DNA from: Blastocystis sp. Blastoise | Lineage: Eukaryota; Protista; Bigyra: Opalinata | Reading direction: 5' to 3' | DNA length: 64,000 nt | Assembly (NCBI GenBank): GCA_039096225.1 | Contig: JBBPEB010000021.1 | Location: 868,001 to 932,000 of the forward strand | Shown: in pieces, positions 1 through 64,000 of the stretch | Position numbering within the stretch: the stretch's first letter is position 1 | How the letters are laid out: each line of letters opens with the position of its first letter | The notes under the pieces: model-generated | The model's database searches: none | What the model saw: the letters and a program-made list of their open reading frames with translations, nothing else | Told to the model about the DNA's origin: nothing | Position numbers and translations under genes: made by a program

Positions 1-184
1 GATAATTCTAATGTATATTTATATATCATGAATTCTATATTATTTTATATATTTCATGATATGCTATTCTTTAATAATATATACTATTCTATAGATTTCA
101 TTAAATAACTTTGAAGAAGAAATTCATACGATTCTGGAAGTTACGAATTGTGTTCGAGATCTAATTGATCTTATTAGTGAATAA
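1..184 (+). CDS. 3' end of an unidentified spliced gene (partial)
   Basis: Intron ending tatag at 94, then terminal exon 95-184 ISLNNFEEEIHTILEVTNCVRDLIDLISE-TAA. Confidence 0.5.
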
Positions 185-752
185 ATGAAATAGATATGTG
201 TTCCATTATATTCTTATTACTTACTTATTCTATTTTAGTAATAGAATAATTATACATAGATATTAAATATATGCATGTGTAAATATATCTGTAATGATTA
301 TAAAAAGAATTCTTAATAATTTTATGTGTTTCTCTCTGTATAATAATAAAAATGTAAAAGTATTATTTTTATGAAGTTAGTTGTGTTATAAATAAATAAT
401 GAAAGTATTAAAAAATATTCATGATTAATTAGTATATATATAATATAACAAAGCAATAATTATTATGATATAGAGAAAATAGTCTATAATTCAACTCAGA
501 AAAGAAAGATGGTGATTATGTTAGAGAAAAAAGTATATAAAGATCACCACAACACGTATGTATGGTACTATTACTATTATTTGTCTTTAATAGTATACAG
601 CTATGATTTACACATTAATAGATACTTATATTAACAATTAAAAAAACAAATAAATATTTTGGATAAAGAAGACATGACAAATATAGAGATATATTATTAT
701 AATTAAATAGATTTATGGAAAATTTATATCAAAGACTCATATGTTATATATA

Positions 753-855
753 TTAAAATAATCCAGTAAAATCAATATCGGATTTATTATTCTTTTTAGG
801 AGCAGGTTTTGGAGCAGGAGAAGTAGGTTTTAAAGGCGTAGCTAGAGAATATATA

Positions 856-899
<44 letters not shown>

Positions 900-1700
900 C
901 TTTATTATTATTATTATTATTATGTTTATTATTATTATTATCTTTATTATTATTCATTATAATCTATAATATATAATAAAATATATAGAGAAATTGACAT
1001 CGAAAAGATCGTCTGGTGTAGGAGTAGATTTAGAGGGAGAAGTTGGAGGCTATGGGAATATCATTATAAATATAATATACATAATAATAATAAACAAAAT
1101 AAACAATGAATAATATAATAAAAAAAAGAATAATAAAATAAACATAATAAAATAAACAATGAATAATATAATAAAAAAAATAATAATAATAATAAAAAAA
1201 CATAATAAAATAAACATAATATATACCATAGAATCAAATATATCATCAACAGGATTAGGGACTTGTTGAGGTTGAGGAGATAATTTTGGAGAAATAACTT
1301 TTTTAGGAACAGTTTTTGTGACTGGTTTAGGAGAAGGTTTTGTGACTGGTTTAGAAATAGTTTTTGGAGAAGATTTTGTAGTAGGTGTAATTTTTGGACT
1401 TGTAACACGATTCATAGGAATCTTCATATTGGCTATAGCAATACGACCTACTTTAGCAACAATAGTACCATCGAAGGTAGGTACGATTTCGTTGGGATCA
1501 TTGACATCTAACCATACATAAGTCTTCTTGAATACTTTCTTGAAACGGAAGTAATAGGTTCCTGGAATAGGGAAAGAATTTTGAATGTCACCTAATGTAA
1601 CTGATTCTACTTTTTTATTTAAAGTATAAACATTAGGATGCTCAACATCATCACCATCTTCAGGAATGAAATATTCAATTAAAGCTTTAGGAGATGACAT
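753..1700 (-). CDS. DIX-domain-like protein with Pro/Lys/Thr-rich tail (about 3 exons)
   Basis: N-terminal YFIPEDGD...VTLGDIQNSFP.PGTYYFRFK...VWLDV...VPTFDGTIVAKV matches a DIX/ubiquitin-like fold; later exons ~985-1049 and 753-841 end DIDFTGLF-TAA. Confidence 0.75.
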
Positions 1701-2367
1701 TATGGAAGAGATAAAAACAATAAAATTCTATTACTAAAAAAAAAACAAAGAAAACAAAAAGGATTTCTTTTTTGTATTTCGATTTTTTTTCTCGAAATTG
1801 TAAGTGTATTGTTTAATTGTCTGTAATTTTTTATTTTTTCATAATTATCCATATGAAAGGACTAAAATTTCTGGAAAAAACAAATTAAGAATGATGATTG
1901 CAACTGTTTTTCAAGAATGGATTCATTTGATGATTCACGGTAAACTCTCTCTCTTCACAGTCAAAATCATTTTCTCCTAAAAATATAATTAAAAATCAAG
2001 TTTTAGAAAAACGAAAAGATGTACAGAAATGGAATTGAAAGATAATATTCGTTATTTAAGCACAAAGTTAATTAAATCGATATGACAGTTGTGAAATATA
2101 TATTTGTATTGATTGTATATGTGTAAAGTGTAACAAAAATTAAGTAATAAAGTAATTACATAATGAATAGTGTTCATTATGAGATTTAAACTATGAATTA
2201 GTTATGGAAATAATATTTAGGTTTAATTTAGATGCAAATATACTAAAAGAAAACATATTCTTTATGAGAATTAATCAAATTTTGAATATTTTGAAAAGAT
2301 TTATGATTCTTAGATATATTTAGAATGTATAACATAAAGAGTATACGATATTTAATTGCGAATATAC

Positions 2368-3120
2368 TTATTCAGTGACATCACAACTGAGAATACCTTG
2401 AATAGTAGCCTAATGGATAAGAAGATATAAGTATTATATGAACAAAATAATAGAAGTCATACTAATATTCTTCTGGAACCAGCATAATCTCTATGTTCAC
2501 ATAAATAGATACCCTAAAAAAAAAATGAATCAATAAGAACATTTAAAAATAGTAAAATACCTGCCAAGTACCGAAACCTAGTTTTCCATTACGAACTATA
2601 TATAAATATATGATTATCAAAGATGACTTGAATGAAATACGAATCTAAATATACTTGGAATATTTAATGAACAACCTAATAAAGAGTTTTTTCCATGAGC
2701 AGGCATATCATCTAAACCCTCGTCAGTATGCATATATAATGATTCATTCTAAGAATAGATAATTTCACAAATATATGAAGATTAAGAAATTAGAAATGTT
2801 TTAAATGAATGTGAATCGTATATACTTCAGGGACAAGTCTATCTAAAATTGTATTCAAATCAGCACGTACATCAGGATCACAATTCTCGTTAATAGAGAG
2901 AGATGCAGATGTATGTTGAATGAATAAATTAAGCATTCCAACGTTTACATTTCGGATTTGAGGTAATTGTTTTATTATATCATTAGTTATAAGATGACAA
3001 CCTTTAGACTTTGCACTTATCTAGATTTATCATAAATTGACTTGAAGAAACTTGAGAAATAATCTAATGTACTTTCAATTCTTTTTGAAACCATGAGTTT
3101 GATCCCTTTATAAATGACAT
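2368..3120 (-). CDS. YjbQ/UPF0047 family protein (multi-exon)
   Basis: Spliced translation gives [50 protein letters not shown], which are UPF0047 motifs. Confidence 0.92.
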
Positions 3121-3762
3121 GGTTTGACTGATACTTGGATTTAATAGATTAATAAAGAAAAAATATTTTTTTCAATAAATAAATATAAAAAAAATTTTGT
3201 TTTTGTTTTTGTGTATCAATTGATTAATATAATATTGTGTGATGTAATAAAGATATAAATAACAAAGCAACATTTGAAAGTGAATTGACCTGATATAGTT
3301 ATATAGGACCAAAAGAAAGAAAAGAAAGAATCAAAATAAAGAAAATGGTATAGAACTGTTTTGACAATATATATATTATATATCATTAAAAAATAATAAT
3401 AAAAATAAAAATTAAAAAAAAAAAAGTAAAAATAAAAGAAATGCCAAAAACATAGTAAATATTCTATATTTAAAACAAAAAATAAAACACTGGTAAATAT
3501 ATATATTGCTAGTTATCTATATAAAGATAATATATTCATATATAATCTAAAAAAAGAATTCATCATCAATATCTATATATAAATACAAAAAAAGAGAGAT
3601 AATAAATAAAAATAAAGAAAAACAAAAGAATAATCTTTTCATATAAAATATATAAACAGATTTTTGAAATAAGGAAAAATGAATAGAAAAAAAATTAGAA
3701 AAATTAGAAAAATTAGAAAAATTAAAAAAAATTGTTTTGTGTAATAAATAGTCAGGTATTCA

Positions 3763-7316
<3,554 letters not shown>

Positions 7317-8196
7317 TTCTATTTCGACAAAAGAATGCAATAAAGTGTTCGAAGATCAGATATTTAAGATTAAGTAAAAATACTCAATAAGACTTTAAAA
7401 AAATAACAGTATAAACACTTTACAAAAAATAAAAAACCATGTATGAAAAAACATTGAAATGAGTCAAAAAATGGCTGAAGAATCTGCGTCGTCGCTTTTT
7501 GTCCCTTTTTATTTGAACAAATTCATAATCCTCATCAAACGAATACCGTGGTTATGATGCAAGAACATCGGAAATATCCATTTATTTCTACGGTTTTGAA
7601 TCATTGACGGATCACTCGTGTGTTTTCTATACTTCTCTTTTTTAAAAGGATTTCCAGTTTTTTGTAGGATGATACTGTTGTATAGCACTTATTTATATTT
7701 AATTATGTCATGCGTGCATGAAACTCATAGTAGAAACATAGTGAAATCAAAATGAAAGGGATGGTAACTTCAAATGTTTCTCCTTTTTAAAAGAGTTTTG
7801 CATTTTCTTTAAGTTTTTCATTATGCTTGAATAAGATATAGTCATAGAGAATCTTGTATATGCATGAAAAAGATTTATAATATTTTTCATGTCACATTTA
7901 TCAAGATTACTTCGTTATAAAAAGATAATAATCAGAATTTAGAAATATATATAGGTCTGTAAAATGTATAGAAAGCATAACTTGATATATACATAACAAT
8001 ACAAGTGAAAATATATATCTAAAAAATAAAATGTGAATGAGACCCCATATAATACCAAAAATTTCGAGTGGATATGAATATATATATGATAATAGAAAAA
8101 TAAAAAAAATCAATATAAAAAAATGTCTAAAAAAAACCAATATTAAAAACAAATGAATAAAAAGAGTATAAGAAATACATTGATTTCATATCACTT

Positions 8197-8696
8197 TTAT
8201 AAATCTTTTGTTTTTAATTTTGTTGAGTAGTTTCTTTATTATTTTCTTTATTCTTTTTATGAATCTCCATAGTTGGCGGAGGTGGTATGTCTTTAATATC
8301 AAATTGAGTTTCTATTTTTTCGACTTGTTCAATAGGTATATTTAATAGTTTCTTTATAGGGGTAGTACGTAATATACCATCAGTAACTGTTTGATATAAG
8401 GATGTAGTTGCTAAGAGTAAAGCAAATGCCTAGAAGAATTGGAGGGAAATATAATAGATGTATATATATATATATTGATTAGATATAAACTATTATTAGA
8501 TATATATATATATATATAATTATATATATGTACGGAGGAGAATCTAACAGTGATAAGAGTAGATACGAGGATCATAGCACGTGACATATTCTTCATATTG
8601 GATCCAGGTTTACTTGCCATATTCTATATATAATATATATATATTAAAAGTTATAAATAAATTTATGATAACAGAATAATAATTATAAAAATATCA

Positions 8697-8755
<59 letters not shown>

Positions 8756-9227
8756 CTGTAGATAGATATAAGATAAGATTAGCTACAATAGGTATAACAT
8801 AATAAGGATCCGGAATAGTCAAATTAGGGAACCATAAGCAACCCCCGGTTACTATATAGTATAATAAGTATAATAATAAGTATAATAAATACAATAATAA
8901 ATATAATAATAATAAAGTGATTCTTCTTATTCAATAAGAATAACATAATAATAGATATTTATTTTAAACAAAAATAATTTTAAAAAGTGATTCAAAATGT
9001 AATACTAATAGTTTATATAAATATACAATTAAAAAAACGACAATATATTATTAAATATAAAAATGAATACTGAAATAAATATATATAAAGTATATATATA
9101 TATACTAAGAGAAGCATCAGTTTTAACAAGTTTTTCAAGTCCCCAGAAAAGACATAAAATCACGGGAAGTTGAACAAACGCACTTCCCGCCATTGCCATC
9201 GGACTTACACCATATTCTTTATATAAG

Positions 9228-9264
<37 letters not shown>

Positions 9265-10143
9265 TATTTAAAACTATAATTTATTTAGTTATTTAATAGT
9301 ATATAATATAATAGTATAGTATAGTATAAAATATAATATAATATAATATAATAAATAGAATATAATATAAAATATATATATATACTCTTGTTTCTAATTG
9401 ATAAGGAGTCATGTCTTTTTCTCCATTTAAAGCAGCGATCTTCATTTTATCCATAAGTTTATCGAGCTCAGGTTGCATCTTTGTCATTTTACCTTGAGAT
9501 TTCATCGATTTTATTTGTAAGGGTAATAAGCATAAACGAATACCAAATGTAACTATATATATACAATCATCACAATATAAGAAGTTTTATATAAAATTTA
9601 ATAAAAATGAAACTAATAGTATATTTAAAAAAAATATTAATATTTTTTTAAAAATATTAATCATAATAATAATTATGACTATATATATTTCTATATATAT
9701 ACATGCCATAATACTACCCCACCAAGGTAATCCCCAACCATGAAAAGTAGAAAAACCAGAAACTGCCCACATCACAGGAGATACTATATTAATTTTATAA
9801 TAAAATGGATTCATATAAATAGTATATTTATTTAAAAAAATGAATAAAAAACTATAATTTAAATGAATAACATACAACTAAAAGCAGCTACTAAATATTT
9901 CTTATCACTACCCATGTCTTGAAATGCTGTCTTAGCAAGAGTCCATTGTGCTTTTAAACTGGCCATATTTTTTTGGAATGATGTATATTGTTTCTCATTT
10001 TTTACAACTTCTGTAGAAAATAAGCATCTGTTGTATGTTGCACTTAATGGACTGATAATATTTCTCTTCAATATCACCTTGGAAAGTGGGACTAGAGAGC
10101 GACCTCCAACTACAGAGGAAATACGAAGACTAGCGACTTGCAT
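8197..10143 (-). CDS. OXA1: Mitochondrial inner-membrane insertase Oxa1/YidC family (multi-exon)
   Basis: GLPWWGSIMA, TFGIRLCLLPLQIKS, MTKMQPEL, FVQLPVILCLFWGL, GGCLWFPNLTIPDPYYVIP; Arg/Ser-rich N-terminal presequence. Confidence 0.88.
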
Positions 10144-10343
10144 TTGGAAAAGAAGATAAACAAGATAAGAATAGAGAACAATTCTTTTGTTTTTCAGACA
10201 ATCATGAAACAAATCACAAAATTACTTATAAATAATGTATTTCCCTAGAATAAAAAATAATCAATGAGTATAAAAAATTGCAAAAAGTGTTGTGATTGTT
10301 GTTCATTCCTTTTCTCTTTAATTTTAAATTCTTTTGAGAAATA

Positions 10344-11129
10344 ATGTTTTGTTTAAAGTCCTTATCACGAACTTCTGCAGTTTCTTCACCTGTGTTTGCT
10401 AAGTATGTAATTCATACTTTGAATTACCTTCTTTACTCTCTATAGTTTTGTGAGAACTAGTTACTTGAAGACAGTATATCACTTTATTTATAACTTTTAT
10501 TTATATTCTTATTTTGTAGAAAAAACTTCCTTGTACCTTAGCAAATGTTAAACAAATTGATCTTTCTTATGGTGGTTTATCTCAAGGAACTACAGGTCTT
10601 ATGTATTTAAATATTATTTATTTATTTTAACGCATTTATTGAATATAATTTTCTTTTTTTTTTAGAGAATTTTATTATCAAGCAAACGGAAAGAAGGTAT
10701 GTGAAATTGTTGCTTTTATGAGATTTCATGAATATATAATTTTACTTTGTTTATCTTATTCTCTTCGGTAATTACTAATGTTTTTTTCTATTTAGATCAA
10801 AGCAACCAACCCTGAAGCAAAATTCAATGTTCATTTTGATAATAGAGTTGTTACTCCTACGTGTACTGTCACTTATAGTATATATAAACATTATTTTAAT
10901 AATTTATACTGTTTTTTTATATTATTCATATTTTTCTTTTTTTTTAAATATATGAAAAGTTTTTCATACATATATATATATAGAAAATGGAGATATTTTA
11001 GATTTAGAACCAATGGGAAAATCAGTAAATCAAATATATGATTTATTAAAGAATCAAGAAAAGAAAGTATATATATATATATTATTATACAATAATAATT
11101 ATTATTCTATTTATATTTAGTTTTTCATC

Positions 11130-11164
<35 letters not shown>

Positions 11165-11418
11165 TATACTATAATTGTTATTTTTAGATGTTTATGGAAG
11201 TGAATAAGCCTGCGATGGAAGCCTATAAAAAGAAGCATTTATCTGAAGTTCTAGAAGGAGTTCAATTCTGGACAAATAAACATGAACAAATGATACAAGA
11301 AATAAATCAAAATGAAAAAATAGAAAAGAAAGCTCCAAAAATTAATAAACGTAAAGAATATAATCGTATAAGAATTCAAAAATTAGAACAAAAACAAATC
11401 GCAAATCAACAAGCTTAA
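10344..11418 (+). CDS. Small mitochondrial protein, probably mL53-like mitoribosomal protein (multi-exon)
   Basis: Presequence-like MFCLKSLSRTSAVSSPVF, then VKQIDLSY...EFYYQANGKKIKATNPEAKFNVHFD...PTCTVTY.NGDIL; divergent from OXA1. Confidence 0.55.
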
Positions 11419-11880
11419 GAAAATTACTACTACTATTTGTATATTGATTTTCTCATATTTTCTATTTTCTTTTTAATGTATTTATTATCTACTTTATTTT
11501 TTATTGTTGGGATATAGTATTTTCTTTTTCTATTTTGTATATAAATTATTTTTTTAAACTCATTATTATTTGATTTATTCGTTTCACATTATTTTTATGC
11601 AGCTACATTATCTAAACGTTATTTTGATTGCTAATTCAAATTATAGTTATCAAATATACATATTTGAGAATAAATAACAAGAATAAAATAAAGAATTTTC
11701 CTAGACCAACTTTGTTTATATCAAAAAGACTAGTATTTTTAAAAATCCCACAAAAATATATATATTATTATTATTTACATTGATTATCAGTTTTTTAATT
11801 GTATACTCATTACAACATAATTTTAAATCACACATTCTATAGATTGATCTTATAGATTTTGCTTTTAGAGCACAATTAGC

Positions 11881-15868
<3,988 letters not shown>

Positions 15869-16993
15869 ATAAATAATATTATCATTTATAAGAATTAATC
15901 CATAATTTCTTTTTTTTACTGTTTGAATTCAGTATGTTAAGTATTGCTGAAAGCGTCAGAAAGTTTTGTCATGATTTACGCCATAAATATGAACATATCC
16001 TCAAATTTTAATTTATAATAGTTTATTGTTAATAGTATATCCCTATTCCTATATATCTAGTAAAAAAGAACCATTAAAAATATTATTTTTTTTTTTATAT
16101 AATAGTACTCACCATTATTGGTTTCAATTATATCTATTGATATATTGTTTGTTTATACCAATACTCTTCAAGATTTTTTATATGCTAATACTAAGTGATA
16201 TTAATATAAGATTATTGTTTTATTTATCTGCATATAATACTAATACTATAAATGCAAAATACTCCCAATTCTTATAAGCAACAATATATTTATACTTTTA
16301 TACATTAATTATATATTTTCATATATAATTTATTTCTGACTTTTAAATCATCAAATAGTTATTATAAATAAGTAAAACGAAACAATATTTTTTTTCAAAT
16401 ATAATACAGTTATTTCTTTTTTAAAAAGCTGAACACATATATCATAAAAACGCGCACAGAAAAACGATAATTAATGAAATTATTCAGTATATATATAAAT
16501 ATTCGTGAAATAGATGATATTCAACAAGAAATAGTAGCAAAAATAATATTATTATGTATATTTATGTAGAATAATAGTAATACAAAAAATGTGCAAAAAA
16601 TATGAAATTTGGTATATATACATGAGAAAAACATAATAATGTCATATGCAGCAAATAATCAATAATTATATATATATAAAGAGAGTATTATAAATAGTTT
16701 ACAATAATATCTACAAATAGATTTAATTATAATTAATTATTAATTATAATAAAATATAGATAACATAGTTAATTATAAAGAAAAATATAAGTCAATAATA
16801 ATAAAAACATAATAATAGAGAAGAAAATATATATCAATAATAATAAAAATAATTTAATAATAGAGAAGAAAACAATTATTAGTAATAAGTATATAAACAA
16901 AAAAAGAAAAATATATAATATACAAAAGAATAATTATATATTATCATTTTGTAAATAAGAATATATTGAATAAAATATAAAACAATTTATTCA

Positions 16994-17662
16994 TTACATA
17001 CTTTTGAAATGATGTAATTGAGTTAGAATATCAGAGTTCTCAAAAATAAGAATAGTTTTGATTTGTTCTTTCATTAATGAAATATTAATATGAGTATCTA
17101 AAGAATCAGAATTAATCTCAATTTGTTCAGGGAAAACAATATAGAATGAGAAACTAAGTAATTTACTTAATGTATTTGAAGTAGTATCTACTAATTGTAA
17201 TTGTTTTAGAGGAAGATCAATAGAAGCAATAATAGATTTATATAGAATAACAGTCTTTTCAGGATCAATGTAAGAGTTTTCAACTTTATCGATAGTTATT
17301 CCAAGAATATATATATTAGTATTCGAAGTTTCAAAAGACTTTATGGGCAATGAAGTATATTTTAATTGATATTGTTTACAGAAATATGAATCAGAATGAT
17401 AAGTATTTGCAGGAATAAGTTGATGTCCTTCATCAAGATGTTGACAGCCACCTTCAGAATCATATAAATAGCATTTTCTATCATCTAGTGAAGAAGAAGA
17501 TTCTTGAATAGTTGATGTTGAAGCAGCTATATTCTTAATATATAATTTTTGTTTATAAGTAGCAGAATCATATATCTCTGTATTTGTACCAAAATATACT
17601 TGAAGAGGGAGAGTATGACATGTCTAAATAATAGTTATAAATATAGTAATAATTATTATTAT

Positions 17663-17693
<31 letters not shown>

Positions 17694-20600
17694 CATCTAA
17701 ATCATAATTAGCAGCAATTTTTAGATCTGTTAATTCAAAAGGATAGGTTTGAATAAATGTTCTTGCATATGGAATAAGTAAATCTGTTATATCATTAGGA
17801 CATGTATTTAATTTAAATGAATAATCAACAAGTTGTAATCCTTTTCCAGATTCAGTAGAAGGTCTAGGATCTATAGAATATAAAATAAATATAAAATTAA
17901 ATAATAAAAGAATTATATACAGCAATTTTCTTTATTAACTTCATTTGACCAAGTAGGTATTCCTGATATATAATCACATGAAACATAATAATAACCAAAT
18001 TGATCATCATTTGAACACTTTATAGCTGCTTTTCTACCTACTTTTGTTTCTGGGAATGTTACGAATCCATTACTCTTAGCAGGACAAACAATATTATTAG
18101 ATAAACATTTGCCATTATAGAAGTATTTATCATCTCCACAAGGAGTACATAAATAATTATTTCCATTAAGAGAACTAATAATACCATTTTCACATTCTAT
18201 GCATTCAGTACCACTAAGATAAGTAGTACCAGTACAAAGAATATCAGAAGTAAGTTTACATCCATTCTTATTTGATTCTTCCCATAGATAATTAGAGTTA
18301 CAATATCGTGTTATACTACCTGTATATCCAATAGGACAAGATATACTAGCAGTTTCACCTGAATTCGTTTGAGGCCAAACGCCATCAGCTTTACAAAAAG
18401 GTTCTTTAACTGTTATAGATATATCATATGTTTCAGTAGAATCATTATTATTTACATAAGATAGAGTATATGTAGTTGTATCAGACAAAGTAGTAACAAT
18501 ACCTGAGACTTTTTGATTAATAATATCTAATGTTAATCCAACAGGAAGCTCAGGAGTAACAATAATATCAGTATCAACAGCATCTAGTGTATAATATTGT
18601 TCATATTCTTGGTTTTGAATCATTATCATATTAGGTTCTTTAAAGAAGATTTCCGAAGGTTTATTCTTTATACAAGTTTCATCACCTTGAATATTACCTA
18701 AAGATCCAGACGAACATGATCTTGCAGCATCACTATAATATCCTTTAGGACAACTCTTATACGACATTTTGTTATTTATTGCTTGTAACCAATTATTATC
18801 ATTGGTACATTTTGAATTTGTTGAGTATGATAATCCAAAGTATTGCAATTCTGCCTTATTTCCTCCATTTGTATCACTACCTCCACACTCTGTTACACGA
18901 ATACGATACTTATTATAGCTTTTTCCGTTGGTAAACGATTTATTAATAGAATAGTTATTAGAATCTAACCCTGATTGTAAATCTAGTTGAGTCCATGTAA
19001 TTCCATCATTAGATGCTTCAATTACAAATGATGTAGGAATATAAGAAGGATTTACAGAGTCTCCTCCATGTATAGCATATGAGTTCATAACTACTGCTTC
19101 ATCGTTTTCATATTCATATGTGAATGTTGTACCTACACAATCACGATTAACAATTGCAGAATTAGAATCATCTACAATTAAATTTGTTAAAGGATAACTT
19201 GGATCTTCTTGACCATTCGAACTTATTTGAAATTTAGGTGTTAAAAAATATATTTCGTTATCAAAAGAAGCACTGAACAAAAAGCCAGTAGAAGGTTGAT
19301 AAATCGTATTATATTTATGAATTTCAATTGCAATAATATTATCTCCATAAACAAGAATACCTTGATTTGAATAAAGCTCAACATAAGTCTTAAACTGTTT
19401 ATAAGTTTGATATTCAGAATTAGCTAACGTATTATATTCAATAATATCATCATTATTCATATTTATTCTTCTCACTTCAACTCCATTCATATATATTACC
19501 ATACCAGCATATGTGGAAGTAGTTATTCGTAATAAATCTTGCATATTAGTTTTTTCATCTATATTTAAATGAAATCTATAATATTGAGTAATACTATCTT
19601 CAGGTATATCTGGAAGAGAAGCTATAGAAGAAGCAGCAGACCATATATTATCGTTAAATAGTCTTGTAGTCCAATGTTTAGGAGGATTTATATTATCATA
19701 TGAATATGAAATTGGTAAAATAGAATCAGATACTGGAACTAAATATATATCAAAAGTAGTAGAACCAGAAATGAATTCATTATAGAGCTCTTTGTTCATA
19801 TAAGCATATGACTTTTTTTCAGAAGTAGAACTATCAGTTAGAGTCACTTTATAAGTTCCAGATGTTAAACATATATTATTTTCAATAGTTGATATTGGGT
19901 TTGTATAATACTTCTCATATACATTTATTTCTGTAATAGAGTTTTTAATAACTACACTAACTTGTGATATACTATCAGAATTAGTTTGTATCCTAAGAAG
20001 TGTTTTAGGGAAGCTACACGATTCAACGTGAATAGTAAATACATATGTATAAGCCTTACCATATATAGTTGTAGCATATATCGTATAAACATAATCACCT
20101 GTAGCTTTGGGAGTTACTCCTTTTATTGAAAATGTAGTATCATCAAAATATAATCCATCAGGAAGAGAAGGAATAATAGAATAATCATGATAATATTCAT
20201 AATTACTAAATACTATATTAATTGTTGTGTCATCATAAGTATTATAAGGATTAGACGGAGGAGTTAAAGGAAGTAATGGTTGAGATGTAACAGAATCTGC
20301 AAATAATTCTATTTCTCCCATAGTATAATGTCTATAGCTTGTATCAACTGGACTATTAACGAAAGTGAATTGTATTTTATTGGTACCTGTAGTTACATCA
20401 GAAAAGGAAAAGCATTCTCGTTCTTGACTAAGATCAGAAAATGCATTAGATACTGTAGAAATAATGTTAGAAGATCCATTGATATCTATCGATTCTACTA
20501 TCCATGTAGAAGCAAGGTATTGAATGTCATCAGAACGAGTGATACAGTATCTAGTGAAATATTTATATCCATCGCTTAGGCTTAAAACTATTGCAGGACT

Positions 20601-21775
20601 ATCTGTATTCCTGTAAAATATACTTGTATATGAATCCCTCTTAAGGTCTACAAAATAATCTAATGAACCGCCATCTCCACCTATAAGCATTATACCAAAG
20701 TCACCATAAACAGGAAGATTTTTTTCAACATTCATAATAAGAGAAGCATCAAAGGATATATCAACCGAACGTTGATTATCAAAAAGCATTACAGATATAA
20801 CGATTTCTGCCTGATTATCAAATAGAGTTATTGGGCCAGAAGCAGTTTTTTCAACAATGGTAGATGCATCTGTTGATTGTTCATAATCTGTTTTGTAACC
20901 AATTGTAGCTAATTCATGATCATTTATATAGATTTTAGCATTCGATAATGTCTTTATACTTAATATAAAATAAACTTGATTCTCAATCGAAGGAGTAGGA
21001 ATAGTTTTACGGAATATGAAATATTGATTTGAAGAAGAAGTAGGAGTAATAGTATCACTACCAGTATATGTAGTCCAAGTAGTATCAGTAACAGAAAATC
21101 CATGCCATTGAGTAGGTAAAGAATCATAAACGTTGTATTTCCATTCAGATTTAGTTAACATAGATAAAAAAGTATTAACATAATATATTTCAGTTGGTTC
21201 ACTAATAGTTCTCATTCTACTTACGCTAGTCGAAATGCCACTATTATCATCAATAACATATACTTTTACAAAAGACCTTGTAGGCCACATATTTCCATCT
21301 GTTGATGACAGTTCAAATGACCAAATTCCAGGTGGACCATATAAGTCGTATGTCATACTGTAAGATGAAAATGTTATACTGCTACGAATAGTACCATCTT
21401 CTGATTTTATAAGAACTTTTTGGTTAGATCCACCCATACAATCATATGTTACTTTTACATGTACATCGTTAGTTTCTAGTCTTCTCGATGTCATTTTAGA
21501 TAAAGATATAGATTCAGATGTATTAGTAACCACAGAAGAAAAAATATCTAAATAAAAAATAAATAAAAAAAAATAATAATAATAAAAAATAATAATAATA
21601 AAAAGACATACCAATAGAATTTGTAGTATAAGAAAGAACATCAAAAGAAGAAAGAAGTTCAGGATGATCTTCAATTGTATGTAATTCAATAGCTATTTTT
21701 AATATAGAAACAGTAACAGAGGAACTAAGTAATTCTTTAGGAACGATAATACTATATAAATATATAAATATATAA

Positions 21776-21835
<60 letters not shown>

Positions 21836-22715
21836 TGTTTATAAGTAGGTATATCTTCAATAGATTGAGAAGGAGTATTTTTATTTATAGTAGAGGATCT
21901 ATATATATATATATATAGTATATAAACTAATCAACATAAAAATAATATATTATAATAAATTAAACGTACTCAGGTAATAAATAAGTATACACTTGAATTC
22001 CATTTATATAAACAACAAATCCACTTTGACTTCTAACGGATAATTGAAGAATAGTAAAAGAATCATCAACAGTTATATCCTTTCTAAAATAGGTAGTGAC
22101 ACAAGTAGTTTTTATTTCTTTATTCATATAGTTTTTACCCCATTCTTCAAGTTTACTTTCTTTCCAAGAAGCAGAATCAACCCTTTCCAAATATTTCCAA
22201 TCAGCATTTGAATCAAGAATAGAAGATAAATTAAACTTAATAGTTTTCTTTCTATTATCAGCTTCTTTTAAACTAGATTTAGCAATAATTATTTTATTGT
22301 AAGTCAAACAAACAAATGATCCTTTAGACCAAGCTGTAGAGTCACTATAATATGTGTGTTTAAAATAATATATAGAATAAAACAATACGTTGAAGATAAA
22401 TCTAAATTATAATCTTTCTTTCCGTCGATACAAACTTTATAATTAACCTTAGAACCTTGAGTAGCAACAGATTCATCACGGAAAACATTGTTATTTCTTA
22501 GGAACGATGATTCAGCAGCAGCAATCGCGACCTTTTCACCATCATTATTAGCATATTGACGTTCAATAGTAATTTCATATTCACCAGTAGGGCAAGCTCC
22601 AGCAACTATATAGATAAAAGTAAGACAATAATGATTGAAAAAGAAAATGTGAATTATTGGCAGACATACTAATGAGGCTTATCATAAATACAAATATTTG
22701 CATAAATTTATTCAT
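16994..22715 (-). CDS. Large secreted/surface multidomain protein (galactose-binding/F5-8-like, He_PIG Ig-like and Cys-rich HRM-like modules)
   Basis: Signal peptide MNKFMQIFVFMISLI; PSLPDGLYFD and PELPVGLTLD (He_PIG); FVIEASNDGITWTQLD (F5/8); CKADGVWPQTNSGETASISCPIGYTGSITRYC (HRM-like); one ~3.6-kb exon. Confidence 0.8.
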
Positions 22716-24420
22716 TTTCATTTATTATTTATTACAGAATAAAAACAAAATAAATATGTTAAAAAGGATAAAAGTATTTTTGATAGTGTCTATACAGACT
22801 ATATGCGTCATTTTTATCGACGAAGCCTTCGTATTTCTGAGATTATCGAATCAAAAATGTAAATTTTATGATTAGCCAATAATTTACTAATTTTCTATAT
22901 CTCACATTTTGTTTGTGTCCTTAAAAAAAGTATCTCTTTTCTAAAAGTGATGATTCTGACGGATGTTTTATGAAAAGGATAGATAGAAAGTTAAAATCGA
23001 GGCTTACCCTAAAGATAGTAAACACTAACTTACCTTGATTAACTTTACCGTTTTTTACCAAAAAAAAAACAATTATTCAACGTGTAAGCAAAGTATAGAC
23101 TTGTTTCTGTTTTATCTGTTGTTGACAAGTATTGACTTGTTTTTTTTTTGAAAATATGTTTTGAAATAATATCTAAAAGAGACTGTTTATTAATCTTTAT
23201 TCTGTCTAGCTTCAAGTTATATCAAAAACCTGTGTACTTGTCTGAAAAGCAAAACAACAGTTTTTCATATAAAGTGTTTACAATGCAATTAATATATCTC
23301 TTGTATTGTCTCTTAGTTATGACAATATAAAATTGGATGAATAAATTGAAATTTGTAACAAAAAGATGTTTCTAATAGACATATTCTTTTATGCTCCTAT
23401 TTTATTATATTCATGAAACATAATTATTGGTGAGGGGTAATAAAAAAAGTTGTCAACGACCCTACAATTTTAAAAATTTTCAATATTTTTTTCATTGTTT
23501 TTGTAGTATTCCTTTTTAAATCTTTATGAATCCATTTTTTTTTGAGATATACAAAAGCTTCTAAAGAATAGTTAAGAAAATACAACTAGAAATTCTAGTA
23601 TTTCTGTTTAATAAAACAAATATTAAACTCCAAGAATAGAAAGCATTCCTTATTGTTTATTTATATGTATATATTATTCTAATAAATAACATATAATAAT
23701 GGAAATAAATACCTCTATGATATAAACAATACCATATTATTTAGTTTAATAATATATATAATTAAAAATGACCTAGCAACAAGAACTTTCAAATAAAAGA
23801 AATCAGTAAATAAAATTTATATCCAATATAATATAAATGACATAACAAATTGAAAAGAACAAAGTAATATATATTTTTTTATATATAATATACAGAATAG
23901 TGACTCATATAATCTATAGAACTATGAATAGAATAGATGTTTTTATAGAATATAGAATCACATTTAACTTTTTCTATCTTTTTAGCGTAATAGCTAGAAA
24001 CCTATATTATTTAAAATAGTCATATAAAAGAGAAAAAATAAATAAATTATCGGTATACAATAATAAGTATGAAAACTATATATATCTATTTAAAAGAACA
24101 AGAGATAAACAGTACAGTGATAAATATAGAATGGTTACTCTCTTGTTATATATAATATTATAAATTTTTAGAAGTATATATTGCTTATCATTAATGAAAA
24201 AGTTTCTTTGGTTTTAATATATATCGTAACTTTATTATAAAAAATACTCTATTTCATAGTATAATGATTAGTCATTTCTGTTAATAAATAATTCTATTTA
24301 TTATATATATATATAATAAATTACGTATGCATAATCATAAATAAATAATAATATTCTTCTCTTATCGTACTAAGATTATTCATTATATACGTTTAAATAA
24401 TGTATTACCCATAAAGCTCA

Positions 24421-24570
24421 ATCTTCTAAATATATAATTTATCTTCTAAATATATAATTTATCTTCTAAATATATAATTTATCTTCTAAATATATAATTT
24501 ATCTCTAAATATATAATTTATCTCTAAATATATAATTTATCTTCTAAATATATAATTTATCTTCTAAATA
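24421..24570. repeat. Tandem repeat of 19-20 bp unit ATCTTCTAAATATATAATTT, about 7.5 copies
   Basis: Directly visible. Confidence 0.9.
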
Positions 24571-25155
24571 TATCATCTTTAACAATTTATCTATATTCAA
24601 ATTATTTATATATTTCATTCAATAATAACTATTTATTAACATCTTTATTATTACCTTCGTTTACATCTATTAGTTCATTTTTTTATCAATCTATTCATAT
24701 TTATAATCATTATATAAACTATCATCTATATTATCTTTATCATCGATTTCACTAAATATATTCTTCACATTCTTATTTAATAATATTTAATTATATATTC
24801 TTTTAACAATAATAATCAATTTAATTCATTTTTATTCTTCATATCTTGTTCTTAATATTCTTTCTTTAACAATATAATATATAACTATATACACACATTT
24901 TTTTAGGATTAATTCTTTACTCACTTTTAATAAATTCAGCTATCTATTTATTCTTCATACATAAATTAATCAGAAATCTCATTATCTTTTTCAAATAATC
25001 CAATATATCAAAATTAAAAGAACTTTCCATCCATAACCAACGAGTATGGTCTCATCATCAATTTTATATTGTTCATCATATTATTCTTCAATGAAGGAAC
25101 GTATTAAGGAAATTAAATAGCATTTTGAGATTTGAAAGAGAAGATCATGAAACCT
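24570..25155 (-). pseudogene. Possible decayed BTB/POZ (KCTD-like) gene fragment
   Basis: Frameshifted, stop-containing fragments ...EQYKIDDETILVGY/DGKFF/DILDYLK resemble the DRDG.F.YILDYL BTB motif. Confidence 0.3.
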
Positions 25156-25549
25156 AAACGAATAAACTGTAACTAATTCTCAACATATTCTTTTTTCTTT
25201 TCATATATTCAATCACACCTTATATCTATGAATGCATACACATATATTGCAGACCAAAAATCTACTCTTGAACATATTATTCAATAATTGTTTTTGTTAA
25301 TCGTCAATAATTTTTCGAAAATCAATCTTTACAGTATTCTACACATAAATTCATATTGATATATAAGATAATTCACATGTAATAATTTCAATTGTTTCAG
25401 AGAATAAGATTTTGTTCTTTATTTGTTATTATAATAGCATATATAATAGATATATCATCACAACAGTGCTTTCCAAAAACTATTACATATATTTGTGTAA
25501 TAATAATAACGTTTAAGCACAAAATATTCTAAAAAATGAAAATGAAAAA

Positions 25550-26000
25550 CAGCCCCTTCCCTTGTCACTGGACGGAATTGCCATATGGCAATTGTCACAA
25601 AATTTTCTGACAAAAAAGTGACAATTGCTTATAACTTTTTTGTTTTTCTTTTTAAAAATATAAAAAAAATATTTTCGAACTCAGCTCATCAAGACACGTC
25701 GATTTACACACTTTTCATGAAAAAAGGACCGGGTGACATAAAAAAGACAATTCATTCATTGACTATTATATTATGACATGACAGTTTTTGACAAAAAACA
25801 CATTATTCTAGTATATAATGTATGACCATTTGAAAATAAGTCAAATAAAACGTTTTTTGTGACACATGTTGTGACAGATACATGACTGAAAAGGTTATAA
25901 CTCATTAAATAACAGCAAGTATAAGTTTAATATGTGACTATTTGTGTTAAGTTGGGTGGCAAATAAAAATTATTTTGTGACAAAAGTCAATTGCTAAATA
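25550..26000. repeat. Left TIR and subterminal motif field (GTCACAA/TGTGAC motifs, palindrome AATTGCCATATGGCAATT)
   Basis: Perfect palindrome 25576-25593; TGGCAATTGTCACAAAA is also present at 56729-56745; many TGAC/GTCA motifs. Confidence 0.8.
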
Positions 26001-26471
26001 TATTTTGTTGTAGGTTATGTTAAAGAGTTTTATTTATGTTTATAATGAATAATATTGTCAATAAACTCTAAAATAATATTATAAAAAATAATAATGTAAT
26101 TAAAAAGTTTTTATTTTTGTTAAATATCATGAAAGAGTCTTGTAGGGACTCTGTAGATATACCCTGACTAGTAATAAAAAATAAATAAACAAAAAACATA
26201 TTAAAATATTTTTTTTTATAACCAAACAAAAAACAACAATATGAACAAAAGTTGGATTTTAAAAAACAATACTTCCAACAAAATTATTTTTAATAGTCTT
26301 ATAAAATGGTTTTAAAATGTATTTTATATGAAGAATAAGTCACACAACATATTTATAATATTTATATTATAAAATATATTGTTTTTATTTTAAAAAGAGA
26401 AAAATAAAAAAACGATTAGTAGTCACTTGTTTTATAATTATTGTATCATTAAATGCCAAAATAAATAAGGA

Positions 26472-26549
26472 AGTTGTTTGGTCGAATGGTTAGTGCGAAT
26501 AAAATTTTTACATGGTCGACGGATCGATGCTTACAAGGAACTATTTTTT
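26472..26549 (+). pseudogene. Degenerate tRNA-derived / Pol III unit
   Basis: A-box-like TGGTCGAATGGT, B-box-like GGATCGATGC, partial acceptor pairing, T6 run; no clean anticodon arm. Confidence 0.5.
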
Positions 26550-26837
26550 AAACTTTTTGTTTTGACTGCTATTTATTAATGATTTAATTTAAAAATCAGC
26601 TTTGTTTATATTTTTATTATTTGTAAACATGATTTAAATCATTGATGTCTGCTTTTTAGTTTAGAATCAACACATCAACGAAGAATCTCTTTACAAAAAT
26701 TAGTAAATTATATTTTAAAGCAATTCTAAGTATGTATAAGTTCTGTAAACGTAATAAAAGGCCGTAAATATTAAAATTGAGGATTTCAACTATGCTCAAG
26801 CTTATTATGTATAGTTTAGTGAAAAATAAAATTGAGA

Positions 26838-26915
26838 AAACATTTGGTGCAGTTGACCAGCGGTGCAAATATTAGGTGAGTTGTTGCTGGATCGAATCTC
26901 ACATCGGGCATTTTT
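26838..26915 (+). pseudogene. Degenerate tRNA-derived / Pol III unit
   Basis: A-box-like TGGTGCAGTTGA, B-box-like GGATCGAATC, T5 run; stems mostly lost. Confidence 0.45.
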
Positions 26916-27128
26916 ATTTTTACACTCATTTCTATTGATTTTAATATTTACGTTTTTTTAATTTTGTATTTGACTTTTTGGACATAAAAGTATGTTAGAC
27001 ATATGAACCAATATGTTTTCATTTCATTATTAAAATAAGGGACGATTTTAAAAATTTGAAGTTAATTGCCATTCATCGCTCATCCATTACCTTCAAAAAA
27101 ATGAAAGTATCACCAATCGATAGAGCGC

Positions 27129-28729
27129 ATGTTTGACACCCTAGCTGGACAAATGAGACCTATTAAAGAGGAATTAAGCAGTTCAAACGCCGTTTTAAAA
27201 CAAAAAACGGTCATTGAAATAAGATTGTTTTAATTTTTTTTTAAAGTTTTTTTACACTTTTATTTTTTCAGTAAAAATATAAATATTACCGTGAAATTTT
27301 AAAATTGTAAATTCATTCATATTATTATTTAATATATATTTCTCCATAATAAAGATGATAACAGCGTCTTTTATAATATTTTCATTACCAATATATGTTA
27401 GACAGTATATTGGTCAATCAAAAGATGAATATTATGAAGATATGAATGGTAAACATACAATAGATGATATAATTCCATCTGTTAAAGTATGTATAATTTA
27501 TATAAATATGAATAATTTATATAGAATGGACGAGCGATGAAATGTAAGGAGTACAAACGGTTTATTGATTCTTTGAAAGTGTCAAATTATAATATTATTT
27601 ATGTTATAGAAGGTATTCACATATTTATATATCATTATATTATATAGAAATTGAAAAACAACAACAAAGGTTTAATAATCTAAAAGTAAAATGCATCTCG
27701 ACATTATATTCTGGTATATATATATTGCTATTATTTATTTTATATAGATAACTCATCATTGATGAAGAGAATAGAAGTGATGAACAACAATATCACATTA
27801 TTATCAAAAGAAAATACTATTATTCAATGTAGTAATAATGGTTATATTAATGGTATATACAATATATATATCTATATGTATATCTATGTATATATAGTAT
27901 CAACTAAATCAGAGAACAGAATAATTGAAAAGTTCATGATAACTGATCCAATTGATTTAAGTGATGAAGATAATATTAAAGAAGTCCTTCCTATTTCAAA
28001 TTCAATTAAAGAAATCAAATCAAATCAAATTGATAATAGCAATGAAAAAATAATCTGTATTTATACAATAATCTGCTTATATATTTTTCTTATATTAATC
28101 ATAATAGATTACTCATTTTTCCTATATATAGTCTCTAACCAACCAAAAATTGATATTGCCAATTCTCCTTCAAAAAGAAAAGTAATTACTGATTTCTTCT
28201 GTATATACATATATTGTATTAATATATAATAAACTAATATAGCTGGTATCAGTAATCGTTCTGATTCGAATAAGCATGAAACTGACTTATCTGTTCTAGC
28301 AGCTCAGAAACTTGGTTCTTTGTCAAGGTTTATATCAGATGGCTTCTCATCATTACTAACGTCTCCAACTTCATTAATAGATGTTATAGACAAACTATAT
28401 GCAAATCTCCCAGAAAAGTATCAGTTAGAAGAGTCAATAGAGAACACATCACATATATCTAATACATCTCCTCATAATGATCAAATCGCAGTTCTTGACT
28501 CTTCTTCAAGTGTTTTTCCTTCTACACCTATTTATTTCTATCCTTTATCAACAATCCAAATAATAGTTGAAAAAAATATTCAATTATTTCAAATTATTAA
28601 TACTGTTATCAATAATAACGAAGAAACAGAAAAATGTATGATATCTATGCAAGAGAAATGGAGGAAATATGTTGAGATTCACTTGCCTGAACTTATCAAT
28701 CTTGTATCATATATTACTGATAGGAAAAA
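27129..28729 (+). CDS. Multi-exon coding region, probably the 5' half of the hAT transposase gene cut by the inner element
   Basis: GT-AG introns and open exons; the last exon (ORF 28320-28787) runs directly into the inner left terminal repeat; same strand as the transposase; start position approximate. Confidence 0.55.
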
Positions 28730-28805
28730 TGTTAGAAATACCCAGATTTCCCTATTGATTTGTATACATACCCAATTTTTTGTATGATTTGGTAGAAATA
28801 CCCAA
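28730..28805 (+). repeat. Inner left end: 3 x TG(T/G)TAGAAATACCCA-like motif, 30-bp period
   Basis: Copies at 28730, ~28760 (degenerate) and 28790. Confidence 0.8.
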
Positions 28806-30001
28806 AAGTATCTGTTAACATTTTGATTTCATTGTCCAATCGTATTAATTTATATAATAACCGTGTTTATTAGATGTATTTATAGAATTTAAATTAACAA
28901 AAAATTAAAAGAATAATTCATATTATGACGTTAGGATTTGACAATTTGATCCAATCAATCGATTTTTAAGTTTCTATTAGAAGTTCGTTTATTGTACTAT
29001 ATAATTCTAAGAATTTGCTTTTTGGCAATTTTATCTATTTTTCTTTATTTATATTTATGTCTTATTTTAACTAATATATATATTTATTTTGTTATATACC
29101 TTGTATTTATACTATTAATTCAATAAAATAACAATATAGACAAGGAATATAACATAATTGTCTGTAATTGTTTTAAAAAATAAGCTTGACAGACAAATAA
29201 GCCATAAACAGCTATGAAATAAACCTGATTAAAAAAGATAACATAGAATTACGTTATATAACATACTTTTAATTTACTGACAAATTAATTAATTCAATGA
29301 ATATTTTATATAAGACCTATATATTTATATTATATAAGTTTATAAATATTATAAAGATGTTTTTAGAAAATAGAACTTATTTTTTGATAATTAGCAGATT
29401 TCTTGATTCTTTGTTTTTTCATATATACTATTACAATGTCATAGTTACATTGTTTAAAGACAAATACATAAATATTAATCTCAAATAACTGTTTTAAGAG
29501 TATGAACTGTGAATTGATTAAGAAAAATATTTAATAGATGACGAGATTCAAGTTAAAACGTTTTGTTTAATATATGGTATTAGTTTCTCGATGTTATATC
29601 AAAAGGATAGATAGTTTTATAATGGATCAAGTAAATGTCGAAATGGAAAATGTTGTTTAAAAATCATGAATGTGTATGTATTGTGTTTGGTTGCTTATAT
29701 TGAGCATACTGACCAGAATTCAGTTTAAAATAATAAACTACAGTCGTTAAAGTATTAATGATTGCTGAATATACTCTGTATTTGAGTATATTTTGAAAAT
29801 AAAAAATGAATCTAAGTTTTAAAACTGTATTTAACTCAATTCTAACATATTTTGAATAAGATACACTGTTGAGAATAAAGCAGATTACAACTCATTTCAG
29901 AAACTGTGGGTTTTCAAAATATGAAGAGCTATAAAACGTCTGATATATATATTGATGAGCGTAAATATAGTTTGAAATTAAATCTTTATTAAATAAAATG
30001 T

Positions 30002-30080
<79 letters not shown>

Positions 30081-30085
30081 AATAA

Positions 30086-30151
30086 CTTATGTCAGGATTT
30101 GAACCTGATTGCTACCTAATTATGATAGCCTCTCACCTTATAGAGCATAAG
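30086..30151 (-). ncRNA. Non-canonical tRNA-like RNA, type A copy 1
   Basis: Minus strand CTTATG-CTCT ataaggtg AGAG-GCTATC ataatta GGTAGC-aa-TCAGG ttcaaat CCTGA-CATAAG. Confidence 0.8.
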
Positions 30152-30399
30152 AGTAATAATAATAATAATAATAAAATATGTAATATTTAATATATATATA
30201 TATATATATATATGGTATAAAAAATGTATACTTTTATTTTTCATATAAATTTATCAAATAGAATTTATATTATAGTTGCTTATATATATATATATTTATA
30301 AATAAATAATAGATCATTTTAAAATATATAAAATAGATATATAAATAAGAAGTATATAAATTAATGAAATAATAAGTATAAATAAAGAAATAATAAGGA

Positions 30400-32700
30400 A
30401 GAATCCTTTTACAATAAATAATAAAAAATAAATATAATATTTAAAAGTATATAGATAGAATTAATCAAATAGGAGAGAAGTATATATATATAGATATAAA
30501 AGATAATAAAAGATAAGAATTGAATATAAAAAATAATGAAGACAAGAATAAAAAGAAATAGGTTAACAAATGAGAAGAAGAAGGAGTTAGTTAAAAGGAT
30601 AGAGAGTAAAGAATAAATATAAGGAAGAAGAAGAAAAAGAGAAAGCACATATTGAAAATAAGATAAGAAGGTAAAAAGAAAAGAAAGAAATATGGATAAT
30701 AAAAAAGTATCTATAAGAGAAGAAGAAAAGAAGATAGACACTAGAGTTAGAAGAAGAACTAGGGAGAATAAATTAAGTAGAAAATAAAAATATGAAGAGA
30801 GTACACATAGAAAATATAAGTGAAGACGTAGAAGAAAAGATAGAATATGATGAAAGAAAAAGAGTATAAAAGTTTAAAAAAATATGTATACATATAAATG
30901 AGATTATGTGTAATAAATCTAGAAAATATTGAGATAAAAAGGAAGGAGATGAAAAGGAATAAAATGAGAATAATATAAAAAGAAGAGAAGGAGAAGATTT
31001 AAAATGAAGATGTGGAAGAAGAATGAGAAGAATGATATATAGAAGATATAAAAAGAGAAGAAGCAGAAGATATAGAAAAACGATAAATAAAATAAGAAGA
31101 GAAATATAGAGAGAATGAGATTGAGAAGGAAAGGAAGGAAATAAAGGATATAAAAGAGAAGGGACTAAGAAGAAGGATATTTAGAAGATCTATAAGAAGA
31201 AGAAGAAGAAGGAGAAGTAGAAGGAGAAGAAGAAGGAGAAGGAGAAGAAGAAGAAGAAGAAGAAAGATGAGGGAAATAAGGATATGCAGAAGAAAAAGGG
31301 GAAGGCCATATAGTAGATATAGAAAGAGGAGAAGGATAAATAGAAGGATATAGAGAGAAAAGGATAGAGAAGAAGAAGAAGAAGATAGAGAGAATAATAT
31401 ATAGAAGAAGAAGAATGAAGTGAAGTGAGGAGATTGAGAAGAAAAAGAAACAGAAAAAATAATGATATATAGAAGAAGAAAGAGATGAAAAATAAATAAG
31501 AGAAGAAGGAAAATCAAAAAAAAAGAATGAGAAGAAGATACAGAAGAATAAGGAGAATAAGATATATCGAGGAAGAAGGAGTATGAGGATGTATAGAAGA
31601 AGAAAGATGAATAGAAGATATAGAAGAAAAAGATGGAGACAAACGACAGAAGAAGAAGATACAATAGAATATACTAGAAAAAAATATATAAATAGAAGAT
31701 ATAGAAGAAGAAAGATAATAAGAAAAAAAGGAGATATGCAAAAAGAATGACAAATAGAAGATATAGAAGAAGAATAAGGAGATATAGATGATATAGAAAG
31801 AAAATGATATAGAGAAAATACAGAAAGAAAATATAAATAAACAGAAAAAATGTGAAAGAGAGAATATATAGAAGAAGACATAGAAGAAGGATATATAGAA
31901 TAAGAATATATAAAAGATATATAGAAGAAAAAGGAAATATAGAAAATATAGAAAGTCAATAAGGATATAATGAAGACGAAAGAGAAGGAGAATAATTATA
32001 TATAGAAGAAGAAGAGATACAGAAGGAGATAGTGAGGAATAAAAGAAATATACACGAAGATATAGAAGAAAAATGATAAGAAGAAGAAAAACGAGAAGAG
32101 AAAGAGTAAAGAAACAGAGAATAATTATATATAGAAGAAGAAGGAATGTAGAAAGAGTGTGTAGATAAAGAATTAAAAGAAATAGAGTATAGAAAAAGTA
32201 AAAGTGGAAGGAAATGAGAAAGGAAGTAATAGTAAAAGAATGAAATGAAGAAGAAAAAGAGAAGAAGAAAAGCAGAAGAAGAAACAAAAGAAGAAGAAGA
32301 ATAGGATAAAGTAATGGAAATGAAGAGAGTATGTAATTATAGGAGAAGAAGAACCAGTAATAATTAATGGAGGAAAGATGAAAGAGAAGGAAAAACTAGA
32401 ATATAATATAAAAGAGCATAAAATAAAACATACTATAAAGTAGTATTAGGAATAACTCTAACTGTCTATATAACATAAGAGTATAAGAATATAAAATGAA
32501 TAAAAACTAAAAGAGAATATAGAATTGAAGAGTGAAGGTGAGAAGAATGTCAATACAGGACAAGAGGAGAAAATAAAAATCAAAAAGCAACTATATACAT
32601 AGAAATAACGTTAGTAATATATCTATATAAACAATGATAATAAAAAGAAAATAATACATATAATAAGTCAATAATAAGAGGTGTTGTAGATAAACATAAT
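30400..32700. other. Purine-rich, C-depleted (plus strand) low-complexity tract, cassette copy 1
   Basis: GAA/AGA/ATA-dominated with internal repeats such as GAGAATAATTATATATAGAAGAAGAAG. Confidence 0.8.
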
Positions 32701-34323
32701 AAAAATAATATAAATATGAATAAAACATATGCTTAATAACTAATAAGTTTATATCATATAAGTATATATAAATATAAACATATATATATATATATTACAT
32801 GAAAAAAAAAGATAATGTTATTGTAATAAGACAAGAACTATATATAGAATTATAATAATAACATGTATAGATAATATATAGTATTAAAATAATTATTATG
32901 AAGAAAAATAATATAGAAAATATATATATCTACTGATTTGAAAATATATTTAGCTATGTGACTCAAAAAGACAAATCTAAATAGAGAATAAAGTATATTA
33001 ACTGAAGAAATATACTCTTTTAATGTTTGAGAACCAATCTGTTTAGCTAATTAGCCAATTATTTTTTTTAAATCTTTAAAACTCACTCATCTGACACAGC
33101 TAACAAATTCAGACTCACTGAGAAAGCCTAAAGAAACATTTTTATATGGTGACGTCACATCATCCCATTTATAACCATAAGACAATAGCTGATCATCTAA
33201 CTTAACCATTTTACATCACCTATATAAGCTTATAATAGAGAAAGAGAACATACCACCTTAGATCAATCTGCCAATGGAGACTGGAAGGTACTCTACTATA
33301 CTCCTAGGGCCTATATATAGATAGATATATGCTTAGAACATACAAAAACGAAATTAATCATATTTTATATATGATTATCGAAACTTCACTATAAATTAAC
33401 TTATTAAATTTTATTGAAATCTAAATATTTCTACTTTTTATTATTTATTATTTAATTTAAATACTTTAAACCGTTATTCTTACTCCTGATGTCTTCTTGT
33501 TGTTGATGGAGTATGTAATTATGTAAATAAAAATAGTTAATTGATTAATTATTTATAGAGTGTTACATAAAACAAAATTGATGATTCAAGTCATGAGAAA
33601 ATCACTAGACTTGATGAAGGCAAGAAGAATTAGTCAATTATATGATAGTCACTAGATTGCCTAAATGTGTAGAACTGTCAGAAAAGGTGAGTTTGTGTGT
33701 GTTTAAATTTAAATTCAACATTAGTTTGAATACGTATTTCACTAATTAATTCAATTTTAGAGAAGTTACAAACAGAATTAATTTTTCTCCGTGATATGTT
33801 GAGTTAGAATGCATTTATTCTGACATTCTGCTAATAATTTAAATTTAATTATGACCTATATAAGCCAAAGTTAATTATAATAGTTTTCTAGGTAATGTAG
33901 ATTTGTCAAGGTTCTTTAAAAGTCTCAAGAGTGGTTTATAAATGTTACAAATGACTTTTAGTGTCAATTATATTAATATAAACAGTTGAAATGTTTTTTA
34001 AGAGTATAGACAAAGAATGCATTGCGTGTTTATAGACTTCAAGGTGTTATTGATAAATATTTATTTTTTATTTGTGTGTAGAATTGATTAGAAGAATGAT
34101 TAACAAAATAAATTATTGAATAGAAAATTATAGGTGAATGTAATTATGAATGTGTTTGGTTTTAAGTAAAGGTATTTAAAAACAATATAGAAGAGCGACT
34201 AACGATGTATAGAGTTTATTCAATTACATGAAACTCAATGTATCAATTCATACTGGTTCTAATGAATGAGAATATCTATAGAGAAAAATATTTAAATTTT
34301 AATGAAAAAAATATAATATATGA

Positions 34324-34391
34324 CCCTAGATCAGGAATTGAACCTGATAACAATCTATTAATGATTGCTACTAACCATATTCAGTCTAAGG
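34324..34391 (-). ncRNA. Non-canonical tRNA-like RNA, type B copy 1
   Basis: Minus strand CCTTAGA-CTGA atatgg TTAG-t-AGCAATC attaata GATTGTT-a-TCAGG ttcaatt CCTGA-TCTAGGG. Confidence 0.85.
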
Positions 34392-34454
34392 AGTATTAAT
34401 TATATGAATATAACCATATATATATATATGTTTAACAGACAAAACCCCAAAATA

Positions 34455-34500
<46 letters not shown>

Positions 34501-34777
34501 AAGAGTTGTATCACCATTATTTGTAATAATTTATATAAGCTGATTATAGACTATATATATATATATAATGAATGAATAAGATGACATGAATTAATTAAGG
34601 GAATAACAAGTCTATATATATATGAATATATACATATATGTAATTATGAAAAATATATATATATATAAAGTAAAAAAAAATATATTTAAATATAACATAG
34701 GAACATATTATGTATATGTATTAAAACAATGAAAATACATACTCTTTACGTAGAATCTATTTAATATCTTCACACAC

Positions 34778-34809
<32 letters not shown>

Positions 34810-35499
34810 TAAAGTAGTGAGTATAAATGTATTTAATAGAAATGAAAGTTGGAAAACATAAAGTAAAGGATATATATATATATATATACAAGAAAATAAG
34901 GTTTAACATAATACAAAAGTAAATCATTCAAAACAATTATATATATATCCTTAATCCTATATATAATAAAATTGATATAAATATAATATTATAAACAAAA
35001 AGAGATATAGTAATATATAATAAAGTGTATATATAATTATTATCAAAATAAATACATAACTATATATAAAAGGAGCCAAATTGAATTTATATATATTATT
35101 ATAGTATATATACTACATAATTGAGCAAAAGAAATAAAAGAAAGAACTATTACCTTTTCTATATATATGTATAATTAGCTAAAAAAATATATTATAAAAA
35201 AGTAATATATAATATAGATATAGAAAAATAAAGTGATATAAAGAATTAAATGGAAGAATAATTATATAAAAGATTAAGTATACAAAATGTTTTCTTTTAT
35301 ATCATAAAAGAAAAATGTATTATAAATATAATCAGATGAAAAAACTATATATATAAAACATGAGATACATGAAAAGATGGCTTATACATTTCTATCATAC
35401 TATATATAATATATACTATCTACACCTATAGAATTATATATATAAGTCTTTAATTATATATGCATATATAATAAGTATATATAAAATATATATAATATA

Positions 35500-35647
35500 T
35501 ATATATAATAAGTATATATAAAAAAATATATAATATATTTATATATACCTTAAATAAATAATAGTAATGTAGTAGAAGAACTAAAGACCATCTATATATA
35601 GATTATTCTTCATTATTCTATTTTTTATACTTTGAATTTGATAAATA

Positions 35648-35678
<31 letters not shown>

Positions 35679-36222
35679 GTCTATATATACACTAGACATA
35701 AGACTGATTCTAGTATATGATATCAACTTCCAAAAAAGCACAAATCAATTATCTAAAGAATATATGTTAATTAAGGATATTTTCTTAAAAATATTATATA
35801 TAGTAAATATATATAAAATAATAATATAAAAAGAATATAAAAAAAAGTTGATAATATATATATATACATTTCTTTAACTAAAGCAACATTCGTATATTTA
35901 TAAAACACCTATATAACATATATATATATATAATTATAGTATTACTAATTATATTTTTATATAACTAATAAAACTATAGAGACATAAATAACATAAATAT
36001 AAACAATATGATATTATTAATAATTTTAGGTACATAATATAGAATATATATTAAATATAAAAAATATTATATGGAAAATAAAATAAGATATATAAATAAT
36101 TTGAAAGGGTATACAATAAAAATTAATTATTTATATATAAAAACTATATACGTTAGATATCAAAATTGATGTCTATGAACTTTATAATATAAGGGAAACG
36201 TCTCATTCTCTATATACAAATA

Positions 36223-36257
<35 letters not shown>

Positions 36258-37860
36258 TAAACATAAGAATATCATATATTGATAAGTAATAGAAAATTAT
36301 ATGTAAATTATATATATATATATAATATACCTTGTTACATTGTAGTATTGATGCAGAGAAGTTAATGATTACATAGATTAATAATACTATATATATGTAA
36401 GAATAAGATAAAAAATAAAGATTAAAACAGTCAATATAAAATATTTGTATATCATGTATATATAAAGTTTATATAAATTATTAAAAATTATTAATAATAA
36501 AATATTCAAGTATATAAATGAATATATCTATATAAATATACATATTAATTAGCTGATAAAAAGAAAATATTGAATGAATTTTGAATTATTTAATATCTAT
36601 ATATAAGTATAATATATATAATAAAAGAAAGAGCATATATGTATATTATAATAAATATATTACCTTTTTATATTGACTAAATAATCTAATGTGATAATGA
36701 ATACTTCTATATATAATAATATGTATAAAAGAAAAGTATATGCATATAAGAAAACTAATAGAATAATAAGAATATATATATAAACAATAATGATAATAAA
36801 TACATACTCGAACCACATATAAACGATAGAACCACAATCATAAGGAAATGAATAACTATAATATAAATTTAATTAAATAGATATATATAGTTTTAACAAT
36901 AATAATATAAATATATATATATACAATTCATAACCATTTTTCTCTGTATTTTTGTTTTACATATATAATCATATTAATTTATTCCATAGCTCTATAGAAT
37001 AGAAATAAATATTTTAAACATATATATATATACCTTTAAGGACTCAATAATAGTACTGAAATCGAAAGGTTATAGAACTCCAAAACAATAATTAATCACC
37101 ATTTCTATATAATATATATAATATATTGAAAATAATACAAATATATACTTTCAATACAAATATAAAACCATCTGAATATCACGAACGACCTAGACATTAA
37201 TTTCCTTAGTAGATGTAAACCAATTACTTTTTTCTTTTTAATAATCTCCTAAATAAATAATTAAATATAAAAATAAAAGATAAAATAACATATCACTAGA
37301 ACATACAGCAATGAATATTTTAAAAGAGGAAATGTCCATCATTCTGTCTTCTTCCAATATTGAATAAATAACGTCATCACGCTTTCTAAACCATGTTTCT
37401 AAGCCTATATAAATAATGGTAAATTAAATAAGCATATACCTAAAAGAATGAATCGTCAATTAGTTGATTACCTCGATTCATTGCAATCTTAATATATAAT
37501 AATATACATATAAAAATATAATATAAATATAAAGTATAAAATAACCCTCTAAATAAACAAATAATCCATATAATAATATATATAAAATATACTTTTTTCA
37601 GCAGTTCATTTAAGCCGATGCTGAATAGATTTTTCAAAGATTTAAGTGACTCTGAAAAACTCCAAGAATAGGGATCATATCAAAGAAGACTTTTTATCCC
37701 ATTATTTGAATCTCTAGAAATTATTTTTAAAACTTGCTCATTAAATCCCAAAGAAGTTTTTATCAAAGAGGTTGCTGCCGCTATTTAGGCTGATTTATCG
37801 CTCTCTCCATCCTCAGAATGATTTCTCGTGACATTCAAATATTGATTTTTTTCATATATT
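35500..37860 (-). pseudogene. Cargo gene X copy 1: multi-exon, in-frame stops, unknown family
   Basis: Exon-like blocks bounded by GT/AG, e.g. SA*IAAATSLIKTSLGFNEQVLKIISRDSNNGIKSLL*YDPYSWSFSESLK and GLETWFRKRDDVIYSILEEDRMMDISSFK; boundaries approximate. Confidence 0.45.
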
Positions 37861-38599
37861 ATCATTATAGACATATAAAATGAATCTATGTATGTTTTTT
37901 AGTTATAAATCTATATTTTGTATCATCTGCTGTCATCAAATATTTAATTTTATATAGTAATCAGTTGATCAATTGGTTGCTTATTGTTTACATGCTCAAA
38001 ACAAGCTTTATCTAGTTTCAAATCAACTGAAAAGGTCTTGGTGAACAATAAAGATGAATCTAAGGTATATAATTATTTTACATTTTCTTATCTTGTTTAT
38101 TCTCTGTTATATCTATTTTATTTCTATGCTATTAGTACATCTCTATTATTATCATAGCGTTGTTATGTTGTTCTAACTTAAAAACATATTTTTTACAATT
38201 GAATTACTTTACTTTTCTATTTAGTTGTTTCTCTAATATATATATACTTTAATTTATTTATTTTATTTAATTATTTAGTGAATCTTAACAAATCCAAGCA
38301 TAACCAAAACAAATTGCAATGATTCAAGTCTTTATTAAGGTATATATCTTTTAATAGTATAACTAATTTATTTTAACTGACTATTAATCTATATTTGATA
38401 TTCTTGTCTTTAAAGTTATTGTTATATTATTATTTTATTAATATTATATATTCTTTAGACTTATTGTACTTTTTATTATTTTTCTATAGAGAGTTTGGTC
38501 AGATAGTATTAATTTATGATTGAAGTTATCAGTTGCTATTCTCTTCTTTTATTTAGTTTACTATTCTTTTAAATATTATAGTCATCTTGTTTATAGAAC

Positions 38600-41500
38600 T
38601 TTATTCGCTTCTCTCTAGCACGTTCTTCTCTTAATATGCTATTTCTTCTTCATTCTTCATTCTAATTAACTTCTTACTCCATTTTTTTTTTCTTCTTTTT
38701 CATATGGATATTAGTTCTTCCTTATTCCTTTTCTTAGGTCACCTCTTCATGAATTCTACTATTATTTTGTTGTCCTTTTTATTCTTCTTCTTCTTAACCT
38801 TTTGATTCTTCTTCTTCTTTCATTCTTCTATCTTCTATCTTCTATCTTCTATCTTCTATCTTTATTATTCTTCTTTCATCTATACATCTTATTTTACTTA
38901 TAATTCCTTTCTGCTTCTCATTCTCATTATAGATTTACTTCTCATTCTCATTGTTATTGCTATTTCTTCTTTTTCTTGTCCTTCTTGTCCTTCTTGTCCT
39001 TCTTGTCCTTCTTCAACTTATTCTTAGTCCTATATTAGTCTTACTTCCTATTTTTTTCTTATTTAGTCTCTTATTTTTTCTGTTATTCAGTTTCTCCTTA
39101 TATCTCACTTTCTCCTTCTTGTTTCACGTCTCCTAATATTTTATTTTTTCTTTCTTATTTTTATTACTATCCACGTCCTACTTCTCCCTTTCCTTCATAT
39201 GCTACTTTTTCCTTCTCCGTTGCCTTCTTCGTCTTATTCAAGTTTTTGTTATACTTCCCATTCTTTTCTCATTGTAAATAACCATTTTTTTCTTCTGTTT
39301 CTTTTCAATTCTTCTTCTTCTTCTTACTCCTATTTTCTTTCTTGTTCTTGTTCTCCAATTATTAATCTTCTTCTACTTATTCTCATTCTATTTATCGTTT
39401 AATTTCGCTTTCTACTCCATATACTTATTCTCATTCTATTTTGATTTTTTCTTCCTAGTTTTCATCTAATTCTAATTCTATTTCTTATTCCTGGTGTTAT
39501 TCGTAGTTTCTTTTTAATTTCGTTCTCCTTATTAATTCACTTTCTATTTCTGTCTACTACCTATTCACCTACTTCTTCTTATTTACCTTCTACCTTTTTG
39601 TCTCATTCTCGTTATCTTTCACAATCTACTTCTATGTCTACTTTTTCTTCTTCTTATTATTATTATTCATTTCATATTCTTATTCACATTATCCTTTTAA
39701 CTATTATTCTCCTTCTACTTCTGATTCTACTTCATAATCATTTTACTTCTTATTCTCCTTCTTCTTCTTCTTCTTCTTCTTCTATAAATTATATTATCAT
39801 TGTCTTTCTCTCTCTATATTCTACTTCTGTATACTTTTTACTCATTTTCCTTTGTACATATTTCTTTGTTACTCTTATTCTTATTTTTAATAGTACTATT
39901 CTTTTTCTTCTAATTAGCCTAGTTTCTTTATCATTTTTCTTCTTCTAATTGTTATTAGTATTATGATTCTATTCCTCCATCTTCTTCTTATTTTATTTTT
40001 ACTTCTGCTTAACATACTCCTTATTCTATTCTTTGTTTTTTTTATTCATCTTCTAATTCTTCTTCTTATCATTTTCCTTCTTCTTCCTGTTTTTGTTATA
40101 ATTCTTCATCTTAGTTTTATTCAACTATTCTTATTTTCATTATTCACTCTTTCTCTTTCTCCTTGCACTTATTATTATTCTCCATCTTCTTCTTCTTCTC
40201 CTTTTTATTCTGTTTATTCTTCTTATTCTTGCTATTCTTATTTTTATTTATATTCTATTTCTTGTTTTTATTATATTATCTTTACACCTCTTTATCTTCT
40301 CCTCGTTAGTATTCTGATTTTTCAACGACTTTTTATTTTCATTCTCAATCTCATTCTACTACATATTTTCATTTCTCTTCTCCTTCTCCTATATTTGTAC
40401 TTTTGTTGTTGCCCTTATACATATGGTTCTACTTATACTTATTGTTATCATTTTTATTCTCCTTCTCCTTCTCCTTCTCCTTCTATTTCCACTTCTAAGT
40501 CTAAGTCTATTTATACATCTCTTATGCTTCTACTACTACTTTATTTGTCATGTTCTTATTCTTATTCTTATCCTTATCCTTATCCTTATCTAAATTCTTC
40601 TTATTTTACTTTCTTCTACTTGCTTGTCTAGTTCTCTTTATTCTAATGGTATGCTTCACTTTTTGTATTCTTCATATTCTTCTACTTTTACATGTTCTTT
40701 TTTCTCCAAATTAATCTCATTTTTCTTCTGCATTTCCTTTTACTTCTTATTATCTTTCTTTTTTTCCTTCTACTTTTCCTTATCTTTATTCTGGTTTTCT
40801 TCTTCTTCTTCTTGTTCCCTATCTTTTCCTTCTTCTATATCATTTCTTCTCTATATTCTCTTTTTCTTCTTCTTATTTGTATCGTCCTTCTCCTTGTTTT
40901 AATTCTTCTTGTTTTCATTCTTCTTGTTTTCACTCTTCTCATTCTATTTCTTCTTGTTTTCACTCTTCTCATTCTATTTCTTCTTTTTACAATTTCCATT
41001 CTTCTATTCTAATTCTAATTTTTCTTATTTTCATTCTGCTTCTTGTTATTCTTCATATACCTATTAATTTACTTCGAATTCTCCTTTTCATTCTATTTTT
41101 CATTATCAGGCTTATTATTGTTCTCCAACATATTTTTTCTTCAATCTCATTATCTCCTTCTGCTTCTACTTCTTATCTTCATTTTCCTCTCTCTTCCTTG
41201 TACTTCTACTTATTCTTCTTATTCTTATTCTTATTCCTATTATCTTTCCTATTTTCATTTTTTTTTATCATTCTTATTCTTATTCTTATTATCTTTCATA
41301 TTTTACTTTTTCTTATCATTCTTATTCTCAATATAATTCTCATTCTCTTTATTATACTTCTCCTTATCTTGCTACTTCAACTTCTACTTCTACTTCAACT
41401 TCTTATTCTCCTTCTATTTATATTAGTTCTATTTCCTTTCTTATTCTTCTTCTTATTTCACTTCTCATTCTTTTTCTAATTATTCTACTTCCTTTTCGTT

Positions 41501-44500
41501 TTCTTTATTCATCTCATGCTACTTCTTCTTCTTCTTCTTCTTTTCACTTTTTTGTATCATTATTATTTTCATTCCTTTCTTATTTCAATTCTAGTTCTTT
41601 TACTTGTACTTCGTCTCATTCAACTTCTTTTCCTTCGTGTCTTTATTCTTCTACTTGTAATTATAATTTTACTGTTACTTTTACTTGTACTTCTACTACT
41701 ACTACTACTTACTCTTATTCTTCTAATTCTATTTCTACTACTACTACTATTTCTACTATTTATTATCATTATTATTTTCATTCTACTTCTACTACTATTT
41801 ACTCGTATTTTTCTACTTCTATTATACTTATATATCTACTACTATTTACTCTTATTCTTATACTTCTCATTCTACTTGTACATCTACTACTACTTACATT
41901 TATACATATACGTCCACTTCTACTTTTTCTTCTACTTCTAGTTCTACTTGTACTTCTTAGTTTTCCTTCCTCTAGTTCTTATATTTCTACTTCTACTACC
42001 ACTACTTGCTATTTCTCCTTCTACTTTCAATTCTCCTTTTACTGTACTTGTACTACTATTAACTCTTATTCTTCAATTTGAACTTCTCCTTTTTTTCTTC
42101 TACTTTTTCTTTGATTCTTCTTCTAGTTCTACTATTTCTAGTTCTTCTTGTTTATCAACTTATATTCATCATTTTACATCTACTTTTACTAATACAACTT
42201 CTTATTATTATTTTTCATATTATATTCTTTTAATTCTAATTCTTATTCCTATTCTTGTCCTACTTCTATTTCTTCTTCTATTTATACTTATACTTACACT
42301 TTATTTATTCTTATTCATATTCTCTTTCTTCTTCTTCGATTTATACTATACTTATATTATTTATTCTCCTTTTTATTCTCTTATTTTCTTTATACTATAC
42401 TTCTTTTATTTATACTTATACATATTATGCTTCTCCTTCTACTTCTCCTTCTCCTTCTAAGTCTAAGTCTATTTATACTTCTACTATTACTTTCGAAGTC
42501 ATATTCTTATTCTTATTCTTATTCTTCTCCAGATTCTTCTTTTTTTTGCTTTTCTTCTACTTGTTCGCCTAGTTATTTTTATTCTATTTATACACTTCTC
42601 ATTTCTCATTCTCCGTATTCATCTACTTTACGTATTCTGTTTTATTCTAAATTCGTCTCATTTTGATTCTATTTCTTCTTCTACGTCTTATTTATATTCC
42701 TATTCTCTTTCTTATTTTCATTCTACTTTTCTTTCTGTAATTCTGTTCTTGCTCTAATTCTTCTTCTACTTTATCTTCTTCTTCTCCTTATTTCCTATCT
42801 TCTCTTTCTTCTATATCATTTTTTAGTCTATATTATGTCTTTCTTGTTATTCTTTTTATTTGAAGTATCCTTCTTTTTCTTATTTTCATTCCTGTTCTTG
42901 TTCTCATTCTTCTTATTATATTTCTTCTTTTTTACAATTCTTTTTCTCCTCACTGTAAATCTAATTTTTCTCTTTTTCCTTCTGCTTTTTCTTTTTGTGA
43001 TTCTTATTTTAATTCACATTATCCTTTTCCTTCTATTTCTCTTTATCTTCCTTATTATCGTCATTCCTATTCTTTTTCAACATTACCTTCTCCTTCTGCT
43101 TGTACTTCTTTTTTTCATTTTCCTTATACTCCTCCTTGTACTTCTAATTATCTTTCTTATTCTTATTCCTATTATCTTTCAATTCTTTCTTTTTTCTTTT
43201 ATTCTCAATCTTTTTATTATATTTCTCATTGTTTTTTTTCTTCTTCTTCTATTTATACTTGTTAAAGTTTTTCTACTTCTTATTATTCTTTTACTTCTCA
43301 TTCTATTTCTCAAGATTTTACTCCTTATTACATTTCTTTATTCATCTCATTCTCCTAATTCTTCTTCTTCTTCTTCTTCTTCTTCTTATTATTATTTTTG
43401 TTACTATTTCTCCTCACTATTATTTCTTCTTCTTCTTATACATTTCCTTCTTTTCCTTCAGCTTCTTTCATTTCTTCCTTTATTCTTATATTTCTACTTG
43501 TACTTCTACTCATATTTCTACGACTATTACTTACTCTATTCTTTTTTTTCAATTTTAACTTCTACACTACTACTAATACTACTACTAATGCTACTACTTA
43601 CTCTTCTACTTGTACTTCTGCTTGTACTTCTACTCCTATTCATACTTTTACTTCTACTACTTCTTATGCTATACATCCACTTCTATCACTACTACTACTT
43701 TTTCAACTTATTTTACTTGCACTTATGTTTCTCCTTGTTCTTCTATTTCCCTTTCTTCTTCTTGTTTTCATTCCCATTAGCATTATTGCCATTCTTCTAT
43801 TTCTTATTCTCATTCAATTTTTTATTATCAATATTTTTTCTTCTTCTTCTACTTCTTTCGTTTTGTTTCTTCTATTTCGTCTCTTTCTTTTCTATATTCT
43901 CTTTCTCTTCCTTCTTCTTTTTATGTTTCTCCTTTTCTAATTTTCTCATTCTTCTTCTTCTATTGATTTTCTTTTTCCTTTTCCTTCTCCTTCTACACTA
44001 TCTCTACTTTTGTTTCTACTACTATACTTTTATTTCTTTTTTCTTTCCTTTTACTTCAACTTATATGTCTACTTCTCTATCTCTTTTTCAATATTCTTCT
44101 TCTCATTCTTCTTATATTTATTTTTTACTTTTAGTTTTTACTTATACTTCTCATTATTCTTGTCTTTCTTCTATTTTTCTTTCTCCTTCTTCTTTTCCTT
44201 CTTCTTTTCCTTCTCTTTTTCTTCCTTCTCCTTTTTCTCCTTCTTCTCTTGTTCCTTCTTGTCCTTCTTCTATTTGTCCTTCTTGTTCTTCTTGTCATTC
44301 CTATTCTTCTTCTTCTTCTTCTTCTTCTTCTTCTTCTTCTCATTCTTCTCATTCTTCTTCATTTCATTCTTCTTATCATTTTCTTTCTCTTTCTGTTTCT
44401 TCTTCGCTTTATAATTTCACTTTTCCTTCTTCTTCTTCTCTTTCTTTTTTCCTTCATTTTTTCTCGTTCTTCTCTTTCCTCTCCTCATTCTCTTTGTCAT

Positions 44501-45050
44501 TCTTATTTTCTTATCCTTCTCCTTCTTCTTCTCCTTCTTATCTTTCTCTTTCCTATTCTCCTTTTTATTCATATTTTGCTCCTCTCCTTCTATTCTCTTT
44601 TGAGTCTCTTCTTTTTCCACTTTTATTCTCATATTTCTTCTTCTATACCCACATATTATCCCTTCTCCGTCTTCTTTTTCTATATTATCATTATACTTCT
44701 ACTTCTAATCATTCTCATTCTACTTATTCTTACCTTCTATTGATGTTTTTCTTTTTCTTCTTCTTCTTCTTCTTCTTGTCCTTTATCTTGTCCTTCTCCT
44801 TCTCACTCGTCTTATTCTTGTCCTTGTCCTTGTCCTTGTCCTTGTCCTTGTTCTTCTATATCTCCTTGTCCTTCTACTTCTACTTTTTCTCTTTCTCATT
44901 TTACTTCTGCTGCCACTTTTTTATCAACTTCTATTATCATTCTTCATCTACGTATATTACTACCACTTCTTATTATAAATTTCCTATTCCTATTATTCTA
45001 AGAATCGTTTTCTTCATTCAATTGAAGTTGAATTCTCGTTTTTTAAAACT
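38600..45050. other. 6.4-kb pyrimidine-rich, G-depleted (plus strand) low-complexity tract
   Basis: TCT/TAT/ACT triplet mosaic with dispersed repeats (CTTCTAAGTCTAAGTCTATTTATAC at ~40491 and ~42453; ATTCACATTATCCTTT at ~39682 and ~43012). Confidence 0.85.
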
Positions 45051-45255
45051 CTATACACAATATTTGATATATTGAATTATATATATATTGATATATAAAA
45101 CAATAAATAGAATTGTGTATATATGTTACTTTTATTAGTATGAAGAATAACATATATAGAAAAACATATGTATTATATATATATGAATATATATATACTT
45201 AATCGGATATATTAGAATTCTATAATATATTATAAATAAGCATATGTATAGAATG

Positions 45256-45300
<45 letters not shown>

Positions 45301-46610
45301 TGTATATGTATGTAGAATAGATATACATATGTATTGAATAGTATACATGTATACATATATATATAAATTTATATATATTAAATATTGTGTAGAAAATAGA
45401 AATTCTAATATATTAATATATTTATGTAGAATCATGTAATATATATATATATATATATATTCTTGATTAAAAATATTAATAGTTCATATGATATGTCTAA
45501 TTTGTTTTCTTTTATTCTTTCTTTTAGCACTATATATTGTTTAGTATTATCTTTTAAATCATTTAATTTATTTTTAACACTTTTTTAATAACTTATAATC
45601 TATTTTTTGCTTTTTGTTTCATTTGATATATAATATATACAAACGATTGCATTTCTATAAATATGTTATTATAAGAGTATGATTTATTTATTTAAGTTTG
45701 TTTAGAAGAGTCATGACAACAATATCTTTTGACTATCCCATCCAGAAACATCATCACCTTGGAAATCGAACATAAACGGGTAATTTGAAATGTAACATCT
45801 GTAAACAAGTCTTCTTTTTGGGGGTTTTTTGTTTTTTTATTCGATACTCTAGCTTTTACATTTATAGTAAAAACTACATTCTCTAGTTGAAACTTTTTAC
45901 ATACATAATTTTGACTCCATATGTTTTTACAGTCTCAAATTTTGTTATTTATTCACTATCTTTAAACTTATGATAGTTCACCTTAATCAAACAAAAACAT
46001 ATTTCCACTTCTGGTTGTGTCTGAACTGAATCAGTTACCAAATTATAACATAAAAATAGTCTACATGAATCTAATATTGATTTACAGATATCTTTGTTGT
46101 TAAATATGCAGTAATTAAAGCTTCAATTGTCTAAATATGTCAAAATTAAAATAAAGTATATTCTTGTGATTCTGGACAACAAATTTCATTTTTATAGTGA
46201 TTAATTAATGAAAAATCATGAAAATTTACGTTGTAGTTTTTAAAAGCTTTATTCGAGAGCAATACAATATATTATTACACTATAAATGACACTAATCAGT
46301 CGATATAAGTGTCTGCAGTATTTATACTATCCTTAATCCAAAAATTTGAGATAATTATATTTAATTTGTAAATAAAAATGCTTATCTTAAATTAAATAAC
46401 TACTTTTCTAAATTATTATAATAATCTATTAAAATATTTCTTATGTTTTAATTACTACAAAATTTTTATGTAAGCTTTAATAAAGAAAATATAAATATAT
46501 TCTTGAGTATATTTTTTCTAATAATGACAAAAGAAATAAAAAGAATTTTAATTGGCTATGAAGAATTTGTGTTTTCAAACCACCAATCGTTTAGAGTCTA
46601 AAATAAACAG

Positions 46611-46745
46611 TTGGGTATTTCTACCAATTTTGTAAAAATTTTGGGTATTTTAACAAAACTTTTGAATATTTTTGGGTATTTCTAACAATTCGATTTTTTT
46701 TTGGGTAGGTTAAAATAATTATGGTTTTTTTGGGTATTTCTAACA
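46611..46745 (-). repeat. Inner right end: 5 x TTGGGTATTTCTA(A/C)C-like motif, ~30-bp period
   Basis: Copies at ~46611, 46641, 46672, 46701 (degenerate) and 46730; ends immediately before the transposase ATG. Confidence 0.85.
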
Positions 46746-49700
46746 ATGCCTCTTACTGATAATAATCTCTTCATGGATGTTGAAGTATATAAATGCCCTG
46801 TTCTTAAGAGTCTTCTAAAACATAATAATACATATAATAAGTTTATAATTTATAATATAAACAATCAACGATGGTATTGTATTTCGTGCTTATTGTTTTC
46901 AAAAGATCCCATTATTCTTGGTGAAATCTATTCAACAACTTCTGTTAATGCTCATAAAAACTCAAAGTCACACAAAGAATCCATGAAAATGTTTAAGTCA
47001 CTACTTAATAATCTTCAAAATAATCAGACGCTTCTTATTAATAGTACTCATTCCATTTCAACAAATAACAAAAAAGTCTGGAAGTACTTTTTCATGAAAA
47101 TGTTTAACTGTATGTCTCTTTGTCTATCTAGTATCCATTCAATATATGGAGAGACAACAAGACTTACTTCTCCTCATTGTGGTATCTTTTTGAAATTGCT
47201 ACTTTTGACTGGAAAGAATGATGAGTTATTCAACACTTTTCTAAAAGAGAATCAATACATTTATCAATCTGTGAGATCCACTCAGAAGTGGATAGAATTG
47301 ATATCAAATGATCTTATGCGTTCATTAAGAAATAGAATAGGAAATAGAATATATAGTATAACAACAGATGGTACTACTTGTCATAATATTGAGCAATTGG
47401 TTGTTACTATTAGGTTTTGTAATGATAATTTTGCTGTTAATCAATATTTTCTTAGTATGATGGAAGAAACATCTCCATCTGGAGTTAAAATAGCACAAAA
47501 TATAAAAGCATGCTTAGATATGAAAGAATTAGATATAAAAGATTTATGTTCTGTGTCATATGATAATTGTATTTGCAATACCAGTAATATTTCTGGAATT
47601 GTTTCAGGATTGAAACAACCTCCTGGAACAATTTTGGGATATGGATGTCGTGCTCATCTCCTTAACTTGGCACTTCTTGACCTTCAAAATAGTACTATTG
47701 ATTCTTTTTTATATATAACGTTGATAAATGATGTTGCCGTTTCTTGGGCAAAGTGTTCAAGGCTAAGAGTTATAATTAAAAACCATAATTTCAGTAAATA
47801 TACTCTTCCTCAAGTATCACAAACAAGGTTTATTGCAAGATACTACTCTATTATCCCCTATGTTGCCCATCCAAAACAAACGTTGTGCAAAATATTTTTG
47901 CTATACTTCTATTCCTACAATAAAAAAAATGTTTGTAATAATAATTCTGAAAAAATGCTTCAGTCGTTCGGTGAGTTATCTTTTCACATTTTCCTTGAGT
48001 GTTGGTTTCGAATACTATGCGTTGTTAATCATGCATCATCACAATTGCAATCAGAGACACTAACTGTAAATGAATCCATGAAAATTATCAAAAGATTATA
48101 TAATGATATTTCTAATTTATCTTCGTCTGATAATATAACTGAAATGTATGCAAATGCTATACAACGACGTGAGTATATCTATAGTTTTTTAGATGATTTA
48201 GTCAAATGTTTTGAACGAAACAAATATGATAATACAAGTGATTATTCCATAAATAGTATATTGCAAATCATGAAAAAGATTCCTGATTATTCAAGCAAAT
48301 GGAATAAACTGTCCATGGATGAATGGAAAAATAATATTGATGTTTTGGAAGCAATTGAATGTGAGGAAGATGAATGTATTATGAAGTCCAATGATAATGA
48401 TGATGAAATAATTGAATTATATGGTAAAAATTCAGAACTTCATTCAACATTCTCTTTTACTGAGTCAATTAGATCTATTCTTAATCATAGAGATGAGGCT
48501 GAGAAGAAAAACTTTGATGAAATGTGCTTACAAAAAGGATTGAACGTGAATTCACGAAAAAGGTATGTTGAAATATGCAATATTATTTTGTTTCTCTTAA
48601 AATATTGGGAATTCATTAATATATATATATAGAACTAGACAGAATGTCTTAATCAATAGAGACAATGACTCTAATATGGCTCCAGTTATTGAAAATAGGA
48701 ACCATTTCTCTCATCCAGGTAGAAATGACAAAATCGTGTCAAATATAAATTTATTTACAGCAGAACAATATATTGATTATGTAATGAACGCTGAAATTGA
48801 AAAGAGAAATGATGGTGCTCTGTCTAGCAAAAATTGTGAAAAAAGTTTGAATATTTTACCCAAAGGTTTTCAAATTCAGGATGATGATATTTGCATTTTA
48901 TATGATTCTCTATTTCCTTCTTCAAATTCAGAAACAACAAATGCTTCTGGTTGTGCTAATAGTCAGGTTACTGAAATTCAACCAAAAAATAATTCTTGTG
49001 GTGATACTTTATTATCAATTTCTCCATTCAAAAGGTGTCGTGGAAGGCCAAGAAAGAACAGGAATGATATACAGTGTGATTCAGATTGTTTCAAAGAAAC
49101 GAATACAATAATTTCTGGTTGTAAAAGAAGTACTACTTCTTATAGTGACTTTGGCAGTAGTAACTATTCAAACAAACACGAAAAACGTTTACAAAATGAA
49201 CAAAATAAGAATATTTCAAACGATGAGAAGAAAAAAATGATCATTACTACTATTTCTTCTCAGCAATATAATATTATGTTTAAGAATGAAAAGAATAATG
49301 TATATCGTTTTTCAGCTAATTTCAATTTGATGATTCTTCAACTCAAGCAGAATTTAGCAAGTCGTCTCTTTAAGAATATCATACAAGATTTATCTATTTG
49401 CTATTTCATTTCCACAGAATTTATTCTACAAACAGAAAGTAGTTTTCAAAATGTTTTTGTTGATACTTTTTATGGTTTATTTTCTTCTCGTTTTTCTGAT
49501 AATTATTGTATAGAAATGGAAAAGATTATGTCATACTTGAAAGAAACCGCGATTCTAACGTCTTCAATTGCTTCATTAGTAGATTTAGTAAGAAATCACT
49601 TCCCAAAGTCTTACATTCTTTACAAACAAACAGTTGAGCTGTGCCTTACAATAAACCCAACCAGCATAAAGAGTGAGTCGTCGTTTAGTATTCTTAAAAG

Positions 49701-49899
49701 GGTAAAATCTTATAGTCAAAACGGAATGAAAGGAAATCTCCTTGAAGCTTATATGTCTTGCACTTGTAATGAGTGCCTTCTGTCGTCTCTTAATGCCTCT
49801 AAAATTGTTGATGATTATATGGATGGACTACACCTACAACCTTTGAGTAATACATTAATTCAAAGAGTACTTAAAACTGAACTTCTTAAAACATTATAA
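46746..49899 (+). CDS. hAT-family DDE transposase (ZnF-TTF-like, DUF4371-like core, hAT dimerisation domain); one intron 48563-48632
   Basis: WYCISCLLF zinc-finger; YSITTDGTT (D), VSYDN (D), GCRAHLLNL (CxxH), SQTRF, PTSIKSESSFSILKRVK (E); the GTATGT...ATATAG intron joins the two ORFs in frame (~1027 aa). Confidence 0.9.
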
Positions 49900-50811
49900 A
49901 TGTGAACTACTATTAGTATGGTGCATGCTGTTCATTGTAATTTATTATATATATTATATATATTTAAGTTTGATTATTCCGTATTTTTCCTTTTATAAGA
50001 GTTATATTTATTTTTTGTAATCATTATCAAGTTCTTCTATTTATTTTGTTAGGTTTTGAGTTTTTAATTCTTAAGTTTTTATCAGAATCAGTATGTGTAC
50101 AACAAATAGCATTAAATATGGCTTTTATTTTATATCTAACATTTTTTGCTATATGAAAACGCTTTAAATAAATAATTCATATAAACATATCAACAAAACA
50201 GCAAGTTAAGATTATCGGGTTCTTTCATTTTTTATACTCTTTAACATAACAGATAAACTTGTATAACAATATGTGCTTTCAAATACTTTTAAAAAGTTTC
50301 AAAATAAAAACATCATCTGTATAGAAAAAAAGATCTAAATATTACGAGATTCAAAGTCACTTCAATGAATCCGTGTAAAACAGACCATGACTCATGATAT
50401 ATGAAGAGAAGGCTAGAAATTATTGTGGATCAAGTGAATGTGGTTGGTAGTATAGTGTATTAAATTATGACCGAGATTTATAAACTGTAAAGAATAATAT
50501 TTCAAATGTAAACCATAACCCATGGCTCTGTATATGGTGTGCAAATGGTGAAGCCAAAATGTTCATTCACTTAGCTGAGAATATAATCCATTTTGATAGA
50601 AATAATTGAGATCACGTATCATAAAGAAGTTTGAAGCAATATAAATAAACCTTAAATTACTATTATGTATGAAGTACAATGAATACCTATTGATTTCAGA
50701 AACTGAATAGTACAATAACACTAGAAAACTCTATAAAACATTATCTATATATGCATAACAATGAGTGTAGTTTAAATTAAGAAATCTATATATATAATAT
50801 ATATAGAATAG

Positions 50812-50875
50812 CTTATGTCAGGAGTCGAACCTGATGGCCTTTTTGAGTATAGCCTCTCACCATATAGAGCATAAG
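50812..50875 (-). ncRNA. Non-canonical tRNA-like RNA, type A copy 2
   Basis: Minus strand CTTATG-CTCT atatggtg AGAG-GCTAT actcaaa AAGGC-ca-TCAGG ttcgact CCTGA-CATAAG. Confidence 0.8.
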
Positions 50876-50999
50876 TGATAACCAAGAAAATAATCATATG
50901 CGATATGTAAATATTAAATTGACATAAAAAACATGACATCTTATATATGAAGAACCTAAATATATATTTTATTAAAAAATATATATATAACATATAGAC

Positions 51000-52429
51000 A
51001 GCATTTAAGTAAATAATAGTAGAAAGTATTAGAAAAAAAGAGAGAAAAAGAGACCACAAAAAGAAAAATATCATCTAAGAGTAATAGAAAATCTAATAAG
51101 AGTAGAAGTAATAAAACAATGAAGAGTAAATATAGTAATGAAGGTGAGATCTGTATGAGAATTGTTGTACAATTAAGATAAAGTATCGCTACTATTACAT
51201 TTGAATTATATTGAAATTAAGATTAAGAAGTGAAGAAAAAAAATTAATTGGAGAATACGATTAATAATAAAATGAAGGTAAATAAAAAAAGAATTAATAT
51301 TTTGAATTAAAAAAAATATATATAAGATAAAAGTACAAAGAATATATATAATTTGAATAAGAGTATGACAGGATTATTGAGTGAGTTAGAAAATGACTTT
51401 AATTAGAGAATAAATTAGTAGAAAAATAGGTGGAGGAGTCATTGAAGAAAAAGGTAGGAAAAAATACGAAAAGAATGTAGAATAATGTAGAATAAGAAAC
51501 AATTCCAATACAGAATAAAAATGCAATTAGAAATAATACTAAAAATAGAAGTAATAATGTGAACTGAATCAAGAATGTGTAACGATAGAAGTAATAGTAC
51601 AAGTGGATGATGATTGAAAGAAAGAAATGAGAGTTAGAATATGAATAAGAATAAAGGAAGGAATGAGATAAAAAGATATATATATATATATAAGAAGAAT
51701 AAAAGGTAGAATGGAGACATAAATTAGAAATAGAATTAGGAAAGATTAGTTGGAAATATAACAGGGAAGAAATGAAACTATTGTTAAAGGTAAAAGAATA
51801 AGAAGTAAATATAGTATTATGAGTAGAATTAATAATCAAAGAAGGAGTCAAGATATAAATAGTATATCAATTAATACTGAAGAAATAGAGAAACATGTAT
51901 ATGAGTAAGTATATGAATAGAATAGATTATAGAATTAAAAAAAGTGAAAATAATGGTATGAGCATGGCAAAAGAATGATCAGCAGCTGTAAAATAAACAA
52001 GAATATGATTACAAGTAGTAGATAAAACTTTATCAAAAAGAGAATAAGAAGAAATGAAAGAAATGATAAAAATAATTAAAAAATAAAAGCAGCCATAAAT
52101 GTAGTAGTAATAGCTAGAGCAAGAAATAATCTAAGACAAATACGTGTAACAACAAATATAATACTAAAAAGAGAGAAAGAATAGAAGTATAAAAAATAAT
52201 TATAGTATTAAGAGATTTTGGAAAAAATAAGAGAATATTCATTACAGTAGTTAATATATTGTAAATATGATATAAAAATAAATAAAGCATTAAAATCTAG
52301 ATTCATTTTAGAAGTAATACTAAACGTAGAAGTACAAAAAAGAGCCAGAATAAAATTAAATAATTAGGAATAATTTCTTGAATGAATGTAATAATTAATA
52401 TTAATAAGTCTGAATAAAAATATGAGAAT

Positions 52430-52487
<58 letters not shown>

Positions 52488-53300
52488 TAAGATTATTTAA
52501 ATGATAAAAAGTAGATAGAATTAAATACCAGAAATGTAGCAAATAAGGAATCAAGAATAAATATGTTTAAAAGAATAAAATGGAATTATAATTAAGAGTG
52601 TTAGAATATAAAAATAGAAAAGGAATAATTATATAATTAAGTTATACATAGTAAAAATAGAGAAGAAAGATAATTAGTTAGGAAATATAGGAAAAAGAAG
52701 ACATAGATATATACACATTGCATAAGAAACAAGTATATGATTGAAAATGAATATAAGAATGGTTGCAGGAATAGTAATAAACAAATCATTAGAATTAGTA
52801 AAGAAATGGCTTCAAGATAAGTACGGAGAGAAAGTAGAGATATATATAAAATAGTTAGTATGATATTGTATTAGAATTAGGATTAAAAATAGGATTGAAA
52901 AAGAAAAAGAAAATAAAGATGTATAAAAATTTATAATAGAAGTTTAGAAGCAATACTTGAGATTAGAGTAGGAATGTAAAAAAGGAAGCTAACTACAGAT
53001 GGATATAAATACAGAAATAACTTGACTAAATGTTTTATACATAACAGAATATATATATGAATTAGGATTTGGCGTATTAATGAATGTGACAATAAATAGA
53101 GAAGTTTCTTTTAGAAAAAGTAGAGTAAATAAAGTATAGAATAGATTAAAGACATAAAGCCAATACGTCTATATATATGATGATATATAAAAACGGCATA
53201 TAAATATTAAATGAGAAATCATATTTATCAATAAGAGATAGAAAGTAAAAATAAAATGAAAATAATATAATAATAAAATAAAAAGGAATTAATACACATT
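51000..53300. other. Purine-rich, C-depleted (plus strand) tract, cassette copy 2
   Basis: Same position relative to tRNA-like A as 30400-32700; NNA triplet periodicity with many TAA/TAG/TGA. Confidence 0.7.
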
Positions 53301-54868
53301 ATATACTAATTATAAACACTAAACACACTATGATTTAAAAAACATATATCAAAAAATATATATACAATAAAGAATTATTCAGTTATTATTTGAGATATGT
53401 TGGACTTTTATTAATAATGCATTACTATAAATAAAATATTATAGAGATAAAAATATTATATATAAATATAAATAAAACATACATCTACTGTTTAGAATCA
53501 ATTATATTATTCACTTTAAAGAACACTTTTTTGAGTTTCGTAATCAGTTTATTCTTTGATGATAAGAGATGAATTAATTGTTCTTTTTGAATTATAGAGG
53601 AAGAAAATTATGTACCTAGACTTTTCTATTGCCCTATCGCATGTTGCTAATTAATACTAATCATCAACAGTTCATAGCAGTCGAATAATAATACGTACCA
53701 CACTATATATCATAATGCCATATAATCTTGTATAATAAGAAATTCATACATGACATATATTCAAGAATAGTATGACTCACCAGATAACAAACTCTTGAAA
53801 AAACCTTTCTTTTCGTTTCATCATCACTTAATGTTGATGTTGCTTTTTCAAATAGATAATTTCAAACTATATAGATGTAAACATATACGTTCAATATTAA
53901 AATACAAAAAAAAACCAACAATATATATCGTTTATAATAATTAATCCATAAAAATTCTTTTGAACTTTGATAGATTTCTTTTTATCAGATAACATTCATA
54001 TTATTATATTGAATTAATTATGAAAGTAATTCTTGATTCTTTTGCTGTTTATGAGTGGTAGCATTACTATTTCTGCAAAATTAAATAAGTTTATTCATTC
54101 ATTTTTCCATAATGTGTAAGAAATAGAATCTTATGTCGTTTATAGATATTAGGGATTTGGGTTAAGTAAAAATTTACCATTATTACTGTATTTTATGAAA
54201 ACTTCTTAACCATACTAGTTGCCATAATTCATATAAATTCAATATTCTCTTGATAATGAACTTATGATCAGTATTTGAAAAGCATATTAAAGAAAAGGTC
54301 TATTATATTTGAATCAAAAAGAGTGTTTAGAATTATTTGTTAGTCCATATAAAAAATGATACAAAATTTTATGTGTAACTACTAGATTGTGCTTAAAATC
54401 TATATTACGTGTCGGAAATTTAAAATAAATGATGTGAAACAGTGATGTAAGTTCATGATGATCTATCAAAAGCTTAGTAAAGTAAATAAAAAAGCCCTAT
54501 ATCATTAAATGGTTCTGATTAATTTAAATGACCTCAACGAATTTAAAATGAAAAATATTTTGACTGCATTACCTGTTTGAAAACTTTAAAGAGTTGATAA
54601 ACAATGCCACTATTCGTTTTGAGTATAAAATTGATTAGAATGATTAACTAAAAAATGAAATAATGAATTATATATTCCAAGTGATTGCAATTGGAAATGT
54701 GTATTTTGATAATAAAGAGTAAACAGAAGGTTTGTAGAGAAAAAACAGTATTAGTCATTTTGTTTCAAAATATTTTAGATCCTATATATTTATTTAATAA
54801 AATAATTCATAAAGAAAACGTAATCAAAATAGAATATTATGAAAAATAATAAAAAATATCGTAAATAA

Positions 54869-54935
54869 CCTTAAATCAGGAATTGAACCTGATAACAGCA
54901 TAATATCGCTATTACTTACCATACTAAGTTTAAGG
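54869..54935 (-). ncRNA. Non-canonical tRNA-like RNA, type B copy 2
   Basis: Minus strand CCTTAAA-CTTA gtatgg TAAG-t-AATAGC gatattat GCTGTT-a-TCAGG ttcaatt CCTGA-TTTAAGG. Confidence 0.85.
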
Positions 54936-55635
54936 AATATTAAATACATGAATAGTATCAATTATTAATAATATAATATATAAAAATAGCAACTAATAAG
55001 AATAAAAAAAATGTACTTTACGATAGTATAAACCAATACTATTGCAAAAAAGCATATTAATAAAGAATAAAATACAACATACATAGCAATATAATTATAT
55101 ATAATAATACATGTATATGAAAGAAAAATAAAATTGAATACATATATATTTTATAACAGAATGCAGAATAGAATAATATAATATAGATATAAAAAATAGA
55201 AATAAGTAAGACATATTAAAACTAATTCACGAAAAAAGTTAATGACGATGATTAATAAATACAATAACTTATATACAATATAAATGAAATGTACAACTCT
55301 TAAGATAAATATATGTGAATAATAAATAACATGAATAATACGTATATATATGTTTAAGAATTATTATATTTAAAGCTATATATAACCTATATAATAGAGT
55401 AAAATAGAGATATTGATATTAAAGATATATATAAAGGATATGTAGCGAAAGGAGTATTATATGTATATTAAACAAAATTTGTACTAATGATACAAATAAG
55501 TCCCTAAGAATATACGCTAATAACACCAGCCAAAAATAATTCATATATATAAGGATATCAAGAAATATAATGTATTATTATGAATACTAAAATGGAAACA
55601 ATACATAGAATTATTCAAAATATTGAGAACTATGC

Positions 55636-55699
<64 letters not shown>

Positions 55700-56009
55700 C
55701 TATATATATATATATATATATATTAATGAATGTATCTTAATAGACATGTATATATATGATTCTATATATATATGAAATAATATATAAGAGAAAATATATA
55801 TTAAGGAAATGGAAATATATACAATACAATTGAATTAGAAAAAATATTAATCAACAGAATATATATATATATATATATATACAGTATTCTTGATATTGAG
55901 ATAATATTTGAATAGAATATTGAATTATGTATCATCTAAATATAATGATAATGAAAGATTCTATATAAAAATATTAAAAAAAATATGTATATATATAAAT
56001 GTGTACATA

Positions 56010-56699
56010 ATTATCAGAAACCATTACGCCGCGAATACGTCTTTTCTACTACAATCTCTTTGAGCATGATTCTATAATGAAATAATAATATAAAGATATC
56101 TATATATATATATTTCTACAATATATAAATTGCATTCTCAAATATATATAATAATACCACATAAAAATATAAAAATAAATATATACTTCCCACTTCAGAA
56201 AAAGTAATAAGACAAAAAGTAATATAGGACCAAATTCTTAAACATTCACCATTACTTTTTACAAAATCTACCTATATAATATATAAATATTAAAATAGTA
56301 TAAGATATACAATATGCACATAACATAGGCCAACAAACATACTTGACAAGGAAATGTTGATCATCATGGTAAAATCCAAATATTGATTATCCATCTATCC
56401 ATGATCTTCAAATGACCGTTCTAAGACTATATAGATAAATTAAGCTAATAATAAAATACTTTAAGACTGGATCGCCAATTACATTCAGGCCTTTCATTTT
56501 ATTTTACTTCATATCAACTATAGAATATATTTCATAGCAATATATACATACGAATAATGGATCAACTCTATTTAAATACTAATATTTACTATTTAAAAGT
56601 ATTATGAATATTTGCTATCCCCATAAAACTTTTGAATCTAAAAACTCTTCTCTATATAAGGTCATGAAACAATTACATATTTTCAGCCAAATTAAGCAT
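56010..56699 (-). pseudogene. Cargo gene X copy 2: multi-exon, in-frame stops
   Basis: Short GT-AG introns; exon patches similar to 37290-37490 (AATTGGCGATCCAGTCTT vs AATTGACGATTCATTCTT; ATGATGATCAACATTTCCT vs ATGATGGACATTTCCT). Confidence 0.45.
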
Positions 56700-57091
56700 G
56701 ACTGAAAAAAGTGTCACATTTTTTGCCGTGGCAATTGTCACAAAAGTCAGGGAAGGGGCTGATGAAAAAGAAAATTAAAATTATTGTCTACTTTAAAATA
56801 TGAAAATGATGTCAACATAAATCATATTTTTTTATTGTTTATATATGCAAGCTCATCATCTTTATTTTTATAAGTAAGATATAAATTCATAAATCAAGAC
56901 TCTATGTAAAATTAACATTTCTTAACTATTTTGTTTCATATTTGCAAAATTTTCGCTTTTATTTATTCATAGCTTTTCAATTCATTTTATATATACTATC
57001 TATATTATTAAAAACTTTAAATATCCTTAATATATAACATAATTGTAATTAAGAAATGACTCATTTATTGGAGTTGAAAAATATTCTACAA

Positions 57092-57175
57092 GCCAGTTTG
57101 TCCGAGTGGTCCAAGGAGGGGGACTTAAGATCCCTTATGCGAACGCATGCGTGGGTTCAAACCCCACAGCTGGCA
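57092..57175 (+). tRNA. trnL-TAA: tRNA-Leu(TAA)
   Basis: GCCAGTT/AGCTGGC acceptor stem, anticodon loop CT-TAA-GA, long variable arm, GTGGG TTCAAAC CCCAC T-arm, discriminator A, downstream T run. Confidence 0.97.
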
Positions 57176-57277
57176 ATCCTTTTGATAATTTTTATTCTTT
57201 TTCTTTTTATACCATAATTTTCTTCAGTAATTATTTTCTTTTTAAACAAAACAAAAAAACAGTATTTACATGAAATA

Positions 57278-58529
57278 TTATATGTTCAAATTTAGTTCAA
57301 TAGTACTACGTTTTCCATTATAAACTGAATATTTAACCTAAGTATAAATGATATAATAGAATATATATATATATATATAATACTCCTGCTAAATCAAACA
57401 TTTTTCTGGACGCAATAGAAGAATTACTATCATGATATTTATCATCTAAATAAATAACATGCTTAATTCCCGCTTGAATAATGATTTTGGCGCAATTATT
57501 ACAGGGAAACAGAGAAACATATATCTATAATATATATATATAGAGAAAAAAGTTAAAAAACAATAGATAGCAAGTATTGTATATATAATAATTATAATAG
57601 AAAGAATACATATAATAATATATATAATAATAAAAAATATATATATTGTGCAATTCTTAGCAGATCCAGAATTTAAATTTAAAATAGCGTTCGTTTCTGC
57701 ATGGCAAACATACTATATATATATTGGATACTAAGATAAAATAATAATCATTTCAACAAATCTAACTATATATAATAAAGATTCTTACCATATATTTCGT
57801 ATCGAGTTCATTATCCGCTTCTCTTTCCCACGGTAATTGGTCATCTCCACAACCATTTGGAAACCCGTTATAACCAATTCCAACTATCTTATTCTCCTCA
57901 TTTACTATACTATATAGATATATATATTGTTTTTTTTTAAATATATATACTCATAAAATATATAAATATAGATATGATATTTTATATTATATTAAATATA
58001 TTATATATAATTATAAAATAAATAAAAAAGAATAACTATAATAATAATATACCACGCTCCTACTTGAGTATTTGGATCTATATATATATATATATATATA
58101 ATAGCTACTATATTCTATATAAATAATACCTTTACTTCGAAGAGCAGATAGAAAGGATAAAGACATAAAATATTCATCCCATGATATATAATCGTCTCTT
58201 TTTCCTTGATGTTTTTGTATTGATGAAGATTGTAAAATAAGATGAACTTCTTTCATGGCTTTATTATGAAGAGTTTGATAACACTTAGGAATTATCTCTT
58301 TTGAAAGAAAAGAAGAGTCGATAACAAATTGTTCAATCTTGTATTCGCTATCATTAGCATATACAGTCGTGTCTAAGGCAAGAAGAATAATAGCTTTCTT
58401 TGGTGAAGTAAACTCAGAAGCGTTTGTTTTGACTCCATCATTAGTAGAATCATCAATTGATTCATAAATTAATGCTGGCCACCATGGTAAGGCCACAAAC
58501 TTAACAATAGCAAGATGATCTGTTTTCAT
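57278..58529 (-). CDS. DCTD: dCMP deaminase with N-terminal PWWP-like domain (multi-exon)
   Basis: [59 protein letters not shown]; N-terminus [15 protein letters not shown]. Confidence 0.92.
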
Positions 58530-58987
58530 CAAAGATAATCAAATATCCAGAAATAATAATAAAAAAACACAAAAAGAAAAAAATGTTGATAAATCTTATT
58601 TTTCACTGAAATCACTTATGATCTATTATCAACCATGTGGTATAGCCTAAAGACAATAACAGAACTATTAATTATCATATAAACTTTAATGAATTCGACT
58701 TTAAATGGAGACTTGCGTATTGTATTAAAATAATCAAATGAATAAAGTGTTCAGGCAACGTTGCTTCATATTTAAAAATAATTATCTTTTAGAAGTGTAC
58801 AAAAAAAATGAATGAGCATTATAGTCACTTAATAATTCTTTATAAATCACAGAGAGCAAAAAAGAAAAATGAAATGATTATGATAAACAATAATTTAATG
58901 AAAAAAGAAGAAAATCTATAAAATATTATATAAAAAAGAAAAAAAAAAGAGATAAATCGATAAAAGCATTTATAAATATTTAGACAA

Positions 58988-59224
58988 TTATGTTGATATT
59001 TGTATATATCGTGGATTTTGACGAGTGAATTGTAAAACATCTTTTCGATCGCCACAAATATAATACTTTGAACCATAGAAAAATAAAGTAACCGTTCTAT
59101 ATATAAAAGTTGATATATTCTAAGTTTTTATTGAATAAATATATAAAAAAAAAATATTTGAATTCATATTTATATATTTATGTATATATAGTCAATAACT
59201 TTATATTATCTGATAAAAATAATG

Positions 59225-59289
<65 letters not shown>

Positions 59290-62116
59290 TAATAATAATC
59301 ATATATATACCGATGAGATTCATTTTCAACTCTATCTCGAAGTATATATGAATTTTCTTTACTATTTTTAAATACTTGTTGAATAATGAAATCTGGAGGC
59401 TGAAAATGACTTAAAACTTCTTGTTTTATACGTTTCCAAGATATTTTAGTAAATAATGATGAAGATTTTCCCATCATATAATATCCATTTAAAGTACTTA
59501 TAAAGAAGGATATCGTAAATATAGGTTCACATTGTGTACTCATATATTGTTTCAATAACTCTGGTTTTAATCTTACTATATAGGAATCTATACCTTGAGG
59601 ATTTGTAGGTAATAAATAAGAGTCATAATTAGTTAATGAACTAAGTAGAATAAATAACGAAGATGTTGGTGTTAATACTGGTGGCATTTCTTGTTCATTA
59701 TTCATAATAATACTATTTATATAAGGAGTCATGTCTATATATATATATAGAGAGAGAGATGATACTATTAGAAGAAGAAAATTATGTAATAAAGAAAAAG
59801 AAAAGACACCGTGAATACAAAAAGAAGAAGCAAAAGTCAATAAGAAATAGAATTGTGAATATAGAATAAAAATATAGTTATTTTTTGAATGTATAGATTC
59901 AATTGAATATAAATATATATATATAATAAAAAGATTTCAATAAATAAAATAAAAAAAATTATATAATTATATACCACCATAATATTTTTTACATATCTTA
60001 ATACATTCCTCTTTGTCTCCATATAAAACATATTCATTACTCTTTTCAATATCTTTCTCAAATAAAACAGATCTAGAATAAATATATATATATAATAATA
60101 ATCCTTAATAAAAGAATAAATAAAATTAATAATATCATAATTCTTTAAGAATTAAATAATACTATTATTAATAAATACATTAATAGGCATAATTTTAAAC
60201 ATATTAAAAAGCATAATAATATTATATATACGTTTGGTTTGTGAAGAATATATATCGTTCTATAGAACAACGTTCTCTTTCTTTATTTGAAAAGTCTAGA
60301 TGTATTTCTATATAATCTTCTTTAGTATATCTATCTCTTATCTTATTAATAAAATTAGACCAATCAGAACCAGTAATAACACGTTTTGTCTTATGAAATT
60401 GTAATGAAATACAAAAGTTACTACTAATAAACCAAGAAATAAACGGGAAACGTGCGTCAGCACATGCTTTGAGGATATCATCATAATGATTAACAAACAT
60501 ATATATACCTGGGTAAGTATTTCCAAAGAATGACTTAGAATCTGTATCTGGTATTCTATTTGTTGTAATTCCCGCACATTTATAACGAAGTATAGCAGCT
60601 TTATAACTAGAAGGATCTGATAATGATAAATCTTTTGGAATCTCAACAGTACGTTGAATAACTATTTGTGAAGATGAAGGAGAAGGAGAAGGAGAAGTAT
60701 ATTGAGAAACTTGAGTAGAAAGAGAAGACGAAGATTGATTTGGAAGTGAATATTTATTCTGTATAGAATTATTATTATTATTATTATTATTATTTTGTTT
60801 ATTATTATTATTATTATTTTGTTTATTATTATTATTTTGTTTATTATTATTATTATTCGATATATCATTTCTTAAGATTTGATTAGTTGATGGTTTAGAG
60901 AGAGGTTGAGGAAGAGGTATAGTGGAGTTATTTATATTTGATATTTTAGAGTTATTTGGATTATTCATATCTATAGTATTTGTGTTGATAGGTTTAGATG
61001 TATATGAATAAGGAGAGGATGAAGGATAAGAAGGAGGTTGAATAGAATTAGCAAATGGATTTGATAAAAATGGATTATTATTATTATTATTATTTTGTTC
61101 ATTATTATTATTATTATTATTATTAGTAGTAGTAGTATTCATATTATTATTATTAATGCTATTAATATTATTATTATTAATGCTATTAATATTATTATTA
61201 TTATTATTAATGCTATTATTATTATTATTAATGCTATTGTTATTATTACTATTACCATTATTATTAATTGATGGATTCTCTTGTGGAGTATTTAAAGGAG
61301 GATAATAATAAGAAGAAGACACAGGAGTAGGAGAAGAAGAATATGCATTACGTTCAAAACCAGGATTGGAATATATACCTTCAGGTTGTTTATAATTCGA
61401 ATAAGCTATAGGATTCTTTGCATTATTTGAAAGTGTTGAATAATCATAAGAGTAATGATGTACTTTTTGTTCTGCTAAAGGTTGAGGAGAAGAAGGAAGA
61501 TAATTATTAGTAGCAGGATTATTAAGATGAGATATAGGAGGATATATAGGTATATCAGCAGGACCATCAGGAGTAATATAATGATCTACAGGAGTCGATA
61601 GAGGTTGAAGTCCTTGATTCCCTTGGGAATAAGGAGAATTTGAATAATTCGAATAATTTAATGATTCTAAATTATTCGTGTTGAGAGTAGTAGTTGTTGT
61701 GATATTAGGAGTAGGAGAAGTAGTAATAGGTGGAATAAGAGTAGGAAGAGAAGAATTAGTATAATTCTTAATAAATTCTGGAGGTTGAATAATAGATTTT
61801 GGATTAATAATAGATGGAAATGAAGACATAGAATCATTAGAATGAATAGATTGATAGCATGAAGAAGCAGAAACAGATGCAGCTGAAGAAGGAAGAATAG
61901 AAGAAGAAGAAGAAGAAGAAGAAGGAGGAGGAGGAGGAATAGGATATTGATTTGATATAGATTGTAGTGATGATTGTGTATATATAGGGTAGGTTGTTGT
62001 TAATGGTGGATCAGGAAGAGAAGAAGAAGGAGAAGAAAATGGATTAATTAAAGAAGGTGTTCCTTGAGAATAAGGATCTAAATATGATGGAGATATAGGA
62101 GGAAGAAGAGATGGTA

Positions 62117-62157
<41 letters not shown>

Positions 62158-62182
62158 GTATTATTAGTATTATTATTATGTA

Positions 62183-62230
<48 letters not shown>

Positions 62231-62951
62231 CTGAGATATTATTATTATCTGAGATATTATTATTATTATTATTATTATCTGAGATATTATTATTATTATT
62301 ATTAGATTTAGGAGGGAGAGGTGAAGAAGGAGTGAATGTTATTTGTGATGCTTCATTAATAGAATATAATGGATCATTCGACAGTGCACCTGGTTTACTT
62401 AAATAGGATATGATTCGTTCAACTCCATCTAAAGTACCACATACAAAAGATAAGGGAGAAACGAAAGAAGGACGAACTAAGCATGCATCTCTATACAAAT
62501 AGATATATTATATATAATAAACAATAGTATATATAAAAAAAAACTATATTTATAAAAAAACCCTATAAAAACAAGATATATACAATTTACTAACGGATAG
62601 AATAAGATTAAGAGCTTTTTCAAATTCCATTCTATCGAAATCTTCACTGAGGATTTGAAATCGATAATCTTGAGAGTAAGTTGTAATTAATTGTTGACTA
62701 TATTTTGGCCATTCATCAATTAAAGATGTACAAGAAGGACTAAAATATACTTTAATACGGTTATCATTACATTCCATGGAAAGTATTTCAAAACCATAAG
62801 TAGCAAAGAAATCTTTTACAGATATTGACTTACAATAATATAAATAGTTAGCAATGCCTGTAATACTATCTTCTATAGTGAAAGAAATGGGTTTCGTGTT
62901 TCCTTCATATTGTTCTACAGGGATTGTGTCCTGATGTTCACTAAATTGCAT
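58988..62951 (-). CDS. Hypothetical protein with long Asn/Ser/Pro-rich disordered centre (multi-exon)
   Basis: Exons in ORFs 62550-63008, 60222-62498 and 59178-59840 joined by GT-AG introns; last exon ends QIST-TAA. Confidence 0.7.
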
Positions 62952-63832
62952 TTTTCTAGACCGATATTCTTCTTGCAAAAACCTCTTTTCTCTATATAGT
63001 TGACACAATTATATTAAAGAAAAGATACGGAGAAACACTTGTCATATATAAAAAATAACTTTTAAAAAGGAAAAAACCTTGAATACAACCATTTTTTCTT
63101 TTTCTATATTTATCAATTCCATTTAATCATAATATCTAGAAATTATGCATTTAAGCTCATTTAAATATGTTTCTCTAGTAGTTAAACTGAGTTTAAAATC
63201 AAAAGACGTATGTCAATCGTTGTTCACTCCAATCTATCTTTTATATTTGTTTTATAAATATTCTAAAGAGAGTCTATAGTATATTTATATATGGATAGAA
63301 ATATGAAAATGAAGATATCTGTGATAATGATCAATCTTTTTTCTTTTTGATGTTTCCGTTTATAGTTAATAAATATGAGAATGTAATTATTGTTGCTAGG
63401 ATATCTGATCATTAAAATGTATAATACAGATAGATTTATGTTTTTATTGTTTTTAATAATAAAAGATGTCCTGACGAAATCATATTCTTGAATATACATA
63501 GTCTATAAATCTAATAAATATATAGAAAAACAATTGTTTATAAAATATATACGAATAGGAATGAGAATATTTGTTATGTATGAAAAATTTATACGTACAA
63601 ACAAAACTCTACAGTTTTAAAACAATTAGTGAAACAATAAAACAAAAACAAACACAACTGACAATATATATATATATATAACATTCAAAATGGAAACACT
63701 GAATAATCATTATTATAAATATATGATATGCTTTATAGAAAGAATCAAGAATAAATTACTTTTATAATAAATTATTATGAAGATATTGAAAAAATGAAGA
63801 AACTATTATTATTAATATTATATATTATATTA

Positions 63833-64000
63833 TTATTTATTATCATTATTATTTTCTACATAAATTTCTGGAATTTCAGAAGATGTATTTACAATAGTTG
63901 AAGACTCATTATTCTTCATAATATTGTTATTATTATTTATATAATTATCATTTGTTTCTTTCATCTTCGTTTCTTCTTTTTCTTTTCCTTCTTCTAGTAT
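63833..64000 (-). CDS. 3' end of an unidentified gene (partial)
   Basis: Open frame KEKEETKMKETNDNY...SSEIPEIYVENNNDNK-TAA running off the window edge. Confidence 0.45.
   Translation of the reverse strand: MLEEGKEKEETKMKETNDNYINNNNNIMKNNESSTIVNTSSEIPEIYVENNNDNK

Follow-up and report, generated by a model that had tools for sequence, protein, structure and literature searches.

A 31-kb hAT-type transposon with a nested 18-kb element in Blastocystis sp. 'Blastoise', a member of a previously undescribed hAT family

Introduction

Is a 31-kb stretch of DNA between two hAT-like ends a single mobile element, and what does it carry? Elements of the hAT superfamily usually measure a few kb and have short TIRs (about 10-25 bp) beginning with (C/T)AG. 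In Blastocystis sp. 'Blastoise', a gut isolate from a tortoise with a genome of ~22% GC, such ends lie 31 kb apart within the 64-kb stretch analysed here in full (the window; GC ~0.23). A preliminary description took them for the ends of a giant, recently inserted hAT transposon hauling cargo. No eukaryote is commoner in the human gut than Blastocystis, whose transposons are, to our knowledge, almost uncharacterised. The Blastoise genome paper gives bulk TE percentages only (PMC10690189), and a literature search for hAT elements of Blastocystis gave no paper. We analysed the window together with nine other loci of the family, ~190 kb of the Blastoise genome, which were reached via protein look-ups.

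Results

The 31-kb stretch is a genuine hAT-type transposon, 18 kb of which belong to a second transposon nested within it (Table 1). From TIR to TIR the outer element spans 25550-56761, in total 31.2 kb. The perfect TIRs reported earlier are confirmed: CAGCCCCTTCCCT starts with CAG, is matched exactly by its inverted copy and has no further exact match in the window, the next-best matches having three mismatches. The exact 8-bp TSD ATGAAAAA lies flush against both TIRs. At this base composition (GC ~0.23), the C-rich 13-mer should recur in inverted orientation ~5e-6 times in 64 kb; for matching 8-bp flanks we estimate p ~1.5e-4, and the composition-based joint chance of TIR and flank match is ~1e-9. 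An unbiased scan of the window for 10-bp inverted repeats with at least three G/C and an exact 8-bp TSD returned the outer pair as its sole hit. Since this loose criterion alone was satisfied in 13% of shuffles, the weight of the evidence lies with the 13-mer and with homology. A shuffle test with 13-bp inverted repeats of any composition plus TSD was uninformative because (TA)n repeats dominate it.

The shared subterminal motifs of the preliminary description were also recovered: GTGACA/TGTCAC hexamers cluster at the ends, 9 of the 19 in the window falling within the element's initial 430 bp or final 50 bp, and both ends align with ends of sister elements. On the right this concerns the last ~90 bp before the TIR, which align with the right ends of three large sisters (L008, L009 and L010) and of a MITE. 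The family TIR consensus is CAG..(C/A)CTTCC at both ends; the window element has the variant CAGCCCC... at both of its ends, most sisters have CAGTGCC or CAGCGAC, and the left TIR of L008 is of the same variant as that of the window element. It is extremely improbable that the two ends stem from different hAT copies or solo ends, with flanks alike by chance and ordinary genomic DNA between them. ATGAAAAA is indeed a low-information word at 22% GC, and the shuffle result for the loose criterion points the same way, but the joint chance is minute, the ends share a variant unlike that of most sisters, and with the nested element subtracted the interior has the sisters' order (left arm, N-terminal exons, rest of the transposase, right-end region).

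The left arm is 83-93% identical to its sister copies, exceeding the identity of the coding region. A cloverleaf in a tRNA-looking stretch of this arm was discarded as unsupported, being without covariation. The insertion site is intergenic, with a tRNA-Leu gene 330 bp away. To look for an empty site or synteny in sister isolates, a dCMP deaminase exon of the flank was used as a protein query; it matched its own record only.

Table 1 Features of the window element and complete sister elements (positions in the window or in the fetched locus named)
Feature	Sequence	Position	Length	Strand	Remarks
Left TSD copy ATGAAAAA	window	25542-25549	8 bp	.	same letters as 56762-56769
Left TIR CAGCCCCTTCCCT	window	25550-25562	13 bp	+	aligns with nine sister left TIRs (CAG..C/ACTTCC)
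Conserved non-coding left arm	window	25550-26920	~1.3 kb	+	7 GTGACA/TGTCAC motifs within first 430 bp
Transposase N-terminal exons (start MITASFII...)	window	27355-28722		+	short AT-rich predicted introns; severed from remainder by nested element
Left TSD copy of nested element, TTACTGATA	window	28714-28722	9 bp	.	
Nested non-coding TIR element	window	28723-46752	18,030 bp	.	ends share TGTTAGAAATACCCA; breakpoints set by alignment to L002 and L003
tRNA-like cloverleaf a1	window	30084-30154		-	nested element; ARAGORN tRNA-Ile AAT; unscored by Rfam
Polypurine low-complexity block	window	30400-32549		+	nested element; 81% purine
tRNA-like cloverleaf b1	window	34320-34397		-	nested element
Polypyrimidine low-complexity block	window	38550-45049		+	nested element; 80% pyrimidine
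Right TSD copy of nested element, TTACTGATA	window	46753-46761	9 bp	.	
Transposase remainder	window	46762-49899		+	putative zinc finger, RNase H-like catalytic core, putative hAT C-terminal region
Non-coding right arm	window	49900-56748	6.9 kb	+	family conservation limited to last ~90 bp
tRNA-like cloverleaf a2	window	50806-50884		-	hAT right arm
tRNA-like cloverleaf b2	window	54864-54942		-	hAT right arm
Right TIR, reverse complement of CAGCCCCTTCCCT	window	56749-56761		-	exact 13/13
Right TSD copy ATGAAAAA	window	56762-56769	8 bp	.	directly outside right TIR
Complete element	L008	1522-17840	16.3 kb		both ends, perfect 8-bp TSD
Complete element	L009	1009-24645	23.6 kb		both ends, perfect 8-bp TSD
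Complete element	L010	1433-20410	19.0 kb		both ends, perfect 8-bp TSD
MITE	L010	24411-24603	193 bp		both ends, perfect 8-bp TSD

The internal hAT transposase proposed earlier is borne out by homology, conserved residues and a Hermes-like model. Its N-terminal exons match residues 1-369 of the full-length sister protein P0155, later residues match from 46762 onwards, and the predicted intron positions of these exons are those of the sister gene in L008. The remainder of the gene has one intron of 70 nt (48563-48632), and in the public model WA158_006253 (P0001, 1027 aa) the start ATG is at 46746, within the final bases of the nested element. In Pfam, Dimer_Tnp_hAT (PF05699) scores 16-18 bits on the window protein (E 0.002-0.011; cut-off 21.4 bits) and DUF4371 (PF14291) 19 bits on the window exon (cut-off 32.1 bits); DUF4371 is also the precomputed hit recorded for P0001, and no Pfam zinc-finger domain matched this protein. 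A phmmer search gave 635 relatives, 60 of which were sampled for domain content: 55 have DUF4371 and 41 have Dimer_Tnp_hAT (E <0.001). Nearly invariant in the alignment of 60 sequences are C45, C48, H70 and H76 of a putative N-terminal zinc finger of BED type and D208, D273, C301 and H304 of the catalytic core, and the third acidic residue was read by eye in ...KSESSFS..., the counterpart of the consensus ERSFS. PDB sequence searches with P0001 or a six-sequence profile were blank. The ten best PDB structure matches of the AlphaFold model of P0001 (pLDDT 74, pTM 0.69) are all Hermes transposase (E 4.7e-7 to 5.9e-5, probability 1.0), with target TM-scores of 0.35-0.45. Judged by this model, the transposase is predicted to fold like Hermes, with a hAT-type DDE RNase H-like core. 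Because the window protein falls below the Pfam cut-offs and the PDB sequence searches were blank, support for the hAT assignment comes from transitive homology, from conserved residues and from a modelled fold of medium confidence. Across the family, transposases have ~1,300-1,420 aa, including a family-specific N-terminal extension of ~310-400 aa free of Pfam domains. P0001 has no close sibling among the annotated proteins of the genome, the best identities being 69% over a partial copy and 59% over full length. We do not maintain that the insertion is recent, the sole observation in favour of it being 42 unmutated bases.

The transposase gene is interrupted in an exon, between ...SYITD and NNLFMDVE.... 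The interrupting element is flanked by the 9-bp duplication TTACTGATA, which may also be read as 8 bp. Its two ends share a 15-bp core and scattered subterminal repeats and form no long TIR, the outermost 7 bases being mismatched; the subterminal motif TAGAAATACCCA occurs twice on the left, three times inverted on the right, and nowhere else. No Pfam-positive ORF and no transposase were found in it. Strand-skewed low complexity makes up 8.65 kb, nearly half of its length. The long ORFs at 39.6-45.1 kb were rejected as genes, as they are composition artefacts of the pyrimidine tract, and the two public gene models in this block are probably artefacts of the same kind. Deletion of the insert together with one copy of TTACTGATA restores the transposase reading frame of the sisters. 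It also leaves 13.2 kb, in agreement with the earlier figure of ~13 kb for the hAT proper, made up of the transposase gene, the conserved left arm and the 6.9-kb right arm.

An assembly error that put unrelated low-complexity sequence into the element, with the 18-kb insert an artefact, is very unlikely. The low-complexity part of the insert is extreme and difficult to assemble, but the termini of the insert match each other and are accompanied by subterminal repeats, and the restoration of the frame by removal of one exact 9-bp copy is unexpected of a chimera. Moreover, the host contig measures 1.06 Mb and is long-read (PMC10690189).

Four tRNA-like pieces lie in the 31-kb stretch, two in the nested element and two in the right arm. 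They were rejected as canonical tRNA genes since Rfam gave a score to none of them even at E=1, and no mitochondrial-type rRNA was matched by Rfam between them. A segmental duplication, raised by self-comparison of 30.0-34.4 kb with 50.8-55.0 kb, was rejected as well, for the four pieces align and the intervening sequence does not. Outside the transposase, the interval 25550-56761, nested insert and right arm included, gave no credible ORF or Pfam match. The window copy carries no host gene; its extra DNA consists of nested repeats and expanded low-complexity tracts.

The element is a member of a previously undescribed hAT family. Its left end is common to the window and all nine fetched loci, and the resulting ten loci comprise five complete elements, counting that of the window and the MITE. 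For loci L001/L007, L002, L003, L005 and L006, no right end was found within the 8-10 kb fetched. As a check of a transposon, the preliminary description had proposed to look for further copies with different 8-bp TSDs. The four complete sisters have perfect TSDs that all differ (GTTGTCTA, ATTTAAAA, TAAAAATT and GACATGAT), and thus the proposal passes its own test. Large elements of the family measure 13-24 kb, and L008 carries an intact transposase gene of 1,394 aa. The elements of L009 and L010 are 91-99% identical across ~19 kb and have unrelated flanks, from which it follows that the family moves very large units. In both, a UTP20_N fragment (Pfam E 2e-23) follows the left arm and precedes the transposase gene; it is captured host DNA, copied to a second locus. 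The family is mobile, as seen from the ten loci, the near-identical pair at unrelated sites and the 193-bp MITE. That the transposase is instead a domesticated, hAT-derived host gene and no part of a mobile element is most improbable. In its favour are the long open frames kept in single copies that have diverged deeply (46-69% aa), and the oddly conserved left arm; yet every complete copy is bounded by TIRs and 8-bp TSDs, and neither a MITE derivative nor a near-identical pair at different loci agrees with domestication.

Discussion

The account that we consider highly probable is a single hAT insertion, followed by the landing of an unrelated 18.0-kb TIR transposon in a transposase exon. The hAT would have inserted once into an intergenic site, duplicating the 8-bp target ATGAAAAA, and at its arrival would have comprised a conserved 1.8-kb left arm, a multi-intron gene of ~4.5 kb for an original transposase of ~1,400 aa, and the right arm. 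Later, the non-coding transposon would have entered the exon, duplicating TTACTGATA and bringing the total to 31.2 kb. After the models of Hermes and Ac, the transposase probably binds GTGACA-type subterminal motifs via its zinc-finger region. Its DDE RNase H-like site would cut at the CAG termini, with re-insertion at an 8-bp stagger, as suggested by the family and by the same two models. In the 1,027-aa frame downstream of the insert, the D, D, E and CxxH residues are kept, as are the putative zinc finger and C-terminal hAT region; the start codon of this frame is supplied by the end of the nested element. Due to these retained hallmarks and the gained start codon, the window copy might still make a shortened transposase; otherwise it would rely on sister copies.

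A different order of events, in which the composite was nested at an earlier location and moved here as one 31-kb unit by means of the shortened or a trans-acting transposase, appears rather unlikely to us. It would fit the perfect outer ends and TSD, the family's capacity for units of ~19 kb, the catalytic hallmarks of the downstream ORF, and L008, which shares the left TIR variant and whose intact 1,394-aa gene could act in trans. Against it, neither the composite nor the nested element recurs in any of the fetched loci, annotated proteins of the genome are at most 69% identical to P0001, and a transposase gene split by an insert is the usual mark of a later hit.

The notion of a giant cargo-hauling hAT holds for the family, given its element sizes, the movement of ~19-kb units and the UTP20_N capture in L009 and L010. 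For the window copy it is not supported: an unrelated nested TIR element, and not cargo taken up by the hAT, accounts for 18 of its 31 kb, and neither this insert nor the right arm has a credible gene. A wider reading, which we offer tentatively as possible rather than probable, is an undescribed lineage of constitutively giant hATs in tortoise Blastocystis, with a backbone of ~9-10 kb and sizes of up to 24 kb, transposases of ~1,400 aa, movement of units of at least 19 kb, capture of host fragments and a 1.3-kb left arm more constrained than the transposase. This arm and the travelling tRNA-like cloverleafs might encode functional RNAs.

As the family shows, cut-and-paste hATs in a protist can move ~19 kb together with captured host sequence, which bears on the upper payload size of hATs and on how genomes of the tortoise lineage grew large and rich in low complexity. 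For annotation, three public gene models are likely wrong, namely two ORFs of the pyrimidine tract and the truncated transposase, to which the nested element lends its start codon.

With the hAT superfamily (Ac, hobo, Hermes, Tol2; the DUF4371/ZBED5/FAM200-like branch) the Blastoise elements have in common the 8-bp TSD, the short CAG TIR and subterminal motifs, and their transposase has a DDE RNase H-like core that includes CxxH, together with a putative N-terminal zinc finger (CxxC...H...H) and a putative hAT region at the C-terminus. They differ from usual hATs in their size of 13-24 kb, in a transposase of ~1,300-1,420 aa and in a 1.3-kb non-coding left arm that is conserved beyond the gene. 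Buster-type hATs are reported to prefer targets with a central TA, whereas only one of five TSDs in the Blastoise family has it. Hallmarks of Mutator/MULE elements are a TSD of 9-11 bp, long TIRs and a MURA-type transposase. Mutator-like elements are a candidate class for the nested element, which is similar to them in its 9-bp TSD and in termini starting with G; it differs in being 18 kb of non-coding DNA with neither a long TIR nor a transposase. Pack-MULEs are non-autonomous Mutator elements that capture gene fragments, and L009 and L010 resemble them in carrying an N-terminal UTP20 fragment duplicated to a second locus, although their carrier is an autonomous hAT and the window copy shows no capture. 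ToxhAT of wheat-pathogenic fungi is a 14.3-kb hAT-like transposon with 74-bp TIRs, whose passenger DNA, coding as well as non-coding, includes several genes, ToxA among them (PMC6737239). In contrast to ToxhAT, the window copy has 13-bp TIRs and zero passenger genes, a captured gene fragment being found in the sisters L009 and L010 only; the likeness lies in a hAT-associated TIR element of well over 10 kb that sits among other transposons with passenger DNA aboard.

Ends and family of the element

The 13-bp TIR CAGCCCCTTCCCT has two exact occurrences in the window, 25550-25562 (+) and 56749-56761 (-), further matches with fewer than three mismatches are absent from the window, and the 8-bp TSD ATGAAAAA adjoins the outer side of both. 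The perfect CAG-starting TIRs and exact TSD of the preliminary description are thus confirmed. Given the base composition, we estimate that this C-rich 13-mer should recur in inverted form ~5e-6 times per 64 kb and that the 8-bp flank match has a chance probability of ~1.5e-4. When the window was scanned without bias for inverted repeats of 10 bp flanked by an exact 8-bp TSD, the hAT ends were the sole pair to emerge; since 13% of shuffles satisfy this loose criterion, the blind scan is not our main argument. The subterminal motifs described earlier are also found: the window has 19 GTGACA/TGTCAC hexamers, and 9 of them fall in the element's first 430 bp or its last 50 bp.

Protein searches yielded nine additional family genes, every one in the Blastoise genome, and the loci reached through family genes sample ~190 kb of 33 Mb. 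The left ends of all nine loci align with that of the window element at the TIR, while the DNA further left is unrelated. The last ~90 bp of the window element align to the right ends of three complete sister elements (in L008, L009 and L010) and of a MITE built from the family's two ends. This homology shows that both ends of the window element are true ends of the family. Further copies with different 8-bp TSDs, named as a check at the outset, are present (Table).

In the window exons, DUF4371 (19 bits) and Dimer_Tnp_hAT (16-18 bits) score below the Pfam threshold, and a search of the PDB by sequence only gave no match. The exons were searched one at a time, and whole-protein analyses were run on P0001, the public 1027-aa record of the window's transposase. 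Of its 635 phmmer relatives, 60 were sampled, and DUF4371 was present in 55 and Dimer_Tnp_hAT in 41 of them; C45, C48, H70, H76, D208, D273, C301 and H304 are near-invariant in the relatives' alignment. The ten best PDB matches of an AlphaFold model (mean pLDDT 74) are all Hermes transposase (E 4.7e-7 to 5.9e-5). On the relatives' domains, the conserved residues, the Hermes-like predicted fold, the 8-bp TSDs and the CAG termini taken together, we accept assignment of the element to the hAT superfamily, and the internal hAT transposase claimed earlier holds up.

Table. Coordinates of family copies, transposase segments and repeat pieces (in the window or within the named locus)
Feature	Location	Strand	Length or spacing	Remarks
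Complete sister element	L008 1522-17840		16,319 bp	TSD GTTGTCTA
Complete sister element	L009 1009-24645		23,637 bp	TSD ATTTAAAA
Complete sister element	L010 1433-20410		18,978 bp	TSD TAAAAATT
MITE	L010 24411-24603		193 bp	TSD GACATGAT
UTP20 fragment	L009 7376-8893 and corresponding L010 part			copied along with element
P0155 aa 1-44	window 27355-27486			tblastn
P0155 aa 45-369	window 27525-28721			tblastn
P0155 aa ~370-969	window 46762-48563			tblastn
P0155 aa 969-1394	window 48631-49896			tblastn
tRNA-like pieces, hAT right arm	window 50806-50884, 54864-54942	-	4,058 nt	
tRNA-like pieces, nested element	window 30084-30154, 34320-34397	-	4,239 nt	paralogous to right-arm pair
tRNA-like pieces elsewhere	L003 ~5391-5469; L005 ~15759-15837; L008 ~4722-4800, ~9170-9248			
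tRNA-like pieces elsewhere	L007 ~16385-16463, ~20529-20607, ~20875-20953			
~6.5-kb repeat fragments	L002 167-1521, 4635-4774; L003 8873-10170; L010 360-1379, 20963-21975, 22324-23682			

Transposase gene and nested element

WA158_006253 of Blastocystis sp. 'Blastoise' (GCA_039096225.1, contig JBBPEB010000021.1 of 1.06 Mb) matches the exon at 46746-48562 with 100% identity. Full-length sister transposases have 1,271-1,421 aa, and the closest, P0155 (59% identical), was mapped to the window by tblastn. In the N-terminal part, stop-containing AT-rich stretches coincide with intron positions of the sister gene; a downstream intron lies at 48563-48632, and the exon lengths then add up to P0001's 1,027 aa. 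The annotated start codon, ATG 46746, belongs to the nested element's last few bases (46746-46752). Read in this way, the WA158_006253 model is a truncated form of a gene that really starts at 27355; P0001 is without the ~370-aa N-terminal extension and keeps the zinc finger, catalytic residues and C-terminal region.

The L002 sister locus, 83% identical to the window element's left 2.3 kb, has its counterpart of window 28304-28712 directly before that of 46758 onward. Alignment places the breakpoints at ...TCATATATTACTGATA/GGAAAAATGTTAG... and ...CTAACAATGCCTC/TTACTGATAATAATCTC..., and 28723-46752 (18,030 bp) is therefore an insertion with a 9-bp duplication, TTACTGATA. Across the junction the frame runs on (...LVSYITD/NNLFMDVE...) as in sisters such as the transposase P0002 (ISYVIDDLLFLDVE). 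Without the insertion 13.2 kb are left, matching the ~13 kb predicted; that the 31-kb composite moved as one piece, nested element included, seems to us unlikely.

The nested element's termini have TGTTAGAAATACCCA in common, and the motif TAGAAATACCCA has two copies close to the left end and three inverted ones close to the right end, being absent from the remaining window and all retrieved loci. A TSD of 9 bp is suggestive of Mutator, but the nested element has neither long TIRs nor a transposase, and no ORF in it is Pfam-positive. Strand-skewed low complexity (purine-rich 30400-32549, pyrimidine-rich 38550-45049) makes up 8.65 kb. Long ORFs in the pyrimidine block, e.g. 42835-45075 (746 aa, +), have no Pfam match and encode only F/L/S-rich strings, as a nearly purine-free strand would give; the strand is 80% pyrimidine. 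Two public gene models in this block, 41516-42081 and 44065-45075 (+), likewise translate into F/L/S-rich low complexity free of Pfam matches and, like the 746-aa ORF, are likely annotation artefacts. Within the polypyrimidine block there is a direct repeat of ~0.85 kb (40468-41314 vs 42430-43242, 74% identity), which suggests that the tract grew through local duplication.

Cargo and age

The L009 and L010 elements share 91-99% identity across ~19 kb, including >9 kb at 98.5-98.9% that extend far past the transposase gene, and their flanks are unrelated. Judged from these copies, the hAT family mobilises very large units. Lodged between left arm and transposase gene, both have a piece of UTP20, a nucleolar gene of the host (PF07539 at E 2e-23, covering profile positions 3-120); therefore, the family hauls captured DNA. 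A 4.5-kb segment, L009 17461-21969, is missing from the near-identical L010 element; an imperfect ~12-bp direct repeat is seen at its junctions, and it may be another nested insertion.

Cargo-hauling, as proposed for the window element, thus applies to its family, but nested repeats and expanded low-complexity tracts form the bulk of the extra DNA in the window copy. Recent insertion is not borne out: the 42 unmutated TIR and TSD bases are a weak clock, and the window copy has no recent sibling, since none of the genome's annotated proteins is >69% identical to P0001.

Arms, tRNA-like pieces and a dispersed repeat

In the left arm (25550-27354), the non-coding stretch 25550-26920 and its counterparts in L002, L006, L008, L009 and L010 are 83-93% identical between copies, whereas their transposase coding DNA reaches only 66-73%. 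Constraint or gene conversion could explain this conservation. Two left-arm stretches, ~26470-26550 and ~26824-26910, resemble tRNA-gene derivatives, each followed by a T run; neither cloverleaf nor covariation was found for the first. The right arm (49900-56761) contains no credible ORF and is conserved in the family only over its last ~90 bp.

Further tRNA-like pieces form same-strand pairs 4.06-4.45 kb apart. In the cloverleaf consensus of eleven AT-rich copies, 14 of 24 pairs are maintained by changes on both sides. The Rfam tRNA model gives them no score, and ARAGORN called one (Ile-AAT); they may function as RNAs, or may be what is left of several distinct tRNA genes. One such pair and a polypurine tract belong to a dispersed non-coding repeat of ~6.5 kb (L008 2785-9463 vs L007 14452-20811, 80-88% identity), found in or beside several hAT copies: the L008 copy sits inserted in the hAT left arm, and an L002 repeat end directly adjoins the left TIR. 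Both tRNA-like modules in the window probably belong to this repeat as old, decayed copies.

Genome setting

The window is very AT-rich (GC 0.17-0.29 per 2 kb). In the tortoise isolates, Blastoise among them, GC is 21-23%, low-complexity DNA makes up ~12% and intergenic regions are long; hAT elements are not mentioned in their genome paper (PMC10690189). The hAT right end is 330 bp from a canonical tRNA-Leu(UAA) gene (57092-57175, +; Rfam 53.8 bits), beyond which comes a gene for dCMP deaminase (57278-58529, -). Of the flanking ORFs, 1050-1700 (-) has a DIX domain (E 2.8e-12) and 17913-21689 (-) a hormone-receptor (HRM) domain (E 3.9e-6). Both families of domains are familiar chiefly from animals; the host here is a stramenopile.

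Comparison with known elements

The window element works like members of the hAT superfamily and is itself one. Among large elements already known, the nearest counterpart is the fungal ToxhAT, which measures 14.3 kb, has TIRs of 74 bp and carries several genes as passengers (PMC6737239). The Blastoise family differs from known elements in its size of 13-24 kb, in its ~1,400-aa transposase, in being an autonomous hAT that captures gene fragments, and in a 1.3-kb left arm more conserved than its transposase genes.

Follow-up and report, generated by a model that had tools for sequence, protein, structure and literature searches.

Evidence for an 18-kb non-autonomous DNA transposon nested in a hAT transposase gene of Blastocystis sp. 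'Blastoise'

Nucleotides 28723 to 46752 of a 64-kb window (the whole stretch of DNA analyzed here) from the tortoise isolate Blastocystis sp. 'Blastoise' (~23% GC) are very probably a single non-autonomous cut-and-paste DNA transposon, inserted in a coding exon of a resident hAT transposase gene. A first-pass annotation had read the region as a large, non-autonomous mobile element splitting that gene, and our analysis supports it. As a nested insertion it is ordinary; the family is one not previously described in this organism. Feature coordinates are listed in Table 1.

The inserted DNA is bounded by a perfect 9-bp target-site duplication (TTACTGATA), a sequence found only twice in the window, each time precisely 7 nt external to a perfect 15-bp inverted repeat; among trials with random flank pairs, 0.24% yielded a shared 9-mer at equal offset. 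Because 7 nt separate the duplication from the repeat on both sides, the TGT/ACA ends of the repeat are not the tips of the element. The first-pass annotation had taken TGT...ACA as the tips and placed the boundaries at 28728 and 46748, close to the perfect repeat (off by 2 to 3 nt) and farther from the real insertion (off by ~5 nt per end). It had also reported the lack of a 4- to 5-bp duplication, with AAT on both flanks if the ends are read as GTT...AAC, where the perfect 9-bp duplication is found instead. By our estimate, a duplication of 9 bp and a true duplication of 8 bp with a chance ninth base are about equally probable. Both 7-nt tips (GGAAAAA and ATGCCTC) are missing from the empty sites of the paralogues. 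They agree at only two of seven positions and, seen in a single copy, are candidate motifs. The idea that they are carried-over remnants of an earlier 9-bp duplication was rejected on inspection, as the shared overlap that it requires is mismatched.

Three intact paralogues in the same genome (P0002, P0003, and P0004) are continuous across the split (...SY(I/V)(T/I)D-(D/Y)(L/H)LF(L/Y)D...), and therefore the nested element splits the hAT transposase gene. The break falls between the ~325-residue N-terminal region and the zinc-finger/catalytic part. Uninterrupted copies, with the exons of 27.3 to 28.7 kb fused to the catalytic part, were what the first-pass annotation had proposed to look for, and these three provide them. 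With tblastn, residues 1 to 325 of P0003 mapped to 27355-28721 and residues 323 to 926 to 46752-48563; the maps of P0002 and P0004 split likewise, and the overlap corresponds to the duplicated codons. The flanks of the split gene were compared with the paralogues separately; each flank, aligned to the three paralogue loci, reached the same TTACTGATA site. Deletion of 28723-46761 (the element plus one duplicate) removes 18,039 nt (3 × 6013) and restores the hAT frame exactly, joining ...SYITD to NNLFMDVEVYKCP... at a length equal to that of the paralogues; the earlier view that excision leaves the halves 1 nt out of frame arises only from the wrong boundaries. Two further first-pass observations are both present in the sequence: an open exon (open reading frame [ORF] 28320-28787) enters the left end of the element, where the 5' hAT frame continues for 21 codons to a stop at 28785-28787, and an ATG (46746) directly follows ACA at the right end. 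This ATG is the in-frame start of the downstream fragment and is used by the genome annotation. It is not the native start, having come from the right tip of the element and being in frame by chance.

Table 1. Coordinates of the nested element, its parts, and the host hAT transposon in the window
Feature	Coordinates	Strand	Evidence or remark
Target-site duplication, left copy TTACTGATA	28714..28722	.	Sequence, paralogue flank alignment, offset trials
Probable nested non-autonomous element, 18,030 bp	28723..46752	.	Duplication bounds; empty site from paralogues
Target-site duplication, right copy TTACTGATA	46753..46761	.	Sequence, paralogue flank alignment, offset trials
Left 7-nt tip GGAAAAA, non-host	28723..28729	+	2/7 positions complementary to right tip
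Right 7-nt tip ATGCCTC	46746..46752	+	Provides start-codon ATG of annotated WA158_006253
Left array, 3 units: 28730 (perfect), 28760 (11/15), 28790 (14/15)	28730..28804	+	
Right array, 5 units: 46731 (perfect), 46702 (degenerate, 9/15), 46673 (perfect), 46642 (11/15, or 14/15 allowing one gap), 46612 (14/15)	46612..46745	-	
GAA-rich degenerate low-complexity tract, purines 79-86% on + strand	30500..32500	+	
GAA-rich degenerate low-complexity tract, purine-rich on - strand	38500..45000	-	
~5-kb module: pseudo-tRNA A, GAA-rich tract, pseudo-tRNA B	29500..34700	+	Collinear with 50240-55300
Host hAT transposon, 31,212 bp (13,182 bp minus nested element)	25550..56761	+	13/13 inverted repeat CAGCCCCTTCCCT
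hAT transposase 5' exons, ~325 N-terminal residues	27355..28722	+	tblastn P0003 1-325, P0002 12-162, P0004 68-209
hAT transposase 3' part	46753..49899	+	Zinc-finger-like region, DUF4371/RNase-H-like core, C-terminal hAT dimerization region

The host element is a hAT transposon with an 8-bp duplication, a terminal repeat, and a transposase carrying an RNase-H-like core and a dimerization domain. Its duplication (ATGAAAAA, 25542-25549 and 56762-56769) is perfect, its 13-bp inverted repeat begins with CAG, fitting the (C/T)A(G/A) start of the hAT superfamily, and its left tip (CAGTGCCTTCCC) recurs in two paralogue loci (L001:8141 and L002:4775). One short intron (48633-48675) interrupts the 3' part of the transposase gene. 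Precomputed matches to PF14291 and PF27073 were available for the transposase, DUF4371 (E 0.0014) and Dimer_Tnp_hAT (E 0.002 to 0.011) were sub-threshold, and a C..H.LNL block was invariant in the transposase alignment (A7); solved structures gave no match for the transposase or for a six-sequence profile. The ends of the host and of the nested element have no motif in common, and with termini that differ the nested element was rejected as a deletion derivative of the resident hAT.

The perfect repeats are the outermost units of two unequal arrays, three units on the left and five on the right, spaced 29 to 31 bp apart (Tandem Repeats Finder periods, 30 and 31). This layout, including the 15-bp perfect inverted terminus, had been noticed in the first pass and is confirmed by the motif positions. 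Exact matches to the 15-mer TGTTAGAAATACCCA are found at 28730-28744 (+), 46673-46687 (-), and 46731-46745 (-), the first and last of these forming the perfect repeat, and matches with one mismatch at 28790 (+) and 46612 (-); the chance expectation for an exact 15-mer of such makeup, estimated from base composition, is ~2e-4 per window. An ATACCCA core lies at 28738, 28768, and 28798 (+) and at 46612, 46642, 46673, and 46731 (-). The best alignment of the three left units is with the inner three on the right, so that the right end has two extra outer units. No inverted homology between the arms was found beyond the arrays (~90 to 150 bp), where mirroring is in composition only. With arrays excluded, inverted arm alignment scored 162 (shuffles, mean 150 and maximum 178; direct orientation, 170), and inverted BLAST matches between the arms were 65% low complexity and formed no single diagonal. 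A classical long-armed Foldback was thus rejected, the inverted score being inside the shuffle range and below that of the direct orientation. An inside-out reading, with one element ending at ~28806 and another starting at ~46609, was also ruled out, because the perfect copies are outermost, the whole 18 kb lies between the two duplicates, and in the paralogues it is the outer flanks that are joined.

Almost half of the nested element is GAA-rich low-complexity DNA, and the long plus-strand ORFs in the larger tract (38500-45000) are artifacts of a pyrimidine-only strand. The host hAT has the counterpart of the ~5-kb internal module in its 3' part. No recognizable gene or recombinase was found inside the element: Pfam gave no credible match for ten stop-to-stop ORFs of higher complexity, the long F/L/S-rich pyrimidine-strand ORFs gave no matches, and Rfam gave nothing at the gathering score or at an E value of ≤1. 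The tRNA-Ile called by ARAGORN at 30084-30154 was discarded as one of four decayed tRNA-like sequences, and the two annotated gene models within the insert are probably artifacts.

A single copy of the element was observed. The end motif was not found in ~67 kb of other Blastocystis loci, including those of the paralogues (L001 to L003), the exact two-site pattern had no metagenome match, and a full-text literature search for the motif returned nothing. A looser pattern matched 16 loci in metagenomes and 4 in prokaryote genomes, every one of which was rejected as an unrelated tandem repeat with other flanks and higher GC. One contig among these matches (L020, 25% GC) carries an apparently coding 27-bp repeat.

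The layout of the ends (a 7-nt non-complementary tip, a perfect 15-bp inverted repeat, and more copies of the site every ~30 bp) would be explained by a putative transposase acting in trans. Such a protein would bind the phased 15-bp sites, pair the ends, and cut 7 nt beyond the outermost site. The insertion produced the staggered-cut duplication of 9 bp (TTACTGATA). The GAA-rich interior may be cargo or later microsatellite growth, presumably without function. By analogy of architecture, the balance tips slightly toward a Mutator/Foldback-type 'sub-TIR' element, with a duplication in the 8- to 11-bp range (usually 9 bp in such elements), unequal composite tandem-unit ends, and short non-inverted terminal motifs. 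Autonomous relatives of such elements encode a DDE transposase of the MULE/Phantom type, whereas the copy analyzed here has no recognizable gene.

A non-autonomous element from another hAT-like family, one whose duplication is truly 8 bp with the ninth base matched by chance and whose phased subterminal sites are Ac/Ds-style binding sites, is an unlikely alternative that still carries some weight. Elements of the hAT type with perfect 8-bp duplications are active in this genome, hAT ends typically carry repeated subterminal binding motifs (Ac/Ds), and at 77% A+T we estimate one extra base match by chance to be likely. Against this, neither 8-bp register yields the usual (C/T)A(G/A)NG tip, whereas the resident hAT has CAG; the tips are non-complementary across 7 nt, and the ends lack any likeness to those of the resident hAT. 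Capture of the DNA at a double-strand break or via segmental duplication, free of any transposase and with incidental inverted arrays, might account for the non-complementary tips and for an internal module of ~5 kb homologous to host hAT DNA just 20 kb distant. We consider it very improbable, as the 9-bp duplication, equal 7-nt offsets, perfect 15-bp repeat, and phased copies are a signature of transposase integration, and published elements have the same tip and duplication geometry.

The first-pass annotation had further suggested an excisable or invertible switch, and a programmed switch governing expression of the hAT transposase would fit the exact frame, and the still open gene, left when the element and one duplicate are removed. 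Restoration of frame is, however, expected for any recent insertion with a duplication. We regard the switch as extremely improbable: the insert holds no recombinase or other recognizable gene, inversion could not join gene halves that share one orientation, low-complexity DNA makes up half of the 18 kb, the paralogues lack the insert, and the junctions resemble those left by simple cut-and-paste. The same annotation's likening of the element to Mu, Tn7, and Ginger fares no better. Its attraction is that the outermost perfect site is TGT...ACA and that repeated sites are unequal at the two ends, like those of Mu and Tn7. Target-site duplications are 5 bp in Mu and Tn7 and 4 bp in Ginger, while the one here is 9 bp (or 8 plus 1), not 3 to 5 bp; the host is a eukaryote, and beyond TGT/ACA there are 7 nt of non-host DNA on both sides. 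An element of this kind with TGT...ACA termini has next to no likelihood.

A single non-autonomous cut-and-paste transposon in the hAT gene, our preferred reading, requires an annotation correction: WA158_006253 is what remains, on the 3' side, of a hAT transposase gene interrupted by the element, and its start codon comes from the insert. Both insertions retain perfect duplications and perfect terminal repeats, and recent transposon activity is thus documented in a newly sequenced Blastocystis lineage of very high AT content, for which the published account of the genome gives transposons as a genome percentage only (PMC10690189). If more copies exist, the Foldback-like 'sub-TIR' architecture would extend to stramenopiles, and transposon cargo might be tied to the spread of low-complexity DNA. 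A bolder version, which we think quite improbable, would make the element the first observed example of a stramenopile Foldback-like family that is undescribed and still active, with a transposase that reads 15-bp sites phased per three helical turns, makes a fixed 7-nt outer cut, and moves 18 kb of mostly strand-asymmetric, GAA-rich cargo, a possible vehicle for the ~12% low-complexity DNA that marks the tortoise versus human-isolate Blastocystis genomes.

Among known systems, Mu and Tn7 ends share several phased sites, unequal counts at the two ends, and an outermost TGT...ACA, but these prokaryotic elements make 5-bp duplications and have termini exactly at the conserved dinucleotide. Non-autonomous hATs of the Ac/Ds type share a short terminal repeat, repeated subterminal motifs, and mobilization in trans; the nested element differs in having no CAG/TAG-type start, an apparent 9-bp duplication, and ends unrelated to the hAT at the same locus. 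The Drosophila Foldback (FB) element makes a 9-bp duplication and has ends of tandem sub-repeats (~31 bp), with unequal arms; it is usually gene-free, and large inserts are possible. In FB the arms are long, homologous inverted repeats beginning at the tips. The likeness extends to the duplication, the tandem sub-repeat ends, the unequal arm lengths, the usual lack of a gene, and the large insert, whereas the arms of the nested element are non-homologous beyond ~150 bp and mirrored only in purine/pyrimidine bias.

Mutator-like elements (MULEs) have duplications of 8 to 11 bp and long inverted repeats (PMC6446971). MULEs, including Pack-MULEs, share with the nested element duplications in the 8- to 11-bp range, terminal regions of at least 100 bp, G-starting tips, and non-autonomous copies bearing foreign DNA (PMC6446971), but here inverted similarity is confined to the phased sites (90 to 150 bp), there is no MURA-type gene, and low-complexity DNA, in place of gene fragments, fills most of the interior. 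Tm1, a Mutator/Foldback element of the root-knot nematode Meloidogyne, has 9-bp duplications, asymmetric 7-bp terminal motifs located between the duplication and the inverted repeat, and terminal repeats assembled from tandem units in unequal numbers at the two ends; most copies are non-coding, and nested insertions are common (PMC3169594). The nested element resembles it in each of these respects. It differs in its 15-bp sites every ~30 bp (Tm1 units are 13 to 15 bp), its length of 18 kb (~1 to 2.6 kb in Tm1), and its stramenopile rather than nematode host; it has no sequence similarity to Tm1 and no linked Phantom-like transposase.

Three uninterrupted paralogues of the hAT transposase (P0002, P0003, and P0004) were retrieved from the same genome by word search with the downstream ORF as query; copies of this kind were what the first-pass annotation had proposed looking for. 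All three are continuous from the region resembling the upstream exons into that resembling the downstream ORF, bearing out the earlier reading that the nested element splits the gene. By tblastn, residues 1-325 of P0003 fall at 27355-28721 and residues 323-926 at 46752-48563; P0002 (residues 12-162 and 162-601) and P0004 (residues 68-209 and 207-349) are split alike. The 1-3 residues common to both halves have their coding sequence on both sides of the insert. The two flanks of the insert, each aligned on its own, both reached one identical site in the three paralogue loci. The duplicated site, TTACTGATA, occurs twice in the window and nowhere else in it, each copy lying beyond the perfect repeat at a distance of exactly 7 nt; when flanks were paired at random, just 0.24% of pairs shared a 9-mer at equal offset. 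The heptanucleotides separating the duplication from the repeat (GGAAAAA left, ATGCCTC right) are missing in the paralogues and are therefore part of the inserted DNA; with the duplication, they define an insert of 18,030 bp. Adding one duplicate brings the length to 18,039 nt (3 × 6013), and the pre-insertion reading (...SYITD followed by NNLFMDVEVYKCP...) equals the paralogues in length. The first-pass annotation had reported no target site duplication and halves 1 nt out of frame after excision; both errors arose from mistaking TGT...ACA for the tips, beyond which 7 nt of inserted DNA lie on each side.

Its description of the ends stands as to the 15-bp repeat and the arrays of three and five units, its coordinates being wrong by 2-3 nt. 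The 15-mer TGTTAGAAATACCCA has three exact copies in the window and two with one mismatch. By the core ATACCCA, the left end has three units and the right end four plus one degenerate unit (spacing, 29-31 bp), with strong (S) and weak (W) sites alternating as S-W-S and S-W-S-W-S, respectively. In alignment, the three left-hand units pair with the three innermost right-hand ones, which leaves two additional outer units at the right end.

Coordinates of features in and around the nested element (window positions)
Feature	Position	Strand	Remark
Nested insert	28723-46752		
Host hAT transposon	25550-56761		
Duplicated site	28714-28722, 46753-46761		
TGTTAGAAATACCCA, exact	28730-28744	+	
TGTTAGAAATACCCA, exact	46673-46687, 46731-46745	-	
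TGTTAGAAATACCCA, one mismatch	28790	+	
TGTTAGAAATACCCA, one mismatch	46612	-	
Left array, ATACCCA	28738, 28768, 28798		
Right array units	46612, 46642, 46673, 46702, 46731		
tRNA-like sequences	30084-30154, 34320-34400, 50806-50880, 54860-54950		decayed
GAA-rich tract	30.5-32.5 kb	+	about 2 kb
GAA-rich tract	38.5-45 kb	-	about 6.5 kb
Hypothetical protein	41516-42081	+	174 residues
Hypothetical protein	44065-45075	+	336 residues
Duplicated module	29500-34700, 50240-55300		about 5 kb
tRNA-Leu(taa)	57092-57175	+	Rfam, 53.8 bits
HRM-domain ORF	17913-21689	-	1258 residues
DIX-domain ORF	1050-1700	-	

As had been noticed from the sequence, an open ORF (28320-28787) enters the left end and an ATG (46746) directly follows the right-hand repeat. 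The reading frame of the upstream hAT fragment continues for 21 codons past the left junction (stop at 28785-28787). The downstream fragment takes its ATG from the insert's right tip, where it is in frame by chance and where the annotation places the start of WA158_006253; the ORF after the right end (628 residues) is 100% identical to a Blastocystis sp. 'Blastoise' protein (assembly GCA_039096225.1, contig JBBPEB010000021.1). An excisable or invertible switch had been suggested, but nothing indicates a regulated one: no recombinase lies inside, the halves share one orientation, and no similar insert is present in the paralogues.

The host is a complete hAT transposon, as judged from matching inverted tips (left tip CAGCCCCTTCCCT, matched 13/13 in inverse orientation at 56749-56761), ATGAAAAA flanking both ends, and a transposase with a DUF4371/ZBED5-type core, a C..H.LNL block, and a C-terminal hAT dimerisation region. 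Homology to the paralogue loci begins at its left tip (83% identity to locus L002 over 2.4 kb). In both insertions the duplications and terminal repeats are still perfect, and apart from the insert the broken gene remains open (1027 residues downstream), so both events are probably recent. The paralogous hAT copy encoding P0003 (L001:10001-20230) is likewise disrupted, its C-terminal part being a separate gene (18060-19396) about 4.5 kb downstream, with direct repeats of about 200 bp at 14100-14330 and 20000-20230. The L002 copy (L002:7122-10001) has about 2.9 kb more than the window between its 5' subterminal region and transposase exons, beginning at a long (AT)n run; nearby DDE_1 and DDE_3 transposase genes mark a transposon-rich region.

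Outside low-complexity DNA, the nested element has no ORF of at least 70 residues; for ten of its short ORFs of higher complexity, Pfam returned no credible match, and an Rfam search of the interior gave no match. Its GAA-rich tracts lie on opposite strands, and all but one of the strongly skewed 500-bp blocks in roughly 130 kb of genome examined fall within the element. The pyrimidine strand cannot hold stop codons, hence its long F/L/S-rich ORFs; two of these, both confined to the pyrimidine-only strand of a GAA-rich tract, are annotated as hypothetical protein genes and are probably prediction artefacts. The two arms mirror one another in composition alone: inverted homology outside the arrays, in the 1.2 kb adjoining each end, did not exceed shuffled controls, and inverted BLAST matches between the tracts were about 65% identical, without a preferred diagonal.

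The four tRNA-like sequences, on the minus strand, have in common a T-arm motif, TCAGGTTCRAHTCCTGA, with a chance expectation of 0.03. None gave an Rfam tRNA call even at an E value of ≤1, and ARAGORN called just the first (Ile, aat). They belong to a collinear, diverged duplicate that runs from pseudo-tRNA A through a GAA-rich tract to pseudo-tRNA B, with anchors at 78-79% identity and flanks at z 4.5-13; one copy lies in the nested element and one in the host hAT's non-coding 3' portion. The module was absent from the further hAT copies inspected; capture, local duplication, and a third repeat family are candidate origins. A genuine tRNA-Leu lies 330 bp past the host hAT's right end. The neighbouring ORFs with hormone-receptor (HRM) and DIX domains are unrelated to the nested insertion.

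The window has a G+C content of 20-29% and, by ORF reading, standard stop codons. Tortoise Blastocystis isolates have 21-23% G+C and long intergenic regions, with transposable elements at 5.6-7.5% and low-complexity DNA at about 12% of their genomes (PMC10690189).

Integration by a DDE transposase is marked by three features: a clean duplication from the staggered cut, a terminal inverted site without mismatches, and, at both ends, phased repeats of that site. With all three present, we infer from established transposon biology that such an enzyme, acting in trans, would have integrated the nested element. Mu, Tn7, and Ginger, to which its ends had been compared, are excluded by the 9-bp duplication and the 7 nt outside TGT/ACA. 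Derivation by deletion from the resident hAT was rejected because the host's ends and subterminal motif GCAATTGTCAC share nothing with those of the nested element. The main rival, in which the element belongs to another hAT-like family and the real duplication is 8 bp long, would gain from the likelihood of a chance ninth-base match in A+T-rich DNA, and we consider it rather unlikely. The end motif TGTTAGAAATACCCA was not in the three paralogue loci, and metagenome and prokaryote-genome scans for the end pattern returned nothing related. One gene-dense metagenome contig (Ga0257124_1001531, 25% GC; L020:12380-12749) carries at its end a 27-bp tandem repeat containing GTTAGAAATACCCAA, identical to the nested element's site; the repeat seems to be coding, and the match was taken as coincidence.

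On balance, we favor placing the nested element among Foldback-like "sub-TIR" elements, with a MULE-type (Mutator-like) enzyme as its probable mobiliser. In MULEs generally, duplications span 8-11 bp and terminal repeats are long (PMC6446971). The geometry of duplication, tips, and arrays has a published counterpart in Tm1, the Mutator/Foldback elements of Meloidogyne, whose duplications are 9 bp long, whose 7-bp terminal motifs are asymmetric and lie beyond the inverted repeat, and whose ends consist of tandem units unequal in number; the majority of Tm1 copies are non-coding, with a Phantom-like MULE transposase encoded by the autonomous member (PMC3169594).

What the first reader, a model, noticed from the sequence alone, without database searches (positions are those of the whole stretch)
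29400..56700. Same multi-part cassette present twice in diverged form, once in the inner element and once in the outer element
Seen: the order [gene-like Z(+)] - [tRNA-like A(-)] - [~2.3-kb purine tract] - [~1.3-kb complex region] - [tRNA-like B(-)] - [gene X(-)] occurs at ~29400-37860 and again at ~50200-56700. Anchors are the A/A' and B/B' RNAs, ACGAGATTCAA (29541 and 50344), GGATCAAGT(A/G)AATGT (29624 and 50427) and the gene X exon patches. A-to-B spacing is nearly the same (~4.2 and ~4.1 kb). Inference: conserved order and spacing despite heavy sequence divergence points to a functional module moved by two different mobile elements. I recognise no known system with this layout.
Basis: partly seen in the sequence, partly recalled or inferred. 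Interest (0 to 1): 0.92.

Follow-up and report, generated by a model that had tools for sequence, protein, structure and literature searches.

The report
Nested hAT transposons sharing tRNA-like module
In a tortoise-gut Blastocystis genome, one hAT-type jumping gene sits inside another, and each carries an old, diverged copy of the same internal module, whose best-kept parts are two compact tRNA-shaped RNA genes; this is unusual cargo for such a transposon, and its function is unproven.

Summary
The window comes from a 21-23 % GC tortoise Blastocystis. I mapped two nested DNA transposons.

- **Outer element:** 25550-56761, with a perfect 13-bp terminal inverted repeat (TIR) and an 8-bp target-site duplication (TSD). 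It encodes a hAT-like transposase.
- **Inner element:** 28722-46752, with its own TIR and subterminal repeats and its own 8-bp TSD. It lies inside that transposase gene.
- **Cassettes:** cassette 1 lies in the inner element. Cassette 2 fills the outer element from the transposase stop to the right TIR.

Between the cassettes, only islands still align:

| Island | z against shuffles |
|---|---|
| tRNA-like A/A' | 20.5 |
| tRNA-like B/B' | 18.7 |
| 140-bp island next to B | 14 |
| X | about 6 |
| Z | about 6 |

Spacers between islands are at random level. The four tRNA-likes share one compact cloverleaf: 96 % of cells are paired and 9 of 21 pairs carry compensatory changes. All four fail the Rfam tRNA model, and their anticodon loops differ. 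X and Z carry in-frame stops in both copies.

My best reading is that the module was inherited within a hAT lineage and that its tRNA-like units are under constraint. They are probably Pol III-type small RNA genes, TFIIIC-bound sites, or both. That function is inferred, not shown. No genome-wide census was possible.

The parts
25550..56761 (+). OUTER element: hAT-type DNA transposon, 31,212 bp (about 13.2 kb without the nested element)
   Evidence: The perfect 13-bp TIR CAGCCCCTTCCCT occurs only at 25550-25562 (+) and 56749-56761 (-). The 8-bp direct duplication ATGAAAAA lies at 25542-25549 and 56762-56769. GTGACA-type motifs are shared by both subterminal regions.
27355..49896 (+). hAT-like transposase gene of the outer element. 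It is broken once, by the nested insertion; I saw no in-frame stops in the pieces that match the paralogs. The public gene model P0001 covers only the 3' part.
   Evidence: tblastn: the N-terminal parts of paralogs P0002, P0003 and P0004 match 27355-28721, and their following parts match 46752-48563. P0001 is 100 % identical to 46746-48563 plus 48631-49896. Pfam gives weak hits to DUF4371 (E 1.4e-3) and the hAT dimerisation domain (E 2.1e-3). Distant relatives P0005-P0007 carry PF14291, PF27073 and PF05699.
28722..46752 (+). INNER element: 18,031-bp transposase-less DNA transposon nested in the transposase gene
   Evidence: The 8-bp duplication TTACTGAT lies at 28714-28721 and 46753-46760. The ends share TGTTAGAAATACCCA in inverted orientation (28730-28744 / 46731-46745). 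An 80-bp imperfect inverted repeat joins 28727-28805 and 46690-46611 (72.5 %, E 1.6e-7). The motif GTTAGAAATACCCA occurs five times in the window, all at the two ends. No transposase remnant lies inside.
29485..37870 (.). Cassette 1 (in the inner element): Z1 - A - purine tract - complex region - island Y1 - B - A/T-rich tract - X1
29485..29700 (.). Z1: conserved island 380-600 nt downstream of A on the minus strand. It is homologous to Z2. If it is coding, the shared reading frame has 1 in-frame stop.
   Evidence: z 5.9. Short collinear motifs shared with Y1.
30080..30154 (-). tRNA-like A
   Evidence: ARAGORN calls it 'tRNA-Ile(aat)'. The Rfam tRNA model scores 18.8 bits, below the gathering score of 29. 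It folds to a cloverleaf at -18.8 kcal/mol, z -2.6. My covariance model (CM) R1 scores 90.4 bits.
30311..32623 (+). Purine tract 1: 80 % purine, degenerate GAA-type and 26-44-nt repeats
34015..34155 (.). Y1: conserved 140-bp island 165-305 nt downstream of B on the minus strand
   Evidence: 68 % identity to 54562-54702, z 14.1. No conserved RNA fold. No codon-position bias in the differences: 17/13/17.
34319..34393 (-). tRNA-like B
   Evidence: Cloverleaf fold at -20.0 kcal/mol, z -2.8. CM R1 scores 89.4 bits. No Rfam tRNA hit even in a 131-nt search. ARAGORN finds it only at the 80 % threshold. A run of 7 T follows 11 nt downstream on the minus strand.
37108..37870 (-). X1: multi-exon ORF remnant facing leftwards. 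Its conserved frames hold 2 in-frame stops.
   Evidence: z 6.6. No Pfam match for the exon pieces. No protein in the database.
38493..45097 (-). Tract 3: 6.6 kb, 80 % pyrimidine on the + strand (purine on the minus strand), internally repetitive; inner element only
45695..46122 (-). Captured gene fragment in the inner element: two stop-free pieces in different frames
   Evidence: The 80-aa piece matches a repeat found 8-16 times in P0008, P0009 and P0010 (E 1.8e-46 to 5.5e-9). P0010 is a Sushi/SCR-repeat protein.
50290..56690 (.). Cassette 2 (in the outer element, between the transposase stop and the right subterminal region): Z2 - A' - purine-rich tract - complex region - Y2 - B' - A/T-rich tract - X2
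50290..50465 (.). Z2. If it is coding, the shared frame has 2 in-frame stops.
50806..50878 (-). tRNA-like A'
   Evidence: CM R1 scores 82 bits. Cloverleaf with a weakened anticodon arm, z -1.25. Not called by ARAGORN at any threshold tried.
50950..53300 (+). Purine-rich tract 2 (core 51203-52239, 72 % purine)
54562..54702 (.). Y2: conserved island
   Evidence: It overlaps a sub-threshold snoR27 hit (28.3 bits against a gathering score of 41).
54864..54937 (-). tRNA-like B'
   Evidence: CM R1 scores 87.5 bits. Fold z -3.2. ARAGORN finds it at the 90 % threshold with no assignable anticodon. A run of 6 T follows 14 nt downstream on the minus strand.
56190..56690 (-). X2: homologue of X1, abutting the right subterminal region and facing inwards. 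Its conserved frames hold 3 in-frame stops.
57092..57175 (+). Neighbour: genuine tRNA-Leu(UAA), 330 bp outside the right end of the outer element
   Evidence: ARAGORN. Rfam scores 53.8 bits.

Best explanation
**What is shown.** The locus holds two nested hAT-superfamily DNA transposons in a tortoise-gut Blastocystis genome.
- The outer element is of the autonomous type. It reads: TIR, transposase gene (+), a 6.5-kb internal module, TIR.
- The inner element has no transposase. It carries a deeply diverged copy of the same module, and it has inserted into the outer element's transposase gene.

The module contains two units that look paralogous. Each unit has:
- a compact tRNA-shaped cloverleaf gene on the strand opposite the transposase;
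- a short conserved sequence island 170-600 nt downstream of it;
- a kilobase-scale purine-rich or A-rich low-complexity tract upstream of it.

The module also holds an inward-facing ORF remnant, X.

**What is inferred.**
1. The module is an inherited part of this transposon lineage, not DNA duplicated at this locus. Both insertions look young (perfect duplications and perfect terminal repeats), yet the two modules are diverged to saturation outside the islands.
2. The tRNA-like units are the functional core. They keep the acceptor stem, the T-arm, the D-loop GG and the T-loop. They let the anticodon loop drift. The B-type copies are followed by a T-run.
3. So they most likely act as Pol III-type units. 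They would give about 70-nt tRNA-like RNAs that the tRNA-processing enzymes can recognise, or act as TFIIIC-bound DNA sites that insulate the element, or both. They do not act as decoding tRNAs.
4. The low-complexity tracts are fast-evolving spacers kept by position only.
For: **Element boundaries.**, as listed under parts.

**Young insertions against old modules.** Both TSDs match 8/8 and the outer TIR matches 13/13. The 150-nt spacer between two strong islands scores z -1.5, and the 1.3-kb complex region scores only z 3.9.

**Constraint on the tRNA-likes.**
- 78-79 % identity, with z 18.7-20.5.
- A common cloverleaf with 96.4 % of cells paired, against 33-42 % when partners are slid.
- 9 of 21 pairs changed on both sides, and 0 of 500 shuffles reach the observed covariation.
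- B against B' alone has double changes in the acceptor, D and anticodon stems.
- The T-arm is invariant in all four.
- G-U pairs occur only when the minus strand is read as the RNA.
- The 5' leaders of B and B' are conserved, and T-runs follow both.

**Not decoding tRNAs.** The anticodon loops differ between A and A' and between B and B'. The Rfam tRNA score is 18.8 bits for A, and B gets no hit.

**Family size in the window.** My model R1 finds exactly these four in 64 kb; the next best hit scores 13.9 bits.

**Paralogous units.** A and B share the same odd architecture. Z and Y share short collinear motifs.

**No ends of a third element** were found at the cassette borders.
Against: - There is no expression data, so no RNA has been shown.
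- A and A' have no run of four or more T close downstream.
- Only four sequences support the fold, and the structure was derived from them.
- The terminal repeats of the inner and outer elements are unrelated in sequence, so common descent of the two backbones rests on the shared 8-bp duplication and the shared module alone.
- X and Z carry 1-3 in-frame stops in both copies, although the outer element looks young. So part of the 'module' may be dead.
- hAT membership of the transposase rests on weak Pfam scores and distant relatives. The structure model was too poor to use (pLDDT 38.7).
Confidence: 0.5

Rival explanations
1. Independent capture. The cassette is a host chromosomal segment holding two tRNA-like genes, gene X and gene Z. 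Two unrelated transposons picked it up separately by transduplication, and it has no role for either.
For: The terminal repeats of the two elements are unrelated. The inner element demonstrably carries another captured gene fragment. X and Z look like decaying genes.
Against: Two independent captures would have to take the same roughly 7-kb interval, in the same order and with the same internal spacing. Neutral spacers are saturated while the insertions are young, so each copy has travelled with its element for a long time. No host copy lies in the window.
Confidence: 0.17
2. Processing signals. The tRNA-likes are not independent genes. They are RNase P / RNase Z cleavage signals inside a long minus-strand transcript that starts at X near the right end, in the way the MALAT1 and NEAT1 3' ends are made.
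For: All four keep the acceptor stem plus T-arm, which is the part those enzymes read, while the anticodon arm drifts. They share the strand and orientation of X. The purine tracts read as pyrimidine-rich RNA on that strand. PMC12941219 describes this mode of maturation for MALAT1 and NEAT1.
Against: B and B' are followed by T-runs and have conserved short leaders, as stand-alone Pol III genes do. B lies 1.3-2.7 kb from X, across A/T-rich low-complexity DNA. No long transcript has been shown.
Confidence: 0.15
3. A third mobile element. The cassette is itself a non-autonomous transposon that inserted separately into the inner and the outer elements.
For: It would explain why the same block occurs in two elements with different ends.
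Against: I found no inverted repeats or duplications at the cassette borders, and nothing is shared between the borders of the two copies. Cassette 2 runs right up to the subterminal region of the outer element.
Confidence: 0.08
4. Neutral relics. A and B are dead tRNA pseudogenes, and X, Y and Z are dead exons. The islands merely remain alignable because the surrounding low-complexity DNA turns over faster.
For: Sub-threshold tRNA scores. Degraded anticodon arm in A'. In-frame stops in X and Z. The genome is 12 % low-complexity (PMC10690189).
Against: Pairs changed on both sides are found between B and B' and across the family. The 150-nt spacer between Y and B is not low-complexity, yet it is at random level. 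The G+C-rich T-arm is invariant in a 22 % GC genome.
Confidence: 0.1

Closest known systems
hAT-superfamily DNA transposons (the Ac/Ds, hobo and Hermes kind), including nested insertions and transposase-less derivatives
   Same: Both elements make 8-bp target duplications. Both duplications have T at position 2 and A at position 7, which I recall as the hAT target preference; that is from memory, not tested here. Both have short terminal inverted repeats and repeated subterminal motifs. The transposase shows DUF4371 and hAT-dimerisation signals. One element is nested in another.
   Different: Size: 13 kb and 18 kb against the usual 3-5 kb. A 6.5-kb conserved internal module lies downstream of the transposase, with two tRNA-shaped genes on the opposite strand and kilobase-scale homopurine tracts. 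I know of no hAT family described with this, and a full-text search found none.
tRNA genes, tRNA-derived SINE heads, and tDNA / extra-TFIIIC sites acting as chromatin boundaries
   Same: Cloverleaf fold. D-loop GG, and a T-arm and T-loop of the canonical kind, which coincide with the internal Pol III promoter boxes (from memory). T-run after the B-type copies.
   Different: They fail the Rfam tRNA model. There is no linker between the acceptor and D stems. The anticodon stem is 6-7 bp, and only 1-2 nt separate the anticodon and T stems. The anticodon is not conserved. They do not behave as dispersed retroposed copies: there are only four in 64 kb, all at fixed positions within the module, with no flanking duplications.
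tRNA-like 3'-end processing elements of the long non-coding RNAs MALAT1 and NEAT1 (mascRNA type)
   Same: A tRNA-shaped element whose acceptor and T-arm half is kept while the anticodon half is free to vary. It is embedded in a long, otherwise poorly conserved region (PMC12941219).
   Different: Those elements are vertebrate, lie in host genes, and are preceded by a triple-helix element. None of that has been shown here. Here there are two per module, and they lie inside transposons.
Gene-fragment capture by DNA transposons (the Pack-MULE / transduplication kind)
   Same: The inner element carries a fragment of a Cys-rich repeat-protein gene. X and Z look like decaying gene pieces.
   Different: Captured fragments are normally specific to one element and are not conserved between diverged families. 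Here the same ordered block is kept in two elements.

Membership tests
hAT superfamily (outer element) | 8-bp target-site duplication flanking short terminal inverted repeats | tested here: met
   ATGAAAAA on both sides. Perfect 13-bp TIR found only at the two ends.
hAT superfamily (outer element) | Transposase with a C-terminal hAT dimerisation domain (PF05699) | tested here: inconclusive
   18.3 bits against a cut-off of 21.4, E 2.1e-3, on the 3' ORF. No family at E <= 0.01 when the whole of P0001 is scanned. Distant relatives P0006 and P0007 carry PF05699.
hAT superfamily (outer element) | RNase-H-like catalytic fold with an inserted helical domain | tested here: inconclusive
   The AlphaFold2 model has a mean pLDDT of 38.7, too poor for a fold search. 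A profile search against PDB sequences found nothing relevant.
hAT superfamily (inner element) | 8-bp target-site duplication, terminal inverted repeats, subterminal repeats | tested here: met
   TTACTGAT on both sides. A 15-nt perfect inverted match near both tips within an 80-bp imperfect inverted repeat. The motif occurs five times, all at the ends. The outermost few bases are imperfectly matched.
hAT superfamily (inner element) | Own transposase or a recognisable remnant | tested here: not met
   tblastn with seven hAT-like proteins finds nothing inside 28722-46752. It would therefore be a non-autonomous member.
tRNA (Rfam RF00005) | Covariance-model score at or above the gathering score of 29 bits | tested here: not met
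   A scores 18.8 bits in a 136-nt search. B gives no tRNA hit. None of the four appears at E <= 10 in the 28.5-kb search.
tRNA (Rfam RF00005) | Conserved anticodon loop and canonical junctions (two-base linker after the acceptor stem, variable loop) | tested here: not met
   The anticodon loops differ within A/A' and within B/B'. The D stem abuts the acceptor stem. Only 1-2 nt separate the anticodon and T stems.
tRNA-derived SINE | Many dispersed copies, each with its own target duplication and a simple-repeat or A-rich tail | tested here: not met
   Within 64 kb there are only four copies, all at fixed positions in the two modules. The genome-wide count could not be tested.
C/D-box snoRNA (island Y) | Rfam score at gathering level, with C and D boxes | tested here: not met
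   snoR27 scores 28.3 bits against a gathering score of 41, E 2, in one copy only. No conserved fold.
Structured RNA family (A/B elements as a family of their own) | A common fold supported by compensatory changes beyond controls | tested here: met
   96.4 % of cells paired, against 33-42 % when slid. 9 of 21 pairs changed on both sides. 0 of 500 shuffles reach the observed values. Caveat: only four sequences, and the fold was derived from them.

The most novel reading that the evidence does not exclude
A lineage of hAT transposons has, over deep divergence, kept a pair of compact tRNA-shaped RNA genes of a kind that no library recognises: no acceptor-D linker, a long anticodon stem and a free anticodon loop. 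These genes would be a working part of the element, for example as transposon-borne Pol III genes or TFIIIC sites that shield the element, or as RNase P/Z punctuation of its antisense transcript. That would be a new class of transposon-encoded non-coding RNA in a DNA transposon.
Probability: 0.3. Interest if true: 0.75.

Novelty: new variant of a known kind. Interest (0 to 1): 0.55.

Why it matters
DNA transposons are thought to need only their ends and a transposase, and anything else is usually lost fast. Here, two structured tRNA-like elements stay at fixed positions in two diverged elements, although everything around them is randomised. That suggests a cis- or trans-acting RNA or DNA function serving the transposon, or tolerated by the host.

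It also offers a concrete entry into Pol III-related biology and transposon control in Blastocystis, a very common gut eukaryote whose mobile elements are almost undescribed.

On the practical side, the public gene model for this transposase is truncated by the nested insertion. The large 'low-complexity' fraction of these genomes may also be partly transposon-borne.

Tried and rejected
**Alternative genetic code** (stops read as sense). Rejected: host and transposase ORFs of 430-1259 codons are bounded the same way under the standard code.

**Simple local segmental duplication.** Rejected: each copy lies inside its own TIR/TSD-delimited element.

**Ends of the hAT close around the transposase ORF.** None found. 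The true ends are much further out.

**A third cassette next to the 6.6-kb tract.** No T-arm or R1 hit there.

**tRNA-like look of 26468-26548 and 26845-26918 near the left end.** These show no fold signal (z +0.6 and +0.7) and no Rfam hit.

**snoRNA reading of island Y.** Sub-threshold, one copy only, wrong strand relative to B.

**Coding reading of island Y.** An 11-residue core looks coding, but over 49 codons the differences fall 17/13/17 by codon position and both copies have stops.

**Paralogy between the complex region and X.** None.

**Relation between the gene fragment at 45.7-46.1 kb and X.** None.

**Pfam on ten exon-sized pieces of X, Z and neighbours.** Nothing.

**Database search with an X1 exon piece.** Nothing.

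**Exact-pattern scans.** The B-type 23-mer found 0 hits in the prokaryote-genome, viral and metagenome collections; the A-type 27-mer found 0 in the prokaryote-genome and viral collections.

**hAT profile against metagenome contigs.** 0 hits.

**Structure prediction of the transposase.** Unusable, so no fold search was run.

**Over-long outputs.** Whole-window repeat finder, tblastx and short-peptide BLAST were swamped by low-complexity matches and gave little.

Full report
**Source of the window.** The window is about 22 % G+C and full of (TA)n, (AAT)n and GAA-type repeats. A 628-codon ORF at 46746-48629 is 100 % identical to an NCBI protein of 'Blastocystis sp. Blastoise' (P0001, 1027 aa, on a 1.06-Mb contig). 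Three paralogues occur on other contigs of the same genome. The paper describing these assemblies reports that the tortoise isolates have 21-23 % GC, about 12 % low-complexity DNA, longer introns and a standard set of stop codons (PMC10690189). ORF statistics agree with the standard code.

Strict self-BLASTN leaves three collinear matches between the cassettes:
- A/A': 78.6 % over 140 nt.
- A 140-bp island next to B: 68 %.
- B/B': 78 % over 105 nt.

Sensitive settings add two short Z matches and one X match on the expected diagonals. The T-arm 18-mer occurs four times in the window, at exactly these four places, against 0.12 expected.

Alignment scores against shuffles show conserved islands in otherwise randomised DNA:

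| Segment | z |
|---|---|
| A | 20.5 |
| B | 18.7 |
| Island Y | 14.1 |
| X | 6.6 |
| Z | 5.9 |
| Complex region | 3.9 |
| Z-to-A spacer | 2.5 |
| Y-to-B spacer | -1.5 |
| DNA left of Z | 0.7 |

The purine tracts share position and composition only.

**The two mobile elements.** tblastn with the paralogous proteins showed that their N-terminal parts match 27355-28721, while the residues that follow match from 46752 onwards. So the transposase gene is interrupted by about 18 kb.

*Inner element.* The interrupting DNA, 28722-46752, is bounded by the direct 8-bp repeat TTACTGAT. Near both tips it carries TGTTAGAAATACCCA in inverted orientation, inside an 80-bp imperfect inverted repeat. That motif occurs five times in the window, all at these ends. 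No transposase remnant lies inside it.

*Outer element.* It runs from 25550 to 56761. The 13-mer CAGCCCCTTCCCT occurs perfectly only there, in inverted orientation. It is flanked by the direct repeat ATGAAAAA on both sides.

*Shared features.* Both duplications are 8 bp, with T second and A seventh. I recall this as the hAT preference; that is memory, not a tool result.

*The transposase.* It has weak DUF4371 and hAT-dimerisation signals, and its distant relatives carry those domains. A whole-protein Pfam scan, a PDB profile search and an AlphaFold2 model gave nothing usable.

*Breaks.* The transposase gene is broken once, by the nested insertion. The pieces that match the paralogues are stop-free.

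*Placement of the cassettes.* Cassette 1 starts about 0.7 kb inside the left end of the inner element. Cassette 2 fills the outer element from the transposase stop to the right subterminal region.

**The tRNA-like elements.**
- *Detection by tRNA finders.* ARAGORN calls A at default settings, B' at 90 %, B at 80 % (where 28 calls appear in the window), and never A'.
- *Rfam.* The tRNA model scores A at 18.8 bits (gathering score 29) and gives nothing for B.
- *Common fold.* All four nevertheless fold alone into the same compact cloverleaf. It has an acceptor stem of 6-7 bp, a D arm directly abutting it, an anticodon stem of 6-7 bp, 1-2 nt before a 5-bp T stem, and a 7-nt T loop.
- *Covariation.* On the four-way alignment, 96.4 % of cells pair (33-42 % when partners are slid). 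Nine of 21 pairs have changes on both sides, and no shuffle reaches these values.
- *Changes since the copies split.* B against B' alone shows double changes in three stems. The T arm is invariant. The anticodon loops are not conserved.
- *Strand.* G-U pairs fit only the minus strand as the RNA.
- *Flanks.* B and B' have conserved leaders of about 17 nt and are followed by runs of 7 and 6 T. A and A' have no such run.
- *Copy number.* A covariance model built from the four finds only these four in the window, and not the genuine tRNA-Leu.
- *Other collections.* Exact patterns from the B and A types have no match in the prokaryote and viral collections; the B pattern, the only one run there, has none in the metagenome collection.

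**The other islands.**
- *Island Y.* It is conserved at sequence level and has no common fold. Its differences show no codon-position bias. A snoRNA hit is sub-threshold.
- *Z and Y.* They share short collinear motifs, and A and B share their odd architecture. The module therefore looks built from two paralogous units. This is suggestive only.
- *X.* It has four exon-like stretches on the minus strand with about 30-35 % amino-acid similarity between the copies. The conserved frames hold 2 in-frame stops in X1 and 3 in X2.
- *Z.* The shared frame holds 1 in-frame stop in Z1 and 2 in Z2.
- *Searches.* I searched the exon pieces one by one, by reference, with no result.

**The tracts.** All three kilobase-scale homopurine or homopyrimidine tracts of the window lie inside the elements. 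Tract 3 is specific to the inner element and is internally repeated. Its 802-codon stop-free frame translates to Phe/Leu/Ser low complexity, and I do not take it for a gene.

**Interpretation.**
- *Shown:* two nested hAT-type elements, each with a diverged copy of one ordered block; strong conservation with compensatory change in four tRNA-shaped elements; randomised spacers.
- *Inferred:* the insertions look young (perfect duplications and perfect terminal repeats) while the blocks are saturated. So the blocks diverged while travelling in separate element lineages, not at this locus.

The tRNA-like units are the constrained core. They keep what Pol III factors and the tRNA-end-processing enzymes read, and they let the anticodon drift. 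I therefore favour Pol III-type small RNA genes, TFIIIC-bound sites, or both, over decoding tRNAs. I give the structural account about 0.9 and the functional account about 0.3-0.4.

**Rivals.** Four alternatives are set out with their tests in the Rival explanations section: independent capture of a host locus, RNase P/Z punctuation of a long antisense transcript, a third nested element, and neutral relics.

**Comparison with known systems.** The elements themselves are ordinary in kind: hAT elements, one nested in the other. I know of no described hAT with this internal module, and full-text searches found none. The nearest functional analogies are two. One is tDNA-type boundary sites. The other is the tRNA-like 3'-end elements of MALAT1 and NEAT1 (PMC12941219). 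I rate the finding a new variant of a known kind.

**Limits.**

- In notebook entry 3 I wrote the few residues on either side of the nested insertion next to each other, separated by a bar. I built, saved and searched no joined sequence, and the comparison rests on the pieces taken apart.
- In my working I recalled textbook consensus motifs from memory (Pol III promoter boxes, hAT ends and target preference).

Noticed in passing
window 45695-46122 (-): The inner element carries two stop-free pieces (80 aa and 57 aa, in different frames). The 80-aa piece matches a roughly 45-aa repeat present 8-16 times in giant proteins P0008, P0009 and P0010 (E 1.8e-46 to 5.5e-9). P0010 is a Sushi/SCR-repeat protein. 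P0008 and P0009 are labelled 'UNVERIFIED_CONTAM' in a Gekko kuhli assembly, so they probably come from a reptile-gut protist. This looks like a host-gene fragment captured by the transposon.
   Followed up: partly
window 57092-57175 (+): A genuine tRNA-Leu(UAA) (Rfam 53.8 bits) lies 330 bp outside the right end of the outer element. Whether this hAT family prefers to land near tRNA genes cannot be judged from one case.
   Followed up: no
window 46746-46752: The public gene model P0001 starts at an ATG in the last bases of the nested element. The annotated protein is therefore N-terminally cut compared with paralogues P0002-P0004, and the 5' exons at 27355-28721 are left out of the model.
   Followed up: yes
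window 38493-45097: A 6.6-kb tract is 80 % pyrimidine on the + strand. It shows internal self-similarity at the 2-kb scale (about 65 % identity) and holds an 802-codon stop-free frame that translates to Phe/Leu/Ser low complexity. All the large strand-asymmetric tracts of the window lie inside the transposons.
   Followed up: partly
window 26468-26548 and 26845-26918 (+): Two stretches in the left part of the outer element look, by eye, like fragments of tRNA D and T arms. They have no fold signal and no Rfam hit. They may be decayed tRNA-like remnants or chance.
   Followed up: yes
window 1050-1700 (-), 17913-21689 (-), 13352-14086 (+): The host genes flanking the elements include a DIX-domain ORF (E 2.8e-12), a 1258-codon ORF with a hormone-receptor (HRM) domain (E 3.9e-6), and a DNA-ligase exon (E 1.6e-7). 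DIX and HRM domains are unexpected in a stramenopile and may deserve a look.
   Followed up: no
window 60225-62507 (-): A 761-codon ORF has very long Asn, Ser and Pro runs and no Pfam family. It is typical of the low-complexity coding style of this genome.
   Followed up: no
window 33080-33330: The complex region of cassette 1 holds a relatively G+C-rich stretch with a perfect 8-bp palindrome (TGACGTCA). It has no counterpart in cassette 2.
   Followed up: no
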